From Solirubrobacterales bacterium (GTDB taxonomy: Bacteria; Actinomycetota; Thermoleophilia; Solirubrobacterales; Solirubrobacteraceae), in assembly GCA_038257095.1 (NCBI GenBank), contig JBBSJQ010000016.1:30417-94416 (forward strand): a stretch of DNA of 64,000 nucleotides, read 5' to 3'. The first letter of the stretch is position 1, and each line of letters starts with the position of its first letter. The position numbers were made by a program, and so were the translations under genes. Below, in pieces: positions 1 to 64,000 of the stretch. The notes under the pieces are model-generated. The model was not told where the DNA came from. It saw only the letters and a list, made by a program, of their open reading frames with translations, and searched no databases.

Positions 1-2169
1 GGCCGCGCGCGTCGTGTCGCCGGAGGCCGCAGAGACTCGGACACGCACGCCGTTCAGCACGGACATCGCCGCGAGTGGCTCAAGCGACCCCGGGCCCGCG
101 GCAGCCAGCACGTTGTAGTTCGCGCCGCCTGTCTCGTTCGCGCGCGTCCAGCCACCCGAGCCAGAGTGTCCCCACGCGTGCGGCAAGCAGACCGCCCCCG
201 GCATGACCTCGTCGGCGAGAGCCAGCGGCGCGACGACCGAGCCGGTCCGGGACGTGATCCGGACGTCGGCGCCTGCCGCCAGACCGAGCTGCTCCGCGTC
301 ATGCGGATGCATCAGGAGGCCAGGCGGAAGCTTCTTCGGGTTCAGCTTGGGGGAGTTGTGCATCCACGAGTTGATCGAGCGGAGCTCGCGGCGACCGAAC
401 AGGCGCATCGGGAACTCGGGGTCGTCGCGCTGCGTCCCAAGACGCGTCATCTCCGCAAGGATCTCCGGCGCCCCGAGATAGACCCTGCCGTCCTCGTGCA
501 CGACCTTCTTGCCGAGAACACCGGTCGGGACATGCGGAGCGAGTTGCACGCCGCGGGGCTGCTCGAGCAGCTTCTTGCGATTGAGCCCCTTCCGTCGGAG
601 CCCGAAGCGATCACCGTGGTCGCCGGTGCGAAGCATCACGTCGAACATGAACGCCGGAGTGACGCGCCGTCCGAGCCGTCCGAGCCGTCGGACTTGCGGC
701 GCACTCGACGGGACCAGGCCCACGCGAGCGCAGATGTCCCGGATCACCGTCCACTCCTCGCGCGCCTCGCCCCGCGGAGCGACGGCCGCTTCGGTCCACT
801 GCAGATACGGTCGGTACTGGTACTGGAGCACGAAGAGGTTCGCGTCCTCACGCTCGAGGAACGTCGTCGCGGGAAGGATGAAGTCGGCCTTGCTGTTGCT
901 CTCGTTGCGGTAGAGGTCCATCGCGACCATCAGGTCGAGTTCGCCGAGAGCGGCATCGAGCGCGCGGCTGTCCGGGACGCTCAGTGCCGGGTTCCCGGCC
1001 TGCACGAACAGCGCGCGTAGCTGCCCCTGCCCCGGCGTCCGGATCTCGTCAGCCATGATCCCGGCCGGCATGAGACCCAGCACGTCCGGATAGTCACCGA
1101 TGCGTGAGCGCTTCGCGCCGTACGTGTCGAGCCCCTGCCGCCGACCCGCCTCGAGCAGATCGATGGGCGGATCGGCGAACACCGCGCCGCCGGGCCGGTC
1201 GAGGTTCCCCGTGACCACGTTCAGCGCATCGAGGAGGAAGTTCACGAGCGTCGCAAAGCTGCCCAGACACGCACCGACCCGGCCATAGACCGCTGCGCTT
1301 GGGGCCCCGGCCAGATCTCGTGCGAGCGCCCGGATCGTGTCGGCCGAAACGCCCGATCCCTCGGCACACAGCTCGGGCGCGAAGGGTGCGACCGCGGCCC
1401 GCAAAGCTTCTGCGCCGCGGGCGGTCGCGACGGCGTCGGCGTCCTCGAGCTGCTCGTCGAAGATCACGTTGAGCATGCCGAGCAGCAGCCATGCATCACC
1501 GTCCGGACGCACGGCGACGTGCTCGTACCGGGCGGCCGTCTCCGTCCGCCGGGGATCGACGACGATGACCCGGCCCCCGCGGGCGACGACATCCTTGAGG
1601 TCATCCCGGATCAGGCCTCCTGCGACGAGTGACCCGTGTGAGACGAGAGGGTTTGCGCCGAGCATGAGCAACAGATCGGTCCGCGGGATGTCGGGAATCG
1701 GCACGCGGTAGCCGGTCCCGTAGAGGAAGTGCGAGGCCACGAACCTGCTGTTCGTATCCTGCGAGCCGGACGAGTAGACGTGCGGCGTGTCGAGCGCGTC
1801 GGCGAACCCCTTGATCCAGGCCAGCGACGCCCCCGAGAACGCGTTCGGGTTCCCGATGTAGACGCCGACGGAACGGTCACCGTGCTCCGCGCGGACCGCA
1901 GAGAGGCGGTCACCGATCTCGGCGATCGCCGCATCCCACGAGACCTGCTCGAACGTGTCGTCGGCGGTTCGCCGAAGTGGGTGGACAACCCGCTCCGGGT
2001 CGTTCTGCACCTGTGTCATCGCGATGCCTTTCGGGCACGCGAAGCCTGCGGTCACCGGGTGCTCGTCGTCGGGGCGAATCCGGGTGACGACCCCGTCCTC
2101 GACGGTGACCTTGATGCCGCAGAGCGCCTCGCAGATCCGGCAGTACGTGAGGCGGTCGGTTGGGGTCAT
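1..2169 (-). CDS. Molybdopterin-dependent oxidoreductase (formate/nitrate-reductase-like superfamily); 3' end lies beyond the window start
   Basis: Not in ORF track (no in-window stop). Manual minus-strand translation from ATG 2169 stays open for 723 codons to nt 1: MTPTDRLTYCRICEALCGIKV (N-terminal Cys cluster), GANPLVSHGS, FILPATTFLERED, VCLPHAWGH. Confidence 0.85.
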   Translation of the reverse strand, partial: MTPTDRLTYCRICEALCGIKVTVEDGVVTRIRPDDEHPVTAGFACPKGIAMTQVQNDPERVVHPLRRTADDTFEQVSWDAAIAEIGDRLSAVRAEHGDRSVGVYIGNPNAFSGASLAWIKGFADALDTPHVYSSGSQDTNSRFVASHFLYGTGYRVPIPDIPRTDLLLMLGANPLVSHGSLVAGGLIRDDLKDVVARGGRVIVVDPRRTETAARYEHVAVRPDGDAWLLLGMLNVIFDEQLEDADAVATARGAEALRAAVAPFAPELCAEGSGVSADTIRALARDLAGAPSAAVYGRVGACLGSFATLVNFLLDALNVVTGNLDRPGGAVFADPPIDLLEAGRRQGLDTYGAKRSRIGDYPDVLGLMPAGIMADEIRTPGQGQLRALFVQAGNPALSVPDSRALDAALGELDLMVAMDLYRNESNSKADFILPATTFLEREDANLFVLQYQYRPYLQWTEAAVAPRGEAREEWTVIRDICARVGLVPSSAPQVRRLGRLGRRVTPAFMFDVMLRTGDHGDRFGLRRKGLNRKKLLEQPRGVQLAPHVPTGVLGKKVVHEDGRVYLGAPEILAEMTRLGTQRDDPEFPMRLFGRRELRSINSWMHNSPKLNPKKLPPGLLMHPHDAEQLGLAAGADVRITSRTGSVVAPLALADEVMPGAVCLPHAWGHSGSGGWTRANETGGANYNVLAAAGPGSLEPLAAMSVLNGVRVRVSAASGDTTRAA

Positions 2170-2182
2170 TGTCAGACAGTAA
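2166..2182. promoter_or_regulatory. Operator candidate O1 TCATTGTCAGACAGTAA (TGTC-N-GACA palindrome family)
   Basis: AT-rich dyad in the divergent region. It contains the ATG (2169-2167) and a minus-strand TACTGT -10-like hexamer 6 nt upstream of that ATG. Confidence 0.5.
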
Positions 2183-2209
2183 CCCGGAAGAGTCTTTCCG
2201 TGGAAAATT

Positions 2210-2239
2210 TTGACACGCGTCGAATTCGACGGTTACAGT
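2210..2239 (+). promoter_or_regulatory. Sigma-70-type promoter of the FMO operon: TTGACA (2210-2215), 18-nt spacer, TACAGT (2234-2239), ATG 6 nt downstream (leaderless-type)
   Basis: Exact -35 consensus, TANNNT -10, no room for an SD before ATG 2246. Confidence 0.5.
2218..2231. promoter_or_regulatory. Perfect 14-bp palindrome CGTCGAATTCGACG in the promoter spacer; candidate operator of the operon-encoded TetR
   Basis: Read directly from sequence; sits between the -35 and -10 boxes. Confidence 0.4.
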
Positions 2240-2245
2240 CGATCG

Positions 2246-3628
2246 ATGCCACGGAACAGCAGACGCACCCAGCACCCGACCACCGCCGTTATCGGCGCGG
2301 GGATCAGCGGCCTGACGACGGGGAAGAACCTCGGGGACTACGGCATCCCCTACACCTGCTTCGAGACGTCCGACCGGATCGGCGGGAACTGGGCGTTCGG
2401 CAACCCGAACGGGCACTCGAGCGCCTATCGCTCGCTCCACATCGACACGTCCAAGCAGCGCCTCTCCTTCAAAGACCTGCCAATGCCGCAGGACTACCCG
2501 GACTACCCGCACCACTCGCAGATCAAGGAGTACCTCGAGCTCTACGCCGAGACCTTCGGTCTCAAGGAGCGCATCGACTTCGAGAACGGTGTCGTCCGGG
2601 CGAAGCGTCTCGACGGCGGCGGCTGGGACATCGAGACTCAGGACGGGGAGCATCGGAGCTTTGACGCTCTCGTGGTCGCAAACGGCCATCACTGGGATCC
2701 GCGGTACGCGGAGTTCCCCGGCTCCTTCGACGGCGAAACGATTCACTCCCATCACTACATCGATCCGACCCATCCGCTCGACCTGCGCGATAAGCGGATC
2801 CTCGTCGTAGGCATCGGCAACAGCGCGGCGGACATCGTCAGCGAGCTGTCCCAGAAGTCCTGGGGCAACACCGTCACGATCTCAACACGTTCAGGGGCGT
2901 GGATCATGCCCAAGTACATCTTCGGGATGCCCGCGGACCGGATCGCGCAGACGCTCCCGTACGTTCCGCTCAGCTGGCAGCGTCGGGCGCTCCGGCACGC
3001 CCCCAAGCTGCTCACCGGCCGCCCTGAGCGATACGGGCTCCCGAAGCCCAACCACCACTTCCTCGACGCCCACCCCACGCAGTCCAATGACCTGCTGGTG
3101 CGCCTGGGATCCGGAGACCTCACGGCCAAGGGGGACATCGAGCGCCTCGACGGCTCGACGGTCCACTTCGTCGACGGCTCCACCACCGACTTCGACGTGA
3201 TCATCTACGCCACGGGCTACAACATCAGCTTCCCGTTCTTCGACGAAGACTTTCTCAGCGCGCCGGGAAACGATCTCCCGCTCTACAAGCGCATGCTCAA
3301 GCCCGGACTCGACGACCTCGTGTTCGTCGGCTTCGCGCAGGCCCTCCCGACGTTGTTCCCGTTCGTGGAGTGCCAGGCGCGCCTGGCCGCCCGGTACCTG
3401 GGAGGCACGTACCGGCCGCCGGCTGAGAGCGAGATGCTCTCGGCCATCGACACCGACGCAAAGCTGTACGCCGGGCACTTCAGCGACAAGCCCCGTCACA
3501 CGCAGCAGGTCGATTACTTCCACTACGAGCGGCTGATGCGCACGCGGGAGCTCCCCCAGGGGCTCAAGCGCGTCGAGCAGTTCGGACCTGTACAGCTCGA
3601 GGGACGTGCGCAGCTCAGTCATGCGTGA
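2246..3628 (+). CDS. Flavin-containing monooxygenase (class B, FMO-type, possible Baeyer-Villiger activity)
   Basis: ORF 2210..3628. GAGISG FAD fold, FMO fingerprint FDGETIHSHHY (FxGxxxHxxxY), GIGNSAAD NADPH motif, ATGY. Start moved to ATG 2246 because TTG 2210 coincides with the -35 box. Confidence 0.85.
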   Translation: MPRNSRRTQHPTTAVIGAGISGLTTGKNLGDYGIPYTCFETSDRIGGNWAFGNPNGHSSAYRSLHIDTSKQRLSFKDLPMPQDYPDYPHHSQIKEYLELYAETFGLKERIDFENGVVRAKRLDGGGWDIETQDGEHRSFDALVVANGHHWDPRYAEFPGSFDGETIHSHHYIDPTHPLDLRDKRILVVGIGNSAADIVSELSQKSWGNTVTISTRSGAWIMPKYIFGMPADRIAQTLPYVPLSWQRRALRHAPKLLTGRPERYGLPKPNHHFLDAHPTQSNDLLVRLGSGDLTAKGDIERLDGSTVHFVDGSTTDFDVIIYATGYNISFPFFDEDFLSAPGNDLPLYKRMLKPGLDDLVFVGFAQALPTLFPFVECQARLAARYLGGTYRPPAESEMLSAIDTDAKLYAGHFSDKPRHTQQVDYFHYERLMRTRELPQGLKRVEQFGPVQLEGRAQLSHA

Positions 3629-4226
3629 GCGTCCCGAACTGCTCGCCAAGGGCGAGCGCCGGCGCATGGCGCTCCTCGGGGCGCTCGAGGAGCTCCTGCG
3701 GAAGCGACGGCTCGAGGACCTCACCATCGCCGAGATCGCTGCTGCCGCTGGAGTCCAACGCTCCGGCTTCTACTTCTACTTCCCGACGAAGCACGCCGCC
3801 GTCGCCGAACTGCTGCTCGAGTTCGCCGATGAGCTCTTCCTCGCGGGCGAGGAGTTCCTCCACACCAGCGGGGACCCTGCCGCGGCGCTGAGCGACGCGT
3901 TCGAAGGACTCCTCGACGGCTGGACGCGGCACCGGCACCTTCTGAACGCCCTCTTCGACGCCCGCGACGGCGACGGCGACGTCCGGGCCCTCTTCGACGA
4001 GTGGCTGAACCGCTTCGTCGGCCCGGTCGCTGCCCTGATCGCTCGCGAACGCGAGTCGGGAAACGCGCTCGCCGGTCCAGAGCCGACGCTGCTGGCTCGC
4101 CTGCTGCTCACGGTCAACCAGAACGCGCTGGCCGAGCACCTGCGCACACCCAAGGTCTCGGACGCGGAGCTGCGCGATGCGCTGGTCCACGTCTGGATGA
4201 CCACCATCTACGGAGCCCCTCGATGA
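3621..4226 (+). CDS. TetR family transcriptional regulator
   Basis: HTH LTIAEIAAAAGVQRSGFYFYFPTKHAAV. ATG 3621 overlaps the FMO stop by 8 nt. Confidence 0.85.
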   Translation: MRERPELLAKGERRRMALLGALEELLRKRRLEDLTIAEIAAAAGVQRSGFYFYFPTKHAAVAELLLEFADELFLAGEEFLHTSGDPAAALSDAFEGLLDGWTRHRHLLNALFDARDGDGDVRALFDEWLNRFVGPVAALIARERESGNALAGPEPTLLARLLLTVNQNALAEHLRTPKVSDAELRDALVHVWMTTIYGAPR

Positions 4227-5155
4227 CCCAATCCCTCCACCGCTTCTCGTCGTCCGGCGTCAGCTGCGCTGCAACGCTGCACCGCCCGTCACCGTCGACG
4301 TTCACCACCGACGCAGGCGCGCCCTGTGTCGTCATGGGCCACGGCTTCGGCGGGCTCCAGACGTCCGGGCTGCACGAGTTCGCCGCCGCCTTCGCGGACC
4401 ACGGGTTCGCGGCACTCTCCTTCGATTACCGGCACTTCGGTGAAAGCGAGGGCGCCCCGCGCAACGTCGTGAGCGTCCGCAAGCAGCTGGACGACTACCG
4501 CAGCGCTGTCGCCTACGCGCGAACGCTTGGCGGCGTCGATCCGCGGCGGATCGTCGTATGGGGAACCAGCCTCGCCGGCGGGCACGCGATGTCCATCGGA
4601 GCAGAGGACCATCGCGTCGCTGCAGTGATCGCGCTGACGCCGGCGGCAGACGGCGCCGCCGCCATGGTCGACGTCCTGCGTGCGAACGGCCCGCGACCGG
4701 CGTCGAAGCTCATGCGCACGGCCGTGGAAGACGTCGTCGTCGGACGACGAGGAACGAAGGCGCGGTACGTCTCCATCGTCGGCCGCCCCGGTACGGCCGC
4801 TGCCCTGACCGCCCCGGGAGCCCTTGAGGGATACGAGGCGATCGCGGGTCCGGGCTGGCGCAACCAGGTCGCGGCGCGGGCACTGCTGACCGTCGGCCTC
4901 TACCGGCCCGTTCGCGCCGCGTCACGGATCACGGCGCCGACGCTCGTCCAGGTCGCGGATCTGGACCGCACAGCCCCACCCTCAGCCTCGGCCCGGGCGG
5001 GCGAGCGCGCGCGGGCGACGGTGCACCACTACCCGTGTGATCACTTCGACGTCTATCCCGGGCAGAGCGCGTATGAGACCGTCCTGGAGCATCAGCTCAC
5101 GTTCCTGTCGCGGACGTTTAGGGACAAGGCGACCCCGGTCGCGGTCCCGGCATGA
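4223..5155 (+). CDS. Alpha/beta hydrolase (esterase-like)
   Basis: Track ORF 4001..5155 trimmed to ATG 4223 (ATGA overlap with TetR stop). MGHGFGG, nucleophile elbow WGTSLAGGH. Confidence 0.8.
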   Translation: MTQSLHRFSSSGVSCAATLHRPSPSTFTTDAGAPCVVMGHGFGGLQTSGLHEFAAAFADHGFAALSFDYRHFGESEGAPRNVVSVRKQLDDYRSAVAYARTLGGVDPRRIVVWGTSLAGGHAMSIGAEDHRVAAVIALTPAADGAAAMVDVLRANGPRPASKLMRTAVEDVVVGRRGTKARYVSIVGRPGTAAALTAPGALEGYEAIAGPGWRNQVAARALLTVGLYRPVRAASRITAPTLVQVADLDRTAPPSASARAGERARATVHHYPCDHFDVYPGQSAYETVLEHQLTFLSRTFRDKATPVAVPA

Positions 5156-5910
5156 GCTGGCTCGACCACTCCGGCCGGAGGGTCCTCGTCACCGGCGCGG
5201 CGGGCGGCCTCGGCCTCGAGATCGCACGACGCTTCACGGTTGCAGGCGCCTCAGTGGCGATGCTCGACCGCGATCCGGCCGTGCGCTCGGTTGCCGACGA
5301 GATCGGCGCGGTCACGGGACTCGTCGCCGACGTCCAGGACAACGAGGCGACCGTCTTCGCGATCACGCAGTCGGCAGCCGCACTCGGCGGGATCGACGTC
5401 CTCGTCAATAACGCCGGCATCGAGATCGCCGGACCCCTCATGCAGCTCGACGAGGCCGACCTCGCGCGCATCTTCGACGTCAACGTCATGGGCACGTTCC
5501 GGTGCACCCAGGCGGCGCTTTCGTTTCTGACGGAAGCGCAGGATGCAGCGGTCGTGAACATCTCGTCCGCAGCGGGGACGGCGGGCAGCCCGCTGCTCGC
5601 GGGCTACAGCATGGCCAAGGCGGCGGTGATCCGGATGACGGAGGCGCTCGCCTTCGAGATGCGTGAGGCTGAGATCCGATTCAACGCGATCTGCCCGGCG
5701 CTGACCGGTCCGACGCGGATGGTCGACGCCCTCGTCGCGCCGTTCGCGGAGATGGGCCTTCCGCTGGAGATGCTTGTCGCCAAGCAGGGCCGAATGGGTG
5801 AGGCCGGCGAGATCGCCGATCTCGTCACGTTCCTCGCCTCCTCCGATGCCGCGCTCGTGAACGGTGCCCACTATCTGATCGACGGCGGCCTGACCGCAGG
5901 AGTCATGTGA
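5152..5910 (+). CDS. Short-chain dehydrogenase/reductase
   Basis: VTGAAGGLGLEIA, NNAG, YSMAKAA. ATGA overlap with upstream stop. Confidence 0.85.
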   Translation: MSWLDHSGRRVLVTGAAGGLGLEIARRFTVAGASVAMLDRDPAVRSVADEIGAVTGLVADVQDNEATVFAITQSAAALGGIDVLVNNAGIEIAGPLMQLDEADLARIFDVNVMGTFRCTQAALSFLTEAQDAAVVNISSAAGTAGSPLLAGYSMAKAAVIRMTEALAFEMREAEIRFNAICPALTGPTRMVDALVAPFAEMGLPLEMLVAKQGRMGEAGEIADLVTFLASSDAALVNGAHYLIDGGLTAGVM

Positions 5911-6635
5911 TGAAGACACTGGACAACAAGGTGGCGCTCATCACGGGCGGCTCCCGCGGCATCGGAGCGGCGATCGCCACCCGCATGAAGGACGACGGCG
6001 CCACCGTCGTGACGGCGGACCTCGCCGGTGCGGAGATCGATTGCGACGTTCGGGATCCGACGGCGGTGCAGGCGGCTGTAGAGCGTGTGGTCTGCGAGCA
6101 AGGTCGGTTGGACGTCGTCGTCGCCAACGCCGGGGTCTCGGGACCCGTCGCTCCGATCGGTGAGGTCACCTACGAGCAATGGCGCGAGGTGCAGTCGGTC
6201 AACCTCGACGGCGTCTTCCACACCTTCCGCGCAGGCTCGGCCGCGATGGCCGAGAGCGGTGGAGGCGTCCTGCTAGCGGTCGCATCGATCATGGGCATAC
6301 GGCCCGGACCGCTCGCCGGCGCCTACTCGGCGGCGAAGGCCGGAGCGATCAGCCTGGTCCGCTCCTACGCCATCGACATGCGCGCCGCCGGCATTCGGGC
6401 GAACGCAGTCTGCCCCGGCTTCGTGGACACCGACCTCGTCCGCGCCAACCAGGAGGGACTCGAAGACGCACTCGGCCTCGACAGTCTCGACGCGGTTGTC
6501 GATCAGATCCAAGGCCGCATGGCGACGCCACAGGACGTCGCCGCCCTTGCGGCCTTCTTGGCCTCGGACCGAGTGGCGTTCATGAACGGTGGGGTGTACA
6601 CCGTCGACGGCGGTCTGTCCGGCAACCTCGTCTGA
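5907..6635 (+). CDS. Short-chain dehydrogenase/reductase
   Basis: ITGGSRGIGAAIA, NAGV, YSAAKAG. ATGTGA overlap with upstream SDR. Confidence 0.85.
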   Translation: MMKTLDNKVALITGGSRGIGAAIATRMKDDGATVVTADLAGAEIDCDVRDPTAVQAAVERVVCEQGRLDVVVANAGVSGPVAPIGEVTYEQWREVQSVNLDGVFHTFRAGSAAMAESGGGVLLAVASIMGIRPGPLAGAYSAAKAGAISLVRSYAIDMRAAGIRANAVCPGFVDTDLVRANQEGLEDALGLDSLDAVVDQIQGRMATPQDVAALAAFLASDRVAFMNGGVYTVDGGLSGNLV

Positions 6636-6655
6636 CCAGCCTCGCAGGGCGCTGA

Positions 6656-6678
6656 GCGGCGGGCCGGTCGCCCGCCGC
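6656..6678. terminator. GC-rich hairpin (9-bp perfect stem GCGGCGGGC / GCCCGCCGC, 5-nt loop) between convergent genes
   Basis: Read directly; lies between the SDR stop (6635) and ferredoxin stop (6686). No U-tract. Confidence 0.45.
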
Positions 6679-6685
6679 CGATCGG

Positions 6686-6949
6686 CTAGCGGTTCGCGAA
6701 GTACTCGGCGTTGGCCTGCTTGAACTGCGCCCACTCGTCCGGCAACTGGTCCTCGGCGAACGAGGCGTCGACCGGGCACGCCTCGACGCAGGCGTCGCAG
6801 TCGATGCACTCCTCAGGATCGATGTACAGCTGCTCGGCGGTGTCGTAGTCCGGTTCGTCCGGCGTCGGATGGATGCAGTCGACGGGACAGACCTCGACGC
6901 AGGAGTTGTCCTTCGTGCCGATGCACGGCGCTGCGATGACGTACGCCAC
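6686..6949 (-). CDS. 7Fe ferredoxin ([3Fe-4S][4Fe-4S], FdxA-like)
   Basis: VAYVIAAPCIGTKDNSCVEVCPVDCIHP and CIDCDACVEACP cluster motifs. Start set to GTG 6949 behind GAAAGGA; track ORF extends to 7024. Confidence 0.85.
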   Translation of the reverse strand: MAYVIAAPCIGTKDNSCVEVCPVDCIHPTPDEPDYDTAEQLYIDPEECIDCDACVEACPVDASFAEDQLPDEWAQFKQANAEYFANR

Positions 6950-6987
6950 GGGAGGGTCCTTTCGCTGGAAAACGCGGGACGCCCTGA

Positions 6988-7016
6988 GTGTACATCGTGT
7001 CCATACGTCAAGTATG
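6988..7016. repeat. Conserved 29-nt element copy 1: GTGTACATCGTGTCCATACGTCAAGTATG
   Basis: 25/29 identical to 42492-42520. Contains TGTACA and the dyad CATAC-N5-GTATG. Lies 38 nt upstream of the ferredoxin start. Confidence 0.5.
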
Positions 7017-7029
7017 GCTTTCAAGCCGC

Positions 7030-7779
7030 TTAGCGAGGAGCCATCCGAACGGCTCCGTCGAGCCGGACCACCTCGCCGTTCAGCATCTCGTTCTGGACGA
7101 TGTGCAGAACAAGGGCCGCGAACTCCTCCGGGCGTCCGAGCCGGCTCGGCTGCGGGATCGACGCCTCCACTGCGTCAAGCGCCGCCTTGGGGAGATCGGC
7201 GAGGAGAGGCGTGTCGAAGATCCCGGGCGCGACCGCCACGCAGCGGATGCCGTGCTCGCCTAGGTCGCGCGCGACCGGGAGGGTCATGCCGGCGATGGCC
7301 GCCTTGGACGTCGCGTACGCCACCTGCCCGACCTGACCGTCGTATGCCGCCACCGAAGCGGTGTTCACGATGACCCCGCGGCTGTCGCCGACGTACTCGA
7401 GGTTCGCCATCGCCGCAGCCGCAAGCCGCAGGACGTTGAAGGTCCCGACGACGTTGATCTCCAACACTCGAGCGAAATCGCCAAGGTCGTGGGGCACCCC
7501 GCGCCGGAGAACCCGTCCGGCTGTCGCGATGCCGGCGCAGTTGACGACCACGCGCAGCTGGCCGCGCGCGGAGGCGGTCTCGATCGCCGTAGCCACCTGC
7601 TGGCCATCGCGCACGTCGGCCGCGAAAAAGCCGAGTCCGGCGTCCCGGACGCGGGCCTCCGCCTCCGGGAGGTCGAGGACCACGACGTCGGCACCTCTGG
7701 CGGCGAGCGCGTGTGCGACCCCGGCACCAAGGCCGGACGCCCCTCCGGTGACCAGCGCTACGACTCCTGCGACGTCCAT
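7030..7779 (-). CDS. SDR, type-2 3-hydroxyacyl-CoA dehydrogenase (HSD10)-like
   Basis: VTGGASGLGAGVA, NCAGIA, YATSKAAIAGMT, C-terminal NGEVVRLDGAVRM typical of the family. Confidence 0.8.
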   Translation of the reverse strand: MDVAGVVALVTGGASGLGAGVAHALAARGADVVVLDLPEAEARVRDAGLGFFAADVRDGQQVATAIETASARGQLRVVVNCAGIATAGRVLRRGVPHDLGDFARVLEINVVGTFNVLRLAAAAMANLEYVGDSRGVIVNTASVAAYDGQVGQVAYATSKAAIAGMTLPVARDLGEHGIRCVAVAPGIFDTPLLADLPKAALDAVEASIPQPSRLGRPEEFAALVLHIVQNEMLNGEVVRLDGAVRMAPR

Positions 7780-7800
7780 TCGATCCCTTTCGCGGAACTT

Positions 7801-7842
7801 CGTCGACAGGCCCCGGGGAGGGAGACCCGGGGCCCGTCGACG
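7801..7842 (-). terminator. Long hairpin (16-bp arms, one mismatch, 10-nt loop) 3 nt after the flavoprotein stop
   Basis: CGTCGACAGGCCCCGG ggagggagac CCGGGGCCCGTCGACG. No U-tract, so it could equally be an intercistronic attenuator or stabiliser. Confidence 0.4.
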
Positions 7843-7845
7843 GTG

Positions 7846-9399
7846 TTAGGCCTGCGCGGGGACGTCGCTGAGGTCGCGACGCTCGCGCTGGTACGGCGGC
7901 AGGATCTCGCCGAGGTAGTCGTTACCAGTGATCTCGCTGACGGTGAGGAGCGACGTGAACGCCACGCCGTCCATGAACCCGCCGTAGTTCTTGACGGAAT
8001 CGCCCACGAAGTACAGGCCGTCGATGCCCGGGCACTTGGGGTCGAGCATCTGGTCCCACGCCTGGTCCGGTGTCGGAGCGACGTTCACGACGTACTCGAA
8101 GGCCGGGAACAGCGCCCACTCCAGCGCCTCCTCGAACCCCGGATGGTTCTCCTTGAAGAAGGTCATGATCGCCTGGCAGAGGGCGTCCAGTCCGCCGGAC
8201 TCCCGGAGCTGACGCAGGTGGTGGGTCTCGAGCCCGACCCAGCACTCGATGATCTCCTTGTCGGTGGGCGCCTTGCCCTCGACAAAGAGCGAGTGCGCCT
8301 CGTACCCGAGCACGACGCCGTCCGGCAGGTCCGGGTGGTCGACGGGGACCTTCGTCATGAGCATCCCCGGAATGTCGATCACGGACTTGGACAGTCCGAA
8401 GATCGGCGTCACCGCGCCGCTCGAGGTCAGCTTCCCGGTGCGTTTGACGAAGTCCTGCGGGAGCGCGTCGGCCGGGATGATCTGATCGACCAGCAATGGG
8501 AGCGGGATGTTGGACACGACCAGCGGGCACTCGATGCGCTCGATCTCGCCGGTCGGCGTGCGGACCTCCACGCCCTGGACGACGCCGTCCTCCACGAGGA
8601 TCTGGCGGACGCGCCAGCCCGTCCGGACTTCGCCGCCCTCTGCGGTGATGACGCTGGCGAGGTTGTGGGCCACCTGCATGAAGCTCTCGCCGCCCATTTG
8701 CCCGAGCGTGCCGTCGGCGAAGTGCAGGCCGGCGGCCATGGGCATACGAGTGATGAGCATGAACTCGCCGGCGCTGAGCTCCTTCGCCGAGTTCATGCCG
8801 ACGGTGAAGGCCCCGAGGATGTCGAAGAACTCGAGGACCTTGGGGTCCGACGTGCGCTCGACGAGGTAGTCGTGCAGCGACTCGCGGTAGTGCTCGAGCA
8901 CGGTGTCGAGCGGCAGCTTCAACATCCCGCCGAGGATGGCGCGCATCTCCGCGTACTCCTCGCGAGCCATCCACGGGAACGAGCCGCGAGTCATCTCGTG
9001 CAGCTTGCCGTCACTCCAGAACCCGCACGCCTTCAGCGGGATGATCTCGACGGGAACCTCCAGCGCATCGAGCACGTGCACCAGGCGTGACTGGGCGCCG
9101 TTGACGATGTCGTGCATCCCGAGCTCGAAGTTGTACCCGGCCAGCATGCCATCCTCGATGATCTTCTCGATGGACGGCTCGCTGTAGGCGAGCGACCCGG
9201 TGAACGACTCGAGGGGCCCGAGATAGTCCTCCACGGTCTCGATCTCGTCGCCCTTGTAGTGGTGGATGCGGCCACCGATTCGCGGGGTGCGCTCGAGCAC
9301 CAGGACGCGTTTGCCCTCCTTCTTCGCCAGGAGCGCACCGGCGCAGAGACCACCGACGCCGGCTCCGGCGACGATCACGTCGAACTCGTTGGTGCTCAT
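7846..9399 (-). CDS. FAD-dependent oxidoreductase, phytoene desaturase (CrtI)/amine-oxidase-like
   Basis: FDVIVAGAGVGGLCAGALLA...LVLERTPRIGGR dinucleotide fold. Confidence 0.75.
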   Translation of the reverse strand: MSTNEFDVIVAGAGVGGLCAGALLAKKEGKRVLVLERTPRIGGRIHHYKGDEIETVEDYLGPLESFTGSLAYSEPSIEKIIEDGMLAGYNFELGMHDIVNGAQSRLVHVLDALEVPVEIIPLKACGFWSDGKLHEMTRGSFPWMAREEYAEMRAILGGMLKLPLDTVLEHYRESLHDYLVERTSDPKVLEFFDILGAFTVGMNSAKELSAGEFMLITRMPMAAGLHFADGTLGQMGGESFMQVAHNLASVITAEGGEVRTGWRVRQILVEDGVVQGVEVRTPTGEIERIECPLVVSNIPLPLLVDQIIPADALPQDFVKRTGKLTSSGAVTPIFGLSKSVIDIPGMLMTKVPVDHPDLPDGVVLGYEAHSLFVEGKAPTDKEIIECWVGLETHHLRQLRESGGLDALCQAIMTFFKENHPGFEEALEWALFPAFEYVVNVAPTPDQAWDQMLDPKCPGIDGLYFVGDSVKNYGGFMDGVAFTSLLTVSEITGNDYLGEILPPYQRERRDLSDVPAQA

Positions 9400-9402
9400 C
9401 CG

Positions 9403-10524
9403 TCAGGCCTTTCCGTGGGCGATGTCGACGTGCGTGAAGGTCGGCTCGGCCGCGCCGGGGAGCAGGGCGGTGAGCTCGGAGGTGGGGAAGAACTGCAGGA
9501 AGCGGTCGTCGACGGTGCTGCGGTCGGCCAAGAGCTTCTCGAGCGTCACCGAGTTGTACTGCTCGGCCGCGGTCTCGAGCGTGTTCGCGTTGATGATTAC
9601 GTCCTGACGCCACTCCTCCGCCCACGCGGCGACCCCGGGGATCTCGCTGAGCTCGGGCGTGACGCACTCCGCCGCGATGGCGTTCTCGCTGCAGGTCCAG
9701 ATCCCGGTGTCCGTGTTCACGGCGAGGCTCTGGTTGCCCGCGGCGTGACCGGGCGTGCGGATGATCGCGACACCCGGACCGAGCAGGACGTCGCCGTCGA
9801 GCGCGACGACCCGGTCGCCCGGGACGTCGACGTAGGTCGCCGGCTGATACCACGGGATCTGGAACGGGTGCACATCGGCGAGGGCCTCCCACTCCTCCCG
9901 CTGGACCAGGAGCTTCGCGTTCGGGAAACGCGCGGCCACCGGCTCATCGGGCGAGATGTCGTCCTGCGCGACCGTGGTCCCGAGCCAGTGACGGACGTCC
10001 TGCGTGTGCAGATGATCGAACGCCAGGTAGTCGACGTCCTCAGGCTCGACGCCGATACGTGCCAGCACGTCCAGCGCGAGCTCGTGCGGCCGCGTGAGGC
10101 CGCGGAGCTCCTCGCGGGTCAGCCGCTTGGGCAGGTCGGCGAAGTACGGGGTGTTCGCGTCGAGTGGGCCGTCACTCGGGTTGAAGAGCAGGGTCTTCAA
10201 CCGACCGCCGTCCTCCCATCGGACGACCAGCATCCGGTTGCGAAGGGTCAGGAACGGCGCGCTCAAGGTCGACGCGCGCCAGAGCCCGAACTGCGTCGGG
10301 TACGGGACGTCGACGAGCGTGTACGCCCGCACGGACTGGGGGACGCCCGTCGCAGCGAACTCCTTGCGGAAGGCCGTCGCCAGCTCGGGGATGAGCCGCA
10401 GGCGAGCACCCGGGCCACCGGGCGCCTCGACGATCGGGCGGAGCGTGTCGATGACGGGGAACGCCGAGGCGTCGCCCGTCGGGGTGGGCAGCTGCAGCTG
10501 CGGGGTCTGGGGAATCGTGCTCAT
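9403..10524 (-). CDS. Metallo-beta-lactamase-fold protein (tentative), function unknown
   Basis: FDHLHTQDVRH (variant HxHxDH region) and IIRTPGHAAGNQSL. ATGA overlap with the P450 stop. Confidence 0.5.
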   Translation of the reverse strand: MSTIPQTPQLQLPTPTGDASAFPVIDTLRPIVEAPGGPGARLRLIPELATAFRKEFAATGVPQSVRAYTLVDVPYPTQFGLWRASTLSAPFLTLRNRMLVVRWEDGGRLKTLLFNPSDGPLDANTPYFADLPKRLTREELRGLTRPHELALDVLARIGVEPEDVDYLAFDHLHTQDVRHWLGTTVAQDDISPDEPVAARFPNAKLLVQREEWEALADVHPFQIPWYQPATYVDVPGDRVVALDGDVLLGPGVAIIRTPGHAAGNQSLAVNTDTGIWTCSENAIAAECVTPELSEIPGVAAWAEEWRQDVIINANTLETAAEQYNSVTLEKLLADRSTVDDRFLQFFPTSELTALLPGAAEPTFTHVDIAHGKA

Positions 10525-11753
10525 GGCTCTGGTGTGAACTCCACGTCAAGGGATCGCAGGCCCCGAGCGTTCATGCTCGGGACGTGCCTGGGCGCGTATC
10601 CGGGGGCGAGGTGCAGGTCGGGCAGGCGGGTGAGAAGCGCTTCGAACGCGCAGCGCGCCTCCAGCTTCGCGAGGATCGAACCGAGGCAGAAGTGGATGCC
10701 GTGGCCGAACCCGAGATGTTTGGCGGCGTTGTCCCGACGGATGTCCCACACGTCCGGGTTCTCGAACACGTTCTCATCCCGGTTGGCCGAGGCGATCGAC
10801 GTGTAGACGATCTTGTCCTCCGGGATGGTGGTCCCCGCGACCTCGCTCTCGACGAGCGACAGTCGCCGCTGGGTCATGATGGGAGAGGCGAACCGCATCG
10901 TCTCGTCCAGCATGTTGGGGATCAGCGAGAGGTCGGCCCGGACGGCCGCGTGGTCGTCCGGGCGCTCGAGTAGCAGACGCGTGCCGGAGCCGATGAGGTG
11001 GCCGGTCGTCTCCTGGCCCGCGACCATGAGGAGATGGACGATCGCGAGGACCTCCTCGACGGTCATCCGCTCCTCCCCTTCGACCGACGACGTCGCCAGC
11101 GCCGACAGCAGGTCGTCCACCGGGTTGTCGCGACGCGCCTGGATGCGCTCCGCGAAGTAGTGCTGGAACTCGACCCGGCTCTCGATGCATTGGACCTCGC
11201 GCTCGGGGCTGAGCACGCCGCTGAGGTGCTCCATCGCGTCGTCCGACCACTTCTTGAAGGTCTGGATGTTCTCCTTCTCGACTCCGAGGATCGACACCAT
11301 CAGGAGCAGCGGCAGCTTCGAGGAGAAGTCGGCGATGATGTCGGCCCGGCCGGCGGAGCCGAAGTCGTCGACCAGGTCGTCGGCGATGCCCTGGATGAGG
11401 CCCTCCCACTCCTGCACGCGGCGCGTGCTGAAGACCGCCGAGACGAGTTTGCGGTAGCGAGTGTGACCGGGCGGGTCGTTCGAGACCAGCGTGTTGGGCA
11501 CCCGGAAGCCGCGCATCATGACTTCCTTCATCGCTGGCGTCGGCTTCGGGCGCAGACCCGGGCCGCCGCGGTTGGAGTAGGTCTTCGGGTTCTTCAAGGC
11601 GGCGAGCACGTCCGCGTGCCGGGTGATCAGGTACGCGTCCTGCTTCTCCAGATAGCAGACCGGGACTTCACGCCGCGCGTAGGCGTAGAACTCGTACGGA
11701 TCCTCGAGGATCTCGGGAGCGAACGGGTCGGCGAACTTCGACGAGGTGGCCAT
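10521..11753 (-). CDS. Cytochrome P450
   Basis: Heme loop FGHGIHFCLG, I-helix MVAGQETT, ExxR (ETMR). Confidence 0.95.
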   Translation of the reverse strand: MATSSKFADPFAPEILEDPYEFYAYARREVPVCYLEKQDAYLITRHADVLAALKNPKTYSNRGGPGLRPKPTPAMKEVMMRGFRVPNTLVSNDPPGHTRYRKLVSAVFSTRRVQEWEGLIQGIADDLVDDFGSAGRADIIADFSSKLPLLLMVSILGVEKENIQTFKKWSDDAMEHLSGVLSPEREVQCIESRVEFQHYFAERIQARRDNPVDDLLSALATSSVEGEERMTVEEVLAIVHLLMVAGQETTGHLIGSGTRLLLERPDDHAAVRADLSLIPNMLDETMRFASPIMTQRRLSLVESEVAGTTIPEDKIVYTSIASANRDENVFENPDVWDIRRDNAAKHLGFGHGIHFCLGSILAKLEARCAFEALLTRLPDLHLAPGYAPRHVPSMNARGLRSLDVEFTPEP

Positions 11754-11775
11754 CTATGGAGTCTCCGTCGTGAGC

Positions 11776-11792
11776 ATACTGTCGGACATTAT
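11776..11792. promoter_or_regulatory. Operator candidate O2 ATACTGTCGGACATTAT
   Basis: In the 62-nt ligase/P450 gap, about 22 nt upstream of the P450 ATG; implies an internal promoter. Confidence 0.6.
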
Positions 11793-11815
11793 CAGTCGAG
11801 GCTCGCCGGCTCGAT

Positions 11816-13366
11816 CTACGAGATACGGGGCGCGGCGTGACGGGCGCGCAGCTCGCGCTTGAGTACCTTGCCGGTCGCCGTACGAGGCAGCTCGGGGATG
11901 TACTCGTAGCTCTGCGGGCACTTGTACTTCGCGATCTGCTCGAGGGCATGGGCGCGCAGTGCGTCGTCCGAGACCCCCTCGCCTTCGCGCAGCACGATGA
12001 CGGCGTGAATGGCCTCGCCCCACTGCTCGTGCGGCACGCCGATCACAGCCGCCTCGAGGACGGCGGGGTGGCTGGCCAGCGCCTCCTCGACCTCGCGGCT
12101 GACCACGTTGATCCCACCGGTGATGATGATGTCCTTCTTCCGATCGACGAGCGTGACGATGCGGTACTCGTCGACCACGGCGATGTCGCCGGTCTTCAGC
12201 CAGTCACCGACTCGGCAGGCCGCGGTGTCCTCCGGCTTGCGGAAGTATCCGGGCGAGACGGCCGGGCCCTTGAGCCACACCTCGCCCGTGGTCGTCCCGT
12301 CTCCCGGCACGTCCGTGCCGTCGTCTCCGACCACACGCACGTTCATGTTCGCCTGCGGCCGGCCGGTGGGAAGAAGGGTGCGATCAGCGACGAGCGAGTA
12401 CTGCTCCTGTCGGAGGATCAGACCGCTGGAGGCGGTCTCGGCCATGGCGTACATCGGGAAGACGACGGGTCCGATCGTCGCACGGACCTCCTCAACGAGC
12501 GCGGCGCTGACCGGCGCGCCGCCCATTGTCGCGTGCGTGAAGCTCGAGAGATCGAACTCGGCCCGGCGCGGATGGTCGAGGAGCATCCGCATCATGGTGG
12601 GCACCATGGTGCTGGCGGTCACCTTGAAGTCGTTGATGCAACGCAGGACGGAGAGCGGCTCGAAGGATGGGATGAGGACCATGCGGCCGCCCTTGAGGAA
12701 CGCTGCGGGAACGCCGCTGGCGGGCCCGCCGGAGTTGAAGAAGAGCGACAGCATCTGGAGGTAGGTGCTGTTCTCCGTGACCGGGTACTCCATCGCCCAG
12801 CCGTTGACCGAGGCGATCGCAGAGTCCTGCGTCATGATCGCGCCCTTGACCGTGCCGGTCGTCCCGCTGGTCGGACACAGCTGGTAGATCGCGTCGCCGG
12901 GGACCTCGATGCCCGGAGCAGACGGGTCCTCGGCGGCCATCAGCACCCCGAGGTCCAGCGGGGCGCCGTGCCCCTCACCCGTGCCGATGACGAACTCGAG
13001 CGTCGGCAGTTGGTCGGTGACGGCCGCACCGAGCTCGGCGTAGTCGGCGTGGACGAGTACGGCGCGGGGCTCAATGTAGGAGAGGTACGAGACCAGCTCC
13101 GACGCGGTCTGGCGGATGTTGACCGGCGCGCCGGCAACACCCGTCTTCGCACAGGCGAAGAAGAACTCGATGTACTCCGGGCAGTTCGGCGCCAGGATCG
13201 CGAGGCGGTCGCCGGGCTCCAGCCCGAGGGTCACGAGGGCTCGAGCGAAACGATTGCTCTGCTCGCTGAGCTCCTTCCAGGACAGGGTCGGGCCGTCGAG
13301 CTGCACGATGGCGTCTGCCTCCGGCTTGTACTCGGCGTTCCGTCCGGGAATGTCACGAATCAACAT
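11816..13366 (-). CDS. Acyl-CoA synthetase (AMP-forming)
   Basis: CPTSGTTGTVKGA AMP motif. Track ORF trimmed to ATG 13366 behind GGAGGAG. Confidence 0.9.
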   Translation of the reverse strand: MLIRDIPGRNAEYKPEADAIVQLDGPTLSWKELSEQSNRFARALVTLGLEPGDRLAILAPNCPEYIEFFFACAKTGVAGAPVNIRQTASELVSYLSYIEPRAVLVHADYAELGAAVTDQLPTLEFVIGTGEGHGAPLDLGVLMAAEDPSAPGIEVPGDAIYQLCPTSGTTGTVKGAIMTQDSAIASVNGWAMEYPVTENSTYLQMLSLFFNSGGPASGVPAAFLKGGRMVLIPSFEPLSVLRCINDFKVTASTMVPTMMRMLLDHPRRAEFDLSSFTHATMGGAPVSAALVEEVRATIGPVVFPMYAMAETASSGLILRQEQYSLVADRTLLPTGRPQANMNVRVVGDDGTDVPGDGTTTGEVWLKGPAVSPGYFRKPEDTAACRVGDWLKTGDIAVVDEYRIVTLVDRKKDIIITGGINVVSREVEEALASHPAVLEAAVIGVPHEQWGEAIHAVIVLREGEGVSDDALRAHALEQIAKYKCPQSYEYIPELPRTATGKVLKRELRARHAAPRIS

Positions 13367-13421
13367 CTGTCTCTCTCCTCCGTTCGAGCAACGTGCTCGC
13401 CCTCTTAGATGGTCCTTGCGG

Positions 13422-14543
13422 TCATGTGCGTTGACCCGCTTGTCCGGGGCTCCAGGAGGCATCCCTGCCTCCGAGCTCCGGGTACGTCGTTGGGTCCGTC
13501 GGCCGCCATTGCGGCGTGAGGGGAAGCGGGAGGGCGGGCATCTCGCGGTCGCCGGCCGTCACCCGGCCAGCGAAGACGCCGCGCGCCTCGAGATGCGCGT
13601 CGCGGAGCGCCTCGTCAAGTGTCCGCACGACGGCGCAGCAGACGTCCTCACCGTCGAAGAGCAGGTCCCACTGGGCCGCCGTTCGCGAGGCGACGCGGTC
13701 CGCGACCGCTTGCGCGGTGGCGACGGGATCCGTCGCGTCGTCGCGCGCCGCCTCGGGCAGGTCGACGAGCTCGCAGAAGCGGCCCCAGAAGCGGTCTTCC
13801 AGGGGGGCGACCGCGAGGGCGCGTCCGTCTGCGGTCGGGTAGACGTTGTAGCGGGGACTCGCCCCGGTGACGAGCGCGTCGCCACCCTTCGGCCAGGCGC
13901 CGGCGGCGAAGCCCTCGGCCAGTGCCCAGTAGGTGAGCGTGTAGAGGTTGTCGGTCATCGAGATGTCGAGGTGCGCTCCCGCGCCCGACCGCTCGCGGGC
14001 GAGCAGCGCGAAGGCGATGTTCATCACGGCGGGGTACGCGCCGCCCGCGATGTCGGCGATGAGGACCGGCGGCAGCGCCGGCTCGGTCAGCGAGAGGACG
14101 CCCGCCTCCGCCAGGTAGTTGAGGTCGTGTCCGGCGCGGTTCGCCGAGGGACCGTCCTGCCCGTAACCCGTGATGGAGCAGTAGACGAGACCTGGCCTCC
14201 GGGCGCTCATGACCTCGTATCCGAGGCCGAGCCGCGCCATGACGCCTGGACGGAACTGCTCGATCACCACGTCTGCCTCGTCGGCCAAGGCGAGTGCGAT
14301 GTCCCGGTCCGACTCGTCCTTCAGGTCCAGCGCGATGCTCCGCTTGCCGCGGTTCAGTAGCGCGAAGTTCGCGCTGGCCTCACCGAACTTCGGCACGTAG
14401 GTCCGCATCTCATCGCCGTGGCCGGGTCGTTCGACCTTGATGACCTCGGCGCCGGCACCACCCAGGATCAGGCCCGCGAGCGGTCCGGGCAGCAGCGTGC
14501 TGAAGTCAAGCACGCGGATCCCGTCCAGCGGCAACGTCGTCAC
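13422..14543 (-). CDS. Family III CoA-transferase / alpha-methylacyl-CoA racemase-like (CaiB/BaiF family)
   Basis: LDGIRVLDFSTLLPGPLAGLILGGAGAEVIKVERPGHGDEMR. GTG 14543 in GTGA overlap with the upstream stop; the track ORF N-terminus is an artefact. Confidence 0.8.
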   Translation of the reverse strand: MTTLPLDGIRVLDFSTLLPGPLAGLILGGAGAEVIKVERPGHGDEMRTYVPKFGEASANFALLNRGKRSIALDLKDESDRDIALALADEADVVIEQFRPGVMARLGLGYEVMSARRPGLVYCSITGYGQDGPSANRAGHDLNYLAEAGVLSLTEPALPPVLIADIAGGAYPAVMNIAFALLARERSGAGAHLDISMTDNLYTLTYWALAEGFAAGAWPKGGDALVTGASPRYNVYPTADGRALAVAPLEDRFWGRFCELVDLPEAARDDATDPVATAQAVADRVASRTAAQWDLLFDGEDVCCAVVRTLDEALRDAHLEARGVFAGRVTAGDREMPALPLPLTPQWRPTDPTTYPELGGRDASWSPGQAGQRT

Positions 14544-15565
14544 ACCGCCGCCCCTGACGTGCCGGCCGCAATGGCGCGGAGCGAGACCGCGTCGCGGAGG
14601 ATCCTCTCGATCGGGTACTCCGTGAGGTAGCCGTAGCCACCGAGCACCTGGACCATGTCCAGACTCGCGGTCACCGCGTAGCCGGTGGCTGCCGCCGCGA
14701 CCGATCGGGCGGCGGAGTTCCGGTCCTCGTCCACGCGCGTGCACTGGGCGAGCAGCGCCGCGCGGTGACTCGCGACCTGGTCGGCAACCCTGTCGAGCTT
14801 CGCTCTGACCACCGGGATCGCGTCGAGGCTCCGGCCGAACTGGTGCCGATCGGCAGCGTAGATTCGCGCGTGCTTCCCCGCGGCGTCCGCCAGGCCGACG
14901 GCGGCCGCGCCAATCAGCAGCTGCCGCACCTCGCGCAGCCGGTCGGCGGTCACGGAGCTCCGCACCACGTCGGCGGTGAGGGTCACGGGCACGGGCCGCG
15001 ATCCGCGCATGCCGGTGCGGGCGAGAGGCTCGCCGCAGCTGCGCCCCGACCAGGCGTCCTGCGCGACGACGTAGGCGCCGTTCTCCGTCACGACGACAGC
15101 GGAGGCCGCGTCGGCCGCGCCCTCGGCGCGCGCGGCGTGCAGCTCCAGGCGTCCGTCCGTCACGTCCGCGCCGACCAGCGACGAACCAGCGTCGATGACA
15201 CACGGGCGGGCGCCCTCGGCCAGTGCGCGGGCGACGCCACGCCCCGACTCGTCGTCACACCCCAGCGCGGCGAGACCGGCGACGTGCACGTCGGCGAGGA
15301 GCAGCGCCAGCGCCGGTGACGCAGTCGCGACGATGGCGGCCGCCAGCGCGACATCGGCCAGCGTGGCGCCGGAGCCGCCGCAGTCCTCCGGGAGTCCGGC
15401 GGCGTAGATGCCCTGGGCGACGAGCAGCTCGACCGTGTCGTCGCCGAGGCGGTCCTCCTGCTCGATCGCGTCGACCACGGACGCGATGCGCTCGTCGGCG
15501 ACCTGACCGAGCATCTCGGCGTACGCCTCGCTCTCGGCGGACAAAAGCGGCCAGTCCGTGCTCAT
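14540..15565 (-). CDS. Acyl-CoA dehydrogenase family protein (short, 341 aa)
   Basis: QFGRSL, GGYGYLTEYPIERILRDA C-terminal ACAD signature. ATGA overlap with the upstream crotonase. Confidence 0.75.
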   Translation of the reverse strand: MSTDWPLLSAESEAYAEMLGQVADERIASVVDAIEQEDRLGDDTVELLVAQGIYAAGLPEDCGGSGATLADVALAAAIVATASPALALLLADVHVAGLAALGCDDESGRGVARALAEGARPCVIDAGSSLVGADVTDGRLELHAARAEGAADAASAVVVTENGAYVVAQDAWSGRSCGEPLARTGMRGSRPVPVTLTADVVRSSVTADRLREVRQLLIGAAAVGLADAAGKHARIYAADRHQFGRSLDAIPVVRAKLDRVADQVASHRAALLAQCTRVDEDRNSAARSVAAAATGYAVTASLDMVQVLGGYGYLTEYPIERILRDAVSLRAIAAGTSGAAV

Positions 15566-16341
15566 CGGAGGTACTTGCTCCGATCGGGGGCGCGACGCTC
15601 CCCGAATGCTGCGCTCATCTCGTGCGCCTCGTCCGTCGTGAGGTAGAAGGTCAGGAGCTGGTCGTGGGCCATGCGGGCCTGACCGGCCACGCCGTTGTGA
15701 CGCCCGCTAAACGCGGCCTTGAGACCGGCAAGGGCACCCGGGCCGCGTTCGAGAAGGTCGGCGGCGCACTCCGCGACCCGTGCCTGCAGCTGATCGCCCG
15801 GGACGACCTCGTTGACCAAACCCATCTCCAGCGCCTGCTCGGCGCTGTATTTGCGGTTGAAGTACCACATCTCCTTCGCGCGCTTGCGGCCGACGGTGTC
15901 CTCCAGGTACCAGGTGCCGTAGCCGGCGTCGAAGCTGCCGACCATGGGACCGACCTGGCGGAACACGGCGTTGTCCGCGGCGATCGTGAAGTCGCAGATC
16001 GTGTGCAGGACGTTGCCCCCACCCACCGCGAAGCCATTGACCGCGGCGATGATCGGCTTCGGCACGATGTCGAGCAGCTCGTACACGTCGACGATCGGGA
16101 GGACCTCCGCGTAGTCGTGGTCCTCGAACGGATCGTGCTCGCCGCCGATGCAGAAGAACTTGTCCCCGGCACCGGTCAGCACCGCGACCCGCAGACGCCG
16201 GTTATCGCGGAAGTTCCGCAGGGCGTCGGCCAGCTCCAGCGCCGTGGTACGGCGGAACTTGTTGCCGGCGTCCGGGCGGTTGATGGTGATCCAGGCGACG
16301 CCGTCGCGCTCTTCGAAGGCGATGTCCTCGTACGTGCTCAT
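15562..16341 (-). CDS. MenB/BadI-family crotonase (2-ketocyclohexanecarboxyl-CoA hydrolase-like ring hydrolase or DHNA-CoA synthase-like)
   Basis: LTGAGDKFFCIGGE, GGGNVLHTICDFTIAADNAVFRQVGPMVGSFDAGYG, closely parallel to E. coli MenB [36 protein letters not shown]. Confidence 0.8.
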   Translation of the reverse strand: MSTYEDIAFEERDGVAWITINRPDAGNKFRRTTALELADALRNFRDNRRLRVAVLTGAGDKFFCIGGEHDPFEDHDYAEVLPIVDVYELLDIVPKPIIAAVNGFAVGGGNVLHTICDFTIAADNAVFRQVGPMVGSFDAGYGTWYLEDTVGRKRAKEMWYFNRKYSAEQALEMGLVNEVVPGDQLQARVAECAADLLERGPGALAGLKAAFSGRHNGVAGQARMAHDQLLTFYLTTDEAHEMSAAFGERRAPDRSKYLR

Positions 16342-17186
16342 GCCTGCTCCTCCTTGTTGACTCCGATGCGGAAACCCCGGCCGGACACGGCGCCCAGCTC
16401 ACCCGCGTCGACCATGCGGCGCAGCAGCGCGGGCGCAGCGAAATGCGCGTCGCCGAGCTGTGCGTAGAGCGCGTCACAGCGCTCGAGATGGACGTCCAGC
16501 CCGATCTCGTCGAGGACCATGAGCGCCCCGTTGGGGTACCCCAGGCCGAGCTCGAGCGCCACGTCGAGATCCTCCGGTGTCGCGAGCCCTTCGTCCAGGC
16601 AGGTGACAACGTCGTTCAGATAAGGAACGAGGAGCCGCTGCGCGAGGAAGCCCGGACGATCGATGACGTCGACGACCTCCTTGCCGAGCACCTTGGCAAG
16701 GTCGGAGGCCGCCGAAAGACTCCGCGGGTCGGTCTGTCTGCCCGCCACACGCTCGACCACCGGGTTGGTGTGCGCCGCACCTGGGAAGCTAAGTCCGACC
16801 ACGAGGCCGGGAGACGCCGCCGACGCAGCGATCTCCCCGACCGACAGGACGGAGGTGGTGGTGACGAACGGGACCCGCGGATTCCGGGCCTCGGCGGTCC
16901 GCAACGCCTCGAGCTTCTGGGCGAGATTCTCGGGGCAGGCCTCGACCACGGCGGCGGGCTCTGTCGTCCCGGAGCCGACCTGGATAAGGGCCTTGGCGTC
17001 GTCAAGGTCGTTGTCGCGGAAGAGTTCCGCGGCGACAAGCGCCGCAAGCGTCCCGTGTGCCCGCGCCTGGAACTCGTCCGAGGCGTTGCCCTCCTCGGCC
17101 GCCAGCGTGACGCGGACTCCAGAGGCCGCCGCGAGCGCCGCGATCTCCGCCGCGCGTCGCGTCTCTCCGATCAGCAGGATGTTCAT
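16338..17186 (-). CDS. 3-hydroxyacyl-CoA dehydrogenase-like protein with degenerate NAD-binding motif
   Basis: C-terminal PGFLAQRLLVPYLNDVV HAD domain. N-terminus ILLIGETRRAAEIA replaces GxGxxG. Confidence 0.7.
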   Translation of the reverse strand: MNILLIGETRRAAEIAALAAASGVRVTLAAEEGNASDEFQARAHGTLAALVAAELFRDNDLDDAKALIQVGSGTTEPAAVVEACPENLAQKLEALRTAEARNPRVPFVTTTSVLSVGEIAASAASPGLVVGLSFPGAAHTNPVVERVAGRQTDPRSLSAASDLAKVLGKEVVDVIDRPGFLAQRLLVPYLNDVVTCLDEGLATPEDLDVALELGLGYPNGALMVLDEIGLDVHLERCDALYAQLGDAHFAAPALLRRMVDAGELGAVSGRGFRIGVNKEEQA

Positions 17187-18085
17187 CGCCCCACCGCCGA
17201 TGCCGTGCCGGACCCAAACGCGCGCTCACGCTCGTACTCGTAGAAGCCCCGACCGGTCTTCCGGCCGAGGTCTCCGGCAGCGATCATCTGGTCGACCAGC
17301 GGCGGGGGCGCGAACCGCGGGTCGCGCAGCTGCTCGTACAGGCTCATGGATACCGCCTTGTGAATGTCGAGACCGACGATGTCGAGGAGTCGGAAGGTCC
17401 CCATCGGGTTGCCGAGGGCCTTGGCCGTGATCGCGTCGATGCTCTCGATCGTGCCCAGCCCGGCCGCGAGCGCCCGGATGCAGTCGTTCTCGAACGGAAC
17501 GAGAAAGCGGTTGACGATGAAGCCCGGAGCGTCCGCCGTCGTCACGCTGACCTTCTTCAAGCTGTCGATGAACTCCAGGGTGCGGTGGTACGCGTCGTCC
17601 GAGGTCTGCCGTGCGCGCACGACCTCGACGAGCTTCATTAGCGGAGCCGGGTTGCAGTAGTGCGTGCCGACGACGCGCCCGGGCAAGCGGGAACCGGCGG
17701 CGATCGCGGTCGCCGAGAGGGTTGAAGTGTTCGTGTGGAAGAGCGTGTCCTCCCGGCAGATATCGTCCAGCTCGCCGAACGTCTTCGCCTTGAGCGCGGT
17801 GTCCTCGAAGATCGCCTCGATGACCACGTCGCAGCTGCCGAGGGCCTCGAGGTCCGTCGTTGTCTCGATCCGGCTCAGTGCGGCGCTCGCCGCCTCCTCG
17901 GGAAGCTTGCCCAGGCTGACGCTCCGGTCGAGGAACGCCCGGACGGCGTCGACGCCCTGCTCGAGCTGATCGTTCGACAGGTCGCGCCATACGAGCGCGT
18001 GCCCGGCGCGCAGCACGACGATGGCGATTCCGATGCCCATCGTGCCGGCGCCGAGCACGCCGACGGTCCGTGAATCCGTGGCCAT
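17183..18085 (-). CDS. 3-hydroxyacyl/3-hydroxybutyryl-CoA dehydrogenase
   Basis: VGVLGAGTMGIGIA, EAIFED, GTHYCNP, PGFIVNRFL. Trimmed to ATG 18085 behind AAGGAG. Confidence 0.9.
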   Translation of the reverse strand: MATDSRTVGVLGAGTMGIGIAIVVLRAGHALVWRDLSNDQLEQGVDAVRAFLDRSVSLGKLPEEAASAALSRIETTTDLEALGSCDVVIEAIFEDTALKAKTFGELDDICREDTLFHTNTSTLSATAIAAGSRLPGRVVGTHYCNPAPLMKLVEVVRARQTSDDAYHRTLEFIDSLKKVSVTTADAPGFIVNRFLVPFENDCIRALAAGLGTIESIDAITAKALGNPMGTFRLLDIVGLDIHKAVSMSLYEQLRDPRFAPPPLVDQMIAAGDLGRKTGRGFYEYERERAFGSGTASAVGR

Positions 18086-18102
18086 ACTTTCTCCTTTGAG
18101 GG

Positions 18103-18867
18103 TCATCGGGCGGTCTGGCCGCCGTCGATCACGATCGTCTCGCCGGTCATGAAGTCGCTGGCGGACGAGGCGAGCTGCACGATCCACGCACCCAGCTCTG
18201 GTGCCTCGCCCATGCGGCCGGCGGGGATGTTGCTGAGGATGCGCTTCATCAGCCGCTCGTCTTCACGCACGTCGGCGTTGAGCGGCGTCGCGAAGTAGCC
18301 CGGGGCGAGCGCGTTCACCTGGATGTTGTGCCGGGCCCACTCGACCGCGGCGACCTTGGTGAGGCTGATGACCGCCGCCTTGGTCGCGCAGTACGCGGCG
18401 AAGTTCGGGATTCCCGCGTAGGCGAAGTTGGACGCAAGGTTGATGACCTTCCCGCGCTCCTGGGCGACGAGATGCCGGCCGGCCGCGCGGGTCACGTAGA
18501 AGACGCCTCGGAGGTTCAGGTTGACGACCGCGTCCCACTCGTCGTCGGTCGTCGTGAGCAGCGGTGTCGGCGGCGCCGCACCGGAGTTGTTCACCACGAT
18601 GTGGAGACCGCCCAGCTCTTCGACCGTCCCGGCGATCAGCTCGTCGACGGACGCCGACGACGTCACGTCGGTCCGGATCGCTGCGGCCTTGCGCCCCTTC
18701 GCGCGGATCTCCTCCGCCACGGTCTCGAGCTCGTCGACGCTGCGCGCCGCCAGCGCGACGTCCGCACCGGCGTCCGCGAGGGCGAGCGCAGCCGCCCGCC
18801 CCAGCCCGCGCCCGGCGCCGGTCACGACCGCCACCTGGCCCGCCAGTGCTCCGTCAGCCACGTCCAT
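18103..18867 (-). CDS. Short-chain dehydrogenase/reductase (FabG-like)
   Basis: VTGAGRGLGRAAA, NNSG, YCATKAA. Confidence 0.85.
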   Translation of the reverse strand: MDVADGALAGQVAVVTGAGRGLGRAAALALADAGADVALAARSVDELETVAEEIRAKGRKAAAIRTDVTSSASVDELIAGTVEELGGLHIVVNNSGAAPPTPLLTTTDDEWDAVVNLNLRGVFYVTRAAGRHLVAQERGKVINLASNFAYAGIPNFAAYCATKAAVISLTKVAAVEWARHNIQVNALAPGYFATPLNADVREDERLMKRILSNIPAGRMGEAPELGAWIVQLASSASDFMTGETIVIDGGQTAR

Positions 18868-20092
18868 CTCCTGCCTTTCGCGTCAGGTCGCGGCCGATGA
18901 GCAGCCGCTGGACCTCGTTGGTGCCGTCGTAGATCTGTGTGACCTTCACATCGCGGAGGTAGCGCTCCGAGGCCGCGTCGACCAGGTCCCCCTCGGGTCC
19001 GAGGAGCCCGGTGACGAACTCCGACGCCGTCATGCCGAGGTCGGTGCACCGTGCTTTCGCCATCCCGACCTCGGCGGTCAGATCACGCTCGGGCTCCTCG
19101 TCCACGGCGCGTGCGACGGAGTAGAGGAGCTGGCGCGCCATCAGGATCTCGGTGCGGAGGTCGGCGAGCCGGAACAGCTGCGTCTGCCACTGCGGGTCAC
19201 GGAGCAGCCCGCGGTGCGCCGCCCAGTCGACCGCGAGGCCGTACTGCGCGGCGGCGATGCCGAGGCCCTGGGATGCAGCGCTGATCCGCGACTTCACGAC
19301 CGTCCGCATCGACAGCGCCCAGGCGCCTCCCTCCTCGCCCAGGAGACTCGACTCGGGGAGATGCACGTCGTCGAGGAAGAGCTCGGCCGTGGTCGAGCCG
19401 TGCATGCCGAGCTTCTCCAGGACATGCCCGCGCGACAGCCCGTCGACGTCCCCCGGGAGCAGGAAGGCGGTGATCCCGTCGCGACCCCGGTCCTTGTCGA
19501 CCGTCGCGAAGAGGATCGTCACGGCCGCCTTGTCGCCCGTGGTGATGAAGGTCTTCGAGCCGTTGACGACGTACCCGTCGTCCGTCCGGCGAGCCGTTGT
19601 CCGAATCGCTGCGGCGTCGGAGCCGGCGGACGGCTCCGTAATTCCGAGGGCGCCGAGTGCGCTCCCGTCGCACAGGACGGGGATCCAGCGCTCGCGCTGC
19701 TCGTCCGTCCCCTCCAGAAGGATCGGATAGGCCGCGTGCATCTGGGTCATCAGGATCAGGGACGTCGCGGGACAGGCCGCGGCCACCGCTTCGATCGTGA
19801 TCGCGTAGGACACGGTTGACGCGTCGACGCCCCCGTATTGCGCCGGGAACGTCAGCCCGCCGAAGCCCGCGTCGCAGAGCGCCTGCACCGGCTCCGCCGC
19901 GAAGGTGCCCTCGCGGTCGCGGGCGGCCGCACCCGGAGCGACCGAGCGGGCGATGACCTCGCGGAGCTCGCTGCGCAGCCGCACCTCGTCGGCCGTGAGC
20001 AGCCGGTCCACGAGGGGCTCGTCGAAGCGCTCGAGCGTGTCGGGCGCCTTGGGAAGCTCCGGCGCGGACCACTTCGGTGTCTCGACGCTCAT
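18854..20092 (-). CDS. Acyl-CoA dehydrogenase
   Basis: ITEPSAGSD, IYDGTNEVQRLLIGR. ATG 20092 in ATGA overlap with the CoA-transferase stop. Confidence 0.9.
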   Translation of the reverse strand: MSVETPKWSAPELPKAPDTLERFDEPLVDRLLTADEVRLRSELREVIARSVAPGAAARDREGTFAAEPVQALCDAGFGGLTFPAQYGGVDASTVSYAITIEAVAAACPATSLILMTQMHAAYPILLEGTDEQRERWIPVLCDGSALGALGITEPSAGSDAAAIRTTARRTDDGYVVNGSKTFITTGDKAAVTILFATVDKDRGRDGITAFLLPGDVDGLSRGHVLEKLGMHGSTTAELFLDDVHLPESSLLGEEGGAWALSMRTVVKSRISAASQGLGIAAAQYGLAVDWAAHRGLLRDPQWQTQLFRLADLRTEILMARQLLYSVARAVDEEPERDLTAEVGMAKARCTDLGMTASEFVTGLLGPEGDLVDAASERYLRDVKVTQIYDGTNEVQRLLIGRDLTRKAGDGRG

Positions 20093-21255
20093 GCGACCAC
20101 CTCCACTCCGAGCTCGGGCGCTCCCGACCGCAACGGGGGCGCCGTAGACGCTCCGAGGCGCCACGGCGCGCGCACCACGCGCAGCCCGCTGTCGAGTTCG
20201 ACGATGCTCTCGCGCGCGAGAACCTGCGGGTCCGTGACGACCTCCGAGAGCGACTGGACCGACGACGCCGGGACGCCCGCGTCCGCGAGGTCCGTCAGCC
20301 AGTCCGCAGCGGGCCGCGTCCTAAGCCGTTCCGCGATGAGCGGCAGGATCCGCGGGCGCGCATCGCGGCGGCCGGCGTTGTCGGCGAGGGTCTTGTCCTC
20401 GGCAAGCTCCGGGACCCCGACGAGTCGCGCGAAGCGCTGCCAGATCGCCTCGCTGCCGATCGCAATCACGATCGGGCGGTCCGCTGTCTCGAACGGCTGG
20501 TACACGGCGAGCACGGAGTCGGTGCCTCCGCTGGGTGCCGGCTCCGGCTCCCCTGCGAGGAAGCTCGCGATGCGCGGCGCCATGAGCGCGAGGTCGGAGT
20601 CGAGCAGGGAGACGTCGATGAACTCGCCGGTGCCCGTCCGGCCCTGCTGCACGAGGCACGCGTTGATCGCCCCGAAGGCAACCATTCCGGTGACGATGTC
20701 CGAGAGCGCGGTGCTGACGCGCTGCGGTGTGCCGCCGGCGGCGCCCGTGACGCTCATGAGCCCGGAGCGGGCCTGCGCTGCGAGGTCGTACCCACCGGTC
20801 TCGGCGTCGGGTCCGGTGAACCCGAACCCGGAGAGCGCGCAGTAGATCAGCCGTGGGTGAGCTGCCATCACCGCGTCGGGCTGCAGGCCGAGCGCGGAGA
20901 GCTTCGACGGGTTGAAGCTCTCGAGCAGCACGTCGGCGTCGGCCAGCAGCTCGTCGAGGCGCGCGCGGTCGGCTTGATCGCGGAGGTCGAGGACCAGCGA
21001 CTGCTTGTTGCGGTTGGCCGACTCGAACCAGGCGGAACGCCCGTCGACGAACGGCGGACCCCACGAGCGGGTGTCGTCTCCGAGTGGCGGCCGCTCGATC
21101 TTCAGCACCGAGGCGCCCATGTCCGCCAGGTACATCGCGGCGGTCGGCCCGGCGTAGGACGTCGACAGATCCACGACGCGCACACCCGTGAGTGGGAGGG
21201 CTGCGACTGAACCGGGCGCACTTGCTCCTTGACCTGCTGTCATAATGTTCGACAT
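20089..21255 (-). CDS. Family III CoA-transferase (CaiB/BaiF family)
   Basis: LTGVRVVDLSTSYAGPTAAMYLADMGASVLKIERP. Alternative start ATG 21243 abuts operator O3. Confidence 0.85.
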   Translation of the reverse strand: MSNIMTAGQGASAPGSVAALPLTGVRVVDLSTSYAGPTAAMYLADMGASVLKIERPPLGDDTRSWGPPFVDGRSAWFESANRNKQSLVLDLRDQADRARLDELLADADVLLESFNPSKLSALGLQPDAVMAAHPRLIYCALSGFGFTGPDAETGGYDLAAQARSGLMSVTGAAGGTPQRVSTALSDIVTGMVAFGAINACLVQQGRTGTGEFIDVSLLDSDLALMAPRIASFLAGEPEPAPSGGTDSVLAVYQPFETADRPIVIAIGSEAIWQRFARLVGVPELAEDKTLADNAGRRDARPRILPLIAERLRTRPAADWLTDLADAGVPASSVQSLSEVVTDPQVLARESIVELDSGLRVVRAPWRLGASTAPPLRSGAPELGVEVVA

Positions 21256-21258
21256 TAG
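21242..21258. promoter_or_regulatory. Operator candidate O3 ATAATGTTCGACATTAG
   Basis: At the divergent CoA-transferase/ACAD promoter. Minus strand reads TAATGT-8 nt-ATG(21243). Confidence 0.6.
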
Positions 21259-21320
21259 CAGGGAAGGGCGGTGTTGGTCCTCAGTCCTTCTTTAGGCCTA
21301 CGCACCAATCGGGAGTACGA

Positions 21321-22499
21321 ATGACGATTCAAGCCGAGCAGGTCTCAGAGACCCAGATGTCGTTCGCTTTCAGCGACGAGCAGACCGCGATGCGGGAAGC
21401 AGCGCGGGGCTTCGTGGAGCGCTACTGCAACAAGGATCACGTCCGCGTCTGGGACGAGGAGCGGGAGTTCCCACTGGACCTCTACAGGCGCATGGCCGAC
21501 ATGGGCTGGCTGGGACTCATGGTCCCGGAGGAGTACGGCGGCACCGGCGGCTCCGTGGTCGACATGGTCGCCGTCTACGAAGTGCTCGGACGTCACTCCG
21601 TCGACATTCCGACGCGGCTCGCGCTGACGTTCTGGGGCCAGATCAACCTCCTGATGTACGGGACGGACGAGCAGCGTGAGCGCTTCCTCGCGCCTAGCGT
21701 CCGCGGGGAGATCCCGTTCTCGTTCAGCCTCAGCGAGCCTGACTCCGGCTCCGACGCCGCTTCGGTCTCCACCTTCGCACGGCTTGACGGCGACGAGTGG
21801 GTCATCGACGGTCAGAAGGTGTTCTGCACCGGAGCGTCGCTCGAGAACAACGTCATGGTGGTCGCCGTCCGGACCGACCGGGACGTCCCGAAGCATCAGG
21901 GCATCTCCATGCTCCTGGTCCCTATCGATGCCCCCGGCGTCGAAGTCACCAAGATGCCCACCATTGGTCGGAAGATCGTTGGCACCAACGAGGTCTTCTT
22001 CACCGAGGCCCGCGTGCCAGCCGAGAACCTGCTCGGACCGCTTAACGGCGGGTGGAAGCTCGTCACCTCACACCTCGAGCGCGAGCGTTTGACGCTCGCC
22101 GCAATGTACCTCGGCAACGCCCAGGGGGCTCTTGAGGACGCGCTCAAGTACGCGGGCGAGCGCGAGCAGTTCGGCCGGCCCATCGGCAAGAACCAGGCGA
22201 TCCGGCACATGCTTGCGGAGATGGCGACCGATGTGGAGGCCGGGCGGTGGCTCACCTACTACGGCGCGTGGCGGCTTGCGCAGGGGCTTCCCTGCACGAA
22301 GGAAGCGACGATGTCCAAGGTCTTCGTCTCCGAGATGTGGCAGCGCGTCGCGACCAACGGTATGCAGATCCTCGGTGGTCACGCCTACACCACCGACCAT
22401 GCGATGCAGCGCTACTGGCGGGACTCCCGCAACGGGACCGTCGGCGGCGGAACGTCGCAGATCCTGCGCGACGTCATCGGCGCGACGCTCGAAATCTGA
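21321..22499 (+). CDS. Acyl-CoA dehydrogenase
   Basis: LSEPDSGSDAAS, QFGRPIG, YWRDSRN. GGGAG SD upstream. Confidence 0.9.
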   Translation: MTIQAEQVSETQMSFAFSDEQTAMREAARGFVERYCNKDHVRVWDEEREFPLDLYRRMADMGWLGLMVPEEYGGTGGSVVDMVAVYEVLGRHSVDIPTRLALTFWGQINLLMYGTDEQRERFLAPSVRGEIPFSFSLSEPDSGSDAASVSTFARLDGDEWVIDGQKVFCTGASLENNVMVVAVRTDRDVPKHQGISMLLVPIDAPGVEVTKMPTIGRKIVGTNEVFFTEARVPAENLLGPLNGGWKLVTSHLERERLTLAAMYLGNAQGALEDALKYAGEREQFGRPIGKNQAIRHMLAEMATDVEAGRWLTYYGAWRLAQGLPCTKEATMSKVFVSEMWQRVATNGMQILGGHAYTTDHAMQRYWRDSRNGTVGGGTSQILRDVIGATLEI

Positions 22500-22518
22500 T
22501 CACGACAAGGAGACCTGC

Positions 22519-23310
22519 ATGACCCTCGAACTGCCCGAGACGGTGCTCTACGAAAAGCGCGACCGCCTCGCCATCATCACCATCAACCGCCCGGAGCGCC
22601 GCAACGCGATGACGCCCGAGATGCGCTCCGGCATCCAGGCCGCGTTCCGGGACTTCAACGACGACGACGACATGTGGGTCGCCATCTTCACGGGAGCCGG
22701 AGAGCAGGCCTTCTGCGCGGGAGCCGACCTCGGCAAGACCATCCCGCAGTGGACGGCTGATCCGGAGGCTCGCCTGCGTGACGCGGTTCCAGACCCGACC
22801 CAGCGCCACTTCCACTACATCCACAAGCCCATCATCGGCGCGGTCAACGGCATCGCGACGGCCGGCGGGCTCGAGATGCTGCTCGGCACCGACATGCGCA
22901 TCGCCGCCGAGCACGCAAGCTTCGGCCTCGGCGAGGTCAAGTGGGGACTCGTCCCGATCGGCGGCTCACACGTCCGACTCCCCCGGCAGATCCCGTGGGC
23001 CGTCGCGATGCAGCTGCTCCTGACCGGCGAGCCGATCGACGCCGAGCGCGCCTACGACATCGGCCTGATCAACAAGGTCGTTCCCGCGGACAAACTGATG
23101 GACGAGGCCTTGGCGCTTGCAGATCGCCTGTGCCGCAACGGTCCGTTCGCGATGCGTGCCGCGAAAGAGTCAGCGGTCCGCTCGCTGGTCCTCGAGCCGC
23201 AGTTCGCCCAGGACTTCTACCTCGCCGGACGGGTCTTCAAGACCGCCGACGCTGCGGAGGGCCCCACGGCTTTCATGGAGAAGCGCGAGCCGCGCTTCAC
23301 CGGCTCCTGA
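22519..23310 (+). CDS. Enoyl-CoA hydratase/isomerase
   Basis: ITINRPERRNA, FTGAGEQAFCAGADL. ATG 22519 behind AAGGAGAC; the track ORF N-terminus is an artefact. Confidence 0.9.
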   Translation: MTLELPETVLYEKRDRLAIITINRPERRNAMTPEMRSGIQAAFRDFNDDDDMWVAIFTGAGEQAFCAGADLGKTIPQWTADPEARLRDAVPDPTQRHFHYIHKPIIGAVNGIATAGGLEMLLGTDMRIAAEHASFGLGEVKWGLVPIGGSHVRLPRQIPWAVAMQLLLTGEPIDAERAYDIGLINKVVPADKLMDEALALADRLCRNGPFAMRAAKESAVRSLVLEPQFAQDFYLAGRVFKTADAAEGPTAFMEKREPRFTGS

Positions 23311-23324
23311 AGCGACGCCGTGCG

Positions 23325-23354
23325 GTCCCGGATCGGCGACGGCCGGTCCGGGAC
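23325..23354. terminator. Hairpin (8-bp perfect stem GTCCCGGA / TCCGGGAC, 14-nt loop) between convergent genes
   Basis: Lies between the ECH stop (23310) and hydrolase stop (23361). Large loop, no U-tract. Confidence 0.35.
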
Positions 23355-23360
23355 GGTGCG

Positions 23361-24173
23361 CTAGATGCGGCGGAGGAGATCGGCGATCGCGGCTGTGATC
23401 AGTTCTGGGCGACGCAGATGCGCGACGTGACCCTGGCCTTCGAGTGGCCGTAGTTCCGCGTCGGGCGCGGCTTCCACGATGCGCCTCGCGGTGTCGGCCA
23501 TGCCGGTCGGGCTTCGCGTCCCGAGGAGGACGGTCATGGGGAACGGGACGGCCCCGAGTGCCTCGTAGGGCACACGCTCTCGTAGCCATGCCCGGCACTC
23601 GCGCTCCAACGTGCCGCGGGCTTCCGACGCCGCCGTCCACTCGGCGCCCCCCGGCATGCCGTCGACGAGATCGCGCGGGACGCCGACGACGTCCGCGAAG
23701 AACATGGGAAGCATCTCGTCGTCCGGCGCGGTCCGCTCAAGGTCCTCCAAACGGTCCAAGGCTGCCTCGTCGTACCGCGGGTTGTCCGAGTCGAGCGGTT
23801 CGTACAGGACTGCCGCGGAGGGACGAGCCCCGTCGGCGATCGCGCTCAAGGTGCACCGTGCTCCCCAGGAGTGCGCGACGATGACCGCGTCCTCCCCCGC
23901 GGCCTCGAGGACCGCGGCGATGTCCTGCGCCTCGGCACGCATCGAGTAGGCGTCCGCTCGATCCTCCGCGCTCAAGCCTCGTCCGCGACGATCCATCACG
24001 AACGCCTCGATCCCTGGCGGGAGGTCCGCGATCACCGCATCCCAGCAGCGGCCGTCGGAGGCGCTGCCGTGGACGAAGACGGCGGGTCGCCCCGAGCCGC
24101 TGCGTCGGACGCCGATCGGCGTCCCGTCGGGCGAGCGGACGCGCTGGACACCGACCCGTCCGGACGCGCTCAC
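23361..24173 (-). CDS. Alpha/beta hydrolase
   Basis: VFVHGSASDG, nucleophile elbow VAHSWGA, C-terminal GQGHVAHL. GTG 24173 in GTGA overlap with the upstream stop. Confidence 0.8.
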   Translation of the reverse strand: MSASGRVGVQRVRSPDGTPIGVRRSGSGRPAVFVHGSASDGRCWDAVIADLPPGIEAFVMDRRGRGLSAEDRADAYSMRAEAQDIAAVLEAAGEDAVIVAHSWGARCTLSAIADGARPSAAVLYEPLDSDNPRYDEAALDRLEDLERTAPDDEMLPMFFADVVGVPRDLVDGMPGGAEWTAASEARGTLERECRAWLRERVPYEALGAVPFPMTVLLGTRSPTGMADTARRIVEAAPDAELRPLEGQGHVAHLRRPELITAAIADLLRRI

Positions 24174-24544
24174 GCCCAGCGTCCCTCCAGCGGCCCGTCG
24201 TTCCAGACCTCGACGATCTGGCCGCCGGTCACACGGAAGACCTCCAGACCGGCCAGGTTTCGCGTCGTCCCGTCGTGAAGCTCGATGTGACACTGATAGA
24301 CGATCGCCACGTGCTCGTCGTCCGCGTCGGCCACCACCACGGGGAGCGTGAAGTGCATCTCTGACGAAGCGTCAAGGTGGTCCTCGATCCGCCGTCGCGC
24401 CTCAGCGCGCGACTGGACGACGACATCGTCTACGCCGTGCCGCACGACCGCGTCCCCGAGCAGCTCGTCGGCAAGGTCCAGGTCCCGCTCGTTCCAGACG
24501 CGCAGGTTGTAGAGCTCGACCACCTCGCGTGCCGTGCGACTCAC
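24170..24544 (-). CDS. NTF2/SnoaL-like small protein
   Basis: 124 aa, VVELYNLRVWNERDLDLADELL...VFRVTGGQIVEVWN pattern. GTG 24544 in GTGA overlap. Confidence 0.6.
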   Translation of the reverse strand: MSRTAREVVELYNLRVWNERDLDLADELLGDAVVRHGVDDVVVQSRAEARRRIEDHLDASSEMHFTLPVVVADADDEHVAIVYQCHIELHDGTTRNLAGLEVFRVTGGQIVEVWNDGPLEGRWA

Positions 24545-25599
24545 CGGTAGACCGCCACCGCGTCGCATTCCTCGATCGCGGCGATGCTCCGCTCGATCAG
24601 CCGCAGACAGAGTTCTCGGGCCCGACCCGGCAGCTGGTCCCACCCACGGATCGCGATGACCGGGTACAGAAGCAGGAAGGACACAGCGAAGCGATAGTCG
24701 CGCCAGGCCTCCTCGAAGCTCGGGCCGTCCGCTCCATGTCGCTGGAGGGCGTCGAGGTACTGCCGCACGAACCTCTCATCGCGACCGGCCCGGACCTCGC
24801 GCGTCATGCCCTGGCTGACCAGGTAGCCGATGTCCACCAGGCCACTGGCCCTGGCAATCAGCTGGTAGTCGACGATCGCGATCTGGTCCCCGGAGAAGAA
24901 GATGTTGTCCGCTCGGATGTCCCCGTGAATGAGCGTATCGCGCTCCGTCAGGGCGTCGAGCGCCGGGGCGACCCGTTCAGGGAACGCCGCGGCGTGCCCT
25001 GCGACCCCGGGCGGGATCGGTTCGCGAGCCGTCGAGCGATAGACCTCCCACCCCTCGGAGAACAGCAGCGGAAAGGTCTCTCGAAGCAGCGGCGAGTCCA
25101 TCGTCGGGAACCGCCGCGGGACGTCGCCGCTCCGTGCGGGGTCGGCCGACCACGCGTGCAGTCCGGCCAGCTGCTCGATGCATTGCTCCATGCGCTCGGC
25201 GGGGAGTCCGGCGTAGTGATCGCCGTTGTCCCAGCCGCCGAGATCCTCGAGGATCAGCAGGAAGTCGCTGGAGCCGTCGACCGTCGAGGCGAAGTAGGTG
25301 CGTGGCGCGCGCAGCGGCACGTGGGCTGACACGTCGCGGTAGAACGCGACCTCCCGCGCATAGCCGCCCATCGCGTCGATCACCTGCCGCACCGCGGTCG
25401 TGGTGGGCAGCTTGGCGATCAGACTCCGCGGGACGCCACGTCCTTCGAGGCGGAGCCGGTAGAGCTCCGAGGAGAATCCGGTGTCCAGCGCGATCCGCTC
25501 GGCCTGGACCCCGGTGACGACGCATGCCACGTCGTCACCGCGGAGGAGCCTCGTCAGCCACGCGGGGTCGAGGTCGGTGACGCTTCGAGGAACGGTCAT
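24541..25599 (-). CDS. Phosphotransferase (APH/choline-kinase-like kinase fold)
   Basis: Brenner motif LIHGDIRADNIFF and downstream IVDYQL. Confidence 0.75.
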   Translation of the reverse strand: MTVPRSVTDLDPAWLTRLLRGDDVACVVTGVQAERIALDTGFSSELYRLRLEGRGVPRSLIAKLPTTTAVRQVIDAMGGYAREVAFYRDVSAHVPLRAPRTYFASTVDGSSDFLLILEDLGGWDNGDHYAGLPAERMEQCIEQLAGLHAWSADPARSGDVPRRFPTMDSPLLRETFPLLFSEGWEVYRSTAREPIPPGVAGHAAAFPERVAPALDALTERDTLIHGDIRADNIFFSGDQIAIVDYQLIARASGLVDIGYLVSQGMTREVRAGRDERFVRQYLDALQRHGADGPSFEEAWRDYRFAVSFLLLYPVIAIRGWDQLPGRARELCLRLIERSIAAIEECDAVAVYR

Positions 25600-25609
25600 G
25601 GCGACGCGG

Positions 25610-27184
25610 CTACGCTGCGTCTGGCGCGAAGAAGCGGGCGGGGCTTCCGGCCTGGTCCGCGTCGGCGACGACCTGCTTGAGCAGCGGTGCGGGCCGATAC
25701 CGGTCGTCTCCGGTGTGCCGCTGGAGCGCCTCGAGCGTCCCGAGGACCCGGTCGACCCCGATGGCGTCCGCCCACGCGAACGGACCGCGGGGGTGGTTCA
25801 GCGCCAGAACCAGCCCGGTGTCGACGTCCTCGTGGCTGCCGACGCCCTCGGTCACGGCGAAGCACGCCTCGTTGACGATCTGGGAGACGATACGTCCGAG
25901 CACGAGCCCGGGGGCATCCCCGACGAGGAGCGTGTGCTTACCCAGGTCGCCGAAGAACCGCTCGAGAACCACGACGAGATCGTCAGGCGTCCCCGGGCGA
26001 CGTGTGAGCTCGACGAGCTTCGCGGCATCGAACGGCGCCAGCGCGTGGAAGCCCACCGCTCTCCCGGTCTCGTCGAGCTCGCGGAGCGAACCGACATCGC
26101 ACAGGACCGCACGAGGGCCGTCAGGCAGAGCGCCGGAGCGGTGGGACCGGCAATCCAGGACCAGGTCGGCACCTCCGTCGCCGACGGCCCAGCCGGCCGC
26201 CGCCGCCGCGTCACGTAGGGCATCGGCGAGCGCGCCGTCGCCGACGACGGCGACTCGACCTCCCTGGCCGCTCGACTCCGGAGCCGGCGGATCGGCCGGG
26301 CGATGGTCTCCGTCGCGGTAGTCGTAATAGCCGCGCTGGGACTTCCGTCCGTGCTTGCCGGCCGCGACATATCGCTCCGCGATCGGCGAGGGCCGCCACC
26401 GAGGCTCGCCGAAGCTCTGGTCGTAGAAGCTCTTCGCGACCTCGAGCCCGACGTCGATGCCAACGAGATCCGAGAGCTCGAAGGGTCCCATGCGGAACCC
26501 TCCTCCCAGACGCATCGCCTTGTCGATGTCCTCGATGCTCGCGAGCCCGTCGGAGAGTGACTTGAGCGCCTCGAGCAGGTACGGGCGGTTGGTGCGGTTG
26601 ACGATGAAGCCGGGACCGTCCTTGGCGATGATCACGGACTTGCCCATGGCCTCGCCCGTCGCCGCGGTCACGGCGAGCGCGTCTGCGTTCGTGTCCTCCC
26701 CCGCGACGACCTCGAGGAGACGCATCACGGGCGGCGGGTTGAAGAAGTGCATACCGGCGACGCGCCCGGGATGAGCCGAACCGGCGGCGATGGCGGCGAC
26801 GAGCAGCGACGAGGTGTTGGTCGCGATCACGCACGTGGAGCTGACGATTGCGTCGAGCGACGCGACCAGATCGCGCTTCATGGGTAGCGACTCCGGGATG
26901 GCCTCTACGACCAGCTCGCACGCCGCGAGTGCGGCGAGATCGGAGACCAGCTCGAGTCGCCCGTACGCCGCGTCGGCCTCGGACGCCTCGAGCTTCCCCT
27001 TCCCCACGAGCTTGTCGAAGTCGGCCCGCATTCGGGTCGAGGCACGCTCCCCCGTCGCGACGTCCGCGTCGAACAGCAGCGTCCGGGCGCCCGAGCGACA
27101 TGCGAGCTGCGCAATCCCCGCGCCCATCGTTCCGGCGCCGATGACGCCTACGACCTGCGCGGGAGCAGCAGTTTGGTCAGTCAT
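25610..27184 (-). CDS. 3-hydroxyacyl-CoA dehydrogenase, long form with extra C-terminal domain (PaaH-like architecture)
   Basis: VGVIGAGTMGAGIAQ, HFFNPPPVM, PGFIVNRTNRPYL. ATG 27184 preferred over TTG 27190. Confidence 0.85.
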   Translation of the reverse strand: MTDQTAAPAQVVGVIGAGTMGAGIAQLACRSGARTLLFDADVATGERASTRMRADFDKLVGKGKLEASEADAAYGRLELVSDLAALAACELVVEAIPESLPMKRDLVASLDAIVSSTCVIATNTSSLLVAAIAAGSAHPGRVAGMHFFNPPPVMRLLEVVAGEDTNADALAVTAATGEAMGKSVIIAKDGPGFIVNRTNRPYLLEALKSLSDGLASIEDIDKAMRLGGGFRMGPFELSDLVGIDVGLEVAKSFYDQSFGEPRWRPSPIAERYVAAGKHGRKSQRGYYDYRDGDHRPADPPAPESSGQGGRVAVVGDGALADALRDAAAAAGWAVGDGGADLVLDCRSHRSGALPDGPRAVLCDVGSLRELDETGRAVGFHALAPFDAAKLVELTRRPGTPDDLVVVLERFFGDLGKHTLLVGDAPGLVLGRIVSQIVNEACFAVTEGVGSHEDVDTGLVLALNHPRGPFAWADAIGVDRVLGTLEALQRHTGDDRYRPAPLLKQVVADADQAGSPARFFAPDAA

Positions 27185-27186
27185 GC

Positions 27187-27960
27187 TCAACGCCCCTTCC
27201 AGACGGGGTCGCGACGCTCGGCGAAGGACACGGCACCTTCGCGCGCATCCTCCGACCCGGTCACGGGAGCGACGATTGTCGCCTGGTTCTCCCAGAACGC
27301 AGCGGTGTCCCAGTCGTGCACGCTCTTGAGGACCTCCTTGGAGGCGACCAGTGCGAGCGGGCCGTTGATCGAGATCGCCGCGGCCAGCGCAAGGGCGGCC
27401 TCAAGCGCTCCGCCCGGCTCGGCGACCTCATCGATTAGGCCGATCTCCGACGCCTTCTCCGCGCTGATGAGGTCGCCGGTCAGCACCAGGCGCATGGCGG
27501 CACCGTAGGACACACGCTGCGGAAGCCGCAGCAGCGCGCCCCCGGCCGCGACCAGCGACCGCTTGACCTCCGGGACGCCGAGCTTCGCGTCTTTGGACGC
27601 CACGATCAGGTCCGCGGCGAGCGCGATTTCCAGGCCGCCGGCAACCGCGAAGCCCTCGATCGCCGCGATGAGCGGCTTGCGCGGGGGCTGTTCGACGATC
27701 CCTGCAAAGCCGCGGCCATCGATCCACGGGCGCTTCCCTCCTGCGGCGAAGGCCTTGAGGTCCATACCGGCGCAGAACCCCTTGCCGTTACCGGCCAGGA
27801 CGCCGACCGAGAGGCTCGGATCGTCATCGAGCTCGGTGATCGCTGCGGCCAGCGCCTCGGCGAGCTCGTAGTTGACAGCGTTGCGCTGTTCGGGACGGTT
27901 GAGCGTGATGACGAGCACGCTGTCGCGGCGCTCCGTCAGGATGGGGGCTTCCGGTGTCAT
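27187..27960 (-). CDS. Enoyl-CoA hydratase
   Basis: ITLNRPEQRNAV, GNGKGFCAGMDLK. ATG 27960 behind AGGAGAC; the track ORF N-terminus is an artefact. Confidence 0.9.
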   Translation of the reverse strand: MTPEAPILTERRDSVLVITLNRPEQRNAVNYELAEALAAAITELDDDPSLSVGVLAGNGKGFCAGMDLKAFAAGGKRPWIDGRGFAGIVEQPPRKPLIAAIEGFAVAGGLEIALAADLIVASKDAKLGVPEVKRSLVAAGGALLRLPQRVSYGAAMRLVLTGDLISAEKASEIGLIDEVAEPGGALEAALALAAAISINGPLALVASKEVLKSVHDWDTAAFWENQATIVAPVTGSEDAREGAVSFAERRDPVWKGR

Positions 27961-27979
27961 CGGGTCTCCTGTTCGTGAA

Positions 27980-28780
27980 TCAGTTGCCGGTGAAGACCGG
28001 CATGCGGCGCTCGGCGAACGCCTTGACCGCCTCGGCGAAGTCGGTGGACTCCGCCCGGCGTTGCTGCTCGACGGCCTCGGCTTCGAGGACCTTGGCGAGG
28101 GGTAGTGCCCCTGCTTCCGACTGAAGCCGCTTGGTGGCGGCGAGCCCGGCGGGCGCTCCGGCCGCCAGGCGGGACGCGAGCGCCCCCACCTTCTCGGTGA
28201 GCTCACCGTCGGGGTGCACCCGGTTGGCAAGGCCCCATCGCAACGCCATGTCGGCGTCGACGCGCTCTCCGAGGAGCAGCATCTCTGACGCGCGCGCGTA
28301 CCCGATGCGCTCGGGAAGCAACTGCGAGACGCCGCCGTCCGGGCCCAGCCCCAGCTTCGCGAAGGACAGCTGCAGGAAGGCGCTCTGCGCGAGCACGATG
28401 AGATCGCAGGCGACGGCGATCGAGCACCCCATGCCGATGGCCGGGCCGTTTACCGCCGCGATCACCGGCTTAGGCATCTCGCGCAGCGCGAGGATCAGCG
28501 GGACGTAGCGCTCGCGGATCCGACGACCAAGATCGGGGTAGCCCTCCGCGGTCACCGTGCGTTTGCCCTTGAGGTCTGCGCCTGCGCAGAACGCGCGGCC
28601 GGCACCGGTCAGCACGACTGCCCGCACCTCCGGGTCCTCGGCGACCGCAAGCACCGCGTCGCGGAGACCGATCCCGAGATCGTCGTTCAGCGCGTTGAGC
28701 GCGTCTGGCCGGTTCAGGACGATCGTGGCGACGGCCCCGTCGCGCCGGACGAGAACCGCCCCGTCGTCGGCTGCGCTCAC
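27980..28780 (-). CDS. Enoyl-CoA hydratase
   Basis: IVLNRPDALNAL, LTGAGRAFCAGADLK. GTGA overlap with the thiolase stop. Confidence 0.9.
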   Translation of the reverse strand: MSAADDGAVLVRRDGAVATIVLNRPDALNALNDDLGIGLRDAVLAVAEDPEVRAVVLTGAGRAFCAGADLKGKRTVTAEGYPDLGRRIRERYVPLILALREMPKPVIAAVNGPAIGMGCSIAVACDLIVLAQSAFLQLSFAKLGLGPDGGVSQLLPERIGYARASEMLLLGERVDADMALRWGLANRVHPDGELTEKVGALASRLAAGAPAGLAATKRLQSEAGALPLAKVLEAEAVEQQRRAESTDFAEAVKAFAERRMPVFTGN

Positions 28781-29964
28781 CCGAGCTCACCGCCGACGAT
28801 GGATACGAACGAGACGCAGCCCCCGGGCCGTCCGCCGAGGTTGTGCGTCAGCCCGAGCTTGGGGTTCTCTAGCTGGCGGTCGCCAGCCTCACCTCGAAGC
28901 TGCAACCAGCACTCGAGGAGCATGCGCAGCCCGGTCGCCCCGATCGGGTGACCGAACGACTTGAGCCCGCCGTCAGGGTTGATCGGGAGGTCGCCGTCGA
29001 GGTCGAAGCGACCTGCCAGCACGTCCTTCCATCCTTCGCCGCGCTCGGAGAACCCGAGGTCCTCCATCAGGACGAGCTCGGTCGGCGTAAAGCAGTCGTG
29101 GACCTCCGCCATCGAGATCTCGGTACGCGGGTCGGTGATGCCCGCTTGGCCGTAGGCGTCCTGCGCGCATCGTGTGACCTCGCGGAACGTCGTGTAGTCG
29201 TACGTCGGGTCCATCGGACCGTCAGCAGGACCGGCGACGAACGACAGCGCCTTGACGTAGATGGGCGAATCGGTGTACTTGTGCGCGTCCTCGGCCCGGA
29301 CGATCAACGCGCACGCCGCACCATCCGAGACCCCGGAGCAGTCGAAGATCCCGAGCTGCCCCGCGATGAGCGGCGAATTGGTGATTGTCTCCTTCGCGAC
29401 CTCCTTCTGGAACTGCGCTCGGCCGTTCTTCGCTCCGTTGACGTGGTTCTTGTAGGCGATGTGCGTCATCACTTCGCGCATCGTGGCCTCGTCGACCCCG
29501 AAGCGGTCGCAGTACGCCGGCGCGAGGAGGGAGAACACCGCGGGAGCAGAGAGCTCCGGGTTCGTCCCGTCCCCGGCGGGTGCAGGAACGACGAGACCGG
29601 AGAAGCCTGAGTCCTTCAGCTTCTCGACGCCGAGCGCCATCACGCAGTCGTACGCCCCGGACGCGACGGCGTAGCACGCGTTGCGCACGGCTTCGGACCC
29701 CGTCGAGCAGTAGTTCTCGACCCGGGTCACGGGCTTGTAGTCGAGCTTGAGCGGACGGCTGAGCGTCAGACCGGAGACGCCTGAGCCCATGGTCCCGAGC
29801 CAGTACGCATCGATGTCATCGACGGTCGCTCCCGGGGTGGACGCCAGACATTCCTTGAACGCGTCGACGATCAGGTCGTCGCTCGATCGGTCCCAGTGCT
29901 CGCCGAACGGCGTGCAGCCCATTCCGACGATTGCGACGCGGTCGCGAATCCCGTGGCTCGCCAT
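28777..29964 (-). CDS. SCP2-type (Ltp-like) thiolase with intact Cys nucleophile
   Basis: ENYCSTGSEAV, HDCF, GGLKSFGHPIGATG. ATG 29964 is 2 nt after the upstream stop. Confidence 0.85.
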   Translation of the reverse strand: MASHGIRDRVAIVGMGCTPFGEHWDRSSDDLIVDAFKECLASTPGATVDDIDAYWLGTMGSGVSGLTLSRPLKLDYKPVTRVENYCSTGSEAVRNACYAVASGAYDCVMALGVEKLKDSGFSGLVVPAPAGDGTNPELSAPAVFSLLAPAYCDRFGVDEATMREVMTHIAYKNHVNGAKNGRAQFQKEVAKETITNSPLIAGQLGIFDCSGVSDGAACALIVRAEDAHKYTDSPIYVKALSFVAGPADGPMDPTYDYTTFREVTRCAQDAYGQAGITDPRTEISMAEVHDCFTPTELVLMEDLGFSERGEGWKDVLAGRFDLDGDLPINPDGGLKSFGHPIGATGLRMLLECWLQLRGEAGDRQLENPKLGLTHNLGGRPGGCVSFVSIVGGELG

Positions 29965-29966
29965 GT

Positions 29967-31358
29967 CTAGACCTCGTCCTTCGGCTCGGTCCCGGAGTGC
30001 GCTACCCGAGCTTTCCAGAAGTAGTTGTGAACGCCGTGCGCCGTGTAGAGGCGTCGGAAGGTCATCTCCATTCGCGTGCCGATCGCGACATCGGCCGGGT
30101 CGGCGTCGGTCGCCTGACAGATCAGCCGGCCACCCCCGTCGAGGTCCAGCACGATGTTGATCACGGGTGGCGAGAGCGAGAACGCCAACCGGTCCACCGT
30201 GAAGGTTGCGACGGTCCCGAGTTGCTCCGCGAGGCGGACCGGCTCCATCTCGTCGACCGTGCGGCAGTTCGAGCACACGCGCTGCGCCGGCATATGCACG
30301 TGTGAGCACGCAGTGCAGCGGCTCCCGACCAGGCCGAACTTCCACTCCTGGGACCGGGCCGATGGCGGCCCGGCGGGACGGTCGGGCTCCGGGCGACGCG
30401 GCGGCTCCCTCTCGAGCATGCCGCGCCATGTCAGATACGTGCCGTACGGGATGTCGCGGAGCGCAGGCTCCTCCGCGCGAGCCGCTGCCGCACGGTCCGT
30501 GCAACGCAGCAGGATCGCGTCACACCCGTCGGCGGCGACCACCAGGAGGATGGTCTGACCGGGCTCCGCCTCATCGAGGGCGGCGGCGAGGAGCAGCCCG
30601 GGATCGGCGGCGCCGGTGTAGCCCACGCCCGGATGACGTTCGACGGAAGTCGTGCCGCCGAGGCGACGAGCGGCGCTCCTCGCGGTCCTCAGGTGTGGCG
30701 AGCTGACCACGACGTGGTCAGCCTGCTCCACGCCGGCGGCGACGAGGCAGCGCGCGGCCACGTCCTTCACCATCGGTCCGTAGATCTCCGCGCCGAAGCG
30801 TTCCTCCCAGAGCGCACTGGTCGACGTTCCAGGAGCCCGCCAGCGGTCCAGGAACTCCGAGGTCGCGGACGCCTCCCCGATGATCTCCGCGACCGCTGCG
30901 GACGGCTCGCCGAAGACGAACGCGGCCGCGCCGTCTCCGCCGTCGCGCTCGTCTCCTGAGCCCGGGAGGCCGGTCCGCATGTCCGCCAGCACGACCAGTC
31001 CGCCCGAGGCGCTGCCGGCGCGGAGCGCGCCGACGGTCCCGCGGACGGAACCCGCCAAGTCGACGGCGAACGCCTCGTGCGGGAGGTTGAGTGCCGCGTG
31101 GATCGCCGACGCGTTGGTCTTGTCGGTATAGGCGGGCGCCGTCGTGGCGAAGTACAGGTTCGGCTCCGGAGTGGTGCCGGCGAGGGCGCGACGGGCGGCC
31201 TCGACCCCCATGGTCGTGGTGTCCTCGTCATACGAGGCAACCGAGCGGGAGCCCTTGAGCGTGCCGCTCCCGAGGACGGCGGCCACGTCGGACCGAGAGA
31301 GCCGACCACGAGGGACGTACGTCCCGTAGCCGACGATGGCTGCGCGCGGACTAGGCAT
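29967..31358 (-). CDS. Fusion protein: HMG-CoA-synthase/KAS-III-like thiolase-fold domain (no canonical Cys) + C-terminal DUF35 Zn-ribbon/OB domain
   Basis: IVGYGTYVPRGRL, SYDEDTTTMGVEAARRAL (HMGS-like). First Cys only at about residue 204. C-terminal CTACSHVHMPAQRVCSNC plus OB segment. ATG 31358 overlaps the upstream stop by 8 nt. Confidence 0.7.
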   Translation of the reverse strand: MPSPRAAIVGYGTYVPRGRLSRSDVAAVLGSGTLKGSRSVASYDEDTTTMGVEAARRALAGTTPEPNLYFATTAPAYTDKTNASAIHAALNLPHEAFAVDLAGSVRGTVGALRAGSASGGLVVLADMRTGLPGSGDERDGGDGAAAFVFGEPSAAVAEIIGEASATSEFLDRWRAPGTSTSALWEERFGAEIYGPMVKDVAARCLVAAGVEQADHVVVSSPHLRTARSAARRLGGTTSVERHPGVGYTGAADPGLLLAAALDEAEPGQTILLVVAADGCDAILLRCTDRAAAARAEEPALRDIPYGTYLTWRGMLEREPPRRPEPDRPAGPPSARSQEWKFGLVGSRCTACSHVHMPAQRVCSNCRTVDEMEPVRLAEQLGTVATFTVDRLAFSLSPPVINIVLDLDGGGRLICQATDADPADVAIGTRMEMTFRRLYTAHGVHNYFWKARVAHSGTEPKDEV

Positions 31359-32520
31359 CCGCGGAGAGGACGACGGTGACGTGTGAGGAGAGAATGCCGC
31401 CCTCGACATGAACCAGCGCGTTCTTGGTCCCTTCGACCTGTCGACGGCCGCACTCGCCGCGGATCTGCCGGGCCCCCTCGACGAGATCGAAGAGTCCGCC
31501 TGCCGCTCCGGCGTGTGCATGCGACAGCATGCCGCCATGGGTGTTCACTGGGAGCTGCCCGCCGAGGCGGGCGTGCCCGGCCTCGAAGAACGCTCCGCCC
31601 TCCCCCGGGCCGACGAAGCCCAGGTCCTCCAGCTCGATGATCGGGACGATGGTGAAGCAGTCGTAAAGCAACGCTACGTCAATGTCGTCGGTCGTCAGCT
31701 CGGCCATGGCCAACGCATCGCGACCTGAGTCCCGAGCCCCGGTGTGGGTCAGGGACTTGGCCATGACTAGGTGCTCGTGCGTGTGCTTCTCGCCGATGCC
31801 GCGGACGTAGACCGGCTGCTTGGCGAGCTGCTCCGCTCGCTCGGTCGAGGTCACGATCAGCGCCCCGCCCGCGTCGGAGATCAGGCAGCAGTCGAGCATG
31901 TGCAGCGGCTCGCTGATCATCTTCGAGGACAAGACGTCCTCGACGGTGATGGGCGTCTGCATGTGGGCGTTCTCGTTCAACGAGGCGTGATGTCGACAGG
32001 TGACGGCGACCGACGCCATCTGCTCGCTCGTGGTCCCGTACTCGTGCATGTGACGCTGCGCGACCATGCCGTAGATGCCCGGCAGCGGCGGTCCGTAGGG
32101 GTTCTCGTACTGGGGATGCCCGACCCCGGTCAAGCGCTTGACGGCTTCGTCGCGGCCGATACCGGTCCGTCGGTTCTCGCCGACGACGATCAGCACCGTG
32201 GACGCGGTTCCGGCTGCGATCGCGGTGGCGGCGTGGTGGACCATCGCGCCCGGTGTCGCTCCGCCGACGATCATGGATGAGGAGAACCGAGGCTTGATGC
32301 CGAGGTACTCGCACAGGACGGACCCGAGCATGAAGTAGTCGTCGGTGAAGGAGTACGCGGTGAGGAGGCCGTCGATCTCAGTTCGATCGATGCCGGCATC
32401 CGCGATTGCGTTCATTGCGGCTTCGGCGTTCAGGCCGAGACCGGTGCGGTCCGGGACCTTGCCGATGCGGGACTCGCCGACTCCGGCGATCGCCACCCGG
32501 GAGCGGAGCCTCGCGGTCAT
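31351..32520 (-). CDS. Thiolase-fold protein lacking the nucleophilic Cys (Ltp2-like, possible aldol-lyase)
   Basis: IVGGATPG aligns with NYCSTGS of the neighbouring thiolase. Retains LYDCFT and VNTHGG. ATGA overlap with the DUF35 stop. Confidence 0.75.
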   Translation of the reverse strand: MTARLRSRVAIAGVGESRIGKVPDRTGLGLNAEAAMNAIADAGIDRTEIDGLLTAYSFTDDYFMLGSVLCEYLGIKPRFSSSMIVGGATPGAMVHHAATAIAAGTASTVLIVVGENRRTGIGRDEAVKRLTGVGHPQYENPYGPPLPGIYGMVAQRHMHEYGTTSEQMASVAVTCRHHASLNENAHMQTPITVEDVLSSKMISEPLHMLDCCLISDAGGALIVTSTERAEQLAKQPVYVRGIGEKHTHEHLVMAKSLTHTGARDSGRDALAMAELTTDDIDVALLYDCFTIVPIIELEDLGFVGPGEGGAFFEAGHARLGGQLPVNTHGGMLSHAHAGAAGGLFDLVEGARQIRGECGRRQVEGTKNALVHVEGGILSSHVTVVLSADA

Positions 32521-32933
32521 GCGGCCACCTCCTCGAGCGAGAACTGCGGAAGGCCGATCTCGTCCGTGAGCTTCTCGAACTGGACGGTGACCTTGGAGCC
32601 GATGGAGACGTCGCCAGGCTCGCAATCGAGGATGTTCGCCACGACGCGGACGTCCTCATCGAGTTCGATCAGCGCGACCACATAAGGCACGGCGTCGGCG
32701 AAGGCGGGCGTCGCGGCACGGTGAACGACGGTAAAGGCGTAGACCTCGCCCTTGCCGGAGAGCTCGACCCATCCCGACTTGTCGCTCCAGCACTCGGTGC
32801 AGAGGAGCCGTGGCGGAAATCGCACCACGCCGCAGGCTGAACACTGCTGCGTCTTGAACTCCCCCTGCGCCGCCGCGGCGAAATACGGCCGCGAGTCGGC
32901 ATCGAGTCGGGGGATCGGTCGTTCGACGTTCAC
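32517..32933 (-). CDS. DUF35 protein (Zn-ribbon + OB fold, acyl-CoA-associated)
   Basis: CSACGVVRFPPRLLCTEC, then GEVYAFTVVH...VVALIELDE OB segment; 138 aa. Confidence 0.85.
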   Translation of the reverse strand: MNVERPIPRLDADSRPYFAAAAQGEFKTQQCSACGVVRFPPRLLCTECWSDKSGWVELSGKGEVYAFTVVHRAATPAFADAVPYVVALIELDEDVRVVANILDCEPGDVSIGSKVTVQFEKLTDEIGLPQFSLEEVAA

Positions 32934-32955
32934 TCTAGGCTCCCGGTTCGGTCAG

Positions 32956-32972
32956 ATACTGTGCGACAACCA
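32956..32972. promoter_or_regulatory. Operator candidate O4 ATACTGTGCGACAACCA (degenerate, tandem with O5)
   Basis: Shares one nt with O5; centres are 16 bp apart. Confidence 0.4.
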
Positions 32973-32988
32973 TAATGTCGGACAGTAT
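32972..32988. promoter_or_regulatory. Operator candidate O5 ATAATGTCGGACAGTAT
   Basis: In the 65-nt gap upstream of the DUF35 gene. Confidence 0.6.
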
Positions 32989-32998
32989 AAGGGAGAGG

Positions 32999-34147
32999 CT
33001 ACACGTCGCCGGACGCCAGCGCCTTCGCGATGATGTTGCGCTGGATCTCGTTGGTCCCGGCGACGATTTCGTTGAGTTTGGATTCGCGCCAGTACCGTTC
33101 CATCCCGTACTCGACCATGTACGAGTAGCCGCCGAGGATCTGCATCCCCCGGCTCGCGCATCGAGTCCCGACCTCGGAGCCCGCGACCTTCGCCATCGAG
33201 GCGTCCGCGTGGCAGGGAAGCCCACGCTCGAGCTTCCACGCGGCACGGAAGACCAGAAGCCGAGCCTGCTCGATCTCGATCACCATGTCGGAGAGCATGT
33301 GGGCGACGGCCTGCTGCTCGATGATCGGCTTGCCGAACTGGACACGCTCCTTCGCGTAGCCCAGCGCCAGGTCGAGGACACCCTGTGCGAGCCCGACACT
33401 CTGCGCGCCGTTCGTGATTCGCTCGTGGTCCAGGACGCCGATCACAGCGGCCATGCCGCGGTTGACCTCGCCAACCGTGTTGGCCACCGGCACCCGCACC
33501 TCGTCGAGGAAGACCTCACACGAATGGGTCCCCTGACCCGCGAGCTTCTTCAGCGGCTGAACGGTCACGCCGTCGGCGCCGCGCGGGACGAGGATGACCG
33601 TCATGCCTCGCGACGGTGAGGCGTCGGGATCCGTCCGGGTGAACACGAACAGGTAATCCGCGACGTCCGCCCCGGTGACGAACACCTTCTGCCCGCTGAT
33701 CACCCACTTCTCGCCTTCCTGGCGCGCGCGTGTCGACAGCCCGGTGAGGTCTGATCCGGCGCTCGGCTCACTGAGGGCTAGCCCGAAGCGCAGATCTCCT
33801 GCGGCCACCGCGGGCAGAAGCGCCTTGCGCTGCTCCTTGCTCCCGAGGAGCGAGATCGAGCGGGAGCAGGTGAGCGTCGGCATGAGGGCGTAGAGCAGCG
33901 AGGCGCTCGCGCGCCCCACCTCCTCGACCGCGACCACCAGCATGAGGTCGCTTGCGCCGCTCCCCCCGTAGTCCTCGCCGAAAGCCATCCCGGTCAGACC
34001 GAGGTCGGCCATACCCGCGTACAACTCGTCCACGGGTCGTGTACCGGCGTCCAGCTCTGCCACCACGTCGATCGGCGCCTCACGCTCGAAGAAGCGGCGG
34101 AGCGTCGCGCGGAAGTCGACGAGTTCGTCGTCAAGCTCGAAGTTCAT
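32999..34147 (-). CDS. Acyl-CoA dehydrogenase
   Basis: LSEPSAGSDLTG, QFGKPI, YWRESKLNEIVAGTNEIQ. Confidence 0.9.
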   Translation of the reverse strand: MNFELDDELVDFRATLRRFFEREAPIDVVAELDAGTRPVDELYAGMADLGLTGMAFGEDYGGSGASDLMLVVAVEEVGRASASLLYALMPTLTCSRSISLLGSKEQRKALLPAVAAGDLRFGLALSEPSAGSDLTGLSTRARQEGEKWVISGQKVFVTGADVADYLFVFTRTDPDASPSRGMTVILVPRGADGVTVQPLKKLAGQGTHSCEVFLDEVRVPVANTVGEVNRGMAAVIGVLDHERITNGAQSVGLAQGVLDLALGYAKERVQFGKPIIEQQAVAHMLSDMVIEIEQARLLVFRAAWKLERGLPCHADASMAKVAGSEVGTRCASRGMQILGGYSYMVEYGMERYWRESKLNEIVAGTNEIQRNIIAKALASGDV

Positions 34148-34158
34148 CTGAGGTCCTT

Positions 34159-35325
34159 TCAGGTGCTGCGGAGGTCGCGGAAGAAGGCGCGGAGGTCATC
34201 GACGAGCAGCTGTGGTTGCTCGAGCGCTGGGAAGTGGCCGCCGCGGGGCATGTCGGTCCAGCGAACGATGTCGTAGACACGCTCGGCCCACTCCCGTGGC
34301 GGTGACACGATCTCCTTCGGGAACGCGGCGACGCCGGTCGGGACCGTGATGCGCGCACCTTGCGCCATCCGCCACGGGTTGTGGCGCTCCTCGTAGTAGA
34401 GCCGAGCCGCGGACAACGCCGACTGCGTGTGCCAGTAGATGGAGATGTTGGTCAGTAGGTCGTCGCGACTGATGCACTGCTCGAGATCGCCCTCGGAGTC
34501 CGTCCAGCGCTGGAACTTCTCGAGGATCCAAGAGGCCAGACCGACGGGCGAGTCGTTGAGGGCGAAGCCGAGCGTCTGCGGCTTCGTGCCCTGCAGTTCG
34601 TAATACGCCATCTCCGTGCGCTGCCACTTGCCCATGGTTTTCATCCAGGCGCTCTCCGCCTCGGAGAGCTCCGCGCGGTCCTTCGGGTGCGGGGAGACGC
34701 CCACGAGGTTGAGATGCAGTCCGACGACGTGGTCGGGCTCGTCGAAGGCAACCCGGGACGCGACCATGTTCGCCCAGTCGCCGCCGTGCGCGCCGTACCG
34801 GTCGTAACCGAGGACCTCGGTCATCAGCCGGTGCGCGAGCCGCCCGATGCGGGCGACGTTGACGCCGCGCTCGCCCGTCGCCGGCGAGAACCCGTAGCCC
34901 GGGAGCGAGAGGAGGACGACGTCGAAGGCGTCGGTCGGATCCCCGCCGAACCGGCCCGGATCAGCGAGCGGCTCGATCACGTGCAGCATCTCGGTGTGGC
35001 TGCTGGGCCACCCGTGACTCAGCAGGAGCGGGAGCGACGACGGCCCGTTGCCCTTGAGGTGGACGTAATGCAGTGTCTGGCCGTCGATCTCGACCGTGAA
35101 CTGCGGGTGAGAGTTCAAGCGACCCTCGGCTGCCCGCCAGTCGTACCCATCGCGCCAGTGGTCAACGAGCGCGCGGAGGGCGTCCACGTCGGTGCCGTAG
35201 TCGGATCCCGCATCCGCGATCGTCTCAGGCCACCGCGTCGCCTCGAGCCGGCGTGCGAGATCGGCGAGGTCGGCGTCCGGGATGTCGACGCGGAACGGTC
35301 GCGGAGCGGCACCCCGCGCAGTCAT
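34159..35325 (-). CDS. Epoxide hydrolase (EH N-terminal domain + alpha/beta hydrolase)
   Basis: FRVDIPDADLADLARRLEATRWPE, LLLSHGWPSS (HGWP motif). Confidence 0.85.
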   Translation of the reverse strand: MTARGAAPRPFRVDIPDADLADLARRLEATRWPETIADAGSDYGTDVDALRALVDHWRDGYDWRAAEGRLNSHPQFTVEIDGQTLHYVHLKGNGPSSLPLLLSHGWPSSHTEMLHVIEPLADPGRFGGDPTDAFDVVLLSLPGYGFSPATGERGVNVARIGRLAHRLMTEVLGYDRYGAHGGDWANMVASRVAFDEPDHVVGLHLNLVGVSPHPKDRAELSEAESAWMKTMGKWQRTEMAYYELQGTKPQTLGFALNDSPVGLASWILEKFQRWTDSEGDLEQCISRDDLLTNISIYWHTQSALSAARLYYEERHNPWRMAQGARITVPTGVAAFPKEIVSPPREWAERVYDIVRWTDMPRGGHFPALEQPQLLVDDLRAFFRDLRST

Positions 35326-35424
35326 GCGGTCTGGACGGCGTCCGGCGCGAGGGCGCGGGCGCTCATGGGGATCGATAGGGGGTGGCGCATGGACTCCTCT
35401 ACATCAGCTCACGGGCGAAGGCGC

Positions 35425-35441
35425 GTATTGTCCGACAGTAT
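35425..35441. promoter_or_regulatory. Operator candidate O6 GTATTGTCCGACAGTAT
   Basis: In the 187-nt divergent region between the epoxide hydrolase and thiolase genes. Confidence 0.6.
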
Positions 35442-35512
35442 ACTCCCGGTCGCGCTGGCGACCCCGGGCGACGCTACGGCGCCCGACGACGAACCGACTG
35501 TAAGGAGCGGCG

Positions 35513-36727
35513 ATGGTCGATGCTGTGATCTGCGAACCCCTGCGAACCCCTGTTGGCCGATTCGGAGGGGTGTTCCGAGACGTACCCGCGGCGACCCTGG
35601 CGGCCGTTGTCGTCAAGGAGCTCGCGTCGCGCGCCGGCGTCTCGGGGGGCGACGTCGACGACGTGGTCTTCGGCCAGTGCTACCCGTCGGGCGAAGCGCC
35701 GGCGATCGGCCGCATCGCCGCGCTCGACGCCGGGCTGGGCGTTGGGACGGCGGGCCTTCAGATCGACCGTCGCTGCGGGTCGAGCCTGCAGGCGGTCCTC
35801 TACGCCGCCATGCAGATCCAGACCGGCGTCAGCGACCTCATCATCGCCGGTGGCGCGGAGAGCATGAGCCAGGTCGAGCTCTACTCGCCGAACGCACGCT
35901 GGGGCGCGAAGTCCGGCGGACTGATGCTGCACGACCGGCTGATCCGGGCGCGCGAGACGGCGGGCGGAGAGGACTTCCCCGTACCCGGCGGGATGCTCGA
36001 GACGGCCGAAAACCTCCGCCGCGCGTACGGCATCGAGCGGGAGGCACAGGATCGGCTCGCGCTCCGGTCTCATCAGCGCGCCACCGAGGCCCAGGCACGC
36101 GGCGCCTTCGACGACGAGATCGTGCCAGTGACCGTCACCACCCGGCGCGGCTCCGACGTGGTGTCGATCGACGAACACCCACGGGCAGACACCTCGCTGG
36201 AGCAGCTGGCGGGGCTTCGAGCTGTTCGCGGTCGCGAGGACGCCGAGTCCACGGTGACCTCCGGCAACGCGAGCGGCCAGAACGACGGCGCCTCCGCGTG
36301 CATCGTGACGTCGCGCGAACGCGCCGAGCAGCTCGGACTTCGGCCAATCGCCCGTCTGGCGAGCTGGGCCGTCGCGGGCGTCCCGCCGGCCACCATGGGC
36401 ATCGGTCCGGTGCCGAGCACCGAGCGTGCCCTGTCCCGCCTCGGACTCGGGCTCGCCGACATGGACCTCATCGAGCTGAACGAGGCCTTCGCCGCCCAGG
36501 TGCTCGCCTGCACGGCGGTTTGGGGCTTCTCCGACCAAGACTTCGACCGCGTCAACGTGAACGGCTCCGGGATCTCGCTCGGCCACCCTGTCGGGGCGAC
36601 CGGTACCCGCATCCTCGCTACGCTCCTGCGCGAGATGGACCGTCGCGAGGCCCGCTACGGTCTGGAGACGATGTGCATCGGAGGAGGACAAGGCCTCGCC
36701 GCGGTCTTCGAGCGGATTCCGGCCTGA
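35513..36727 (+). CDS. Acetyl-CoA C-acyltransferase (FadA-type thiolase)
   Basis: IDRRCGSSLQAV nucleophile, NGSGISLGHPVGATG, CIGGGQG. SD TAAGGAG. Confidence 0.95.
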   Translation: MVDAVICEPLRTPVGRFGGVFRDVPAATLAAVVVKELASRAGVSGGDVDDVVFGQCYPSGEAPAIGRIAALDAGLGVGTAGLQIDRRCGSSLQAVLYAAMQIQTGVSDLIIAGGAESMSQVELYSPNARWGAKSGGLMLHDRLIRARETAGGEDFPVPGGMLETAENLRRAYGIEREAQDRLALRSHQRATEAQARGAFDDEIVPVTVTTRRGSDVVSIDEHPRADTSLEQLAGLRAVRGREDAESTVTSGNASGQNDGASACIVTSRERAEQLGLRPIARLASWAVAGVPPATMGIGPVPSTERALSRLGLGLADMDLIELNEAFAAQVLACTAVWGFSDQDFDRVNVNGSGISLGHPVGATGTRILATLLREMDRREARYGLETMCIGGGQGLAAVFERIPA

Positions 36728-36732
36728 TCACC

Positions 36733-37716
36733 ATGTCCCGCGTGCTCGTCGTCCCTCAGCACGGCGACCCCGAGGTCCTCGAGTGGCAGGACCGCCAGGC
36801 TCCCGAGCCGCGCCCCGACGAGGTCGTGGTGCAGACGCGCGCGGTCGGACTGGCGTGGAGCGACCTGTTGCAGACGCGCGGTGCGTACGCGGGCGGTGGA
36901 CCGGTCCCGCCGTTCACGCCTGGGTACGAGATCGTCGGGGACGTCGTCTTGACGGGGGCGGAGACCACCGGGCTCACGGTGGGGGAGCGCGTCCTCGCCA
37001 TGCTGCCCGGCCCGGGGGCGCTTGCGGAGCACGTCGCAGCGCCGGCTGCGGCCTTCCGCTCGGCCCCGGCGCAGTTGAGCGACACCGAGGCGGCCGCCTT
37101 CCCGGTTTCGTTCCTGACCGCGGACGCGGCGCTCGTGACAGCAGGCGGCTTCACGCCGGGCCACTCGGTGCTCGTGCACGCGGCCGCGGGTGGGTTCGGC
37201 AATGCGGGCGTGCAGCTGGCCCGCGCCTACGGTGCGTCACTCGTCCTCGCGACGGCGGGCTCCCCCGACAGGTGTCGCCACGCCGAGTCGATGGGCGCCG
37301 ACCGGGCGTGCGGCTACGACGAGTTCAGGGCGATGGTCGCGGAGGCGACGGGAGGATTCGGCGTCGACATCGTGCTCGAATCGGTCGGCGGGACGACGTT
37401 CGACGACAGCGTGAGTAGCGTCAAGCGACTTGGCCGGGTGATCTCGGTCGGTGCCAGCGGTGGCGAGCGACCCGAGAAGCTCAAGCTGCCCGTGCTGTGG
37501 CACAAGAGCATCCTCGTCGGAGGCGTCCATATCCTGAACTGGATGCTCAACGAGCCCGAGCTTCTCGAACCGTCCTGGACGAGGGTGCTCGACGCCGTCG
37601 CGAGAGACACGGTGGCGCCGGTCGTGGGTCGCACGTTCGCGGCGGACGATGTCCAACAGGCGTTCGCGGCGCTGGGCGGGCGCGGCGTTGCCGGGCGCGT
37701 CGTCGTGCAGTTCTGA
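36733..37716 (+). CDS. Quinone oxidoreductase / zinc-type alcohol dehydrogenase superfamily (MDR)
   Basis: PGYEIVGDV, VHAAAGGFGNAGVQLA. The rest of the 1009-aa track ORF is an artefact. Confidence 0.85.
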   Translation: MSRVLVVPQHGDPEVLEWQDRQAPEPRPDEVVVQTRAVGLAWSDLLQTRGAYAGGGPVPPFTPGYEIVGDVVLTGAETTGLTVGERVLAMLPGPGALAEHVAAPAAAFRSAPAQLSDTEAAAFPVSFLTADAALVTAGGFTPGHSVLVHAAAGGFGNAGVQLARAYGASLVLATAGSPDRCRHAESMGADRACGYDEFRAMVAEATGGFGVDIVLESVGGTTFDDSVSSVKRLGRVISVGASGGERPEKLKLPVLWHKSILVGGVHILNWMLNEPELLEPSWTRVLDAVARDTVAPVVGRTFAADDVQQAFAALGGRGVAGRVVVQF

Positions 37717-37738
37717 GCCACCCCACAAGGAGACGTTC

Positions 37739-37891
37739 ATGCCGGAGAAGACCAAGCTCAACTGCCCGTGCGGGGAACTCATCCGTGAGAGCTCGGAGGA
37801 GAGCCTCGTCGCCGCGGTGCAGAAGCATCTGGCGGAGACGCACCCGGACCTCGATTACACGCGCGACGAGATCCTGCTGATGGCCTACTGA
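37739..37891 (+). CDS. DUF1059-like small protein (50 aa)
   Basis: MPEKTKLNCPCGELIRESSEESLVAAVQKHLAETHPDL. ATG behind AAGGAGAC. Confidence 0.6.
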   Translation: MPEKTKLNCPCGELIRESSEESLVAAVQKHLAETHPDLDYTRDEILLMAY

Positions 37892-37897
37892 GCCGGG

Positions 37898-38605
37898 TCA
37901 GCCGGAGTGCCGCTCGACGTAGTCGAGGTGCTTGACCATTGCCTTGTCGGCGGCGGCGCTGTCGCCCTTCTCGATCGCGCGGACGATCGCGACGTGCTGC
38001 CGGAAGGTGTCCTGCGCCGCCTTCTCGGTGAGGTCAGTCAGCGCCGGGTGCGCGAAGCCGTGCAAGCCTGCGACGAACGAGCTGAGCAAGCGGTTCCCTG
38101 ACGCCTCAGCGATCGTCGAGTGGAAGACGGCGTCAAGCTCGCCGACCTCGGGCGAGTCGAGCTCGAGCTCGCGCTCCTGATCGATGATCGAGCGGAGGTT
38201 GGCGACCTGCTCATCGGTCCGATTCATCGCCGCAAGCCGTGCAGCCGGGGCCTCGATCAGCCGACGCACGTGGTTGACCTCGGTCGGCTCAAGCCTGCCG
38301 AGCTGCAGGATCGCCGTCATCGACTCGTTGATGGTGGTGCCGAGCGCGTGATGATCGACGAGGTTGACGAAGCTCCCGCCACCCTTTCCGCTGACCTTGT
38401 GGATGAGGCCGGCGGACGCGAGAGCGCGGAGCGCTTCCCGGATGGTCGTCCGGCTCACCGCAAAGCTCGCCGCGAGCTGCGCCTCGCTCGGAAGCCGGTC
38501 GCCGGTCGCGAACTGTCCAGCGAGAATGCTCTGGCGGAGCTGCTCCTCGACCTGTGCGCGCGGACGCTGAACAGGTCGTGGAGCGAAGGTCGGTTCGCTG
38601 GTCAC
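37898..38605 (-). CDS. GntR family regulator, FadR subfamily (FCD effector domain), paralog 1
   Basis: LPSEAQLAASFAVSRTTIREALRALASAGLIHKVSGKGGGSFV winged HTH plus helical C-domain. Confidence 0.9.
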   Translation of the reverse strand: MTSEPTFAPRPVQRPRAQVEEQLRQSILAGQFATGDRLPSEAQLAASFAVSRTTIREALRALASAGLIHKVSGKGGGSFVNLVDHHALGTTINESMTAILQLGRLEPTEVNHVRRLIEAPAARLAAMNRTDEQVANLRSIIDQERELELDSPEVGELDAVFHSTIAEASGNRLLSSFVAGLHGFAHPALTDLTEKAAQDTFRQHVAIVRAIEKGDSAAADKAMVKHLDYVERHSG

Positions 38606-38676
38606 GATTTCAGTTTACGGTCTGCGGTCGGACAGCTTCCCTTCTCTCCCGACCAGGCGCCCGGCACCTGGCCGTC

Positions 38677-40311
38677 TCAGCCCGCGAGCGCGCCGTCTGC
38701 CAGGCGCCCGCGGAGCTCGTTCTTGCGGATCTTCCCGCTCGCGGTCTTGGGCATCTCGTCCACGATGTGGACGAACTCCGGCAGGTAGTGCTTGGACAGC
38801 CCGCGAGCGACCAGGAACGACGCAAGGTCATCGACTCCGGGACGCGCGCCGTCGCGGGCGACGACGATCGCAGCGATGCGCTCGCCAAGGCGTGGGTCGG
38901 GCGCACCCACCACTGCAGCTTCCACGACATCGGGGTGCTCGAGAACGAGACTCTCGATCTCGACGACCGGGATGTTCTCGCCGCCGCGGATCACGATGTC
39001 CTTGGTCCGGCCACGGAGCGCGACGTAGCCCTCATCGTCCATGACGGCGAGATCGCCAGTGTCGAAGTAGCCCTCGGCGTCGAACGACTCCGCTATTGCG
39101 TCGGGCCGATCCTTGTACCCGAGGAACAGACCGGGCCCGCGCATGACAAGCCGCCCAACCGCTCCGCTGGGCACCGCGTGTCCGTCGGCGTCGAGGATCG
39201 CGACGTCGCATGCGTGGAGGGGGCGTCCGTCGCCGCGGGCTTCAAGGCCCGGGGCTCGACTGATGCCGATCCCCCATTCCGTCATCCCCCACGCCGGACA
39301 GACCCAGCATCCGAACGCCTCGGCTGCTGCGGCGGGCAATCCGTCGGGAACCGGGGCGCCCGCAACGACGACGAGCCCGAGCGAGCTGAGCCTTCCGTGA
39401 TGTTCGCGCTGTTCCACGAGGTCCTGCAGGAAGGTCGGGGCGCCGAAGAGCGTCGTCACCGCATGGGCTTCGATCACATCGGCCGCGTGGCGCGGGGACC
39501 ACCGCTCCAGGAACACTGCGGTCCCGCCGAGTCTCGCGGTCAGCAGCACTCCCCAGAGGAACCCGGTGTGATGCCCCACCGGGGAAGCGACGAGGTTCAC
39601 GAACGGCCGGCCGAACGTCTGCGCCCCCAGGTGATCGACGAACCCGCGCATGACCGCCTCGAGTGTCCGATGGGAGTTCATGACCCCCTTTGGCTCGCCG
39701 GTCGTGCCAGACGTGAATCCAACATGGCAGAGCGCCCCGGGAGCGACGGCACCGCGGTCGGCCCGCGACGCCCCCAAGAACGCCTCGTAGCTCATCTCCC
39801 CCGTCCCGAGCCCGGCGGCCCCGCCGACGACGACGACGTGGGCGAGGTCCGGCAGCCCGGCGCGCAGTCGGCGCAGCGTTGCGACATGCTCGACACCGCG
39901 GTACCCAGTCGGCACGAAGATCGCCTTCGCGGCGGCCCGGCGCAGGATGACCTCAGTCTCGCGCTCGCCGTATGCGACCGGGATGCCGGTGTACACCGCG
40001 CCACGGCGAAGGATGCCCCAGATGCACGCGGCGAACTCCGCTGAGTTGGGCAGGGCGACGGCGACGCCATCGCCAGGCGCTACGCCGAGGCGTGCCAGCC
40101 CGTCCGCGACCTCGTCCGCCCGCCGCGAGAGTTCCGCGTACGTCATCGATGACGTCGGCTCGACGCTCTCGGGGCCGACGGTCACCGCGGCGAGTGTCTC
40201 GGGCTGTTCGCGGACGGCACGTTCGAGGAGATCGGTCAGGGCGACCTCGGTCCACCCGCCGGTCGCGAGATAGTCCGCTTCGAGTCCAGGCGTCAGCCGG
40301 CTGTCGGTCAT
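38677..40311 (-). CDS. Acyl-CoA synthetase (AMP-forming)
   Basis: FTSGTTGEPKGVMNSH. Trimmed to ATG 40311 because the MLLSDIL track extension is a translation of operator O7. Confidence 0.9.
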   Translation of the reverse strand: MTDSRLTPGLEADYLATGGWTEVALTDLLERAVREQPETLAAVTVGPESVEPTSSMTYAELSRRADEVADGLARLGVAPGDGVAVALPNSAEFAACIWGILRRGAVYTGIPVAYGERETEVILRRAAAKAIFVPTGYRGVEHVATLRRLRAGLPDLAHVVVVGGAAGLGTGEMSYEAFLGASRADRGAVAPGALCHVGFTSGTTGEPKGVMNSHRTLEAVMRGFVDHLGAQTFGRPFVNLVASPVGHHTGFLWGVLLTARLGGTAVFLERWSPRHAADVIEAHAVTTLFGAPTFLQDLVEQREHHGRLSSLGLVVVAGAPVPDGLPAAAAEAFGCWVCPAWGMTEWGIGISRAPGLEARGDGRPLHACDVAILDADGHAVPSGAVGRLVMRGPGLFLGYKDRPDAIAESFDAEGYFDTGDLAVMDDEGYVALRGRTKDIVIRGGENIPVVEIESLVLEHPDVVEAAVVGAPDPRLGERIAAIVVARDGARPGVDDLASFLVARGLSKHYLPEFVHIVDEMPKTASGKIRKNELRGRLADGALAG

Positions 40312-40342
40312 CGATGCTCCGTCCTCGCGTAGTGGTGGTGCC

Positions 40343-40359
40343 AGAATGTCCGACAATAA
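40343..40359. promoter_or_regulatory. Operator candidate O7 AGAATGTCCGACAATAA
   Basis: 32 nt upstream of the ligase ATG, heading the ligase-GntR operon. Minus strand carries TATTGT. Confidence 0.65.
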
Positions 40360-40404
40360 CATTCACGCGGTCCGAGGGCGAGCGTGGCTCGTATCCACTT
40401 CCAC

Positions 40405-40414
40405 TGTCCGGACA
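40405..40414. promoter_or_regulatory. Perfect 10-bp palindrome TGTCCGGACA (followed by TGTCCAGAC)
   Basis: Read directly, in the ligase/TetR divergent region. Spacing differs from the O-site family. Confidence 0.3.
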
Positions 40415-40436
40415 CGATGTCCAGACGAGTTGCCTT

Positions 40437-40471
40437 GGCGTCCAGTCATGGCGTCCAGCCACGGCGTCGAC
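40437..40471. repeat. Three direct repeats with 13-nt phasing: GGCGTCCAG tcat GGCGTCCAG ccac GGCGTCGAC
   Basis: Read directly; ends 13 nt upstream of the TetR GTG at 40484. Confidence 0.4.
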
Positions 40472-40483
40472 TAGGCTGGGCTG

Positions 40484-41188
40484 GTGGCCCACAACGTAGA
40501 CCGCCTCGAGAAGGCTGCCGCCCGCGCCTCGAGCGGTCGCCGCCAGCAGCGTGATCGCTCGACCGACGTGGAATCGGCGATCCTCGACGCAGCCGAGCTG
40601 CTCCTCGACTCCACGCCGCTGCACGAGCTCTTCGTCGCCGACATCATCAAGGAGGCCGGGCTCTCGCGCGCGACGTTCTACCACTACTTCGCGTCGAAGT
40701 TCGATGTCGTGGCCGCCCTGCTCGCCCGTACCGCGGACGACCTCTTTGAGGCGGTGCAGCCTTGGATGTCGGGTGAGGACCAGCCCCCTGAGGACCGACT
40801 CCGGTCGAGCCTCCAGGCAGCGGCTTCGGTCTGGGCGCAGCACTCGGCTGTCACGCGGAGCGCCGTCGAGCATTGGACCACGGACCCTGAGATCCGCGAG
40901 CTGTGGCTGGCGCTCCTCGAGCGCTTCGGCCAGGGCTTCATCGATCTCGTCGATCGCGATCGCGCGAACGGGCTGGCGCCCGCGGGTTCGGACAGCGGCG
41001 CGCTCATCACCGCGCTCGTCTGGTCGACCGAGCGGGTCTTCTACGTTTCGAGCGTCGGGACCGCCGATCACCTCCCGGACATCGATACCGCAGTCGACGT
41101 CGTGTTCGACATGTGGAGCGCCGCGATCTACGGCGCCACTTCGGCGGCGTCCAAGCCCGCCCCCAAGAGGCGGAAGACCGCGGCTTAG
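40484..41188 (+). CDS. TetR family transcriptional regulator
   Basis: FVADIIKEAGLSRATFYHYFASKFDVV; GTG start. Confidence 0.85.
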   Translation: MAHNVDRLEKAAARASSGRRQQRDRSTDVESAILDAAELLLDSTPLHELFVADIIKEAGLSRATFYHYFASKFDVVAALLARTADDLFEAVQPWMSGEDQPPEDRLRSSLQAAASVWAQHSAVTRSAVEHWTTDPEIRELWLALLERFGQGFIDLVDRDRANGLAPAGSDSGALITALVWSTERVFYVSSVGTADHLPDIDTAVDVVFDMWSAAIYGATSAASKPAPKRRKTAA

Positions 41189-41811
41189 AACGTCTCGGCC
41201 TCCCCCTCCGGTGCGGAGGCCGTCGGGCCGAACACCGTCGTGCGGAAGGCAGCGATCAGCGCGTCGATGGTCTTGCCCGAGCGCTGCAGCCCAGGCGCTC
41301 CTCCGAGCGCCGCGCCGACGGTCCGCTCGACGGTCCAGATCACGACGGCCGCCAAGGCCGGGGCCGGAACGCCCTCCGGCGCCCTGCCGGACGCGCGATC
41401 CGCTTCGACCCCGGCGGCCAACGTCGCTTCGAGTCGGTGTATGTGCGCCAGATACAGACTCTGCAACTGCGGGATGCGGGACCACTCGTCCATGGCGCTG
41501 CGCAACACGCCCCGCCGGGGCTCAATGTCGCGGACCCATCCGCGCGCGGCAGCGCCCAGGCCCGGACCGGAGCGCAACTCGGAGTCGGAGAGCGTCTGCT
41601 CGAGAAGTTCGGCGATCTCGTCGAGCAGCGCGGACGCGACCTCGACGAAGGCATCGTCTCGACTCGAGAAATACGCGTAGAACGTTGTCCTCGAGACCTG
41701 CGCCTCGACGAGGATCTGCGCCACGCTGAGGTCGCCGAGCGGCTGGCGCGCGAGCAACCTCGCGACCGCTTCGAGGATCGACTGCTCGACGGTCGTCGTC
41801 GTTTCAGCCAC
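41185..41811 (-). CDS. TetR family transcriptional regulator
   Basis: SVAQILVEAQVSRTTFYAYFSSRDDAF. GTG 41811 overlaps the upstream TetR stop by 8 nt. Its stop overlaps the convergent TetR stop (TTAG). Confidence 0.8.
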   Translation of the reverse strand: MAETTTTVEQSILEAVARLLARQPLGDLSVAQILVEAQVSRTTFYAYFSSRDDAFVEVASALLDEIAELLEQTLSDSELRSGPGLGAAARGWVRDIEPRRGVLRSAMDEWSRIPQLQSLYLAHIHRLEATLAAGVEADRASGRAPEGVPAPALAAVVIWTVERTVGAALGGAPGLQRSGKTIDALIAAFRTTVFGPTASAPEGEAETF

Positions 41812-42508
41812 CGTCGCTACCCGCCGGTCGCGCAGGGTCCCCGTAGACGGTGGCGAGCCACATCGCGGAGATCGCGTCGAGTGCCGACTCGACGGAGTCG
41901 AGCGCCGGGTCAAACTCGCGCATGACCGCGTAGAGCGTCCGCTCGGTGCCCGCGACGAGCAGCGCGGCCATCGTTTCCGCCGCCACGCCGCCGGGCGCAG
42001 CGCCCCGCCGGCGCTCGCGCCGGATCTGCTTCGCGATGGCCCCGGTGAAGAGCGCGACGAGTGCGTCCCAGGCCTCACCGATCTGTGGGTCCGCATGGAC
42101 GTTCTCGACCGCGGCGGCGACGACCGGGCCGTGGGTCACCCACAACTCGATGGAGTCCCGCAGGCTCGTGAGCATGGGCCGGTGAGCGCTGTCCGCGATC
42201 CACGGCGACGTCGAGTCGTAAACCTGGTCTACGAGACGGGCGAGCAACGCGGCGAACACGTCGTTCTTGGAGGCGAAGTAGTGATAGAAGCTCGCCCGCG
42301 AGATCCCGGACTCGTGGATCAGTTCGATGACCTGCACCTCGTGCAGCGGCCTGCTCGCCAGGAGACGCTCGAGCGCTTCGAACACCGCGACCTCCGCTGG
42401 GCTGGTCCCGGTGTGCCTTCGCGGCCGACGGCGACCCGCGTTCGGACGATTGACGTTCGGCACGACCCTGACCCTACTCACAGAACATGCGGTGTACATC
42501 CGCTCCAT
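41804..42508 (-). CDS. TetR family transcriptional regulator (start uncertain; GTG options near 42463-42472)
   Basis: VIELIHESGISRASFYHYFASKNDVF. The longest ORF start lies inside the conserved 29-nt element. Confidence 0.8.
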   Translation of the reverse strand: MERMYTACSVSRVRVVPNVNRPNAGRRRPRRHTGTSPAEVAVFEALERLLASRPLHEVQVIELIHESGISRASFYHYFASKNDVFAALLARLVDQVYDSTSPWIADSAHRPMLTSLRDSIELWVTHGPVVAAAVENVHADPQIGEAWDALVALFTGAIAKQIRRERRRGAAPGGVAAETMAALLVAGTERTLYAVMREFDPALDSVESALDAISAMWLATVYGDPARPAGSDGG

Positions 42509-42520
42509 ACGTCATGTATG
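42492..42520. repeat. Conserved 29-nt element copy 2: GTGTACATCCGCTCCATACGTCATGTATG
   Basis: 25/29 identical to 6988-7016, same orientation, in the TetR/thioesterase divergent region. Confidence 0.5.
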
Positions 42521-43075
42521 CTCCCACGGCTGGTTGGCTCGGAGTCCGAGGCGGCGATCCTCTCCGACGTACCCTCTCCGTCGCCTCGGACGTCGACCAG
42601 CCCGCTCACGACGTACGCGACGACAGCGAGGCTGCTCATGGATCCGGCCGACCCGGCGCAGGTGGCGCGCTTCTTCACCCATAACTCGCAATGCATCGGG
42701 TGCGGTGCCGAGAACCCGCTGTCGCTCGGTTTTCGCCCAGAGCACACGGACAGCCGGACGCTCCGGTCGGCGATCACCTTCGCGCCGGCGCATCAGGGCG
42801 GTCCGGCTCTCTCCCACGGAGGAGTGATCGCGACCGCGCTGGATGAGGCTCTCGGCCGCGCCGCCTGCGTCGCCGTCGGCAGTCACGCGGTGACTGCACG
42901 GCTCGAACTGAAGTACATCGCTCCGGCTTCGGTCGAAGGTCAGTACGAGGTCCACGCGCACGTGGATTCCATCGACGGTCGGAGGGTGCGGGTGAGCGGC
43001 ACGCTGCGTGGTGCAGACGGCGCCCCGATCGCCGAGGCGACCGGTCTCTGGATCACCGTTCCGAACCCGGTCTGA
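42518..43075 (+). CDS. PaaI/hotdog-fold thioesterase (alternative start ATG 42638)
   Basis: LSHGGVIATALDEALG and RVRVSGTLRGADGAPIAEATG hotdog pattern. Confidence 0.7.
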   Translation: MLPRLVGSESEAAILSDVPSPSPRTSTSPLTTYATTARLLMDPADPAQVARFFTHNSQCIGCGAENPLSLGFRPEHTDSRTLRSAITFAPAHQGGPALSHGGVIATALDEALGRAACVAVGSHAVTARLELKYIAPASVEGQYEVHAHVDSIDGRRVRVSGTLRGADGAPIAEATGLWITVPNPV

Positions 43076-43078
43076 GTT

Positions 43079-43096
43079 CTATAGCAGTCGCTATAG
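43079..43096. promoter_or_regulatory. 18-bp palindrome CTATAGC agtc GCTATAG; candidate operator of the operon-encoded TetR (43929-44468)
   Basis: Perfect 7-bp arms, AT-rich, 36 nt upstream of the ECH ATG 43132. Confidence 0.45.
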
Positions 43097-43131
43097 TGGC
43101 CGAGACGACAGACCATCACCGAAGGAGCGAC

Positions 43132-43932
43132 ATGTCCCAGTTCGAGTACCTGATCACGTCCGTCGAGGGCGGGGTCGGCATCCTCCAGCTCAACCACCCC
43201 GAGAAGCGCAACGCGCTGGGCTGGGAGCTCCACGACGAGATCATCGCCGCACTCGCTGCGTGGAGGGAGGACGACGCCGTCTCCTGTGTCCTCTTCATCG
43301 GAGACGAGAAGATCTTCTGCGCCGGTTGGGCGCTCGACATCCTCGACGGGATCACGTCGGACGATCGCCGGCGGTTCACGGACCTCGCGTTGAAGCTCAT
43401 GGTCGCGATCGAGGACTACGGCAAGCCGACGGTCGCCGCCGTCGCCGGAATGGCTCCGGGCTACGGCATGGACGTGGCGAACATGTGCGACGTCACGGTT
43501 GCCTCGGAGAACGCCGCCTTCGGATCCACGCAGGTCAAGTACGGCATGAACGGGTACTACTTCGGCCTGCAGAAGAAGGTCGGCGCAGGCGCCGCCCGCC
43601 GGCTCTTCTTCACCGGCGACCCGATCAACGCCGAAGAGGCCTACCGTCTGGGCATGGCGGACCTGCTGGTTCCGGAGGGCACACTGCGCGAGCGCGCGCT
43701 CGCGCTCGCCAAGCAGATCGCCGAGATGGGCCCGGAGATGGCGGTCATCCTCAAGGAGGTGGCCATCCGTGCGCAGAACATGGATCACATGGGCGCACTG
43801 GCCTACGAGCTCCGAACGACCCACGACTTGACCCAGCGTGGGATCTTCAAGGAGCGCACCGCCGCCGGGCTCCAGCGGATCCGATCCGGCAACAGCGCGG
43901 CCACCGAGCGTCTAGCCAAGCAGGGCGGGTGA
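43132..43932 (+). CDS. Enoyl-CoA hydratase/isomerase family protein
   Basis: LQLNHPEKRNAL, GDEKIFCAGWAL. ATG 43132 behind GAAGGAG. Confidence 0.85.
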   Translation: MSQFEYLITSVEGGVGILQLNHPEKRNALGWELHDEIIAALAAWREDDAVSCVLFIGDEKIFCAGWALDILDGITSDDRRRFTDLALKLMVAIEDYGKPTVAAVAGMAPGYGMDVANMCDVTVASENAAFGSTQVKYGMNGYYFGLQKKVGAGAARRLFFTGDPINAEEAYRLGMADLLVPEGTLRERALALAKQIAEMGPEMAVILKEVAIRAQNMDHMGALAYELRTTHDLTQRGIFKERTAAGLQRIRSGNSAATERLAKQGG

Positions 43933-44468
43933 CATCCGCGCGTGACCGCCTGCTCGCCGTCGCGCTCGGCGAGTTCGCCGAGCGGGGATTCGACGCGGCA
44001 GTCACGCGGGCCATCACCGACGCCGCGGAGGTCACGGCCCCGGTGCTCTACCACCACTTCGGCAGTAAAGCCGGGCTGTTCGAAGCGGTCGCGACCTCGG
44101 TCATGGATCGCGTGATCGACGCGATGATCTCAGCGACGGCCGGTCGCCCGTCGCCGGCCGCCCGCTTGGACGGCATTCTCGACGCCTGCCTTTCGCTCCA
44201 GGCCGGCGAGCCCGAGCTGCCCCGCTTCGTCGTGGCGGCGCCGCTCGACCTCGCGCGACATCGCGAGCTCGCTGGAGCCGCCGCGCAGATGAATCGCCTG
44301 AGCGACCACCTTCGAGCGACGTTCGCGGACGACCCGAGATCGGGTTCCGTGGCATTGACGCTCGTCTACGGGCTGAGCCGGTCCGCGGCCCACCAGACGC
44401 CTGACGCGTTCGCCGAGACGGTCGACGCCGTGCGCGCGCTGGCGCACGGCGGCCTGATCCCGAGGTGA
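43929..44468 (+). CDS. TetR family transcriptional regulator
   Basis: AVTRAITDAAEVTAPVLYHHFGSKAGLF. GTG 43929 in GTGA overlap with the ECH stop. Confidence 0.8.
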   Translation: MTSARDRLLAVALGEFAERGFDAAVTRAITDAAEVTAPVLYHHFGSKAGLFEAVATSVMDRVIDAMISATAGRPSPAARLDGILDACLSLQAGEPELPRFVVAAPLDLARHRELAGAAAQMNRLSDHLRATFADDPRSGSVALTLVYGLSRSAAHQTPDAFAETVDAVRALAHGGLIPR

Positions 44469-44474
44469 GAGAAG

Positions 44475-45200
44475 TCAGCTTGCGCTGAACGCCAATAGCG
44501 CGTCGGCGATCTCGACCAGGACCTCCGCATTGGCCAGCATGCCGAGGTGCGACGCATTGACCATGCGCTCCTCGCGCGGGTCGGTCGCGCGGAGTCGCGC
44601 GCTACCCGGCACGATGTCATCGCGCGGAGACCAGACCACGCGCATCGGTCGCAGAGATGTCGACTTCTTCAGCGAGCTCGTGAACTCGCCGCAGCACCCC
44701 GCCCCTGCCACGCAGTCGCGGGAGGCGAAACCGGTCAGTCCGGCGGCGCGCAGGATCGCGAAGCCGTTCGCGGCGGCCAGGAGGGCCCGGCTCAGGCCTG
44801 CCCGAGTCCCAGGCGTGGCAAGAGTGATGACGCCCGCCACCAGCTCCGGATGCCGATCGGCCACAACCCGTGCCACCTGACCTCCACGGCTGTGGCCCAG
44901 GACGACGACGGGAGCGTCGTGTCGATCGACGAGCCACTTTGCGCTGTCGATCGCCGTGGCCATGAGCCGCTCCGAGCACGCGAGCATCGGCGCTGTGCGT
45001 GCGTGTGCGACGGGGTGACCGGCGGTCCTGAGCCACCGCTCGATCACGATGAACCCGTGGGCGGTCATCCCGAAACCGGGAACGAGTAGCACGGGAGCCG
45101 GCCGGCCAGACGGCGCGTACGCCCGATATGTCTCGCTCGTCAGGCAGCGAACAAGCTCCGTCGGCACCGTGACGGCACCCAGACTCCGCGGGACGAGCAC
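44475..45200 (-). CDS. Alpha/beta hydrolase, lipase/esterase-like
   Basis: VLLVPGFG, nucleophile elbow LGHSRGG. GTG start 5 nt after the mkl stop. Confidence 0.75.
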   Translation of the reverse strand: MLVPRSLGAVTVPTELVRCLTSETYRAYAPSGRPAPVLLVPGFGMTAHGFIVIERWLRTAGHPVAHARTAPMLACSERLMATAIDSAKWLVDRHDAPVVVLGHSRGGQVARVVADRHPELVAGVITLATPGTRAGLSRALLAAANGFAILRAAGLTGFASRDCVAGAGCCGEFTSSLKKSTSLRPMRVVWSPRDDIVPGSARLRATDPREERMVNASHLGMLANAEVLVEIADALLAFSAS

Positions 45201-45205
45201 GTCGA

Positions 45206-46000
45206 TCAGTTCATGTCGAGCGGGCCGCGCGCAGCACCCGCCAGGAACTGCTGGATGAACGGGTCCTCGGACTCACGGATCCGTGCACCCGGGCCGGCCT
45301 CGCGCACCTGGCCCTGGTAGACGACCGAGACGTGCTCGCCGACGATCTTGGCCAGACCGATGTTGTGAGTCACGGTCAGGATCGTTCCGCCGAGCTGCGC
45401 GTGCCGCTCGGCGAGCAGCTCACCGAGCAGCGCCGTCCGGACGGGGTCGAGCCCCGAGTCGGGCTCATCGCAGAGAAGCACACGCGGCTCCAGGACGAGC
45501 GCACGGGCCAGGCCGGCACGCTTGCGCATGCCGCCGGAGAGCGATGGAGGCATGGCGTCGGCGGACCGCTCGAGGCCGACGGCCTGCAGTTGTCCGATCA
45601 CGAGCTCGCGAACCTCGCGTTCGTTCAGATCGCTGTGCTGCCGGAGCGGGAACGCCACGTTCTCGTACACGCTCATCGAGCTGAAGAGCGCGCCGTCCTG
45701 GAACATCACTCCGATATCCCGGCGCAGGAGCAGGATGTCGCGCGCGGACATCTCGGCCAGGCTGTGGCCGCGGACGAAGACCTCACCCTGATCCGGCCGC
45801 ATGATGCCGATGATGTGCTTGAGCAGCACGCTCTTCCCGGTACCGGACGGCCCCAGGATCACCGACATCGCGCCCTCGGGGATCTTGAGGTCGCACCCGG
45901 CGAGCACCTTTTGCTTGCCAAACGCCTTGTGGAGGTCCCGGGTCTCGATCGCGAGGACGTCGGCCTCTCTCGTCTGGACGAGGTCGTCGTCGTACATCAA
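45206..46000 (-). CDS. mkl: Mce-associated ABC ATPase (MceG/Mkl, MlaF-like)
   Basis: Walker A GPSGTGKS, signature LSGGMRKR, Walker B LLCDEPDSGLD. Confidence 0.9.
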   Translation of the reverse strand: MMYDDDLVQTREADVLAIETRDLHKAFGKQKVLAGCDLKIPEGAMSVILGPSGTGKSVLLKHIIGIMRPDQGEVFVRGHSLAEMSARDILLLRRDIGVMFQDGALFSSMSVYENVAFPLRQHSDLNEREVRELVIGQLQAVGLERSADAMPPSLSGGMRKRAGLARALVLEPRVLLCDEPDSGLDPVRTALLGELLAERHAQLGGTILTVTHNIGLAKIVGEHVSVVYQGQVREAGPGARIRESEDPFIQQFLAGAARGPLDMN

Positions 46001-46452
46001 CTCCCCTTCCGTGCCGCGCGAAGCCGGTCCCGGAGGATCGCGTCGACGACGAGGTACTTGCGGACAGGTCCGTACGAGATCACGTCCCCGACGCTCGCAG
46101 CAAGCGGGATGTTCAGTTCGCCGCGGCAGAACTCGTCGACCTGCTCGTCGGTGAGGTGGATCTCGATCTCAGCCGCCCCACCGTCCATCGTCACTTCGTT
46201 CGGCTTGCGGTCTAGCAGCGCTACAACGCGATCCTCGCCGCCGCCACAGCAGAACGCGACGATGGTCCGAGCGCCGGAGAGCTTCACGCTCTGGGGCCCA
46301 TCCATCGCAAGGGCGCGCTGGAGCGCGTTGTAGAGGGTCTCTACCCGCTCGTCGTTCGTCACGGTCAGCACAGGGGTCGCCTGTGAGTGCATCGGGCCAC
46401 GTGCTGCTCCTCCCGCAGTCTCGTTCCAGTCTTCAGGGTTATTGTAGAACAT
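45997..46452 (-). CDS. SCP2-like (sterol-carrier-protein fold) small protein, tentative (alternative start ATG 46392)
   Basis: IEIHLTDEQVDEFCRGELNIPLAASVGDVISYGPVRKYL resembles the SCP2 C-terminal pattern. ATGA overlap with the mkl start. Confidence 0.5.
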   Translation of the reverse strand: MFYNNPEDWNETAGGAARGPMHSQATPVLTVTNDERVETLYNALQRALAMDGPQSVKLSGARTIVAFCCGGGEDRVVALLDRKPNEVTMDGGAAEIEIHLTDEQVDEFCRGELNIPLAASVGDVISYGPVRKYLVVDAILRDRLRAARKGS

Positions 46453-46455
46453 TTA
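46439..46455. promoter_or_regulatory. Operator candidate O8 TTATTGTAGAACATTTA (minus strand AAATGTTCTACAATAA)
   Basis: In the mceF/SCP2 gap. Minus strand carries TTGACG-19 nt-TACAAT. Confidence 0.5.
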
Positions 46456-46500
46456 ACCGCGGAGCCGTCAAGCGCTGCGAGGAGCAGCTGGCGTCACTAT

Positions 46501-47847
46501 TCAGCAGTCCGCCATGACCCGTGTGTATCCACCCTTGTAGTTGGACTGGTTGGTGGCCATGCCCTCCTGGTAGACCTCCCCGGCCTCGCCGGGCTTGGGC
46601 AGCGGGTTGTACCCGAGCTTGACCGACTTGCTGATCAGGCCCGACTGCAGGACCTGGCCGAGCAGCTCGGAGGAGCCCGCGGGGTAGAGGTGCTTCAGGC
46701 TCTCCACGCCGAACGTCACGCCGAGGCGGAACGCGTGTCCCGTGGTGTCGTAGAAGTTGCCCGACGACCCCATGCCCTGGAGAATCGCAGGGAGCTCACG
46801 GTGGTACGGCGCGAGGAACCGTAGGGCCGGGTTCACCTGACACAGCACCTTGCGGAGCTTCGGCAGCGCGTCCACCGTGGACGGCGTGAGCTTCCTCACC
46901 CGGTCGAGCGTGCCGCTCAGCGGAGGCGCGATCCTGTCGACCTCGTCAAGGACCTTTCCGCCCTCGACGGCGGCCGGCTGGAGCGACCGGACGGTGGGCT
47001 TGAGGTCCTTGACCGCTCCGCCGAGGTTGCGAAGCACGGGCGCCCCCGTTCGACTGACGGAGCGCACGGTGCGCGTCGTGTCGCGAACCGTATCGAGCGT
47101 CGCGGGAAGCCGGTCGAGGGTGTCCCGCAATGCGTCGTCACGCGCGGCGACCGCGCGGACGACGGCCACACCCGAGTCCGCCAGCTCCTTGACGGCCGCA
47201 CGGCGCTGCCCGATCGCGTCGGTCACCACGCCGAGGTCGTCCGTAAGGCGCGCGACCTGGGCGCGCCGCGCACGGAGGACCTCGAGCACCGGGCTCGCGC
47301 TCTTCACGGTCGCGGATGCTTCGCCCAGGATGGTGTTCAGCTGCGGGCCGCGCTTGTTTACGGCGTAGCCGAGGGCCCGCATGGTCGTCCGCGCATTCTG
47401 CCGCGTCTCACCTCGGAGTGCGTTGAGGATCTCGTCGACATTCACGTACTCGCGAGCACGACCGGCGGGCAGCGTGCCGCCGCTGGGCAGTTCCGCGCCC
47501 CCGCCCGGCTCTATCTCGATGTAGTTCTCTCCGACGACCGTGCGGAGGCGGACCGCGAAGCGGCTGTCGGTTGAGATGGGCGCGTACTTGTCGCTCAGCG
47601 AAAGCTCGACGCGCGCGCCGTCGCTCGTACGCATGATCGACTCGACCTTGCCGACCGGAAGGCCGGCGATGGTGACCGAGGCGTTCTTTGCGAGGGCCTC
47701 GGACGACTTCAGCGCGACGTTCACGCGATAGTCGCCGGAGACGTCCGGCAACGTCGAGCGACTCGCGAACATGGCGTAGAACCCGAGGAACGCGACCGCG
47801 ACGCCGACGGCGAGGATGAGCGGGAGTCTGGCAAGCAGGGTGCTCAT
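46501..47847 (-). CDS. mceF: MCE-family substrate-binding protein (sixth of six)
   Basis: N-terminal TM LPLILAVGVAVAFLGFY, MlaD-type VTIAGLPVGKVESI. ATGA overlap. Confidence 0.9.
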   Translation of the reverse strand: MSTLLARLPLILAVGVAVAFLGFYAMFASRSTLPDVSGDYRVNVALKSSEALAKNASVTIAGLPVGKVESIMRTSDGARVELSLSDKYAPISTDSRFAVRLRTVVGENYIEIEPGGGAELPSGGTLPAGRAREYVNVDEILNALRGETRQNARTTMRALGYAVNKRGPQLNTILGEASATVKSASPVLEVLRARRAQVARLTDDLGVVTDAIGQRRAAVKELADSGVAVVRAVAARDDALRDTLDRLPATLDTVRDTTRTVRSVSRTGAPVLRNLGGAVKDLKPTVRSLQPAAVEGGKVLDEVDRIAPPLSGTLDRVRKLTPSTVDALPKLRKVLCQVNPALRFLAPYHRELPAILQGMGSSGNFYDTTGHAFRLGVTFGVESLKHLYPAGSSELLGQVLQSGLISKSVKLGYNPLPKPGEAGEVYQEGMATNQSNYKGGYTRVMADC

Positions 47848-49169
47848 GGCTTGAACCCTCCGTCGCTGGTGGGCTCGGCCCCGAGCGGCTTCGTTCCGGT
47901 GCAACTCTCCGGGGCATAGACGTTCGGGTCGGAGACGGAGCCGAGCGTGTCGAGCGATGCGTTGAAGTCACCGCGTGCAGTCGTTCCGCCGACGGCGCCG
48001 TCGAACTTCGCGACGGACGGCGTCCACTGGAAGAAGCCCTGGAGGGCGACGCTGCAGTTCGCGAGGATCTTGGTCGCCTTGTCGATCGCTGCGACCTGGG
48101 GACGAAGGCGCAACGCGGACAGGTTGATGCCCGAGGCGAGGGGCCGCAGGGACCGTGACAGCGGGACGAGGCGCTGGACCGGACGCTGCAGGTCCTTGAC
48201 CGCCGGCTCGGCCACCTTCGTGAGGTTGCGGACCGCAGTGAGACCCGCAGGGAGGCGCTCCGCGGTCGGGTTGAGCTTTTCGACGGCGTCGTCCAACGTC
48301 GGGAGCAGCGTCCGCAGCGCGGCGAAAGACGAGTCGACGCGACTCAGTGTCGGCGGCAGCTGCTCAAGCGTGGCGGCGAGGTCGGGGGATCCTGCCTCGA
48401 GCGTCCGGAGGGTCGCCCCACCGGTCTGCACGAGCCGGGTCAGTTCCGCGTCGCGGTCGCCGAGGATGTCGGTCAGGGTCCCCGTGTCGTGGATCAGTTG
48501 CCGGGTCAGGCGATCGTTGCGCTGCAGCTGACCGGTCAGGCGCGCGGCGACCTGGACGAACGGCTCGACCTTCACGAAGGCCTCCCGAAGTGCCTCGCCG
48601 CGACCCTCGAGACCTCCACCCAGGTTCCGCAGGACCGTCGCCATATGTGTGCGGACGTCCGGGTCGAAGGCGTTGAGCACGTCCTCGGCTACGACGCTCG
48701 TGTCGGAGTTCTCTGCGAGTACCGGCTCGTCCTTCGTCGCACGACCGGCGCTCTCGGTACCGCGATCGAGGATGTCGACCGTCATGTCCTCGAGCGCCGT
48801 GACCGGGCGTAGCGTGATTGTCGCGTCGCGGTAGACCGGCCCGAAGTCCTTGTAGAGGTGCGCGGTGATGACCGCGGTGTTCTTGTCGCGGAGCTCGATG
48901 TCGTCGATCGCCCCAGCCTTGATCCCCTTGAAGCGCAGCTCCTGACGGCCGCCACCGATCACGCCGCTCGCGTCGTCGACCACGAACGAGATCTCCTGCT
49001 TCGGCGTGTAGAGGCCCTTCGCCACGTTCTTGACGATGTACGCCGCGCACCCGAAGGCGACGACTGCGCCGACGACGATGACGAGCATCGGCGAGACGCT
49101 CCGTCGAAGCTCGAGCGACACGCGCGTCTTCGTGAGGCGCTGCGTGAGGCGGTCCCTGATCTCGATCAC
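47844..49169 (-). CDS. mceE: MCE-family substrate-binding protein (fifth)
   Basis: TM MLVIVVGAVVAFGCAAYIV, LRFKGIKAGAIDDI. GTG 49169 in GTGA overlap. Confidence 0.9.
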   Translation of the reverse strand: MIEIRDRLTQRLTKTRVSLELRRSVSPMLVIVVGAVVAFGCAAYIVKNVAKGLYTPKQEISFVVDDASGVIGGGRQELRFKGIKAGAIDDIELRDKNTAVITAHLYKDFGPVYRDATITLRPVTALEDMTVDILDRGTESAGRATKDEPVLAENSDTSVVAEDVLNAFDPDVRTHMATVLRNLGGGLEGRGEALREAFVKVEPFVQVAARLTGQLQRNDRLTRQLIHDTGTLTDILGDRDAELTRLVQTGGATLRTLEAGSPDLAATLEQLPPTLSRVDSSFAALRTLLPTLDDAVEKLNPTAERLPAGLTAVRNLTKVAEPAVKDLQRPVQRLVPLSRSLRPLASGINLSALRLRPQVAAIDKATKILANCSVALQGFFQWTPSVAKFDGAVGGTTARGDFNASLDTLGSVSDPNVYAPESCTGTKPLGAEPTSDGGFKP

Positions 49170-50560
49170 GGCGTGGCTCCCTTCGCCGGGCGCGAGCGCA
49201 GAAGCTTGCTCACGGCACTGCTTCGGTTCGCGCTGCCGGGCGGAGACTGGAGCGGGTTGTAGGAGAAGACCGAGTTGAGGATGTCCGTGGCACTCGCGCA
49301 ACCAATGAGTTGCTCGGCCGTCGGGTCGGCGAAGTACAACCGGCACGGGATCGACTCGACGAACTTGTCGCCCGCGCCGAGGCCGAGGCTGACTAGATGG
49401 CCGTTCTGGTCGACAGCGGACGACACGGAGTTCAAGTTCGCCGCCGTCGGCCCGATCATCTCGTAGGTCGTCCGGCCTGAGGTCTTGTCGCGCTTGGCGA
49501 GGTCCGGCAGGACCGTCTCGTCGACGCGGGTGATACTGGGCTTGAGCTCGTCCAGCAGCGGACGTCCCGCCTTGGCCGCGGACGCGAGCGATCTGACGGT
49601 CGGCCGTAGCGAGCGGACGAGCGGACGAGCGCGTCGCAGGAGGTGGTCCGCCTCGAGCACGGTCGGACGGAGCGCCCGCACCGTCGGGGCGATTTCGCCG
49701 GCGGGCTGGCGGAGGTTCCGGACGAGGGTGTCCGCACCTTCGAGAGTGTCGTCGAGGCGGTCGAGGGTCTGACGGACGGACGGCATGACGACCGCGGCCC
49801 GGGAGAGCGTGTTCTGGACGGCGACGCGGTGCTCGGCAGTCGTGCCAAGGGTCGCGCCGCCTCCTTCGATGACGTCCTCGACGCCATCGCTCTCACGATC
49901 GAGCGCCGCTGTCACGCGGGATGCGTTGGCGACGAGCCGCCGGAGGTCACCTGGCTGCTCGCCCTGGGCGGTGTTCAGGCCGGCGGCGAGGGTCGGCGAC
50001 GCCTTGGCGACCGAATCGAGCGCCGCGGCGGGTGCTGCGGGATCCTGCAGCGACCTCGGCAGCTCCTCGAGCGTCGTGCGCAGGCCCTTGCGCTCATTCT
50101 CCTTTATCGCCGCGAGGATCTCGTCGACCTCGACCTGCGAAGACGTCTGATCTTCGGGGATCAGATCGCCCGGCAGCTTGCCTTTGCTCGCTGAACCGCG
50201 ATCGAGGTTGACCACGTAGTTCCCGCCGAGGACGTTGCGGAATCCGATCGAGGCCTTCGCGTCGTCGTAGAGCGGGAGCGAGTCGGAGTAGACCGACATC
50301 TCGACCGTCGCGGTGCGGCCGCCCGGGTCGAGCGAGATCTTCTTGACCTTCCCCTGCTGGACGCCCTTGACCCGGACGAACATCCCGGAGTGCAACAGAC
50401 CGGTATTCGCGAACCGCGCCTTGACGGTGGTCCCGTCCCGTTCGGTGACCTTCTGGAAGAACCCGGCGAACGTCAGCACCGTGACCAGGGTCACCAGGGC
50501 GAGCAGTGCGATTCCGACGATGGTCGAGGGCGGGCTTTTCGGGCGTCTACGCGAGCGCAT
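49166..50560 (-). CDS. mceD: MCE-family substrate-binding protein (fourth)
   Basis: TM IVGIALLALVTLVTVLTFAGFF, VRVKGVQQGKVKKI. ATG 50560 shares one nt with the upstream stop. Confidence 0.9.
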   Translation of the reverse strand: MRSRRRPKSPPSTIVGIALLALVTLVTVLTFAGFFQKVTERDGTTVKARFANTGLLHSGMFVRVKGVQQGKVKKISLDPGGRTATVEMSVYSDSLPLYDDAKASIGFRNVLGGNYVVNLDRGSASKGKLPGDLIPEDQTSSQVEVDEILAAIKENERKGLRTTLEELPRSLQDPAAPAAALDSVAKASPTLAAGLNTAQGEQPGDLRRLVANASRVTAALDRESDGVEDVIEGGGATLGTTAEHRVAVQNTLSRAAVVMPSVRQTLDRLDDTLEGADTLVRNLRQPAGEIAPTVRALRPTVLEADHLLRRARPLVRSLRPTVRSLASAAKAGRPLLDELKPSITRVDETVLPDLAKRDKTSGRTTYEMIGPTAANLNSVSSAVDQNGHLVSLGLGAGDKFVESIPCRLYFADPTAEQLIGCASATDILNSVFSYNPLQSPPGSANRSSAVSKLLRSRPAKGATP

Positions 50561-51909
50561 CACTTGCCGCCGATCGGGGTGTTGAAGTAGCGCGAGCCGT
50601 TGGCGTACTTGCACGCTGGCGAGTACGGCTCGGCGTGCCGCAACGACTCCGGGTCGCTGGCGATGCCCTGTACCGAGTCGAGCGACACGACCGGTGTGAT
50701 GCGCAGCACCATGAGCGGACCGATCTTGCCGTTCGGCAGGTCGGCTCCCTGTCCACCCTCGCCGCGGATGCCGTAGCCGAGCAGGCTGTGCCACGCCTGA
50801 CCGAAACTGTGGACATCGCAGGCACGGCTGCCGAGGGTGCGGATCGGCTGCAGCGCGACATCGAGCGCTTCCTGGGCCGGCTTCAGCACCGGCGACGCGG
50901 CGTTGAGGACGCGGAGGACGTCAGGAACCACCGGACGTACGTCGTCCAAAAGGTCGGCGGCGCGGTCCAGGCCCCGGTCGTGGTCGCGCAGAAGCCCGGT
51001 GGTCGCGCGAAGTGCCCCCGGTGCCGGCGGCAGCGTCGTCTCGACCGCGCTAGCGAGCACGCGGGCTGAAGACAGCAGCTGGTGGCCGGCGTCGAGGCCC
51101 GTTCTCGCGGCGTCGAGCGTCGGAGGTGCGGCGGTCAGGGTCCGGTCGAAGGCCTGGCTCTTGTCGACGAAGGGCTGGAGCGCCTGGGCAGCCGGTTCGA
51201 ACCCTTCGGTGCCGTTGCGCGCGTTGTCGAGCGCCGATGCGGTCGCGCCGAGGGACGGGGTCAGCCGCTCGGCTGCCCCCTCCCGTTCCAGGAACGCATC
51301 GGCCGTCGTCTCGAGCCCAGACGCGACTCCGGGGAGCCGGCCGAACGCCTGGTTCAGGCCTTTGCCGCGACCGAGGACACCGGCACCGAGGTTGTCAACC
51401 GTGTTGACAAGGCGCCGACGCGTTTTCAGGTCGAAGGTGTTGAGCGCGTCGGGCACGCCGTAGGTGAGGGCATCAGCACCGCCGCTGACGGTGTCCCGCT
51501 CGCTGAGCATCTGGGTGTCGGTCCCGGGGACCAGCTCGATGAAGCGCGCGCCGAGCAGCCCTTGCGCGCGGACGAAGACCTTGCTGTCACGGGGAAGCTC
51601 GGTGTCGCCGCTCAGGCGCAGCTCGACCAGTGCTCGGCCGTTGGCCGAGGACTCGATCGAGATCACCTGGCCGGCCCGGACACCGCCGATGCGGACGTCG
51701 TTGTGCGGTGCGATGTTCCCCGGATCGGGGACGGAGGCGAAGATGGTGTTGTAGGAGACGAGCGGCACGCCGTTAGGCGCCCGGCCGACGAGGATCGCGA
51801 AAAGCAGCAGCAGACCGAGAACGGCCATGCCGCTACCGACGACGGCGAACGGCCGCTTGTTCTCGCTGCGGCGGCGCTGACGCCGGCCACGGGACGTGGT
51901 CGAATTCAT
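50560..51909 (-). CDS. mceC: MCE-family substrate-binding protein (third)
   Basis: TM AVVGSGMAVLGLLLLFAILV, VRIGGVRAGQVISI. ATGA overlap. Confidence 0.9.
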   Translation of the reverse strand: MNSTTSRGRRQRRRSENKRPFAVVGSGMAVLGLLLLFAILVGRAPNGVPLVSYNTIFASVPDPGNIAPHNDVRIGGVRAGQVISIESSANGRALVELRLSGDTELPRDSKVFVRAQGLLGARFIELVPGTDTQMLSERDTVSGGADALTYGVPDALNTFDLKTRRRLVNTVDNLGAGVLGRGKGLNQAFGRLPGVASGLETTADAFLEREGAAERLTPSLGATASALDNARNGTEGFEPAAQALQPFVDKSQAFDRTLTAAPPTLDAARTGLDAGHQLLSSARVLASAVETTLPPAPGALRATTGLLRDHDRGLDRAADLLDDVRPVVPDVLRVLNAASPVLKPAQEALDVALQPIRTLGSRACDVHSFGQAWHSLLGYGIRGEGGQGADLPNGKIGPLMVLRITPVVSLDSVQGIASDPESLRHAEPYSPACKYANGSRYFNTPIGGK

Positions 51910-53342
51910 GGGCGCAAGAGGGAGTCGAGGACGGACGGGGACCCAGACTGCTTGCTTCCACCGGACGACCCGGTCAACGCTCCGAGCACGTCGTCGACGG
52001 TCTTGATGACGTCGTTGAGCGCCTCGTCGACCTTCGGGATCTTGGTCTCAGGCACCTTGATGGCCGGAACCTTGATCGACGGGGAGTCGCCGCCTGGCTT
52101 CTGCGGAAGCTGCAGCAAAGGCTTGACCGGCTTCTTGGCAGGGGCCGCCTGGGTGTCCTTCGTCTTCGCGGCCGGCGTCAGTCGGTTGACGAGGCTGAGC
52201 ACGACATCCGGCGTCAGCGTCGCCCGCCCGTGGAAGATGTGACTGATGCCGTCACGGTTCTGGATGGCGCGGGCCCAGCCCTCGATGATCGCGATGACGT
52301 CGCCGAAGCTCGTGTCCACCACGCGGCTCACGGGAACCAGGCTTTCCGAGAAAGTCGCGAGGGACTGCGCGGTGGGCACAGCCCGCTTGATGACGGGGGT
52401 GCCGCGAGAGGTCAGCCTGGTGAGCGACGGCGAGACCTGGCTCGCCTTGCGCAGCACCGGGGTGGCGGCGCGCTGGAAGCCCGGGAGCTCTGCAAGCGTG
52501 TCGGTCAGCTCCGGTGCGGCCCGCGCGAGAAGCCTCGCGGCCGGCTCGAGGGGCTTCGTCGTCTCTTCGAGCTCAACGAGGAACCGCTGCGCGCTCCGCA
52601 ACGTCGCAGGGGCCCTCGCCAACGTGGAGCGCAGCTCAGAGCGCCGGTTCGCGGTCGTCTCCAGTGCTGCACCGGACACGTCGACGAAGCGGACGAGTCC
52701 GTCGCTCTGGCGGTTCGTCTCGGCGATGAAGCCGCTCGCGTCCTTCACAAGGGTCGCCAGCGTGCGGTTGTCGGCGATGAGGGCGTCGAGCGCCTCTTCG
52801 CTGCGGCCGAGTGTGTTCGGCAGGACGGCGAGGACGCGGTTGAAGTCGGCCTTGCGGCCGGTGAGCGCGGTCCCAAGCTCATTGACGAGGATCTGCAGAC
52901 GGGTACGGGTGTCGGCGTCGAGGACGTTCAGCACCTCGTCGAGATCCGTGGGGAGGGTGACGCGGGAAGCCGGGATCTCGGCACCGGAAGGCTCGGGGCG
53001 GTCGAGGTCCCCCGGCTTGAGCTCGATGAACTTCGAGCCGAGTAGGTTGCTCGTGACGACCTCGACCTTGGCGTCCGGTCCGATCTTCTTGCCGTCGTCC
53101 AGCTTCAGCGTCGCCCGGACCTGGTCCTTCGATCCGTAGATGTCGAGCTTGTCGATCCCGCCGACGGGAACGCCGCCGATCTTCACCGGTGTTCCGTCTC
53201 GGAGCCCCCCGGCGTTCTCTAGGTCGACCATGACCTTATAGCCGTCGTCGCTGCCGCTTCGCATGACGAGGACGACCACGAGGACGATGCCGAGAAGCGC
53301 GAGGATGACGCCGAACCGCGCGTGAAGTGCCGGGCGGGTCAC
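51906..53342 (-). CDS. mceB: MCE-family substrate-binding protein (second)
   Basis: TM FGVILALLGIVLVVVLVM, VKIGGVPVGGIDKL. GTGA overlap. Confidence 0.9.
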   Translation of the reverse strand: MTRPALHARFGVILALLGIVLVVVLVMRSGSDDGYKVMVDLENAGGLRDGTPVKIGGVPVGGIDKLDIYGSKDQVRATLKLDDGKKIGPDAKVEVVTSNLLGSKFIELKPGDLDRPEPSGAEIPASRVTLPTDLDEVLNVLDADTRTRLQILVNELGTALTGRKADFNRVLAVLPNTLGRSEEALDALIADNRTLATLVKDASGFIAETNRQSDGLVRFVDVSGAALETTANRRSELRSTLARAPATLRSAQRFLVELEETTKPLEPAARLLARAAPELTDTLAELPGFQRAATPVLRKASQVSPSLTRLTSRGTPVIKRAVPTAQSLATFSESLVPVSRVVDTSFGDVIAIIEGWARAIQNRDGISHIFHGRATLTPDVVLSLVNRLTPAAKTKDTQAAPAKKPVKPLLQLPQKPGGDSPSIKVPAIKVPETKIPKVDEALNDVIKTVDDVLGALTGSSGGSKQSGSPSVLDSLLRP

Positions 53343-54667
53343 TTGGCCGCCTCCGGATCCTTCGAGGCGTCGAGTGTCTCAGGACCGAGGTGGCACTCGG
53401 GCAGGAACCATGGCTCGCCGAAGTTGTAACCGGCCGGCCGCGGGAACGCGTACTTCGCGCCGAAGGGGAAGAGCTTCAGGTACTGATCCGAGGAGATCGG
53501 GAGGGACGTCGCCGGCGGCCCGAACACTGCGGTGTTGGCGTGGAAGTACTTTTCCTGTTTGTCGCCGTTGCGGGCGTCCGCGGTCCAGTTGACCAAGAAC
53601 CCGGCGAGTTCCGGTGAGAAGGGTCGAATGCAGTTGAGCTGCGGCACGGCCTGGCTCCCGATGGACGCGAGCTGCGGCATGACATCGCGAGCCGTGTCGA
53701 GCAGCGGATCGAGATCCGGGATGGCGCCACGCAACGTCGTCAGGGTCCGGCGGGCGTCGGGGCCCACCGTCGTAAGGCTTGCGAGCGTGCGGTTGAGCGA
53801 CGGTGTGATCCGCCGCAACTCGCCGACCCCTGGCGACAGCCGCTTCAAGACGTCTTCGGTTCGCGTCAGGGTGCCGTCGGCGCGGTCGAGCGTCGTCCGC
53901 GCCCGGTCGAGGGTTCCGGGCATCTGCGACAGGACGCTCTGGAGCGCGACGGCGCGCTGGTTGATCGCGGTGAGCGTGGTCGCTGCGTTGCTGACGAGCT
54001 GGCCGACCCCGGGGTTGGACTCGCGGATCGAGTGGACGATGCCGTCGGTTGTGCGGAGCAGGACGTCGAGGCGGCCCGGGTCCGCGCCCAGCTCGCGCAT
54101 GACAGCGTCCGCCTCACGAAGAGCTGGACCAGCGTGATTCAGGGTGCGCCGGAACGGGACCTTGGCGTTGTCGATGGCGGGAGCCGAGACGTCGATCAGC
54201 TTGCGCAGGTCTTGGCGAACAGGTCCAGTGAACTCGTTGAAGACCTGGTCGATCTCGACGGTGGGCGTGACGTTCTTCGCCGCGAGCGACCCTCCGTCCG
54301 GGATCGTGGCCGCGCTGGCGCCGCCGGGCGGCGCGAGGTTCAGGTCGACGTAGCGATCGGTGAAAGCGATGGTGCTGGCCCAGCGGAAGCGAACGGTGGC
54401 GTTCTCGGGGACCGGCCACGCCTTGTCGTCGTCGATACTCAGGACGAGGTTCGCCCGCCCGTCCTTCGTTGGCTCGGCGCTCTTGATACTCCCGATTTTC
54501 TGGCCGGCGGCGCGGACGACGGACCCCTTCTCCAGGTGGTCGGCCCTGTCGACCGTCAGCCGGATGGTCCGGGCCTCGCCGTCGGAGCCGACGAAGACGA
54601 TGGCGACGACCACGACTGCCACGACGAGGGTGAGGACGGCCGCGAGCCGCCGGGCGCCGTAGGGCAT
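53339..54667 (-). CDS. mceA: MCE-family substrate-binding protein (first)
   Basis: TM LAAVLTLVVAVVVVAIVFV, VVRAAGQKIGSIKS. Confidence 0.9.
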   Translation of the reverse strand: MPYGARRLAAVLTLVVAVVVVAIVFVGSDGEARTIRLTVDRADHLEKGSVVRAAGQKIGSIKSAEPTKDGRANLVLSIDDDKAWPVPENATVRFRWASTIAFTDRYVDLNLAPPGGASAATIPDGGSLAAKNVTPTVEIDQVFNEFTGPVRQDLRKLIDVSAPAIDNAKVPFRRTLNHAGPALREADAVMRELGADPGRLDVLLRTTDGIVHSIRESNPGVGQLVSNAATTLTAINQRAVALQSVLSQMPGTLDRARTTLDRADGTLTRTEDVLKRLSPGVGELRRITPSLNRTLASLTTVGPDARRTLTTLRGAIPDLDPLLDTARDVMPQLASIGSQAVPQLNCIRPFSPELAGFLVNWTADARNGDKQEKYFHANTAVFGPPATSLPISSDQYLKLFPFGAKYAFPRPAGYNFGEPWFLPECHLGPETLDASKDPEAAK

Positions 54668-54668
54668 C

Positions 54669-55520
54669 TCAGCCGCCGATCGGAAGGCCGAGGTTGGTGC
54701 CGTAGACCGCGAAGCAGGCGATGCCGATGATGATGTGCATCATCACCAGGCTCACGACCAGCGAGCGGGCGACCACTGTCCCGACGCCGGCCGGTCCGCC
54801 GCCCGCGCGCAGCCCGTAGAAGCACGCGACGAGGGTCATCGAGATCGAGTAGACCGCGATCAGGGCGACCGTGAAGAACTGGTCGAAGAGTCCCTGGTTG
54901 CCCCAGTTGTAGAGGAAGAAGGTGTCCGCCGAGACGGCGTGGAGGATCGGCACCGCGGTGACGTAGGCGCCCATCGTGTTCGCGAGCAACGCGATCGGCG
55001 CGATGATCGGCACGTAGAGGATGGTCGCTGCGAGCCGTGTTCCGACGACGTACTGCCGGACCGAGATGCCTTCCGACTCGTACGCGTCGAGCTCCTCGTT
55101 GATTTTCATCGCCCCGATCTCCGAAACGAGACCGCAGCCGACCTTGGCCGCGAAGGCGTAGCCGAAGAGGAAGATGGTCGAGGTGCGGGCGACGGCGACG
55201 CCTGGCACGAGGCCCAGGTAATCGGCGGCGCCGGCGGCCTTGAGGAAGTAGTAGCCGAAGTTCGTCTGGCTGATGCCGACGGCCGCGGTCATCACGGCGA
55301 TGAACATCGTGCTGCCGCGGACGAGGATCGCGAGCTGACGCAGGACCTCGGACGTGTAGATGGAGCTCTTGGGGAGCTCGCGCAGCATCGAGAAACTGAA
55401 CTTCGTCAGCTCGCCGAGCTCGGTCAGCGTCTCGCGAGGAGTGGGGGTGTCCTCAAGCGGCTTACGACGTGGCTCTTTGATGCGCGTCTTGCGCGTGGTT
55501 CCTGCCGCCCGGGTCGCCAT
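54669..55520 (-). CDS. yrbEB: YrbE/MlaE-family permease B
   Basis: Multi-TM, EIGAMKINEELDAYESEGIS permease signature. Confidence 0.9.
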   Translation of the reverse strand: MATRAAGTTRKTRIKEPRRKPLEDTPTPRETLTELGELTKFSFSMLRELPKSSIYTSEVLRQLAILVRGSTMFIAVMTAAVGISQTNFGYYFLKAAGAADYLGLVPGVAVARTSTIFLFGYAFAAKVGCGLVSEIGAMKINEELDAYESEGISVRQYVVGTRLAATILYVPIIAPIALLANTMGAYVTAVPILHAVSADTFFLYNWGNQGLFDQFFTVALIAVYSISMTLVACFYGLRAGGGPAGVGTVVARSLVVSLVMMHIIIGIACFAVYGTNLGLPIGG

Positions 55521-55523
55521 GGC

Positions 55524-56348
55524 TCAGCCTCGGAGGACGGTGACGTCGGGGAAGGTCGGGAGGAACGCTGCGTTCCAGAGGCCGTTCAGGATCCAAAGCC
55601 CGAGGAACGTGATCAGCACGGCTTCATTGACCGCGCGTCCTACGCCCTCGGCTCCGCCCTTAGCGGTGAGGCCCTTGGCGCAGCAAACGATGCCGACGAA
55701 CAGTCCGGTGATGGTGCAACGCAGGAGGAAGGAGATGACGTCGCCGGTGTTCGCGGTCGCGTGGGCGGCGGTCAGAAACCCTTGGTAGGTCGCGTTCGGC
55801 GCGAGCATCGGGCCGAGCGCGTACATGAGGGTCATCGCCTCGGCGGCCGCGATGACACCGAGGACCGGGGCCACGACCATCAGCGCAAGCACCCGGGGGA
55901 CGACGAGCGTGCGGACCTGGTCGACGCCGAGGACGGACATCGCGTCGAGTTCCTCGCGGATCTTGCGGGCGCCAAGGTCAGCCGTGACCGCGCTACCGAC
56001 AGCCCCGGCGAAGATCATGCCCGTGACCCAGTACGCAACCTCACGGAACCAGCCGATCGCCTGCCCCGCGCCGTTGCGGTCGATGGTGCCGAGCGCTCCG
56101 AGCAGGCCGACGATGATCGTCACGATGATGCCGACCGCGAAGAACGCGATCGAGATCATCAGCGGGAACGTGCAGCGGCGGATCGTCAGCTCGCACTGGT
56201 CGACGAAGTCGCGCCGCCACTTGAAGGGCGGAGTCGTAGCAGCCCTCACGGTCTGGACGAGCAGGGCGCCCATGAAGCCGGCGGACTCCAGGCGGCGGTA
56301 GCCCGGAACACGGGTCAGTCGACCCTCGACATTGTTGAAGACACCCAT
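55524..56348 (-). CDS. yrbEA: YrbE/MlaE-family permease A
   Basis: DLGARKIREELDAMSVLGVD. Trimmed to ATG 56348; the track ORF N-terminus is an artefact. Confidence 0.9.
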   Translation of the reverse strand: MGVFNNVEGRLTRVPGYRRLESAGFMGALLVQTVRAATTPPFKWRRDFVDQCELTIRRCTFPLMISIAFFAVGIIVTIIVGLLGALGTIDRNGAGQAIGWFREVAYWVTGMIFAGAVGSAVTADLGARKIREELDAMSVLGVDQVRTLVVPRVLALMVVAPVLGVIAAAEAMTLMYALGPMLAPNATYQGFLTAAHATANTGDVISFLLRCTITGLFVGIVCCAKGLTAKGGAEGVGRAVNEAVLITFLGLWILNGLWNAAFLPTFPDVTVLRG

Positions 56349-56359
56349 CGGCTTTAGAT

Positions 56360-57250
56360 CTACCTGGCGACCTTGGCGAGTGATAGACCCGACCGGGGGG
56401 TCTTGGATGACCCGTACGTCGTGAGGAAGAGCGTCGCCGCCTGGACCCGGTTGGTCACGCCGAGCTTCACGAGCAGGCTCGACACGTACCCCTTGACGGT
56501 CTCGGCGCTGAGGAAGAGCTGCTCGCCGATCTCGCGGTTGGAGCGTCCGTCCGCTAGCAGCTCGAGCACGGTCCACTCGCGATCGCTGAGCAGCGCGCGC
56601 CACTCGCGTTCGGCCGCAGGTGGCTCCTGGAAGAGCAACATCGCGGTCGCTTCGTCGTCCGTCCCTGCGCACAACGGTGCGTCGAAGGCCTCCTTCATCA
56701 TCGCCTCGGCGGAGGACGTCAGGAATCGCAGCTGCTGTGTGAGCCCATGCTGTCGATCACGACGCACAGCACGCTCGAGGGCGAGACCGGCCATGTGTCC
56801 GAAGAGCGCAACGATGTCGTTGTCGATCGCCCCCAGGGGGCGATCGAGGATCAGCACCGCAATGGTCTCTTCGGTCGGCTTCAACGGAATGAAGGTCGGA
56901 TCCTTCAACTCGAGCTCGGCGGAGAGCGTCGATCGCGCCCGAGCGCTCGCCGCGATCGAGCCTGCGCCGCCACGGCCGAGGAGCGCATCGATCGCGACGC
57001 GTGGACGGCGGGCGAGGACCCGACGACGGACGGCATCGCTCGGAGGATGCTCGAGCGGGTCGGCGGGCGACGCAACGAGATGGTCCCCGGAGATCGCGAA
57101 GGCCGCAGCGAGCTCGAAGCCGCAGATATCGCGGGCCTCGGTCCCGATCGCGGCGATCACCGCTCCCGCGCTCCCAGGATCGTCGAGACGCTCCTGAAGC
57201 TCGGGCAATGCCCGGACGACGTCCTTCAAGCTGCAGCTACATCCGGACAT
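56360..57250 (-). CDS. LuxR-family regulator: about 220-aa N-terminal sensor domain (possibly GAF-like) + C-terminal LuxR HTH
   Basis: LSDREWTVLELLADGRSNREIGEQLFLSAETVKGYVSSLLVKLGV. ATG 57250 behind AGGAGG. Stop is 11 nt before yrbEA. Confidence 0.8.
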   Translation of the reverse strand: MSGCSCSLKDVVRALPELQERLDDPGSAGAVIAAIGTEARDICGFELAAAFAISGDHLVASPADPLEHPPSDAVRRRVLARRPRVAIDALLGRGGAGSIAASARARSTLSAELELKDPTFIPLKPTEETIAVLILDRPLGAIDNDIVALFGHMAGLALERAVRRDRQHGLTQQLRFLTSSAEAMMKEAFDAPLCAGTDDEATAMLLFQEPPAAEREWRALLSDREWTVLELLADGRSNREIGEQLFLSAETVKGYVSSLLVKLGVTNRVQAATLFLTTYGSSKTPRSGLSLAKVAR

Positions 57251-57409
57251 CGGTGCCTCCTGCCGGGACGACGATTGCGAGATGCGAAAGCCCATTGGTA
57301 CTCCTCCCGTTTTGTGCCGCGACGTCCCCACGCCCGACGCACGACCCCGTGTGGCCGCTTCCTCTCGGGGTCGACTATACATGTGGTCGAGACATCGTGT
57401 ACGCATTTG

Positions 57410-57895
57410 ATGTACAGCGGCGCCGAAGCGCGGTACGGTCGGGATGTGGCGTCGCTTCCCGAAAGTGCCCGAACCCATCACCGCCGCCCCGCCCCGGCGA
57501 CCTTCGGCACCCGAAACGCTGTTCACGCAACCGTGACGCTCGAGGCGCTCACGACCGACAGGCTGACCGCTGCCGTTCGCTTCGGACGCGGCGCGCACGA
57601 CGTCGTTGATCTCGTACACGGGGGCGCGCTGGCCTCCGTCTTCGACGAAGCGTTTGCGCACCTCGCCGAGACAATGCTCGGCGAGCCTTGCCGCACGTCC
57701 CGTCTCTCGTACGACCTGTACACCGATGTTCCGACTTCCGCGATGTACACGCTCGAAGCGCGAGTGCTCTACGTGATGCGCCGGCGCGTGTCGGTCGAGG
57801 GATGCCTGCGCGACCAGGACGGCGAGAAGGTCGCCGGCGGCCACGGGCTCTTCTCGCGCCGCCGCCCGACACCCGTGGCGACGGAGAACCGGTAG
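57410..57895 (+). CDS. PaaI/hotdog-fold thioesterase, paralog of 42518-43075
   Basis: LVHGGALASVFDEAFAHL, RVSVEGCLRDQDGEKVAGG. The rest of the 382-aa track ORF is antisense to LuxR. Confidence 0.65.
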   Translation: MYSGAEARYGRDVASLPESARTHHRRPAPATFGTRNAVHATVTLEALTTDRLTAAVRFGRGAHDVVDLVHGGALASVFDEAFAHLAETMLGEPCRTSRLSYDLYTDVPTSAMYTLEARVLYVMRRRVSVEGCLRDQDGEKVAGGHGLFSRRRPTPVATENR

Positions 57896-57918
57896 CGGAT
57901 CCGGCTCGCGCGCGCCTA

Positions 57919-59121
57919 CTAGACCGACGTCGCAGAACGCCCCTGGACGGCGTGACGATCCATCCGTTTGAAACCGAGGGCGTCCTCCGCGAGCGCGACG
58001 CGCAGGACGTTCGCTGAGCCCTCCCCGGTGCGCCCGAGTAGCGCCAGGTTGAGGTAGCGGTTGATCGGATACTCGTCCGAGAAGCTGTAGGCACCGAAAA
58101 TCTCCACCACGGAGTTCGCTACGCGCAGCGCCACTTCGCCGAGGAAGTACTTAGCCATCGCGGCGGCCCGTGTGTCCGCGACCCCACGCGGATCGTCGAA
58201 CGAGGCCGCGGCGCGATAGAGGAGGAGCCGGCCGGCCTCGATCTCGGTGACCATGTCCGCGATGTTGTGCTGCAGCATCTGAAACTTCCCGATCGGGTGG
58301 CCGAACGCCTGACGCGACTTCGCGTACTCGATCCCATCGCGCCGCAGGACCTCTGCCACGGCCAGCGACTTCGTGCCGACCGCGAGCCGACCGTAGTCCA
58401 AGGCGTTCATCGCGATCTTGAAGCCGGAGCCCTCGTCACCGAGGAGCCGATCCGCAGGCAGGCGGACGTTCTCCAGCACGACCTCGCCTACCGGGATGAG
58501 AACTCCCCCGAGTGGCGTGATGCTGAGGGGGTTCACGCTCACCCCGGGATCCGTGTACTCGAGGATGAATGCGCTGACGCCCTGATGCCCGCTGGCGGTG
58601 TCCGTCTTCGCGAACACGACGCAGACGTCGGCAACCGGGGACATCGTGATCCAGAGCTTGGACCCGTTGAGGACCCACTCGTCCCCGTCCAGCTTCGCGG
58701 TCGTCCGCATGTTCCCGAGGACGTCCGATCCTCCGCCCGCCTCGGTGATGGCGATGCTGTTGATCGTGCGTCCGGCGATCAAGTCCGGCAGGTAGTCCGT
58801 CCGCTGCTGGGGCGACCCGAAGTTGAAGATCGCCATGGTCGCGGTCATGGCGTTCATGTTGAACGCGGTCACCAGGTCCGGCGAGCCCTTTCCGACCTCC
58901 TCCGCCGCGATGACCATGTTCAGGAAGCCGATGCTGCTCCCCCCGTACTCCTCGGGATAGACGGCGCCGAGCAGGCCCAGGTCGCCGAGCCGCTCGAAGA
59001 CATGGCGGGGGAAGTGCTTCTCACGCTCCCAGGTCGCGACGTGCGGCCGGAGCTCCTCACTGGCGAAGCGACGGGCGAGATCTCGTACCTGCGCGTTCTC
59101 GTCACTCAAGTTGAAATCCAT
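57919..59121 (-). CDS. Acyl-CoA dehydrogenase
   Basis: ITEAGGGSDV, QFGHPIGKFQ, GRTGEGSANV. Confidence 0.9.
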   Translation of the reverse strand: MDFNLSDENAQVRDLARRFASEELRPHVATWEREKHFPRHVFERLGDLGLLGAVYPEEYGGSSIGFLNMVIAAEEVGKGSPDLVTAFNMNAMTATMAIFNFGSPQQRTDYLPDLIAGRTINSIAITEAGGGSDVLGNMRTTAKLDGDEWVLNGSKLWITMSPVADVCVVFAKTDTASGHQGVSAFILEYTDPGVSVNPLSITPLGGVLIPVGEVVLENVRLPADRLLGDEGSGFKIAMNALDYGRLAVGTKSLAVAEVLRRDGIEYAKSRQAFGHPIGKFQMLQHNIADMVTEIEAGRLLLYRAAASFDDPRGVADTRAAAMAKYFLGEVALRVANSVVEIFGAYSFSDEYPINRYLNLALLGRTGEGSANVLRVALAEDALGFKRMDRHAVQGRSATSV

Positions 59122-59123
59122 GA

Positions 59124-59609
59124 TCAGGCCTCGTCCCCGACTCCCGGACGACAGCGGTACAGCAGCGAAGCCGTCATCTGCTGGACGACCTCCCCGCGCT
59201 GGTTGAGCATGCGGCGCTCGACCCTCACGACCCCCCGACCCGGCTTGCTCGTCAGACGCTTGTCCAGGACTTCGGACTCCATGTGCACGGTGTCCCCGTG
59301 CTTGACCGGCTTGAGCATCTTCCAGTCCGAGATGCCGAGAAGTGCGATCAAGGTCCCGTCGTTGACACCCGAGGCGTAGTTCAGGCCCGCGCAGAGTGCG
59401 TACACGAGCGGCCCGTGAGCGATGGGCTCCCCGAATGGCGTGTCCTTGCAGTACTCCCAGTTGGTGTGGACCTCGTTGAAGTCACCCGTGAGACAGGCGA
59501 AATTGACGATGTCGGTGCCGGTAATCGTCCGTGCCGGGGTCGAGAGGACCTCGCCGAGCGCGAGGTCCTCGTAGTAGCGCCCTCGGGGCGTCGGCGTCTT
59601 AACTTGCAT
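59124..59609 (-). CDS. MaoC-like (R)-specific enoyl-CoA hydratase (hotdog fold)
   Basis: FACLTGDFNEVHTNWEY hydratase motif. ATG 59609 abuts operator O9; the TTG 59627 extension (MLLSDI) is operator sequence. Confidence 0.85.
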   Translation of the reverse strand: MQVKTPTPRGRYYEDLALGEVLSTPARTITGTDIVNFACLTGDFNEVHTNWEYCKDTPFGEPIAHGPLVYALCAGLNYASGVNDGTLIALLGISDWKMLKPVKHGDTVHMESEVLDKRLTSKPGRGVVRVERRMLNQRGEVVQQMTASLLYRCRPGVGDEA

Positions 59610-59624
59610 AATGTCCGACAATAA
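59608..59624. promoter_or_regulatory. Operator candidate O9 ATAATGTCCGACAATAA
   Basis: In the 49-nt ALDH/MaoC gap. Minus strand reads TTGAGG-17 nt-TATTGT-8 nt-ATG. Confidence 0.65.
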
Positions 59625-59658
59625 CAATGCGGCCGGCGCCCCTCAACCTCTCGGCGCT

Positions 59659-61167
59659 TCAGCGGCTGTAGAACACCTTGACGAGCCGCGCCATCAGCTT
59701 CGAGCTCCACGGTTTGTACGGGTACATGTTGAGGTCGCGCTTGGGCACGAAGCGTGCGCTCATGATCGTCTGCGTCTTGCAGTACTTCCTGATACCGCCG
59801 GCTCCGTGGCGACTGCCGACCCCCGAGGACTTCCAGCCGCCCATGGGCGCTCCCATGGCGGCGTAGTTGAGCAGCGCGTCGTTGACGACCACGGCGCCCG
59901 CTTCGATCCGTCGGGCGATCTCCTCGCCCTTGCGAACGTCGCGCGTGAAGATCGAGGCCTGTAGCCCGTAGTTGGAGTCGTTCGCGAGGCGGATCGCCTC
60001 TTCGACGTCCGCGACCCGCATCACCGGGATCGTCGGCCCGAAGGTCTCGTCGCGCATGCACGTCATCTCGTGGGTCACCCCGGAGAGCACCGTAGGCTCG
60101 TAGAACCGCCCCGGTCCAGCACCCTTGCGTCCGCCGATCTCGACCTTCGCACCGCGGTCGACCGCGTCGCGGACATGGGCGTCGACGATGTCTATCTGCG
60201 GCTCGAAGGTCAGCGCCCCGACCTCGACGCTCCCCGGCCCGCCCGGTACGCCTTGGCGCACTCGGCGGACGTTGTCGACGAGCTTGCGGACGAACTCGTC
60301 GTGCACGGCAGACTCGACGTAGACGCGCTCGACGGAGATGCAGACTTGGCCGGAGTTGATGAGCCCGTAGTACGCGGCGGCGTTGGCCGCACGATCGAGA
60401 TCCGCATCCGCACACACGATCATCGGATCCTTGCCGCCGAGCTCGAGGCTGACCGGGGTCAGAGTGTCGGCGGCCCGCTTCATGACGGACCGCCCGGTCT
60501 TTGTCGACCCGGTGAACATGACGCAGTCGACGACATCGACAAGCGCGGCGCCCGTCTCGCCGTCGCCAGTGACGACCTCGAAGACCGCCGCCGGCGCACC
60601 TGCCGTCGACATCATCTCCGCTGTCAGCAACGCCGTCATCGGCGTCACCTCGGACGGCTTGAGCAGCACCGAGTTCCCGGCCATCAGGGCGGGGACGCAG
60701 TCGCAGAAGGCGTTGACGAGCGGATAGTTCCATGGGCCAATCACACCGACGAGCCCGACCGGCTCATGCCGGACGGACACCTTCTTGCCGACAGTGAAGG
60801 GAGAGAAGCCCTTGACCCGCTCGTCGCGCAGATAACCCTCGGCGTTGCGCGCCCAGAAGTGAAGACTTAGCGCGGCAATCGAGACCTCCATCTGCGCGTC
60901 GTCGTACGTCTTCCCGGTCTCGCTGCAGATTGTCGCGATCATCGTTGCATCGTTCGCGAGCAACCACCGGCGCGCACGGTCCATCACCTCTGCCCGGCCC
61001 GTGAAGCCGAGGTCCTGCCACTGACGCTGCGCGGCGCGCGAAGCGTCCGCGCGTCCGCGAACAGCAGCGGCACCCAGCACGGGGACGTTGCCAATAGTGA
61101 TTCCCCGTGCGGGATCCTCGACCGCGATGCTGCGCTCGTCGTCGACCGTTTTCAGGTCATGGGCCAT
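59659..61167 (-). CDS. NAD(P)-dependent aldehyde dehydrogenase
   Basis: GPWNYP, LELGGKDP, catalytic-Cys region INSGQVCISVERVYV. ATG 61167 behind AGGAGAGGAAG. The 780-aa track ORF upstream part is antisense to GntR. Confidence 0.9.
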   Translation of the reverse strand: MAHDLKTVDDERSIAVEDPARGITIGNVPVLGAAAVRGRADASRAAQRQWQDLGFTGRAEVMDRARRWLLANDATMIATICSETGKTYDDAQMEVSIAALSLHFWARNAEGYLRDERVKGFSPFTVGKKVSVRHEPVGLVGVIGPWNYPLVNAFCDCVPALMAGNSVLLKPSEVTPMTALLTAEMMSTAGAPAAVFEVVTGDGETGAALVDVVDCVMFTGSTKTGRSVMKRAADTLTPVSLELGGKDPMIVCADADLDRAANAAAYYGLINSGQVCISVERVYVESAVHDEFVRKLVDNVRRVRQGVPGGPGSVEVGALTFEPQIDIVDAHVRDAVDRGAKVEIGGRKGAGPGRFYEPTVLSGVTHEMTCMRDETFGPTIPVMRVADVEEAIRLANDSNYGLQASIFTRDVRKGEEIARRIEAGAVVVNDALLNYAAMGAPMGGWKSSGVGSRHGAGGIRKYCKTQTIMSARFVPKRDLNMYPYKPWSSKLMARLVKVFYSR

Positions 61168-61220
61168 TTCGACTTCCTCTCCTGGGTGCGGACGCCTCCC
61201 ACGACGCCGCACATCACGAT

Positions 61221-61237
61221 AAACTGTCCAACATTCT
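61221..61237. promoter_or_regulatory. Operator candidate O10 AAACTGTCCAACATTCT
   Basis: In the ALDH/GntR2 divergent region; weaker match (GACA to AACA). Confidence 0.45.
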
Positions 61238-61265
61238 ACTTCGTGGACGCTACTCGACAGACCGG

Positions 61266-61406
61266 TTCGCCGACCTCGGCCCCGACGCCGAGCAGACCGT
61301 GCTTCCCGGGGTGGGCCACGTGCCGATGTCGGACGGCCCGGACCTGGTCGCGAGCACCATCCTCGACCGGACGACGCGCATGTTCGGGTACGGGATCTCG
61401 CCGTGA
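61266..61406 (+). pseudogene. C-terminal remnant (about 46 codons) of an alpha/beta hydrolase gene
   Basis: FADLGPDAEQTVLPGVGHVPMSDGPDLVASTILDRT matches the catalytic-His end of alpha/beta hydrolases. No N-terminal body. Its stop forms a GTGA overlap with the GntR2 start. Confidence 0.45.
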
Positions 61407-62137
61407 CCGAGACGCCGGTCACCCGCCGGCTCGACGGCTCCCTCCCGCTGCAGCCCGTGCAGCGTCCGCGTGCGCAGGTCGAGGAGCGGCTCCGCAAGAG
61501 CATCCTCACCGGCCGGTTCGCGACGGGCGAACGCCTTCCGAGCGAGGCGCAACTCGCCTCGAGCTTCGCTGTCAGCCGCACCACGGTCCGCGAAGCGCTG
61601 AGGGCGCTGGCGTCCGGCGGGCTCATCCACAAGGTGAGCGGCAAGGGCGGGGGAAGCTTCGTCAGCCTGGTCGACCACCACGCCCTCGGCGTGACCATCC
61701 ACGACTCGATGTCGGCGATCCTCCAGCTCGGACGGATCCAGGCCGACGAGGTCGGCGCCGTCCGCAGGCTGCTCGAGGTTCCCGCAGCTGAGTCGGCTGC
61801 CGAGCGTCGCACGGACGACCACGTCCGGCGGCTGAGGTCCCTGATCGAGCAGCAACGCGGACTACGCCTCGACGCTCCGGAGATCTCCGAGCTCGACAGT
61901 GCGTTCCACACGACCATCGCCGAGGCATCTGGCAATCGGCTCCTCAGCTCGTTCATCTCCGGCCTCCACGGACTTGCACAGCCGGCGCTCCGCGATCTCA
62001 CCGAGACGACCGGCCGGGCGACCTTCCGTCAGCACGTCACCATTGTGCAGGCGATCGAGCGTGCCGACCGCCAGGCAGCGGGGGAGGCCATGCTCGCCCA
62101 TCTCGGCTACATCGAGCATGTGTCGCTTCAGCGGTGA
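61403..62137 (+). CDS. GntR family regulator, FadR subfamily (FCD domain), paralog 2
   Basis: LPSEAQLASSFAVSRTTVREALRALASGGLIHKVSGKGGGSFV, near-identical HTH to 37898-38605. Confidence 0.9.
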   Translation: MTETPVTRRLDGSLPLQPVQRPRAQVEERLRKSILTGRFATGERLPSEAQLASSFAVSRTTVREALRALASGGLIHKVSGKGGGSFVSLVDHHALGVTIHDSMSAILQLGRIQADEVGAVRRLLEVPAAESAAERRTDDHVRRLRSLIEQQRGLRLDAPEISELDSAFHTTIAEASGNRLLSSFISGLHGLAQPALRDLTETTGRATFRQHVTIVQAIERADRQAAGEAMLAHLGYIEHVSLQR

Positions 62138-62174
62138 ACGCCCTACCGTACGGCGGCCCCGCGACACGGTATGC

Positions 62175-62191
62175 ATACTGTCGGACAGTTA
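62175..62191. promoter_or_regulatory. Operator candidate O11 ATACTGTCGGACAGTTA
   Basis: Between the GntR2 stop and SDR start. Confidence 0.6.
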
Positions 62192-62228
62192 GGTGTCCGG
62201 CCCGATCGAGATTTCCGGAAGGAACGCG

Positions 62229-63140
62229 ATGCCCCGTAGCAAGAACTCCTCGAGCGCGGTCGTCCCAGCGTCCTCGCTGAACCGTCACGTTGTCGCTGTC
62301 ACGGGTGGGGCGCGCGGGATCGGTTTCGCGATCGCCACGGAGCTCGTCGTCCACGGCGCACGGGTGGCCATCGGCGACCTCGACAGGGCGAGCGTAGAGC
62401 AGAGCGCGGCCTCGCTCGGCGAGGGAGCGATCGGCTTGCAACTCGACGTCGCGGACCACGCGTCCTTCGACCGATTCCTCGCGGCGGTCGAGTCCCAGCT
62501 CGGGCCGGTCACCGTCGTGATCAACAACGCGGGGATCATGCCGATCGGGCCGTGGCTCGACGAGTCGCCGGAGCTCGCGGAGAAGATTCTCGCGGTCAAC
62601 ATCCTCGGCGTGGTCCACGGGATGAAGCTCGCGCTCGCACGCATGCTTCCACGAGGGGCAGGACATGTGATCAATGTGGCGTCCATGGCCGGGAAGGCCC
62701 CAGTGCCCGGCGCCGTCACCTACGGCGCCTCGAAGGCCGCAGTCGTGTCGCTCGCTGAGAGCGCACGTGTCGAGTTCGCCGGCACCGGCCTCTTCTTCAC
62801 GACGGTGCTGCCATCGTTCACCAACACGGAGCTCGTCTCAGGCACGCGAGGCACGCGCTTCGTCGCTACCGTCTCCCCGCGGGACGTCGCGGTCGAGGTC
62901 GTCCGGGCGATCTGCGAGCCCCGCCCCGACGTCTGGGTCCCGCGGAGCATGGGCGCGATCCTTCGCGGACAGAGCCTGCTGGGAAGACGAGCGCGCGACG
63001 CGGCCAGCCGAGCACTCGGCGCGGATCGCACCTTCCTAGACGTCGATCGCGACGCGCGCGCGGCCTACGCCGCCCGGATCGACGCTGGTCAGACGCGGCC
63101 GGCGCTCTCGCCCGCGGGACCCACCCCGGACGAAGACTAA
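62229..63140 (+). CDS. Short-chain dehydrogenase/reductase
   Basis: VTGGARGIGFAIA, NNAG, YGASKAA. ATG 62229 preferred because GTG 62193 directly abuts O11. Confidence 0.85.
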   Translation: MPRSKNSSSAVVPASSLNRHVVAVTGGARGIGFAIATELVVHGARVAIGDLDRASVEQSAASLGEGAIGLQLDVADHASFDRFLAAVESQLGPVTVVINNAGIMPIGPWLDESPELAEKILAVNILGVVHGMKLALARMLPRGAGHVINVASMAGKAPVPGAVTYGASKAAVVSLAESARVEFAGTGLFFTTVLPSFTNTELVSGTRGTRFVATVSPRDVAVEVVRAICEPRPDVWVPRSMGAILRGQSLLGRRARDAASRALGADRTFLDVDRDARAAYAARIDAGQTRPALSPAGPTPDED

Positions 63141-63153
63141 TGTCCTACAATAA
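63137..63153. promoter_or_regulatory. Operator candidate O12 CTAATGTCCTACAATAA
   Basis: Overlaps the SDR stop and contains TACAAT (63146-63151) upstream of the acyl-CoA synthetase gene. Confidence 0.55.
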
Positions 63154-63164
63154 CGCCCACTAGC

Positions 63165-63183
63165 CTCGTCCCGTGGGGACGAG
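63165..63183 (+). other. Hairpin CTCGTCCC gtg GGGACGAG (8-bp perfect stem) in the 5' leader of the acyl-CoA synthetase gene
   Basis: Read directly; lies between O12 and the SD AAAGGAGAG. Confidence 0.35.
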
Positions 63184-63204
63184 AAAGTCCCAAAGGAGAG
63201 ACCA

Positions 63205-64000
63205 GTGAGCGACTCGAAGCTGTTCCCCGGCGCGTTCGTCGACAGTCAGCCCGACAAGCCCGCCGTCGTGATGTCGGACTCGGGCGAGGGCCTGACGTAC
63301 AGTGAGCTCGACGCGTTCGCCAATCGCTTCGCACGGTGGGCCCGTGAGCAGGGCGTCGCGGTCGGCGACCACCTCTCGATCATGCTCGAGAACACGCTGC
63401 TGTCCCTGCCGGTCCAATGGGGCGCTCACTATGCGGGCGTGTACTACACGCCGATCAGCACCCGGCTCACCGGCTCGGAGGCGGCGTACATCGTCGAGGA
63501 CAGCGGCAGCAAGCTCGTCATCGTCTCGAAGGAGACGGAGCAGCGTGTCCGGGACGGGCTCGCCGAGGCGGGAGTCGATGCCGAGGTCGTGAGCATCGAT
63601 GAAGGCGACGGCGGGGCTCCTCTGTCCGCGCTCCTGGAGGAGTTCAGCGGAGACCCGGTGGACGGCGCGGTCGATGGGATCGAGATGATGTACTCCTCCG
63701 GCACCACGGGGCGCCCGAAGGGCATCAAGCCGTCGCTCCCCGGGACTCCGCTCGGCGGCCCGCAGATGATCTGCATGCTTCAGCAGGGTGTGTTCGGCGT
63801 GACTCCCAACACGGTCTACCTGTCCCCCGCTCCGCAGTACCACGCGTCGCCGTTCAAATGGACGCAGGGCATCACGGCGCTCGGTGGAACCGTCGTCATG
63901 ATGCCGCGCTTCGAGCCCGAGGCGGCGCTCCATGCGTTGGAGCACTTCGGCGTCACGCACAGCCAGTGGGTGCCCACGATGATGGGTCGGCTGCTGCGGT
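63205..64000 (+). CDS. Acyl-CoA synthetase (AMP-forming), 3' end beyond window
   Basis: Not in ORF track. Manual translation from GTG 63205 behind AAAGGAGAG: VSDSKLFPGAFVDSQPDKPAVVM...YSSGTTGRPKGI...; open to nt 64000. Confidence 0.85.
   Translation, partial: MSDSKLFPGAFVDSQPDKPAVVMSDSGEGLTYSELDAFANRFARWAREQGVAVGDHLSIMLENTLLSLPVQWGAHYAGVYYTPISTRLTGSEAAYIVEDSGSKLVIVSKETEQRVRDGLAEAGVDAEVVSIDEGDGGAPLSALLEEFSGDPVDGAVDGIEMMYSSGTTGRPKGIKPSLPGTPLGGPQMICMLQQGVFGVTPNTVYLSPAPQYHASPFKWTQGITALGGTVVMMPRFEPEAALHALEHFGVTHSQWVPTMMGRLLR

Follow-up and report, generated by a model that had tools for sequence, protein, structure and literature searches.

A Recurrent 17-bp Palindrome as the Putative Operator of Two GntR/FCD Regulators at a Lipid-Degradation Locus

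Overview

A palindrome of 17 bp with the consensus ATAnTGTCsGACAnTAT recurs twelve times in a 64-kb stretch of Solirubrobacterales DNA (hereafter the window, analyzed at its full length) and is, as judged from sequence comparison, probably the operator of two paralogous FadR-subfamily GntR/FCD regulators, GntR1 and GntR2. The original prediction had pointed to this regulator family, and the paralogy of the two proteins, the conservation of the sites, the operator architecture, and the absence of TetR homologues from related loci support it. The palindromes mark a real regulon, the core of which is a CaiB-type CoA-transferase/β-oxidation operon with a BadI/MenB-like crotonase that adjoins the regulator across Actinobacteria. 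In the window it additionally takes in genes for a P450 and ferredoxin, an epoxide hydrolase, an aldehyde dehydrogenase, DUF35/thiolase proteins, a MaoC hydratase, acyl-CoA ligases, and a unit with an MceG-like ATPase. No described counterpart of this regulon was found in the literature, and the earlier view of it as distinct holds to that extent; the box type is already known, and novelty appears to lie only in the regulator clade and the genes it controls. The system is thus most likely an ordinary kind of gene switch placed on a lipid-degradation pathway that has no earlier description.

The Palindrome in the Window

All twelve listed 17-mers (O1 to O12) occur in the window with the letters and at the coordinates first given. 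Scanned over the 64 kb at a cut-off of 8 bits, a symmetrised PWM derived from the 12 sites returned exactly these and no others, with none intermediate; in the leave-one-out test they score between 9.8 and 30.8 bits. Information is highest at TGTC/GACA in both halves of a perfect dyad. When up to three mismatches are allowed, ATANTGTCSGACANTAT has nine matches in the window, where dinucleotide shuffles give an expectation of 0.18 and never more than 2, and WNTGTNNNACANW is matched exactly 11 times against 0.44 expected. The bare 9-mer core with one mismatch is without enrichment in the window (31 matches vs 24.8 expected), and the signal therefore resides in the core together with its AT-rich arms. 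The weakest site, O4 (15.7 bits; 9.8 in the leave-one-out test), shares one base with the strong O5 to form a tandem, a layout that occurs in relatives too.

Four of the boxes (O2, O5, O8, and O12) closely follow the stop codon of a preceding gene on the same strand, a placement that would suit RNA-level terminators or attenuator hairpins, or REP-like repeats without a regulatory role. The folding energies of the boxes with 6 nt of flank (0 to -9.5 kcal/mol) are, however, no different from those of mononucleotide shuffles, and the arms are AT-rich around a 1-nt centre that leaves no loop unless the innermost pairs open. No T-run follows any of the 12 boxes, no Rfam match was found in the window, and the flanks are not conserved, unlike those of a mobile repeat, such that this explanation is effectively refuted and retains a negligible probability.

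Genes and Promoters Associated with the Boxes

The gene map of the window places all 12 sites in gene gaps or on start codons, as had been claimed, at 0 to 99 bp from the nearest plausible start codon. O1 (2166..2182; TCATTGTCAGACAGTAA) covers the ATG (2169) of a minus-strand molybdopterin oxidoreductase gene (1..2169) with its 3′ end beyond the window start, and its centre lies ∼72 bp upstream of an FMO/BVMO ATG at 2246. It is better assigned to the molybdopterin oxidoreductase gene than to the FMO/BVMO-TetR operon, which has its own promoter-like site ∼70 bp from O1. O2 (11776..11792; ATACTGTCGGACATTAT) is preceded by the stop codon of a ligase gene 23 bp away and followed, 22 bp downstream, by the start of the P450 gene in a minus-strand unit (6686..11753) that also encodes an unknown protein, an FAD oxidoreductase, an SDR, and a ferredoxin. 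O3 (21242..21258; ATAATGTTCGACATTAG) overlaps the initiation codon (21255 or 21243) of the first gene, for a CoA-transferase, in the conserved core operon (11816..21255, minus strand), which encodes, in order, a CaiB-type CoA-transferase, an ACAD, an SDR, two 3-hydroxyacyl-CoA dehydrogenases, a BadI/MenB-like crotonase, a small ACAD, a second CoA-transferase, and an acyl-CoA ligase. The same box overlaps a TTGACC-16-GACATT promoter-like site of the divergent ACAD gene, which forms a plus-strand unit with an enoyl-CoA hydratase gene (21321..23310).

The tandem pair comprises O4 (32956..32972; ATACTGTGCGACAACCA), identical in locus L001 and 22 bp upstream of a DUF35 gene start, and O5 (32972..32988; ATAATGTCGGACAGTAT), 38 bp upstream of the same DUF35-thiolase operon and found at the orthologous position in loci L088, L089, and L007. 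Behind them runs a long minus-strand unit (23361..32933) of DUF35 and thiolase-like pairs, two crotonases, a 3-hydroxyacyl-CoA dehydrogenase, a kinase, SnoaL, and a hydrolase. O6 (35425..35441; GTATTGTCCGACAGTAT) occupies the divergent region between an epoxide hydrolase-ACAD unit (32999..35325, minus strand) and a thiolase gene (35513..36727, plus strand); a thiolase adjoins a box in locus L014 also. O7 (40343..40359; AGAATGTCCGACAATAA) precedes the ligase-GntR1 operon, with 31 bp between the box and the likely ATG at 40311. The first gene of this operon encodes an acyl-CoA ligase (38677..40311, minus strand), and the divergent TetR_B gene is 125 bp from O7.

O8 (46439..46455; TTATTGTAGAACATTTA), which has a degenerate core, is located past mceF and upstream of a minus-strand unit for an unknown protein, an MceG-like ABC ATPase, and a hydrolase (44475..46392), and is overlapped by a TTGACG-19-TACAAT site. 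O9 (59608..59624; ATAATGTCCGACAATAA) lies on the likely start (ATG 59609) of a MaoC hydratase-ACAD unit (57919..59609, minus strand) and is overlapped by a TTGAGG-17-TATTGT site. O10 (61221..61237; AAACTGTCCAACATTCT) falls in the divergent region between an aldehyde dehydrogenase gene (59659..61167, minus strand; ATG 61167) and the GntR2 gene, which starts at 61403 on the plus strand. O11 (62175..62191; ATACTGTCGGACAGTTA) is 37 bp upstream of a plus-strand SDR gene (62229..63140), and O12 (63137..63153; CTAATGTCCTACAATAA) sits on the stop codon of that gene, 51 bp upstream of an acyl-CoA ligase gene (63205..64000, plus strand) cut by the window end.

With ∼14 units carrying a box, the original statement that almost all transcription units have one ahead of them is for the most part correct, though several units are without one. 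The PWM scan found none at the LuxR-yrbE-mce operon or at the tandem TetR pair with its divergent thioesterase-ECH unit, and there is none at a small thioesterase gene at ∼57.5 kb or in an unannotated stretch at 36.7-37.9 kb. O2, O4/O5, O8, O11, and O12 lie in 40-60 bp gaps between co-directional genes, where a promoter is assumed. A strict sigma-70 scan gave no promoter in the region 32.8-35.6 kb, and in a relaxed scan promoter-like hexamers overlap the box in only 6 of 17 site-gene pairs and are clear of it in 2 more.

The Two GntR Regulators

Each of the two GntR genes is near a box, as first noted, with O7 heading the operon in which GntR1 (37898..38605, minus strand; 235 aa) is the second gene and O10 lying upstream of GntR2 (61403..62137, plus strand; 244 aa). 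Both proteins consist of a GntR winged helix-turn-helix (wHTH) and an FCD domain, and these paralogues have an overall identity of 72%, which rises to 87% within the wHTH and drops to 64% within the FCD domain. Across the regulator family the recognition helix is strictly conserved as VSR[TP]T[VI]REAL, and residues D158, H162, H204, and H226 of the metal site vary little or not at all; the first three align with D146, H150, and H195 of DgoR. An AlphaFold model (pLDDT 86) shows the wHTH and a seven-helix bundle, and its best PDB matches are NanR, CGL2915/LldR, Atu1419, and DhdR. Acyl-CoA had been suggested as the ligand, but this is not the best guess, since an Asp/His3 metal site like that of FCD domains that sense carboxylates is retained in both proteins, and the effector is therefore more likely a carboxylate.

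Conservation in Other Genomes

The comparison set comprised ∼80 public loci (29 actinobacterial and 51 distant) that encode relatives with the same recognition helix. The association of regulator and box in this set is one of co-occurrence, with the regulator present by construction because the loci were retrieved through it: boxes in the actinobacterial loci number 1.27 per kb over the 250 bp ahead of the regulator gene, as against 0.068 per kb elsewhere, and those in the distant loci 0.78 as against 0.022 per kb. In a count made independently of the PWM, TGTCNGACA ranked first among the palindromes ahead of the regulator genes, even in distant proteobacteria; it is found in 14 of 51 upstream windows but only 6 of 3342 control windows in the distant loci, and in 4 of 29 versus 18 of 1868 in the actinobacterial loci.

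A genome scan placed the box directly upstream of the orthologous CoA-transferase/β-oxidation operon in 13 actinobacterial loci, and the metagenomic locus L088 has it there as well. This closest relative encodes a regulator of 72% identity and carries boxes at the CoA-transferase/GntR divergent region and before the DUF35-thiolase genes, like the window. Boxes are present also in Mycolicibacterium pulveris and Streptomyces luomodiensis loci, while 6 to 9 of the 29 actinobacterial loci have no box of at least 14 bits near the regulator or the CoA-transferase operon. Conservation at orthologous promoters, which had been proposed as a check, is thus seen both upstream of homologous regulators and upstream of orthologous target operons.

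Nothing but the box is conserved in an alignment of these 14 promoters (the 13 actinobacterial loci and L088). A TTGACA (-35) stands 17 nt ahead of the CATTAT arm (-10) in 8 of the 14 CoA-transferase promoters, and the right arm of the box is itself TTGACA in 4 of the 14. This use of the right arm as a -10 or -35 element in relatives, the fit of TAnTGT in each half-site to the actinobacterial -10 pattern TANNNT, and the ATG within or at the end of the box in three genes, with leaderless spacing, are what a repeat that is mainly a promoter module (a conserved -10/-35 element served by a sigma factor of its own and in places joined to a leaderless start codon) would present. What is conserved, however, is a perfect dyad, and promoter hexamers are not symmetric; the box lies over the -10 in some genomes and over the -35 in others, which fits an operator laid over an ordinary promoter. 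Boxes O6, O10, and O12 are also 50-165 bp from start codons, and the box accompanies one regulator family across phyla. A promoter module is accordingly a very unlikely reading.

The window also encodes four EthR-like TetR regulators, namely TetR_A (3606-4226), TetR_B (40484-41188), divergent from O7, and a tandem pair (41185-42508). Palindromes of 15-21 bp in divergent promoters are common targets of TetR repressors, O7 stands between the ligase-GntR1 operon and TetR_B, and O1 is in the upstream region of the operon that holds TetR_A, all of which could make the box the operator of one of these proteins. Yet no homologue of any of the four, even at E <= 1e-4, was detected in 81 loci (the 80 regulator-homologue loci and a short contig with the same sequence as a segment of the window), and conserved boxes are present in many of these loci. 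Conservation of the box just ahead of GntR homologues extends to distant phyla. Moreover, the divergent region of the tandem pair itself is free of boxes, and the FMO-TetR_A operon carries a different perfect palindrome, GTCGAATTCGAC, in the spacer of its own promoter-like site. On this comparative evidence a TetR protein is largely refuted as the binding factor and is highly improbable.

Somewhat less remote, though still unlikely, is binding of the box by a transcription factor from elsewhere in the genome, or by a further FCD-type GntR that shares the recognition helix, with the local GntR proteins then targeting other sites. The view of the genome is limited to 64 kb, Actinobacteria have many FadR-subfamily regulators (M. 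smegmatis has 45; PMC2018728), and the TGTCnGACA core is common to unrelated FCD regulators such as AlkR and LhgR. Both local regulators nevertheless have a box upstream, as do their homologues elsewhere, and regulator gene, box, and CoA-transferase operon are physically linked in ∼14 genera.

Proposed Mechanism of Regulation

If GntR1 and GntR2 bind the palindrome, a regulator dimer would occupy each box with one wHTH per half-site. In ∼14 units the boxes are predicted to overlap a -10 or -35 hexamer, the probable site of transcription initiation, or the start codon, and binding would therefore block RNA polymerase and repress roughly 45 genes, both regulator genes included (autoregulation). 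Release of the repressor would follow when an effector occupied the conserved Asp/His3 metal site in the FCD domain; the most likely candidate is a free carboxylic acid, either a substrate or an early intermediate of the pathway. Under this scheme the paralogues have a common operator, but their sensing domains have diverged further, and the two therefore probably answer to different ligands.

Comparison with Known Regulators

The box shares its 17-bp, GTCnGAC-centred architecture with FadR-subfamily operators that have been defined by experiment. The footprinted operator of AlkR, ATTGTCAGACAAT (PMC12042122), is nearly identical to the box core in the window, A(A/T/C)TGTC(S)GACA(A/T/G)T, and AlkR resembles the proposed system in acting as a dimer on a palindrome over promoter hexamers, in repressing catabolism genes for hydrophobic substrates, and in having extra, weaker sites at other catabolic genes. 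It differs in being described as a VanR-group protein with six C-terminal helices, as against seven in the model of the present regulator, and in belonging to a different phylum with a small regulon; its PDB entry is absent from the sequence matches of GntR1 and of the GntR1 wHTH, and AlkR is therefore not a close relative. Its release is brought about by C16/C18 acyl-CoA, whereas the proteins of the window keep a carboxylate-sensor-type metal site. The effector class is therefore uncertain, since a protein with nearly the same operator responds to acyl-CoA and not to the free acid.

The operators of LhgR, TTGTCTGACAA, E. coli FadR, aaCTGGTCnGACC(T/A)Gtt (PMC9329746), and LldR, AAnTGGTCnGACCAnTT (PMC10272880), are further points of reference. 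Those of FadR and LldR are likewise 17-bp dyads with a central GTCnGAC core and AT-rich ends, placed over promoters or transcription starts in fatty-acid or organic-acid catabolism, and the proteins share a fold with GntR1 and GntR2, though operator position +/-4 is T/A in the window and G/C in FadR and LldR. NCBIfam scores are far under the equivalog cut-offs (41.6 vs 189 bits for FadR; 104.6 vs 311 bits for LldR), and E. coli FadR, without a metal site, senses acyl-CoA.

Mce1R (VanR-type) and Mce2R (FadR-type), which regulate mycobacterial mce operons, are also actinobacterial GntR/FCD regulators linked to mce loci and acyl-CoA ligase genes. In the window, conversely, the regulators are 5-16 kb from the mce genes and the LuxR-yrbE-mce core operon lacks a box, with only the accessory MceG-like ATPase unit having one; the predicted operator of the M. 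smegmatis Mce2R orthologue, TGGTAAGACCA, is counted as a further difference. KstR, KstR2, and Mce3R, which govern lipid and steroid genes in mycobacteria, resemble the present system in their dense local regulons of β-oxidation-like and mce genes, served by one repressor with many operator copies. The box is nonetheless distinct from the KstR and KstR2 motifs, as first stated, and those regulators belong to another family (TetR), while Mce3R uses 25-bp non-palindromic sites. Two paralogous GntR-type regulators in one genome are also known from Corynebacterium glutamicum, where GntR1 and GntR2 act in gluconate catabolism, a difference from the window, and are reported to be functionally equivalent at the same targets (PMC2230225).

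Sequence and Placement of the Box

All twelve 17-mers that the original prediction had listed as copies of one palindrome (the box; O1–O12, numbered by position) were found in the window, letter for letter. G+C content is ~68% across the whole window, so AT-rich 17-mers are conspicuous, and the consensus, ATAnTGTCsGACAnTAT, contains GT-CsG-AC, a form of the GT-N(x)-AC core that marks palindromic operators of the FadR subfamily. With up to three mismatches, ATANTGTCSGACANTAT is matched nine times in the window, compared with a mean of 0.18 and a maximum of 2 in dinucleotide-preserving shuffles, and a looser pattern, WNTGTNNNACANW, is matched exactly 11 times against 0.44 expected. The bare core, TGTCNGACA, is not enriched in the window when one mismatch is allowed (31 vs. 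24.8), and the information therefore lies in the core and arms together. A symmetrised PWM built from the sites retrieves only the same twelve above 8 bits in 64 kb, an unusually high density, with leave-one-out scores of 9.8–30.8 bits; the lowest-scoring site, at 32956, overlaps the strong site at 32972 by one base. An RNA hairpin or terminator, which a dyad of this kind could also represent, is rejected, since folding energies of the boxes are no better than those of shuffles, T-runs are absent after them, and Rfam returned no family in the window. A tRNA search of the window was likewise negative.

Genes were called from codon-position G+C and open reading frames and annotated with Pfam, and starts were then adjusted using Shine-Dalgarno sequences, alignments with homologues, and gene calls made independently. 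The window proves to be an island of lipid catabolism with numerous acyl-CoA dehydrogenases, crotonases, 3-hydroxyacyl-CoA dehydrogenases, thiolases, and DUF35/thiolase-like pairs, as well as family III CoA-transferases, three acyl-CoA ligases, a P450 with ferredoxin, an FMO-type Baeyer-Villiger monooxygenase (BVMO), an epoxide hydrolase, an aldehyde dehydrogenase, and a complete yrbEAB-mceA-F operon with a LuxR-type gene ahead of it. Four of its regulator genes are EthR-like TetRs, and two encode GntR+FCD proteins. On this map every box (12 of 12) is intergenic or abuts a start codon, as had been claimed, and lies 0–99 bp from the nearest refined start. In three genes, encoding a molybdopterin oxidoreductase (2169), a CoA-transferase (21255 or 21243), and a MaoC protein (59609), the ATG falls inside the box or at its edge and a TAnTGT half-site lies 6–8 nt upstream of it, about where a −10 hexamer would be expected in a leaderless transcript. 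A stretch of ~20 bp would hold the operator, the −10 element, and the start codon. A relaxed scan found −35/−10-like hexamers overlapping the box in six site-gene pairs, and a strict sigma-70 consensus scan found no promoter around O4–O6.

Boxes had also been said to precede nearly every transcription unit except the mce core and the TetR islands. The exceptions stand: a PWM scan of the window places no box before the LuxR-yrbE-mce operon, the tandem TetR pair, or the divergent thioesterase-crotonase unit. The same scan finds no box before the unannotated stretch at 36.7–37.9 kb either. One amendment concerns O1. The FMO/BVMO gene, ~70 bp from O1, has its own near-consensus arrangement at 2210–2248, with TTGACA (2210), an 18-nt spacer, TACAGT (2234), and, after a further 6 nt, an in-frame ATG (2246), a geometry that would imply a leaderless mRNA. 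Because of this promoter-like arrangement, O1 most likely serves the divergent oxidoreductase rather than the FMO/BVMO gene.

The Two GntR/FCD Proteins

GntR1 (37898–38605, minus strand) and GntR2 (61403–62137, plus strand) both match the GntR winged helix-turn-helix domain (PF00392; E = 1.8e-21 and 1e-20, respectively) above the Pfam cut-off, and the all-helical C-terminal FCD domain, which serves effector binding and oligomerisation (PF07729), at E = 6.7e-26 and 3.2e-27. They are paralogues, 72% identical overall; identity is higher over the winged helix-turn-helix (87%) than over the FCD domain (64%). An AlphaFold model (pLDDT 86) comprises three N-terminal helices with a two-strand wing, followed by a seven-helix bundle (residues 85–233), and its top fold matches in the PDB are all FCD regulators, the best being NanR, a Streptococcus agalactiae GntR, CGL2915/LldR (TM 0.72), Atu1419, DhdR, and FadR. 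None of the NCBIfam profiles for NanR, LldR, PdhR, and FadR is matched at anything near its cut-off, and by sequence comparison the two proteins appear to be orthologues of no named regulator. A protein search returned one metagenomic relative at 72% identity and many at ≤57% across Actinobacteria; a metagenome scan with GntR1 returned one relative at 50% and none closer. Across 37 aligned family members the recognition helix, VSR[TP]T[VI]REAL, hardly varies, H162, H204, and H226 are invariant, and D158 is conserved in at least 90%. The residues fit the Asp/Asn-x3-His ... His ... His pattern of metal ligands in metal-containing FCD domains (DgoR, LldR/CGL2915, NanR, TM0439, and Ps5454 type); in DgoR, the counterparts of D158, H162, and H204 are the ligands D146, H150, and H195.

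Each regulator has a box upstream of its own unit, O7 heading the ligase-GntR1 operon and O10 preceding GntR2; such a placement, which points to autoregulation, is common though not obligatory among FadR-subfamily regulators. The proposed mechanism is that of conventional GntR/FadR-subfamily repressors with a palindromic operator, except that two paralogues share 12 sites. Some relatives (L016, 9130–10669; L023; L024) likewise carry two regulator copies per locus, and in Nocardia rhamnosiphila two paralogues stand side by side with a box between them, so that duplication of the regulator is not unique to the window.

The Box Beside Homologous Regulators

Exact-protein look-ups with proteins of the window returned only short Logan contigs identical to it. 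Eighty reference-genome loci encoding regulator homologues were fetched with the 37-member alignment, comprising 29 actinobacterial loci (42–54% identity) and 51 distant, mostly proteobacterial ones (29–39%), and were scanned with the window-derived PWM. Within 250 bp ahead of the regulator gene, box density is 1.27 per kb in the actinobacterial loci compared with 0.068 per kb elsewhere in those loci, and 0.78 compared with 0.022 per kb in the distant loci, a 19- to 36-fold enrichment. In a PWM-independent test, in which all 4+4 palindromes with spacers of 0–3 nt were counted, TGTCNGACA was the top palindrome upstream of the regulators, occurring in 14 of 51 upstream windows of the distant set vs. 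6 of 3342 controls; the corresponding counts in the actinobacterial set were 4 of 29 and 18 of 1868, and TTGTNNNACAA occurred in 20 of 51 distant upstream windows vs. 13 of 3342 controls. At one proteobacterial locus (L054) the neighbours are DUF1326, DinB, and GcvT-like genes, unrelated to beta-oxidation, and the box is still found ahead of the regulator; the box therefore follows the DNA-binding domain and not the pathway.

The window also encodes TetR proteins, which commonly read palindromes, and the box might be their operator. This is strongly argued against by the same loci: none of the four TetR proteins has a homologue in the 81 loci (the 80 above and a short contig identical to part of the window), even at E ≤ 1e-4, and the box co-occurs with GntR homologues but never with homologues of the window TetRs. 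Binding by the two GntR proteins, as originally proposed, is instead supported by the enrichment upstream of their homologues together with conserved target promoters, and box binding and repression by GntR1 and GntR2 are accordingly a supported prediction from sequence.

The sequence AAAATGTCAGACA(A/T)TTA stands ahead of the regulator's own gene in nine distant proteobacterial loci (L047, L054, L057, L064, L068, L069, L074, L080, and L081), whose FCD regulators are ~30–35% identical with an unchanged recognition helix, and it is often directly followed by a second, overlapping copy (aatgtatgac or aatgtctgac). The co-occurrence across phyla of the helix VSR[TP]T[VI]REAL with TGTCnGACA could aid operator prediction for many uncharacterised FCD regulators.

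Conservation at Orthologous Operons

When the loci were annotated by tblastn with the window proteins, the operon adjoining the regulator was found to be kept in order in ~20 actinobacterial loci from many genera (noted in L005, L010, L013–L016, and L020–L028), with genes for a CaiB-type CoA-transferase, a crotonase, an ACAD, an SDR, two 3-hydroxyacyl-CoA dehydrogenases, and a BadI/MenB-like crotonase, often completed by a second CoA-transferase and a ligase. Its counterpart in the window is the core operon at 21255–11816, headed by O3. Regulator, box, and core operon are conserved together in Amycolatopsis, Nocardia, Pseudonocardia, Streptomyces, Aeromicrobium, and Mycolicibacterium; cultivable carriers of all three include Amycolatopsis orientalis DSM 43388, Nocardia rhamnosiphila, Streptomyces luomodiensis, and Mycolicibacterium pulveris. 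Only 64 kb of the genome is in view, and the box could in principle be read by a regulator encoded outside the window, but this is unlikely, because regulator, box, and operon are all three linked. In two loci of one MAG contig (L009 and L049, CAVWSY010000003.1), the thiolase, crotonase, and ACAD homologues appear as several short adjacent tblastn fragments, which suggests frameshift errors in a long-read MAG assembly; both were given low weight.

Conservation of the box at orthologous promoters, proposed earlier as a check, was found in 13 loci, where it lies directly upstream of the first CoA-transferase gene. In an alignment of these 13 promoters with that of the closest metagenomic relative (L088), only the 17-bp box is conserved, with 1.4–2.0 bits at TGTC/GACA and flanks near zero. 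In 8 of the 14 promoters, TTGACA lies 17 nt ahead of the right arm CATTAT, so that the box fills the spacer and covers the −10 element, while in 4 of the 14 TTGACA is formed by the right arm itself. The box thus moves between −10 and −35, as expected for a repressor site laid over ordinary promoters; a pure promoter element would explain neither this variable position nor the perfect dyad.

In L088, whose regulator is 72% identical, the arrangement matches that of the window, with boxes in the divergent region between the CoA-transferase and GntR genes and in front of a DUF35-thiolase operon. A relative at 57% identity carries boxes where the regulator starts and ahead of DUF35-thiolase genes, and the loci of Mycolicibacterium pulveris and Streptomyces luomodiensis have them at divergent beta-oxidation promoters. 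From these shared positions, the core of the regulon consists of the regulator together with the CoA-transferase operon and the DUF35/thiolase genes, joined occasionally by MaoC/ACAD and thiolase units. Additions peculiar to this organism seem to be the units for the P450, oxidoreductase, epoxide hydrolase, ALDH, SDR, ligase, and MceG-like ATPase.

Relation to Known Operators and Regulons

The box is a member of a well-described operator class, sharing a GTCnGAC core with the operators of FadR, LldR, AlkR, and LhgR. These are aaCTGGTCnGACC(T/A)Gtt for E. coli FadR (PMC9329746), AAnTGGTCnGACCAnTT for E. coli LldR (PMC10272880), a footprint of ATTGTCAGACAAT for P. aeruginosa AlkR, which is released by C16/C18-CoA (PMC12042122), and TTGTCTGACAA for P. 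putida LhgR. Literature searches brought up mostly primers when the exact core was used, AlkR and LhgR with longer variants, and FadR and LldR with degenerate forms. A limited search of the open-access literature found no description of this regulator clade or regulon.

The original prediction had set the box apart from the KstR and KstR2 motifs, and it is a different palindrome, linked to GntR homologues. The KstR and KstR2 consensus sequences used for comparison were background, as given in the original prediction. The TetR-type regulons of KstR, KstR2, and Mce3R were set aside on this basis; Mce3R, suggested by the paired TetR genes and by the epoxide hydrolase, has 25-bp non-palindromic sites. 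The operator predicted for the M. smegmatis orthologue of Mce2R, TGGTAAGACCA, is unlike the box, and mce control of the Mce1R/Mce2R type, in which a regulator beside a yrbE-mce operon acts through an operator in the promoter of that operon, was rejected on box position, there being no box at ~57200–57450, upstream of LuxR-yrbEA, or within 46.5–57.9 kb. An E. coli-type FadR identity was likewise dismissed (NCBIfam NF003444, 41.6 bits vs. a cut-off of 189).

Predicted Effector and Pathway

In FCD domains with Asp/His sites, a divalent metal is held by the site and in turn binds a carboxylate effector (PMC7674646). E. coli FadR, which has an acyl-CoA pocket and lacks such a site, carries Phe149, Tyr193, and Tyr215 at the positions of the His triad that the window GntR proteins keep (PMC7674646). 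Because the FCD domain retains the predicted metal site (D158, H162, H204, and H226), the effector is probably a free acid rather than an acyl-CoA; confidence in this is moderate, since AlkR pairs a nearly identical operator with acyl-CoA sensing.

The core operon received no equivalog-level NCBIfam annotation, all scores being far below the cut-offs; the best sub-threshold matches are to succinate-glutarate CoA-transferase, cyclohexane-1-carbonyl-CoA dehydrogenase/AcrC, and MenB/BadI. The BadI-like enzyme may point to an alicyclic acyl-CoA whose ring is opened. Given these matches and the presence of the BVMO, P450, epoxide hydrolase, and Mce transporter, it may be speculated that the substrate catabolised is a hydrophobic alicyclic or branched acid. 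Nothing specific came from a literature search pairing GntR with cyclohexanecarboxylate and naphthenic acids, and no paper describing the pathway was found.

It is tempting to go further and propose, with rather more doubt than confidence, that the clade, the box, and the linked operon (CaiB-type CoA-transferase, ACAD, SDR, two 3-hydroxyacyl-CoA dehydrogenases, and BadI/MenB-like crotonase) constitute a widespread, undescribed actinobacterial pathway-plus-switch, maybe for alicyclic or branched (isoprenoid-like) carboxylic acids; that the regulon here grew by spread of a compact operator-promoter-start-codon module to ~14 units around the mce transporter; and that two paralogous sensors on one operator set integrate two ligands. 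The mechanism is not new, and the value of the finding is mainly as a testable entry into an uncharacterised, widely conserved actinobacterial catabolic pathway. It groups ~45 genes of the island as one co-regulated set, including the P450, epoxide hydrolase, DUF35/thiolase pairs, CoA-transferases, ring-opening-type crotonase, and Mce accessory ATPase, and names two sensor proteins whose ligands would point to the substrate. Conservation in cultivable genera opens the prediction to laboratory test, and the box can be used for regulon mapping in complete genomes.

Additional Features of the Window

Three regions have no Pfam match: a reading frame for a 373-aa protein inside the P450 operon (9403–10524), a ~1.1-kb stretch with a possible reading frame between the thiolase gene and GntR1 (36655–37782), and the small gene that opens the MceG-like ATPase unit (45997–46392). 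A perfect 12-bp palindrome that differs from the box, GTCGAATTCGAC (2219–2230), lies in the promoter spacer of the FMO/BVMO gene and recurs in the rest of the window no more often than chance would predict; it could be the operator of the co-transcribed EthR-like TetR (3606–4226), an arrangement reminiscent of EthA/EthR.

Three EthR_C-type TetR genes are clustered at 40484–42508, one on the plus strand (TetR_B, 40484–41188) and an abutting tandem pair on the minus strand (~41185–41800 and 41804–42508), which is either two genes or a frameshifted double TetR of the Mce3R type; no GntR box lies in the divergent region of their own. Between O7 and the TetR_B start is ACTGTCCGGACA (40403–40414), a box-like TGTCC-GGACA dyad with an even 2-nt centre and no PWM score. 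The mce operon probably begins with the LuxR-type (GerE) gene, whose end, at 56360, is immediately followed by yrbEA. On the opposite strand, at ~57450–57895, is a small gene for a 4HBT thioesterase, and the boxless gap of low G+C bias at ~57200–57450 looks like a promoter region common to the two genes.

Follow-up and report, generated by a model that had tools for sequence, protein, structure and literature searches.

The window analysed here is a stretch of 64,000 nucleotides from a Solirubrobacterales bacterium. An ORF table combined with Pfam and NCBIfam scans delineated an operon of nine minus-strand genes at positions 11816-21255. The first gene, CoAT1 (20089-21255, with a start at 21255 or 21243), encodes a family III CoA-transferase. 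It is followed by an ACAD of the short-chain type carrying three ACAD Pfam domains (18854-20092), an SDR oxidoreductase (18103-18867; Pfam adh_short), an intact 3-hydroxyacyl-CoA dehydrogenase called HAD1 (17183-18085; Pfam 3HCDH_N and 3HCDH), its paralogue HAD2 with a weaker 3HCDH match (16338-17186), a crotonase matching ECH_1 (15562-16341), a short ACAD-like protein with the N and C Pfam domains only (14540-15565), a second CoA_transf_3 protein with a GTG start, CoAT2 (13422-14543), and an acyl-CoA ligase of the generic long-chain/FadD type (11816-13366; Pfam AMP-binding). The ORF of this ligase extends to 13462, 13366 being the likelier start. It scored 416 bits against NCBIfam PRK06187, below the cut-off of 476, and is the last gene ahead of a P450 block.

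Read on the minus strand, the junctions show 4-base overlaps of sequence ATGA at 20089, 17183, 16338 and 15562, and GTGA at 14540. The ACAD and SDR genes overlap by 14 nt and the SDR and HAD1 genes are separated by 17 nt, with an alternative, ATGA-coupled start for HAD1 at 18106. The gene families and the five overlaps listed in a preliminary description of this DNA were all recovered in the ORF table, the domain scans and the junction check. No promoter-like or terminator-like site was found within 11700-21450.

A palindromic GntR-type operator, TAATGTTCGACATTA, is located at 21243-21257, overlapping the start codon of CoAT1 at a distance of 64 nt upstream from a divergent ACAD gene identified with Pfam (21321-22499, plus strand). 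A second operator, the exact palindromic match TACTGTCGGACATTA, sits at 11777-11791 between the operon ligase and the P450 gene. In total, the operator search returned 8 sites in the window for 0 expected, and the exact matches in the genome are all on contig C16. The operator at 40344-40358 serves a pair of minus-strand genes coding for a GntR/FCD regulator (37898-38614; Pfam GntR and FCD) and an AliA-like ligase (38677-40311; Pfam AMP-binding), the start codon of which was examined. Similar AAATGTnnGACnTTG sites are found upstream of CoAT1 in orthologous loci. The regulator and the AliA-like ligase belong to a predicted GntR regulon limited to one low-GC contig. In this genome the regulon also takes in DUF35-thiolase genes and an Mce lipid importer, an argument for a larger lipid as the substrate over a small ring acid.

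The operon has counterparts in scattered Actinomycetota, including Amycolatopsis, Gordonia, MAGs and six other Mycobacteriales genomes; 6 of the 300 Mycobacteriales species searched possess it. The recurring module comprises CoAT1-ECH-ACAD-SDR-HAD1-HAD2-crotonase-sACAD-(racemase)-ligase-GntR, with no thiolase in this core module. MFS transporters adjoin the orthologous clusters, and the core module occurs elsewhere without lipid genes of the Mce or DUF35-thiolase type. Orthologues of the AliA-like ligase and of the GntR regulator adjoin the crotonase cluster in other genomes, the two genes being 20 kb away from the operon in the present one. Against TIGR03208 (cyclohexanecarboxylate-CoA ligase), the AliA-like ligase obtained 412 bits, the best score of the genome (300 for the next ligase) and below the cut-off of 792. 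The solved structures closest to it, those of salicylate- and dihydroxybenzoate-AMP ligases, belong to enzymes acting on a carboxylate directly attached to a ring. The operon of the window lacks the hydratase gene present in orthologous clusters. The missing hydration step may be supplied by a candidate enzyme encoded by a plus-strand gene at about 22540-23310, an EchA19-like enoyl-CoA hydratase (Pfam; 281 bits against NCBIfam EchA19 for a cut-off of 400) that shares only 32-38% of its residues with the hydratase found in those clusters.

The two family III proteins differ in their nearest relatives and in sequence motif. CoAT1 possesses the CoA_transf_3 fold (386 bits) and its top solved matches, SUGCT and formyl-CoA transferase, are transferases, as expected of a true CoA-transferase. 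For CoAT2 the best solved match is the M. tuberculosis Far protein (2G04, 2.4e-52), followed by formyl-CoA transferase, SUGCT and then the AMACR/MCR racemases. CoAT2 carries an AGHDLNY motif, whereas CoAT1 has GGYDLAA at this position. The His of the GHDxNY motif is the catalytic base in alpha-methylacyl-CoA racemases. CoAT2 is on these grounds predicted to be racemase-like, of the Far/Mcr type (2G04, 1X74), and of the two options proposed earlier for this protein, transferase or racemase-like, it is the second that is retained.

Among the dehydrogenases, the ACAD has the Asp of a YDGT motif at the usual position of the catalytic base, and D389 is kept without exception in 10 orthologues. Among solved structures, this ACAD is nearest to short-chain and butyryl-CoA dehydrogenases. 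The short ACAD-like protein, encoded four genes away, has neither the middle-domain motif nor a catalytic base: in the alignment the TEPxAGSD region is deleted and AAG stands where YEG or YDG is expected. Non-catalytic (beta) ACAD subunits, for instance in the heteromeric alpha2beta2 ACADs of actinobacterial steroid catabolism, are likewise known to be devoid of both. The ACAD-like protein is conserved downstream of the crotonase (28-36% identity by blastp, 32-37% in the alignment) and its nearest solved relatives are ordinary homotetrameric ACADs. It probably pairs with the ACAD as a non-catalytic partner. The SDR, a candidate ring 2-hydroxyacyl-CoA dehydrogenase, has orthologues with 52-59% identity in most related clusters. 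HAD1 retains the GAGTMG and HYCNP motifs. In HAD2, the alignment revealed IGETRRA where GxGxxG is expected and SFPGA at the position of HFFNP, so that the glycine motif for NAD binding is lost along with the catalytic His; the protein may pair with HAD1 as a pseudo-enzyme. HAD2 is intact in two orthologous loci (L011 and L013) and has decayed independently in a third (L012). Because the hydratase is missing and HAD2 is dead, the copy found in the window may either function in another way than its orthologues or have decayed in part.

The crotonase was placed with NCBIfam profiles and a maximum-likelihood tree. Its best models were those of the DHNA-CoA synthase MenB (280 bits for NF005637 and 245 for TIGR01929) and BadI (242 bits for TIGR03210), all three scores falling under the curated cut-offs of 380, 343 and 468, respectively. 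The nearest solved relative is the Geobacillus MenB 2IEX (E-value of 6e-77), with an identity of about 50% as judged by eye from the alignment. In the tree, for which four enoyl-CoA hydratases of the same genome served as outgroup, the crotonase and its orthologues of about 70% identity form their own clade (100/100) on a stem of 1.38. This clade is positioned inside the MenB/BadI group (97/99) and outside both the MenB clade (96/99) and the proteobacterial BadI clade (99/92), the latter including 9 rows above the BadI cut-off; the actinobacterial BadI-like enzymes are likewise separate from it. The crotonase is neither the MenB of the cell, which passes the cut-offs (434 and 377 bits) and is encoded on contig C3 (264769-265554), nor a member of the BadH/BadI-like pair of the genome, which is encoded on contig C1. 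None of the window genes scanned is a men gene. Membership of the MenB/BadI group outside a menaquinone context, as first described, is supported by these results, and the crotonase group forms a separate new branch of the MenB/BadI enzyme family. Many of the homologues that we found bear the automatic labels 'naphthoate synthase' or 'enoyl-CoA hydratase-related', which should be considered with caution.

The active site had been described as matching MenB/BadI almost residue for residue, and this holds in part. The crotonase retains the GGGNVLH and VGSFDAGYG blocks, with the Ser and Asp of GSFD, and the C-terminal Tyr. The loop of MenB and BadI (GGDQ..G.Y) bearing the lid Tyr, which we take to be Tyr97 in E. 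coli numbering, is replaced by GGEHDP and a deletion, and no Tyr is conserved in the lid loop across the clade. The two hydratase Glu positions are occupied by Val and Gly. Residues diagnostic of the clade are FFCIGG-x-H, FRQVGP and TW-x-LE. Because the lid loop with the conserved MenB/BadI Tyr has been rebuilt, the chemistry of the crotonase could differ from that of MenB and BadI.

Taken together, these families can be predicted to cover activation, dehydrogenation, oxidation and the hydrolytic cleavage of a C-C bond. In the best reading, the crotonase would be a hydrolase that opens a substituted alicyclic acyl-CoA, and we give a probability of about one half to this reading, in which the locus is the central part of a catabolic module under GntR control, its substrate being a carboxylic acid with the carboxyl group probably on a saturated, substituted ring. 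The enzymatic steps that we infer are the following. First, the acid would be converted into its CoA ester by the AliA-like ligase, or by the SUGCT-like CoAT1 with a dicarboxylyl-CoA as donor. The racemase-like CoAT2 would then equilibrate the epimers at the alpha-carbon, and the ACAD, probably together with the dead ACAD-like protein, would introduce the 1,2-double bond. Next, a hydratase, perhaps the product of the divergent EchA19-like gene, would add water, and the resulting 2-hydroxyl would be oxidised to a ketone by the SDR or HAD1. Finally, the crotonase would hydrolyse the beta-ketoacyl-CoA by retro-Dieckmann cleavage, yielding an open-chain dicarboxylyl-CoA for ordinary beta-oxidation.

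We compared this scheme with the bad/ali route for cyclohexanecarboxylate of Rhodopseudomonas palustris and Aromatoleum sp. CIB (PMC9795900). The two have in common a logic of ligase or transferase, ACAD, hydratase, dehydrogenase and hydrolase, an AliA-like ligase linked to the module and, for the crotonase and BadI, the hydrolase that turns 2-ketocyclohexanecarboxyl-CoA into pimelyl-CoA, membership of the MenB/BadI group with GSxD, a C-terminal Tyr and no hydratase Glu. The likeness to the Ali/Bad route put forward in the preliminary description stands for these families, but the module is not an orthologous copy. The SDR is not BadH-like (163 bits against TIGR03206, rank 6 in the genome), the ACAD is not AliB-like (129 bits, rank 27 of 28), the crotonase belongs to a separate clade with a rebuilt lid loop and 242 bits for the 468 required of BadI, and the operon has no hydratase. 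Additional to the bad/ali set are the two HADs, the racemase-like and dead ACAD-like proteins, the family III CoA-transferase and the GntR regulator of the module. From MenB 2IEX, with which it shares the fold in addition to the conserved blocks, the crotonase differs by its sub-cut-off scores, its clade, its context without men genes and the replaced Tyr loop.

In Rhodococcus aetherivorans BCP1, the aerobic chcpca cluster (badI-badH-aliA-gcdH-aliB-tetR-ech) encodes a MenB/BadI-type 'naphthoate synthase' and is induced by cyclohexane- and cyclopentane-carboxylate (PMC5906575). Its architecture and its TetR regulator differ from those of the window module. The adjacent badH/badI-like pair on contig C1, the only two genes matching there at E<=1e-70, resembles in gene families the BCP1 badI-badH core, and the window operon is a module separate from this pair. 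In Castellaniella defragrans, the products of the monoterpene ring-cleavage genes mrcDEF hydrate, oxidise and hydrolyse a substituted cyclohexene-carboxyl-CoA much as in the Bad route (PMC4109377). The island in question also contains a phytoene-desaturase-family oxidoreductase and a ferredoxin, as found downstream in the window, where the oxidoreductase is CrtI-like; MrcE shares 88% identity with a proteobacterial BadI and is not in the clade of the window crotonase. The cluster of this soil actinobacterium is a variant of a known pathway type and not a new kind of system.

The substrate could also be acyclic, a 2-methyl-branched, isoprenoid-derived or dicarboxylic acid, with the crotonase replacing a thiolase and cleaving an open-chain beta-ketoacyl-CoA with water. 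The core module without thiolase would fit such a role, as would the resemblance of CoAT1 to dicarboxylate CoA-transferases such as SUGCT, the presence of two HADs and an SDR, more than one ring-opening turn needs, and a rebuilt lid loop permitting another substrate shape. Far/Mcr-type racemases are typical of 2-methyl-branched acyl-CoA oxidation, and the predicted racemase is compatible equally well with an acyclic 2-methyl-branched acid. We nevertheless regard an acyclic substrate as rather unlikely, given that the conserved ligase is nearest to ligases for ring-attached carboxylates, that the ACAD is of the short-chain type and that every characterised member of the MenB/BadI group makes or breaks a ring (PMC13689101).

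Another possibility is that the crotonase is an EchA20-like hydrolase acting on the last rings of a steroid or related polycyclic terpenoid, the window being a steroid-like catabolic island. EchA20, the HIEC-CoA hydrolase of steroid ring D, is also a crotonase that opens a CoA-ester ring by a reverse Dieckmann reaction in a beta-oxidation-like pathway, and the regulon brings together the Mce importer, DUF35-thiolase or aldolase modules, MaoC, the EchA19-like hydratase and a dead subunit of the ACAD type, heteromeric ACADs being typical of steroid catabolism. The likeness to steroid C/D-ring degradation suggested earlier is however weak, and this reading is improbable. EchA20 is reportedly only about 28% identical to MenB (PMC5380842), for the 50% or so, by eye, between the window crotonase and MenB 2IEX. 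No IpdAB, IpdC or IpdF, the partners of EchA20, turned up in the window, and the core module is found elsewhere beside MFS transporters and without the lipid genes. The short-chain type of the ACAD also argues against a steroid. HsaA and KshA_C gave no match in the genome (97.7% complete), the same searches being equally silent in control genomes.

That the crotonase acts as a condensing enzyme, closing a ring as MenB does, for biosynthesis or salvage, or is a redundant MenB, is hardly credible: MenB models come first in NCBIfam and the Ser, Asp and Tyr used by MenB are retained, but a MenB passing its cut-offs exists elsewhere in the genome, the clade is separate with a long stem, the Tyr-bearing loop is gone, no men gene was seen among the window genes scanned and every neighbouring gene codes for a catabolic CoA enzyme placed under a FadR-type GntR repressor.

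Returning to the opening of an alicyclic ring, BadI-type hydrolysis is the key step in the degradation of naphthenic acids, hydrogenated aromatics and cyclic terpenoid acids, and saturated ring acids include persistent pollutants. To our knowledge, the chcpca-type cluster alone has experimental support in aerobic actinobacteria. The present analysis defines a second, clearly separate enzyme branch, with its diagnostic residues and the conserved gene module around it. Tentatively, this clade might be a functionally new ring-opening (or C-C) hydrolase with a lid loop specialised for substituted or bicyclic alicyclic or cyclic-terpenoid acyl-CoA. Together with the racemase, the heteromeric ACAD and the HAD/pseudo-HAD pair, it might then make up a pathway, so far undescribed, by which aerobic actinobacteria degrade stereoisomeric naphthenic or terpenoid acids; in this genome the pathway would have become part of a larger GntR regulon that includes Mce uptake. 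Gordonia sesuvii and Amycolatopsis orientalis are cultured carriers of the module in which the substrate could be sought. Finally, HAD2, which has decayed more than once, and the ACAD-like partner, itself dead, would provide small examples of pseudo-enzymes retained in catabolic operons.

The minus strand carries nine genes between 11816 and 21255, assigned to families with Pfam and NCBIfam: a family III CoA-transferase (CoAT1, 20089-21255), an acyl-CoA dehydrogenase (ACAD, 18854-20092), an SDR (18103-18867), two 3-hydroxyacyl-CoA dehydrogenase paralogues, HAD1 (17183-18085) and the more weakly matching HAD2 (16338-17186), a crotonase (15562-16341), a 341-residue ACAD-like protein with detectable N- and C-terminal ACAD domains only (sACAD, 14540-15565), a second family III protein (CoAT2, 13422-14543) and an AMP-ligase (11816-13462, with a start at 13366 being likelier). 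Consecutive genes overlap by ATGA at 20089, 17183, 16338 and 15562 and by GTGA at 14540, and no promoter-like or terminator-like site was found inside the operon. The ORF table, the family assignments and these five junctions agree with the coupled operon proposed in the preliminary description. The G+C content of the window is 69%.

The fold of the crotonase is not in doubt, because its sequence is about 50% identical to those of solved MenB structures. The nearest of these, Geobacillus MenB (2IEX), matches with E 6e-77, and by eye roughly half of the aligned residues are identical. The top NCBIfam models were MenB, with 280 and 245 bits, and BadI, with 242 bits, all well short of the cut-offs of 380, 343 and 468 bits, respectively. 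Two further relatives are encoded in the genome, one on contig C3 and one on contig C1. The C3 relative scores 434 and 377 bits, above the MenB cut-offs, and by sequence is the MenB of the cell.

The phylogenetic placement of the crotonase was calculated from proteobacterial BadI proteins (nine above the TIGR03210 cut-off), MenB proteins of both length types, actinobacterial BadI-like proteins and homologues of the window protein, using ordinary hydratases from the same genome as the outgroup. A quick tree and a careful IQ-TREE tree were concordant. The MenB/BadI group was recovered with supports of 97/99 and comprised four clades: proteobacterial BadI (99/92), MenB (96/99), actinobacterial BadI-like (97/93) and a clade formed by the window crotonase and its orthologues (100/100), the stem of which measures 1.38 substitutions per site. 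The order of branching among the four clades was poorly supported (14/17 and 55/45). Judged from this placement, the window crotonase is neither a MenB nor a BadI. The initial BadI-type label is kept as far as membership of the MenB/BadI group is concerned, but the protein lies outside the proteobacterial BadI clade and reaches only 242 of the 468 bits required.

In the alignment, the window clade retains the GGGNVLH motif, the VGSFDAGYG Ser/Asp block and the C-terminal Tyr, and the two glutamate positions of hydratases are occupied by Val and Gly. The GGDQ..G.Y loop, with its Tyr conserved in the three other clades, is replaced by GGEHDP and a deletion; in addition, FGQ is changed to FRQ and LAR to LED. 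The same signatures are present in the more divergent clade members that were found among representatives at 50% identity, such as P0121 (52% identical). At least 119 distinct 90%-identity clusters of homologues were found at 68% identity or more, with the exception of the listed protein P0004 (52% identity over a partial match). Most of the clusters stem from soil metagenomes. About half are nameless, and many others bear the label 'naphthoate synthase', 'crotonase' or 'enoyl-CoA hydratase-related'.

Orthologues of the crotonase (about 63-72% identity) were detected in Amycolatopsis orientalis, Gordonia sesuvii, two MAGs, one of which holds a second copy, and six more Mycobacteriales genomes, the module being present in 6 of the 300 other Mycobacteriales species searched. 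No orthologue was detected at E<=1e-90 in a 400-genome sample of the phylum to which the window belongs, and the 12 genomes of the same genus covered by a search among relatives had none. A candidate in genome G001 was discarded as a BadI-like paralogue (locus L104, 45% identity). The recurring gene order is CoAT1, enoyl-CoA hydratase, ACAD, (SDR), HAD1, HAD2, crotonase, sACAD, (CoAT2), AMP-ligase and GntR/FCD regulator, and several of the orthologous clusters also contain MFS transporters. Two Mycobacteriales genomes have a polysaccharide-deacetylase-like gene oriented divergently to CoAT1 (L098:16243-17127 and L099:2976-3836) and a D-2-hydroxyacid dehydrogenase gene adjoining the GntR gene (L098:5410-6477 and L099:13586-14650); these genes may be extra members of the pathway or may reflect the kinship of the two genomes. 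No characterised match for the gene combination of the module was found in the literature, and the paper on the oestrogen aed cluster identified no badI-like gene in that strain.

The ligase and regulator of the module are orthologous (46-52% identity) to the window genes at 38677-40362 and 37898-38614 and not to the ligase within the operon, and the window copy has therefore undergone rearrangement. The hydratase gene is gone from between CoAT1 and ACAD, the ligase and regulator lie 20 kb off, and the window copy now ends with an added generic FadD-type ligase and P450 block. No orthologue of the hydratase was found in the genome, where the top match is 38% identical. The missing hydration step could be supplied by the divergent EchA19-like hydratase (about 22540-23310), which is the obvious candidate. 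The crotonase itself was rejected as a stand-in because it lacks both catalytic glutamates and because the orthologous clusters carry both genes.

For the conserved ligase, the top model is cyclohexanecarboxylate-CoA ligase (AliA), with 412 bits where the cut-off is 792. No other ligase of the genome comes close on this model (the runner-up scores 300 bits). Among solved structures the conserved ligase is nearest to salicylate- and dihydroxybenzoate-AMP ligases, whose substrates bear the carboxylate directly on the ring. The window SDR scores 163 bits to BadH (rank 6) and the window ACAD 129 bits to AliB (rank 27); they are not BadH- or AliB-like. ACAD is closest to short-chain and butyryl-CoA dehydrogenases and has an Asp, within YDGT (YDGTNE), at the catalytic Glu position of most ACADs, invariant in 10 of 10 aligned orthologues. 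sACAD, located downstream of the crotonase in every case, has neither the TEPxAGSD region nor the catalytic base, and evolves fast (28-36% identity by blastp and 32-37% in the alignment A1, versus about 45-54% for ACAD). A non-catalytic subunit in a heteromeric ACAD would show such a pattern, and we infer that the two proteins may pair. HAD2 of the window has lost GxGxxG and the catalytic His; that of A. orientalis has decayed separately, with a 45-residue deletion, and two other loci have an intact HAD2. CoAT1 is of the SUGCT or formyl-CoA transferase type. The solved matches of CoAT2 are, in order, the M. tuberculosis racemase Far, formyl-CoA transferase, SUGCT and then AMACR/MCR, and it carries AGHDLNY where CoAT1 has GGYDLAA.

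The palindrome TAnTGTssGACAnTA occurs at eight sites in the window, versus none expected. One site overlaps the start codon of CoAT1 (21243-21257), one each lies in front of the P450 gene (11777) and a DUF35-thiolase operon (32973), and one separates epoxide-hydrolase and thiolase genes (35426). A further site is 33-47 nt upstream of the true start of the AliA-like ligase (40344-40358), and the remaining three are at 59609, 62176 and 63138. Another lies just past the window (C16:98027), and in the 4.48-Mb genome all exact matches are on C16, the contig of the window. We predict that the palindrome is a GntR-type operator marking at least nine promoters. Since the sites are confined to C16, the module would be part of a regulon that is self-contained, spans about 55 kb and is presumably controlled by the GntR/FCD gene at 37898-38614. 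Among the other members of this regulon are DUF35-thiolase pairs, ACADs, MaoC, an aldehyde dehydrogenase and an Mce importer. The exact operator is absent from the orthologous loci, in which related sites (AAATGTnnGACnTTG) were found by eye upstream of CoAT1. In the window, where the operator and the annotated start codon of CoAT1 overlap, neither candidate ATG is preceded by a ribosome-binding site, which suggests a leaderless transcript. The AliA-like ligase gene truly starts at 40311 rather than 40362; a good ribosome-binding site (GGACGGAG) is present there, with the operator farther upstream. The region 44000-56000, part of the same island, contains an operon for Mce-type lipid import that encodes an MlaE permease and several MlaD-domain proteins; the sequence directly upstream of this operon gave no operator match.

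C16 has a G+C content of 68.7%, versus 72.2% for the genome, its 10-kb windows falling in about the lowest twentieth. Because of this low value and because the genome is a soil MAG, the contig either was acquired, as an island or plasmid, or was mis-binned. A search for sequencing runs listed no RNA dataset; the sole dataset was a soil metagenome, probably the source of the MAG. Downstream of the operon, next to a ferredoxin gene (about 6700-7000), lies a phytoene-desaturase-family flavoprotein (7846-9402), and a P450 is found at 10521-11753. In gene arrangement, the flavoprotein and ferredoxin recall the limonene dehydrogenase CtmAB and ferredoxin CtmE of Castellaniella defragrans (PMC4109377). 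For this CrtI-like protein the ESM Atlas gave generic labels only (amine-oxidase or phytoene-desaturase), and NCBIfam and PDB gave nothing specific.

The best-supported reading, to which we give a probability of about 0.5, is a catabolic module for a ring-borne carboxylic acid with hydrolytic ring opening. The acid would be activated, the epimers at its alpha-carbon equilibrated, the ring desaturated, hydrated and oxidised, and the resulting beta-ketoacyl-CoA hydrolysed, thereby opening the ring. For plain cyclohexanecarboxylate, a better candidate in this genome is the pair on C1 (508293-509904; L089:8281-9922), in which the second crotonase relative (331 bits to BadI) directly adjoins the best BadH-like SDR of the genome (311 bits). 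In gene arrangement, the pair is reminiscent of badI-badH, the core of the chcpca cluster in Rhodococcus aetherivorans BCP1. That cluster is induced by cyclohexane- and cyclopentane-carboxylate (PMC5906575). The presence of this pair elsewhere, together with the racemase and the rebuilt lid loop, favours a substituted or stereoisomeric alicyclic acid over plain cyclohexanecarboxylate as the substrate of the operon.

The main rival, hydrolytic cleavage of an acyclic branched or dicarboxylic beta-ketoacyl-CoA, is a distinctly less probable reading. The resemblance to steroid C/D-ring hydrolases noted in the preliminary description is unlikely to reflect function: the ring-D hydrolase EchA20 is only about 28% identical to MenB (PMC5380842), ACAD is of the short-chain type, and elsewhere the module stands beside MFS transporters and without lipid genes. 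Searches for HsaA and KshA_C gave no match either, which is weak evidence as control genomes were equally silent. A MenB-like biosynthetic role is very unlikely.

A MenB/BadI-type hydrolase acting in a CoA-dependent ring-acid pathway is an already known kind of system. What is new is the well-separated crotonase clade with its diagnostic residues, the conserved architecture of a module comprising a racemase and two decayed enzyme paralogues, and the predicted GntR operator of this module.

Follow-up and report, generated by a model that had tools for sequence, protein, structure and literature searches.

Four adjacent genes of a Solirubrobacterales contig, g1–g4, probably encode two separate enzymes of the thiolase superfamily, each stapled by DUF35. 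The two would follow one another in a single operon, part of a catabolic island of the β-oxidation type that is probably under GntR control. Both pairs, g1–g2 and g3–g4, are best read as members of described enzyme kinds in a rare arrangement and not as a new four-protein machine. The window is the whole stretch of 64,000 nucleotides that was analyzed. What the analysis shows directly is how the genes are built, which domains they encode, the state and conservation of the residues discussed below, the fold neighbours and the neighbourhood statistics.

Gene organization and probable regulation of the island

The four genes are located on the minus strand in the order g1 (32517–32933, 138 aa), g2 (31351–32520, 389 aa), g3 (29967–31358, 463 aa) and g4 (28777–29964, 395 aa). 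As read from the sequence, g1 and g2 are joined by an ATGA overlap, g2 and g3 overlap by 8 nt (ATGCCTAG), g3 and g4 are separated by a gap of 2 nt, and a GTGA overlap ties g4 to the enoyl-CoA hydratase gene that follows it. These junctions confirmed the translational coupling of all four genes proposed in the preliminary description, and every sequence feature that it had listed for g1–g4, including the overlaps and the gap, was found in its place.

Downstream of g4, the enoyl-CoA hydratase (crotonase; 27980–28780, minus strand; Pfam ECH_1, 1.7e-58) is followed by a second, EchA19-like enoyl-CoA hydratase (27187–27960, minus strand; ECH_1, 1e-46; NCBIfam PRK08252, 362.7 bits, cut-off 282) and by a 526-aa 3-hydroxyacyl-CoA dehydrogenase of the PaaH-like two-module form (25610–27190, minus strand; Pfam 3HCDH_N and 3HCDH; NCBIfam PRK08268, 498 bits). 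Directly 5′ of g1 is an acyl-CoA dehydrogenase (ACAD; 32999–34147, minus strand; Pfam Acyl-CoA_dh N, M and C), which shared 58% identity with an ACAD of a syntenic Nocardioides locus (L004). The same-strand run begins with an epoxide hydrolase of the EHN type (34159–35325, minus strand; Pfam EHN, 2e-35), homologues of which were found in L004 (53% identity) and in locus L167 (EHN family). Divergent from this run are a canonical FadA-type thiolase (35513–36727, plus strand; Pfam Thiolase_N and Thiolase_C; NCBIfam PRK06205, 677 bits) and, after it, a quinone-oxidoreductase-like gene (36751–37716). The first GntR/FCD regulator (37898–38605, minus strand; Pfam GntR and FCD) was 48–51% identical to the regulators beside DUF35–g2 in loci L002, L004 and L005.

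A MaoC (R)-hydratase gene (59124–59606, minus strand; Pfam MaoC_dehydratas, 3.5e-21) lies 26 kb from g1–g4 and hence not beside g2. It was 70% identical to the MaoC beside g2 in L004 and, by sequence, is orthologous to the MaoC encoded after g2 in other genomes. An aldehyde dehydrogenase gene (59659–61167, minus strand; Pfam Aldedh, 2e-138) is found directly 5′ of it. The second GntR/FCD regulator (61403–62137, plus strand) is a paralogue of the first (72% identity over 222 residues). Within the 65-nt gap 5′ of g1 there is an operator-like palindrome, ATAATGTCGGACAGTAT (32971–32989, unstranded), which also occurs 5′ of the EHN/FadA genes, a CoA ligase gene and MaoC. Its core, TGTCNGACA, was present in seven copies in the window against 1.02 expected, a number reached in 0 of 100 shuffles, and all seven copies were situated in promoter or gene-start regions. 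Together with the two paralogous regulators, the palindrome would link the g1–g4 and MaoC sub-clusters. As to the substrate, the gene context is a weak pointer to a lipid or terpenoid acid that is branched, oxygenated or alicyclic.

The g1–g2 pair as a predicted retro-aldolase

The product of g1 is a stand-alone DUF35 protein comprising a C4 zinc ribbon (motifs CSAC31 and CTEC45; Pfam zf-ChsH2, 1.6e-12) and an OB fold (OB_ChsH2_C, 3e-25). Its best solved relatives were the DUF35 domains of ChsH2 (6OK1_B, 1e-21) and Shy (9MYR_B, 1.6e-17), both of which are aldolase-bound, and its NCBIfam BbsA score was well under the cut-off (52 versus 250). A DUF35 gene was located immediately 5′ of the g2 orthologue in 51 of 80 genomic loci, and anywhere in the locus in 74 of them. 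The g1 protein is predicted to be the staple of the g2 aldolase.

The product of g2 has the SCP2-thiolase fold but no nucleophilic Cys (motif IVGGATPG84; Pfam Thiolase_C_1, 1e-57). Its Thiolase_N match was well under the Pfam cut-off, as was its NCBIfam BbsB score (155 versus 750). Gly87 of g2 aligned with the nucleophile Cys of g4. In an alignment of g2 with 120 homologues (121 sequences), Gly87, the motif Tyr286-Asp287-Cys288-Phe289, His328 and His336 were invariant, and His334 was kept in 120, so the absence of the catalytic Cys reported earlier was borne out. The protein was 58–84% identical across Actinobacteria, Betaproteobacteria and Alphaproteobacteria. The PDB entries matched by sequence, 4U4E (1e-95), Ltp2 (6OK1_A, 4e-57) and CtSal (9MYR_A, 6e-55), were also the nearest folds to the g2 model (pLDDT 82), with TM scores of 0.86 to CtSal and 0.84 to Ltp2. 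The closest of them, 4U4E, reads YDSF and belongs to a protein without an assigned function.

CtShy(DUF35)–CtSal, the bile-acid side-chain aldolase of Comamonas testosteroni (PDB 9MYR; PMC12329534), resembles g1–g2 in its SCP2-thiolase fold, its DUF35 partner and a pathway containing a MaoC hydratase and an aldehyde dehydrogenase. As in g2, Gly takes the place of the thiolase nucleophile in CtSal, and Tyr302 and Cys304 of its YDCY motif form the catalytic pair (PMC12329534); in Sal, the aldolase base is the Tyr that stands in place of the HDCF His. However, CtSal was only 33% identical to g2 and has Gln352 instead of His336, DUF35 and MaoC are joined in one Shy protein but are separate small proteins here, the zinc ribbon of Shy is C3H1 and that of g1 is C4, and there is no recognisable bile-acid cluster in the window. 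The steroid C3 side-chain aldolase Ltp2–ChsH2(DUF35) (PDB 6OK1) likewise has a nucleophile-less thiolase fold with Tyr first in the YDxF motif. It was 36% identical to g2 and uses YDHF with Tyr344 as the catalytic acid, whereas g2 has YDCF and a His at the equivalent of Tyr344. In Mycolicibacterium neoaurum, also an actinobacterium, a stand-alone 138-aa DUF35 protein stands beside a Sal-like aldolase (Atf1–ChsH4; PMC10398937), although with different neighbours (a reductase and KstR3). Because Atf1 is reported to be 56% identical to Pseudomonas Sal1 (PMC10398937) and g2 only 33% identical to CtSal, g2 probably belongs to another clade than Atf1, compared here by its published features. Judged by sequence, g2 falls outside both the Sal and the Ltp2 clades.

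These comparisons bear on what g2 does, which is predicted to be retro-aldol cleavage of the Sal/Ltp2 type. The preliminary description had treated g2 as a nucleophile-less partner of the adjoining thiolase; this did not hold, because the same Gly/Tyr-Asp-Cys architecture is catalytic in the aldolase CtSal, and because g2 has its own DUF35, g1, which is nearest to the aldolase-bound ChsH2 and Shy domains. We consider it quite improbable that g2 is a non-catalytic or regulatory subunit, i.e., a pseudoenzyme like the N-terminal domain of g3, or merely a binder of CoA esters. The missing Cys and the poor Thiolase_N match would agree with such a role, as would TbSLP, which bears the YDCF motif of g2 and shows mere trace malonyl-CoA decarboxylase activity, but the identity kept across three bacterial groups, the near-complete conservation of Tyr286, Cys288 and the three His residues, the hydratase gene found with g2 nearly everywhere, and the efficiency of CtSal, an aldolase with the same Tyr/Cys dyad, all argue against it.

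His336 is the canonical thiolase His, at the position of the GHP histidine, where Sal has Gln and Ltp2 its catalytic Tyr344. Since g2 keeps this residue, its chemistry may differ from theirs. Another Cys-independent reaction via His336, for example one that decarboxylates malonyl- or 2-carboxyacyl-CoA or cleaves 3-oxoacyl-CoA by a hydrolytic retro-Claisen route, would suit the conserved His328 and His334 as well as the weak decarboxylation of malonyl-CoA by TbSLP. It is nevertheless unlikely: the conserved MaoC neighbour indicates a 3-hydroxyacyl-CoA substrate, an aldehyde dehydrogenase adjoins the MaoC of the window, and the Tyr in place of the HDCF His, which is the base in Sal, is present in g2.

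As a Sal/Ltp2-type retro-aldolase, a g2 dimer would be flanked by two g1 subunits and would act on a 3-hydroxyacyl-CoA supplied by the MaoC hydratase. Tyr286 would take the proton of the 3-hydroxyl group, the C2–C3 bond would be cleaved, and Cys288 would protonate the acyl-CoA enolate. The products would be acetyl- or propionyl-CoA and an aldehyde or ketone, and an aldehyde could be oxidized by the aldehyde dehydrogenase next to MaoC. The complexes, activities, order of steps and substrate, here and below, are inferred in the model.

The g3–g4 pair as a predicted thiolase complex

The product of g3 consists of an HMG-CoA-synthase (HMGS)/PhlA-like domain (residues ~1–300; motifs IVGYGTYVPRGRL8 and SYDEDTTTMGVEAARRAL42), a low-confidence linker (~302–338) and a C-terminal DUF35 with a zinc ribbon (C348, C351, C362 and C365; motifs CTAC348 and CSNC362; Pfam zf-ChsH2, 5e-7) and an OB fold (OB_ChsH2_C, 5e-11). 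The N-terminal domain matched archaeal HMG-CoA synthase in NCBIfam and PDB only (PRK04262, 1e-36, under the cut-off; 6ESQ_I, 4e-20). The PDB sequence matches of g3 also included PhlA and 6ESQ_E (4.6e-11), and its top folds were PhlA (9SKH/5MG5), archaeal HMGS (6ET9_I) and MucA (9VBT). Full-length homologues of 450–470 aa with 60–66% identity were numerous, which showed that the fusion is genuine and excluded the frameshift artefact considered earlier. Relatives below 1e-30 formed 555 clusters (50% identity), and most of the best 150 of these were 450–490 aa long.

In g3, Cys first appears at residue 204, and the equivalents of the E-C-H-N tetrad are T73, V105, S219 and Y247. Among 107 diverse relatives, none had Glu in the Glu-equivalent column, and the Cys-equivalent column contained mostly Leu or Val, with Cys absent from the six commonest residues. 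The catalytic Cys is therefore missing, as previously noted, together with the rest of the tetrad, and the HMGS-like domain is predicted to be catalytically dead. The g4 product is an SCP2/archaeal-type thiolase with Cys86 as nucleophile, His289-Asp-Cys291-Phe and Gly-His339-Pro (motifs NYCSTGS84, HDCF289 and GHPIGATG338; Pfam Thiolase_N and Thiolase_C_1; NCBIfam PRK06157, 608.7 bits, above the cut-off of 403). Its PDB matches were 4YZO, 7YVY and 6ESQ_A (1e-54 to 1e-58). It is predicted to be an active thiolase and the catalytic partner of g3.

The pair fits the PfACAT/HMGS-DUF35 type of Pseudomonas fluorescens (Nat Commun 2026, PMC12960953), a likeness by published features. There, too, a fused HMGS-DUF35 lacks the tetrad, the adjacent PfACAT keeps Cys, HDxF and GHx (Cys, HDCF and GHP in g4), and PKS/NRPS neighbours are absent (PMC12960953). 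That complex is reported to thiolyse acetoacetyl-CoA and to make no HMG-CoA, and was called an evolutionary intermediate without a pathway by its authors (PMC12960953); unlike it, g3–g4 here, and most g3 loci with enough flanking sequence, lie among β-oxidation genes. With this published complex as the template, the dead HMGS-like domain, together with the DUF35 fused to it, would hold g4, a degradative thiolase of the SCP2/archaeal type, in a complex. Using Cys86, His289/Cys291 and His339, g4 would thiolyse the 3-oxoacyl-CoA that the ACAD, the crotonases and the 3-hydroxyacyl-CoA dehydrogenase encoded alongside would produce.

The archaeal thiolase/HMGS/DUF35 complex (6ESQ) has the same three building blocks and gave some of the best g3/g4 sequence matches (6ESQ_A, 3e-54, besides chains I and E). 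It makes HMG-CoA, however, whereas the HMGS of g3 is dead and fused to DUF35 and the expected direction of g3–g4 is degradative. In the PhlACB/MucABC C-acyltransferases (PDB 5M3K, 9SKH, 9VBO), PhlA and MucA are HMGS-like without the tetrad, as is g3; but DUF35 is a separate subunit, PhlC and MucB lack HDxF and acetylate small-molecule acceptors, and the genes sit in biosynthetic gene clusters. HMG-CoA synthesis or acetylation of an aromatic acceptor by g3 and g4 is thus hardly credible, even though PhlA, archaeal HMGS and MucA are the solved structures nearest to g3: g3 lacks the tetrad, whose mutation leaves the archaeal complex unable to form HMG-CoA, g4 has kept the HDCF that PhlC and MucB lost, and the annotated neighbours in the window are β-oxidation genes, with no PKS/NRPS among them.

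BbsAB benzoylsuccinyl-CoA thiolase (PDB 7PXP) and IpfDE of ibuprofen degraders (PMC9195938) also combine DUF35 with an SCP2-type thiolase-fold enzyme and serve catabolic pathways by cutting a bulky acyl-CoA. BbsB carries the nucleophilic Cys that g2 lacks, and no pseudo-HMGS subunit like g3 is described for BbsAB or IpfDE. Pairs of g3–g4 also occur behind a CoA ligase gene and Rieske dioxygenase genes (L001 and L168), a layout like that of the ipf genes.

Co-occurrence of the two pairs

The neighbourhoods of g2 orthologues (80 genomic loci) and of g3 relatives (80 metagenomic loci) were scanned. Neither g3 nor g4 was found in any of the 80 g2 loci, and neither g1 nor g2 in any of the 80 g3 loci. 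A g4 homologue (61–77% identity) was directly 3′ of the g3 relative in 73 of 80 loci, and MaoC was immediately 3′ of the g2 orthologue in 64 of the 74 loci long enough to include it. The two pairs occur independently of each other. Their tandem was seen in just two further loci, L004 and L167, both actinobacterial or actinobacteria-like, and in both of them the MaoC gene sits between the pairs.

The larger heteromeric machine suggested in the preliminary description was not supported, with the pairs apart in all 160 scanned loci and parted by MaoC where they meet elsewhere. One particle, in which the two DUF35 modules would hold the pseudo-HMGS of g3 and the thiolase of g4 together with the g2 dimer and intermediates would move between aldolytic and thiolytic sites, is very unlikely. 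Translational coupling, the recurrence of the pair of pairs, and the DUF35 of the archaeal complex, which bridges two different thiolase-fold dimers round a shared CoA site, speak for it. On the other side, Conexibacter has two g3–g4 pairs and no g1–g2, each DUF35 resembles that of its own partner class, and aldolysis and thiolysis use different oxidation states of C3, which makes direct hand-over unnecessary.

Two separate enzymes still agree with much of the earlier view: the locus joins a probable retro-aldolase (g2) with a thiolase (g4), and both DUF35 modules fall in the scaffold class it named. Its remark that the composition was not recognised as described stands for the tandem, of which no description was found in the literature, but not for the halves, which are known from Shy–Sal, ChsH2–Ltp2 and ChsH4–Atf1 and from PfACAT/HMGS-DUF35, respectively. 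The tight g2/g3 overlap, and the fact that the two pairs share three loci (the window, L004 and L167), could mean more than shared regulation.

Layout of the four genes and separation of the two pairs

The four genes lay consecutively on the minus strand of the window, which had a G+C content of ~69%. They encoded a stand-alone DUF35 protein (g1, 32517–32933, 138 aa), a thiolase-fold protein (g2, 31351–32520, 389 aa), a fusion of an HMGS-like domain with DUF35 (g3, 29967–31358, 463 aa) and an SCP2/archaeal-type thiolase (g4, 28777–29964, 395 aa). Going from g1 to g4, the first two junctions were overlaps (ATGA, then 8 nt, ATGCCTAG) and the third was a gap of 2 nt; a GTGA overlap joined g4 to an enoyl-CoA hydratase gene. 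The gene positions, the three junctions and every motif quoted in the preliminary description were recovered from the sequence, and the first Cys of g3 was indeed residue 204. Domain searches, suggested there as a check, assigned a thiolase fold to both g2 and g4 and a DUF35 module (zinc ribbon and OB fold) to g1; g3 combined an HMGS-like N-domain with a second DUF35 module at its C-terminus.

A frameshift artefact as the origin of the g3 fusion was ruled out by abundant full-length fused homologues. Metagenomes, as well as genomes of Conexibacter and Solirubrobacteraceae, commonly encoded such proteins (450–470 aa, 60–66% identity). A HMMER search with g3 returned 555 clusters (50% identity) below 1e-30, and most of the best 150 of these were 450–490 aa long. 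The contig index contained no exact match to g3.

The four proteins had been proposed to form one larger heteromeric C–C cleavage machine, and this part of the proposal was not upheld by two co-occurrence scans, in which the pairs g1–g2 and g3–g4 were found apart. The first scan covered 80 g2 loci (one genome per species, 58–72% identity), mostly from Burkholderiales and Alphaproteobacteria, with Gordonia, Conexibacter and Sporichthya in addition. A g1-like DUF35 gene was present in 74 of these loci, directly upstream in 51, and a MaoC hydratase gene directly followed the g2 orthologue in 64 of the 74 loci with room for it; no g3 or g4 homologue was found in any of the 80. The second scan covered 80 g3 loci on metagenome contigs (47–62% identity). 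A g4 homologue (61–77% identical) lay immediately downstream of g3 in 73 of them, and g1 or g2 occurred in none. Single genomes followed the same division: Conexibacter sp. SYSU D00693 carried two g3–g4 pairs in a row and no g1–g2, and Rhodococcus opacus and Achromobacter carried DUF35-g2-MaoC and no g3–g4. An obligate four-gene unit was thus ruled out, and the tandem consists of two independent modules.

Outside the window, the only loci found with both pairs were one in Nocardioides endophyticus (L004) and one on a similar metagenome contig (L167), each in the order DUF35-g2-MaoC-g3-g4. The accessory genes of these two loci matched those of the window and comprised two ACAD genes, a GntR/FCD regulator, an epoxide hydrolase, a divergent FadA and a quinone-oxidoreductase-like gene. 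The gene orders indicated that the g2/g3 overlap of the window arose at the position where the MaoC gene sits in these two loci. Since the pairs were apart in the scans and together only in these three places, the tandem represents a rare, lineage-restricted operon arrangement. A single mixed particle of all four proteins, in this lineage and in loci of the Nocardioides type, is very improbable. In such a particle, the two DUF35 modules would join an aldolase dimer to a thiolase/pseudo-HMGS unit, with CoA-binding chambers in common, and a beta-oxidation intermediate could leave one machine by an aldolytic or a thiolytic exit. A more modest and likelier reading is that g1-g2-MaoC represents a widespread, uncharacterised clade of non-steroid, thiolase-fold aldolases with a Tyr-Cys-His active site, for which we consider the chances about even. 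No description of the four-gene combination, its tandem placement or the g2 clade was found in the literature, where searches returned only papers on steroid aldolases and a 2026 paper on the ACAT/HMGS-DUF35 complex. A preprint on archaeal fatty-acid synthase contained nothing of relevance to the locus.

The g1–g2 pair as a predicted thiolase-fold aldolase

The best solved sequence match of g2 was 4U4E, a structural-genomics "thiolase" from Sphaerobacter (1e-95), followed in the PDB by the steroid aldolase Ltp2 (6OK1_A, 4e-57) and the bile-acid aldolase CtSal (9MYR_A, 6e-55). The same three ranked first in comparisons with the AlphaFold model of g2 (pLDDT 82; TM 0.84–0.86), and the TM values of 0.86 to 9MYR_A and 0.84 to 6OK1_A agreed with an SCP2-thiolase fold.

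The active site was examined in an alignment of g2, 120 homologues (64–84% identical) and g4. As had been proposed from the sequence, g2 lacked the thiolase nucleophile: Gly87 stood opposite Cys86 of g4, and Gly occupied this column in all 121 aligned sequences. The HDCF site of g4 corresponded to Y286-D-C288-F in g2, again in 121 of 121 sequences, and aligned to Y294 of Ltp2. H328 and H336 were invariant, and H334 was kept in 120 of the 121. In CtSal, Gly likewise replaces the thiolase nucleophile, Tyr302 and Cys304 of the YDCY motif act as catalytic base and acid, and TbSLP also has YDCF (2025; PMC12329534). The Tyr in place of the His of HDCF is shared, as YDCY in Sal, YDHF in Ltp2 and YDCF in g2. 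The Sal-type catalytic acid was present as Cys288, whereas the Ltp2-type acid was absent, the position of Tyr344 in Ltp2 being His336 in g2. This canonical thiolase His was kept in g2, unlike in Sal (Gln352) and Ltp2 (the catalytic Tyr344). With the His kept and 33–36% identity, g2 falls by sequence into a clade apart from both Sal and Ltp2.

The best solved relatives of g1 were DUF35 domains that bind aldolases, namely ChsH2 (1e-21) and Shy (1.6e-17). The g1 gene adjoins and overlaps g2, a neighbourhood that the scan of 80 g2 loci found to be widely kept. In Mycolicibacterium neoaurum, a stand-alone 138-aa DUF35 protein (ChsH4) works with the Sal-like aldolase Atf1 (PMC10398937). Where sequence and model allow a comparison, in fold and active-site residues, the g1–g2 pair matches the Sal-type aldolase family, and g2 is a probable aldolase.

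Membership in BbsAB was rejected. The equivalog scores lay far below the NCBIfam cut-offs (g1, 52.5 against 250; g2, 155.5 against 750; g4, 125 against 750), and g2 has Gly87 where BbsB has its nucleophilic Cys.

The g2 clade spanned three bacterial classes at 58–84% identity and was nearly always accompanied by DUF35 and MaoC. This would be evidence for widespread thiolase-fold aldolases with DUF35 and MaoC partners outside steroid degradation. The clade would extend such aldolases well past steroid side-chain degradation, and it may be a tractable target for biocatalysts that cleave or form C–C bonds.

The g3–g4 pair as a predicted thiolase with a pseudo-HMGS scaffold

The N-domain of g3 matched the archaeal HMGS of the thiolase/HMGS/DUF35 complex (6ESQ_I, 4e-20) and PhlA, and its C-terminus matched the DUF35 protein of the archaeal complex (6ESQ_E) and PhlB. 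The g3 model (pLDDT 75; the linker at 302–338 had low confidence) came closest in fold to PhlA, the archaeal HMGS and MucA. In the alignment, the tetrad E82/C114/H238/N270 of 6ESQ_I was replaced by T73/V105/S219/Y247. In an alignment of 107 relatives (50% identity or less), Glu never occurred in the column equivalent to the tetrad Glu. Leu and Val predominated in the column equivalent to the tetrad Cys, whose six commonest residues did not include Cys. More than 90% of these relatives kept the four zinc-ribbon Cys of g3. The scores against the NCBIfam HMGS models were also below cut-off (126.7 against 244; 82.9 against 353). The absent tetrad and these scores ruled out g3 as a true HMG-CoA synthase, and with all four E-C-H-N residues replaced, the pair did not belong to the archaeal channelling complex, which has a competent HMGS. 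The residue pattern points to g3 as a pseudo-enzyme scaffold with a dead HMGS domain.

The g4 protein passed the PRK06157 model and had Cys86, HDCF (H289-D-C291-F) and GHP (G-H339-P), which marks it, by its motifs, as a competent thiolase. A C-acyltransferase of the PhlACB/MucABC type was ruled out. In those systems, the ACAT-like subunit no longer has HDxF and the complex is encoded within a PKS or NRPS cluster, whereas g4 keeps HDCF and its neighbours are beta-oxidation genes.

A fused HMGS-DUF35 protein without the E-C-H-N tetrad has been described in Pseudomonas fluorescens, where the adjacent ACAT keeps Cys, HDxF and GHx, and the complex cleaves acetoacetyl-CoA thiolytically and does not make HMG-CoA (Nature Communications, 2026; PMC12960953). 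In that work, biosynthetic neighbours were absent from 1,001 bacterial HMGS/ACAT/DUF35 loci, and the pair was called an evolutionary intermediate without a pathway (PMC12960953). The C-terminal fusion of DUF35 to the HMGS-like domain, a feature of the P. fluorescens type, was found in hundreds of g3 clusters, and the g3–g4 pair shows, in its predicted features, the testable characters of this ACAT/HMGS-DUF35 type. Across loci L085–L164, g4 was consistently better conserved (61–77% identity) than the N-domain of g3 (46–62%), which would be expected if g4 is the catalytic partner and g3 a pseudo-enzyme. A small g3 subclade (L093, L095 and L107) had no adjacent g4 though the contigs had room.

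Both pairs thus belong to known kinds, and by analogy each has a described precedent. The annotations "Acetyl-CoA acetyltransferase", "HMG-CoA synthase" and "OB-fold protein" would accordingly give way to probable aldolase, thiolase and pseudo-enzyme scaffold. Pairs of the ACAT/HMGS-DUF35 type sat in catabolic beta-oxidation clusters in the window and in most g3 loci long enough for flanks, and also in ipf-like layouts with Rieske dioxygenases. Such embedding argues for an ordinary degradative role, and the "orphan" complexes would gain a catabolic context. In Conexibacter sp. SYSU D00693 (L001, 5622–15922) and on plasmid pdjl-6-4 of Rhodococcus qingshengii (L168, 8118–16598), g3–g4 pairs lay behind a CoA ligase gene and Rieske dioxygenase alpha and beta genes, a layout resembling the ibuprofen ipf genes.

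Catabolic surroundings and a candidate operator

The run containing g1–g4 comprised, in order, an epoxide hydrolase, an ACAD, g1–g4, two crotonases, a 3-hydroxyacyl-CoA dehydrogenase, an EcKL/APH-type kinase (24541–25599), a SnoaL_2 protein (24170–24643; both on the minus strand after the beta-oxidation genes) and an alpha/beta hydrolase. On its other side were a divergent FadA-type thiolase and a quinone-oxidoreductase-like gene, then a GntR/FCD regulator and an acyl-CoA ligase. An aldehyde dehydrogenase-MaoC-ACAD operon occupied 57919–61167 (minus strand). Its MaoC (59124–59606), between the aldehyde dehydrogenase and ACAD genes, was 70% identical to the MaoC beside g2 in N. endophyticus; this ortholog was displaced 26 kb from g2, which it normally follows. 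A minus-strand block of CoA-transferase III, ACAD, SDR, two 3-hydroxyacyl-CoA dehydrogenases and ECH (15562–21291) was colinear (50–70% identity) with the genes that come straight after DUF35-g2-MaoC in metagenome locus L166 (10691–17392), so the aldolase module seems to belong with the CoA-transferase/ACAD block. An Mce-type lipid/steroid uptake operon (45206–55523, minus strand) comprised an ABC ATPase, at least four MlaD-domain genes and an MlaE permease, with EthR-like TetR regulators nearby (40475–41188 and 41804–42511). The gene content suggested that the region is a catabolic island for a hydrophobic, probably branched or oxygenated acid.

By homology to CtSal, Ltp2 and the P. fluorescens ACAT/HMGS-DUF35 complex, two routes may be proposed, both beginning with dehydrogenation of the CoA ester by ACAD. 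In the thiolytic route, crotonases and HADH would yield a 3-oxoacyl-CoA, which g4 would cleave: Cys86 would form the acyl-enzyme, His289/Cys291 would provide acid and base, and His339 would also take part, while the dead HMGS domain and fused DUF35 of g3 would hold g4 in the complex. In the aldolytic route, MaoC would give a 3-hydroxyacyl-CoA for the g1–g2 complex; Tyr286 would act as base on the 3-OH and Cys288 would protonate the enolate. The products would be a short acyl-CoA and an aldehyde or ketone, and the aldehyde dehydrogenase could take an aldehyde back to the acid level.

An operator-like palindrome (consensus ATAnTGTCsGACAnTAT) was first spotted by eye and its statistics were computed afterwards. 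The core TGTCNGACA occurred seven times in the window against 1.02 expected, and none of 100 shuffles reached seven; beside these exact copies, a variant core AATGTTCGACATT was present at 21244. The sites (2170, 11780, 21244, 32976, 35429, 40347, 59612 and 62179) were all in promoter or gene-start regions and were tied to genes for a flavin monooxygenase, a P450, CoA-transferase/ACAD, the g1–g4 operon, EHN/FadA, a CoA ligase, MaoC and an SDR. One copy of the palindrome sat in the 65-nt gap immediately preceding g1 and another separated the EHN and FadA genes; further copies were at the CoA-ligase gene start, immediately before MaoC, and upstream of the P450, flavin monooxygenase and SDR genes. 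The core was also found between FadA and the DUF35 gene in N. endophyticus (L004, position 2328). A k-mer comparison of two intergenic regions was uninformative. The palindrome fits GntR-family operators in its sequence and may join these genes into one putative regulon. Two GntR/FCD regulators were encoded in the window, one (37898–38605, minus strand) adjoining one sub-cluster and the other (61403–62137, plus strand) adjoining the other sub-cluster and divergent from the aldehyde dehydrogenase-MaoC-ACAD operon. They were paralogues, 72% identical over 222 residues. GntR/FCD genes also flanked DUF35-g2 in Rhodococcus opacus, Gordonia, N. endophyticus, and loci L165 and L167.

In Rhodococcus opacus (L002, 1–2587), APH and SnoaL_2 genes lay near DUF35-g2-MaoC, beside P450, ferredoxin and reductase genes. 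In the window, a 380-aa ORF (9403–10545, minus strand) with a coding-like GC3 of 0.92 and no Pfam match was located between an amine-oxidase-like flavoprotein and a P450.
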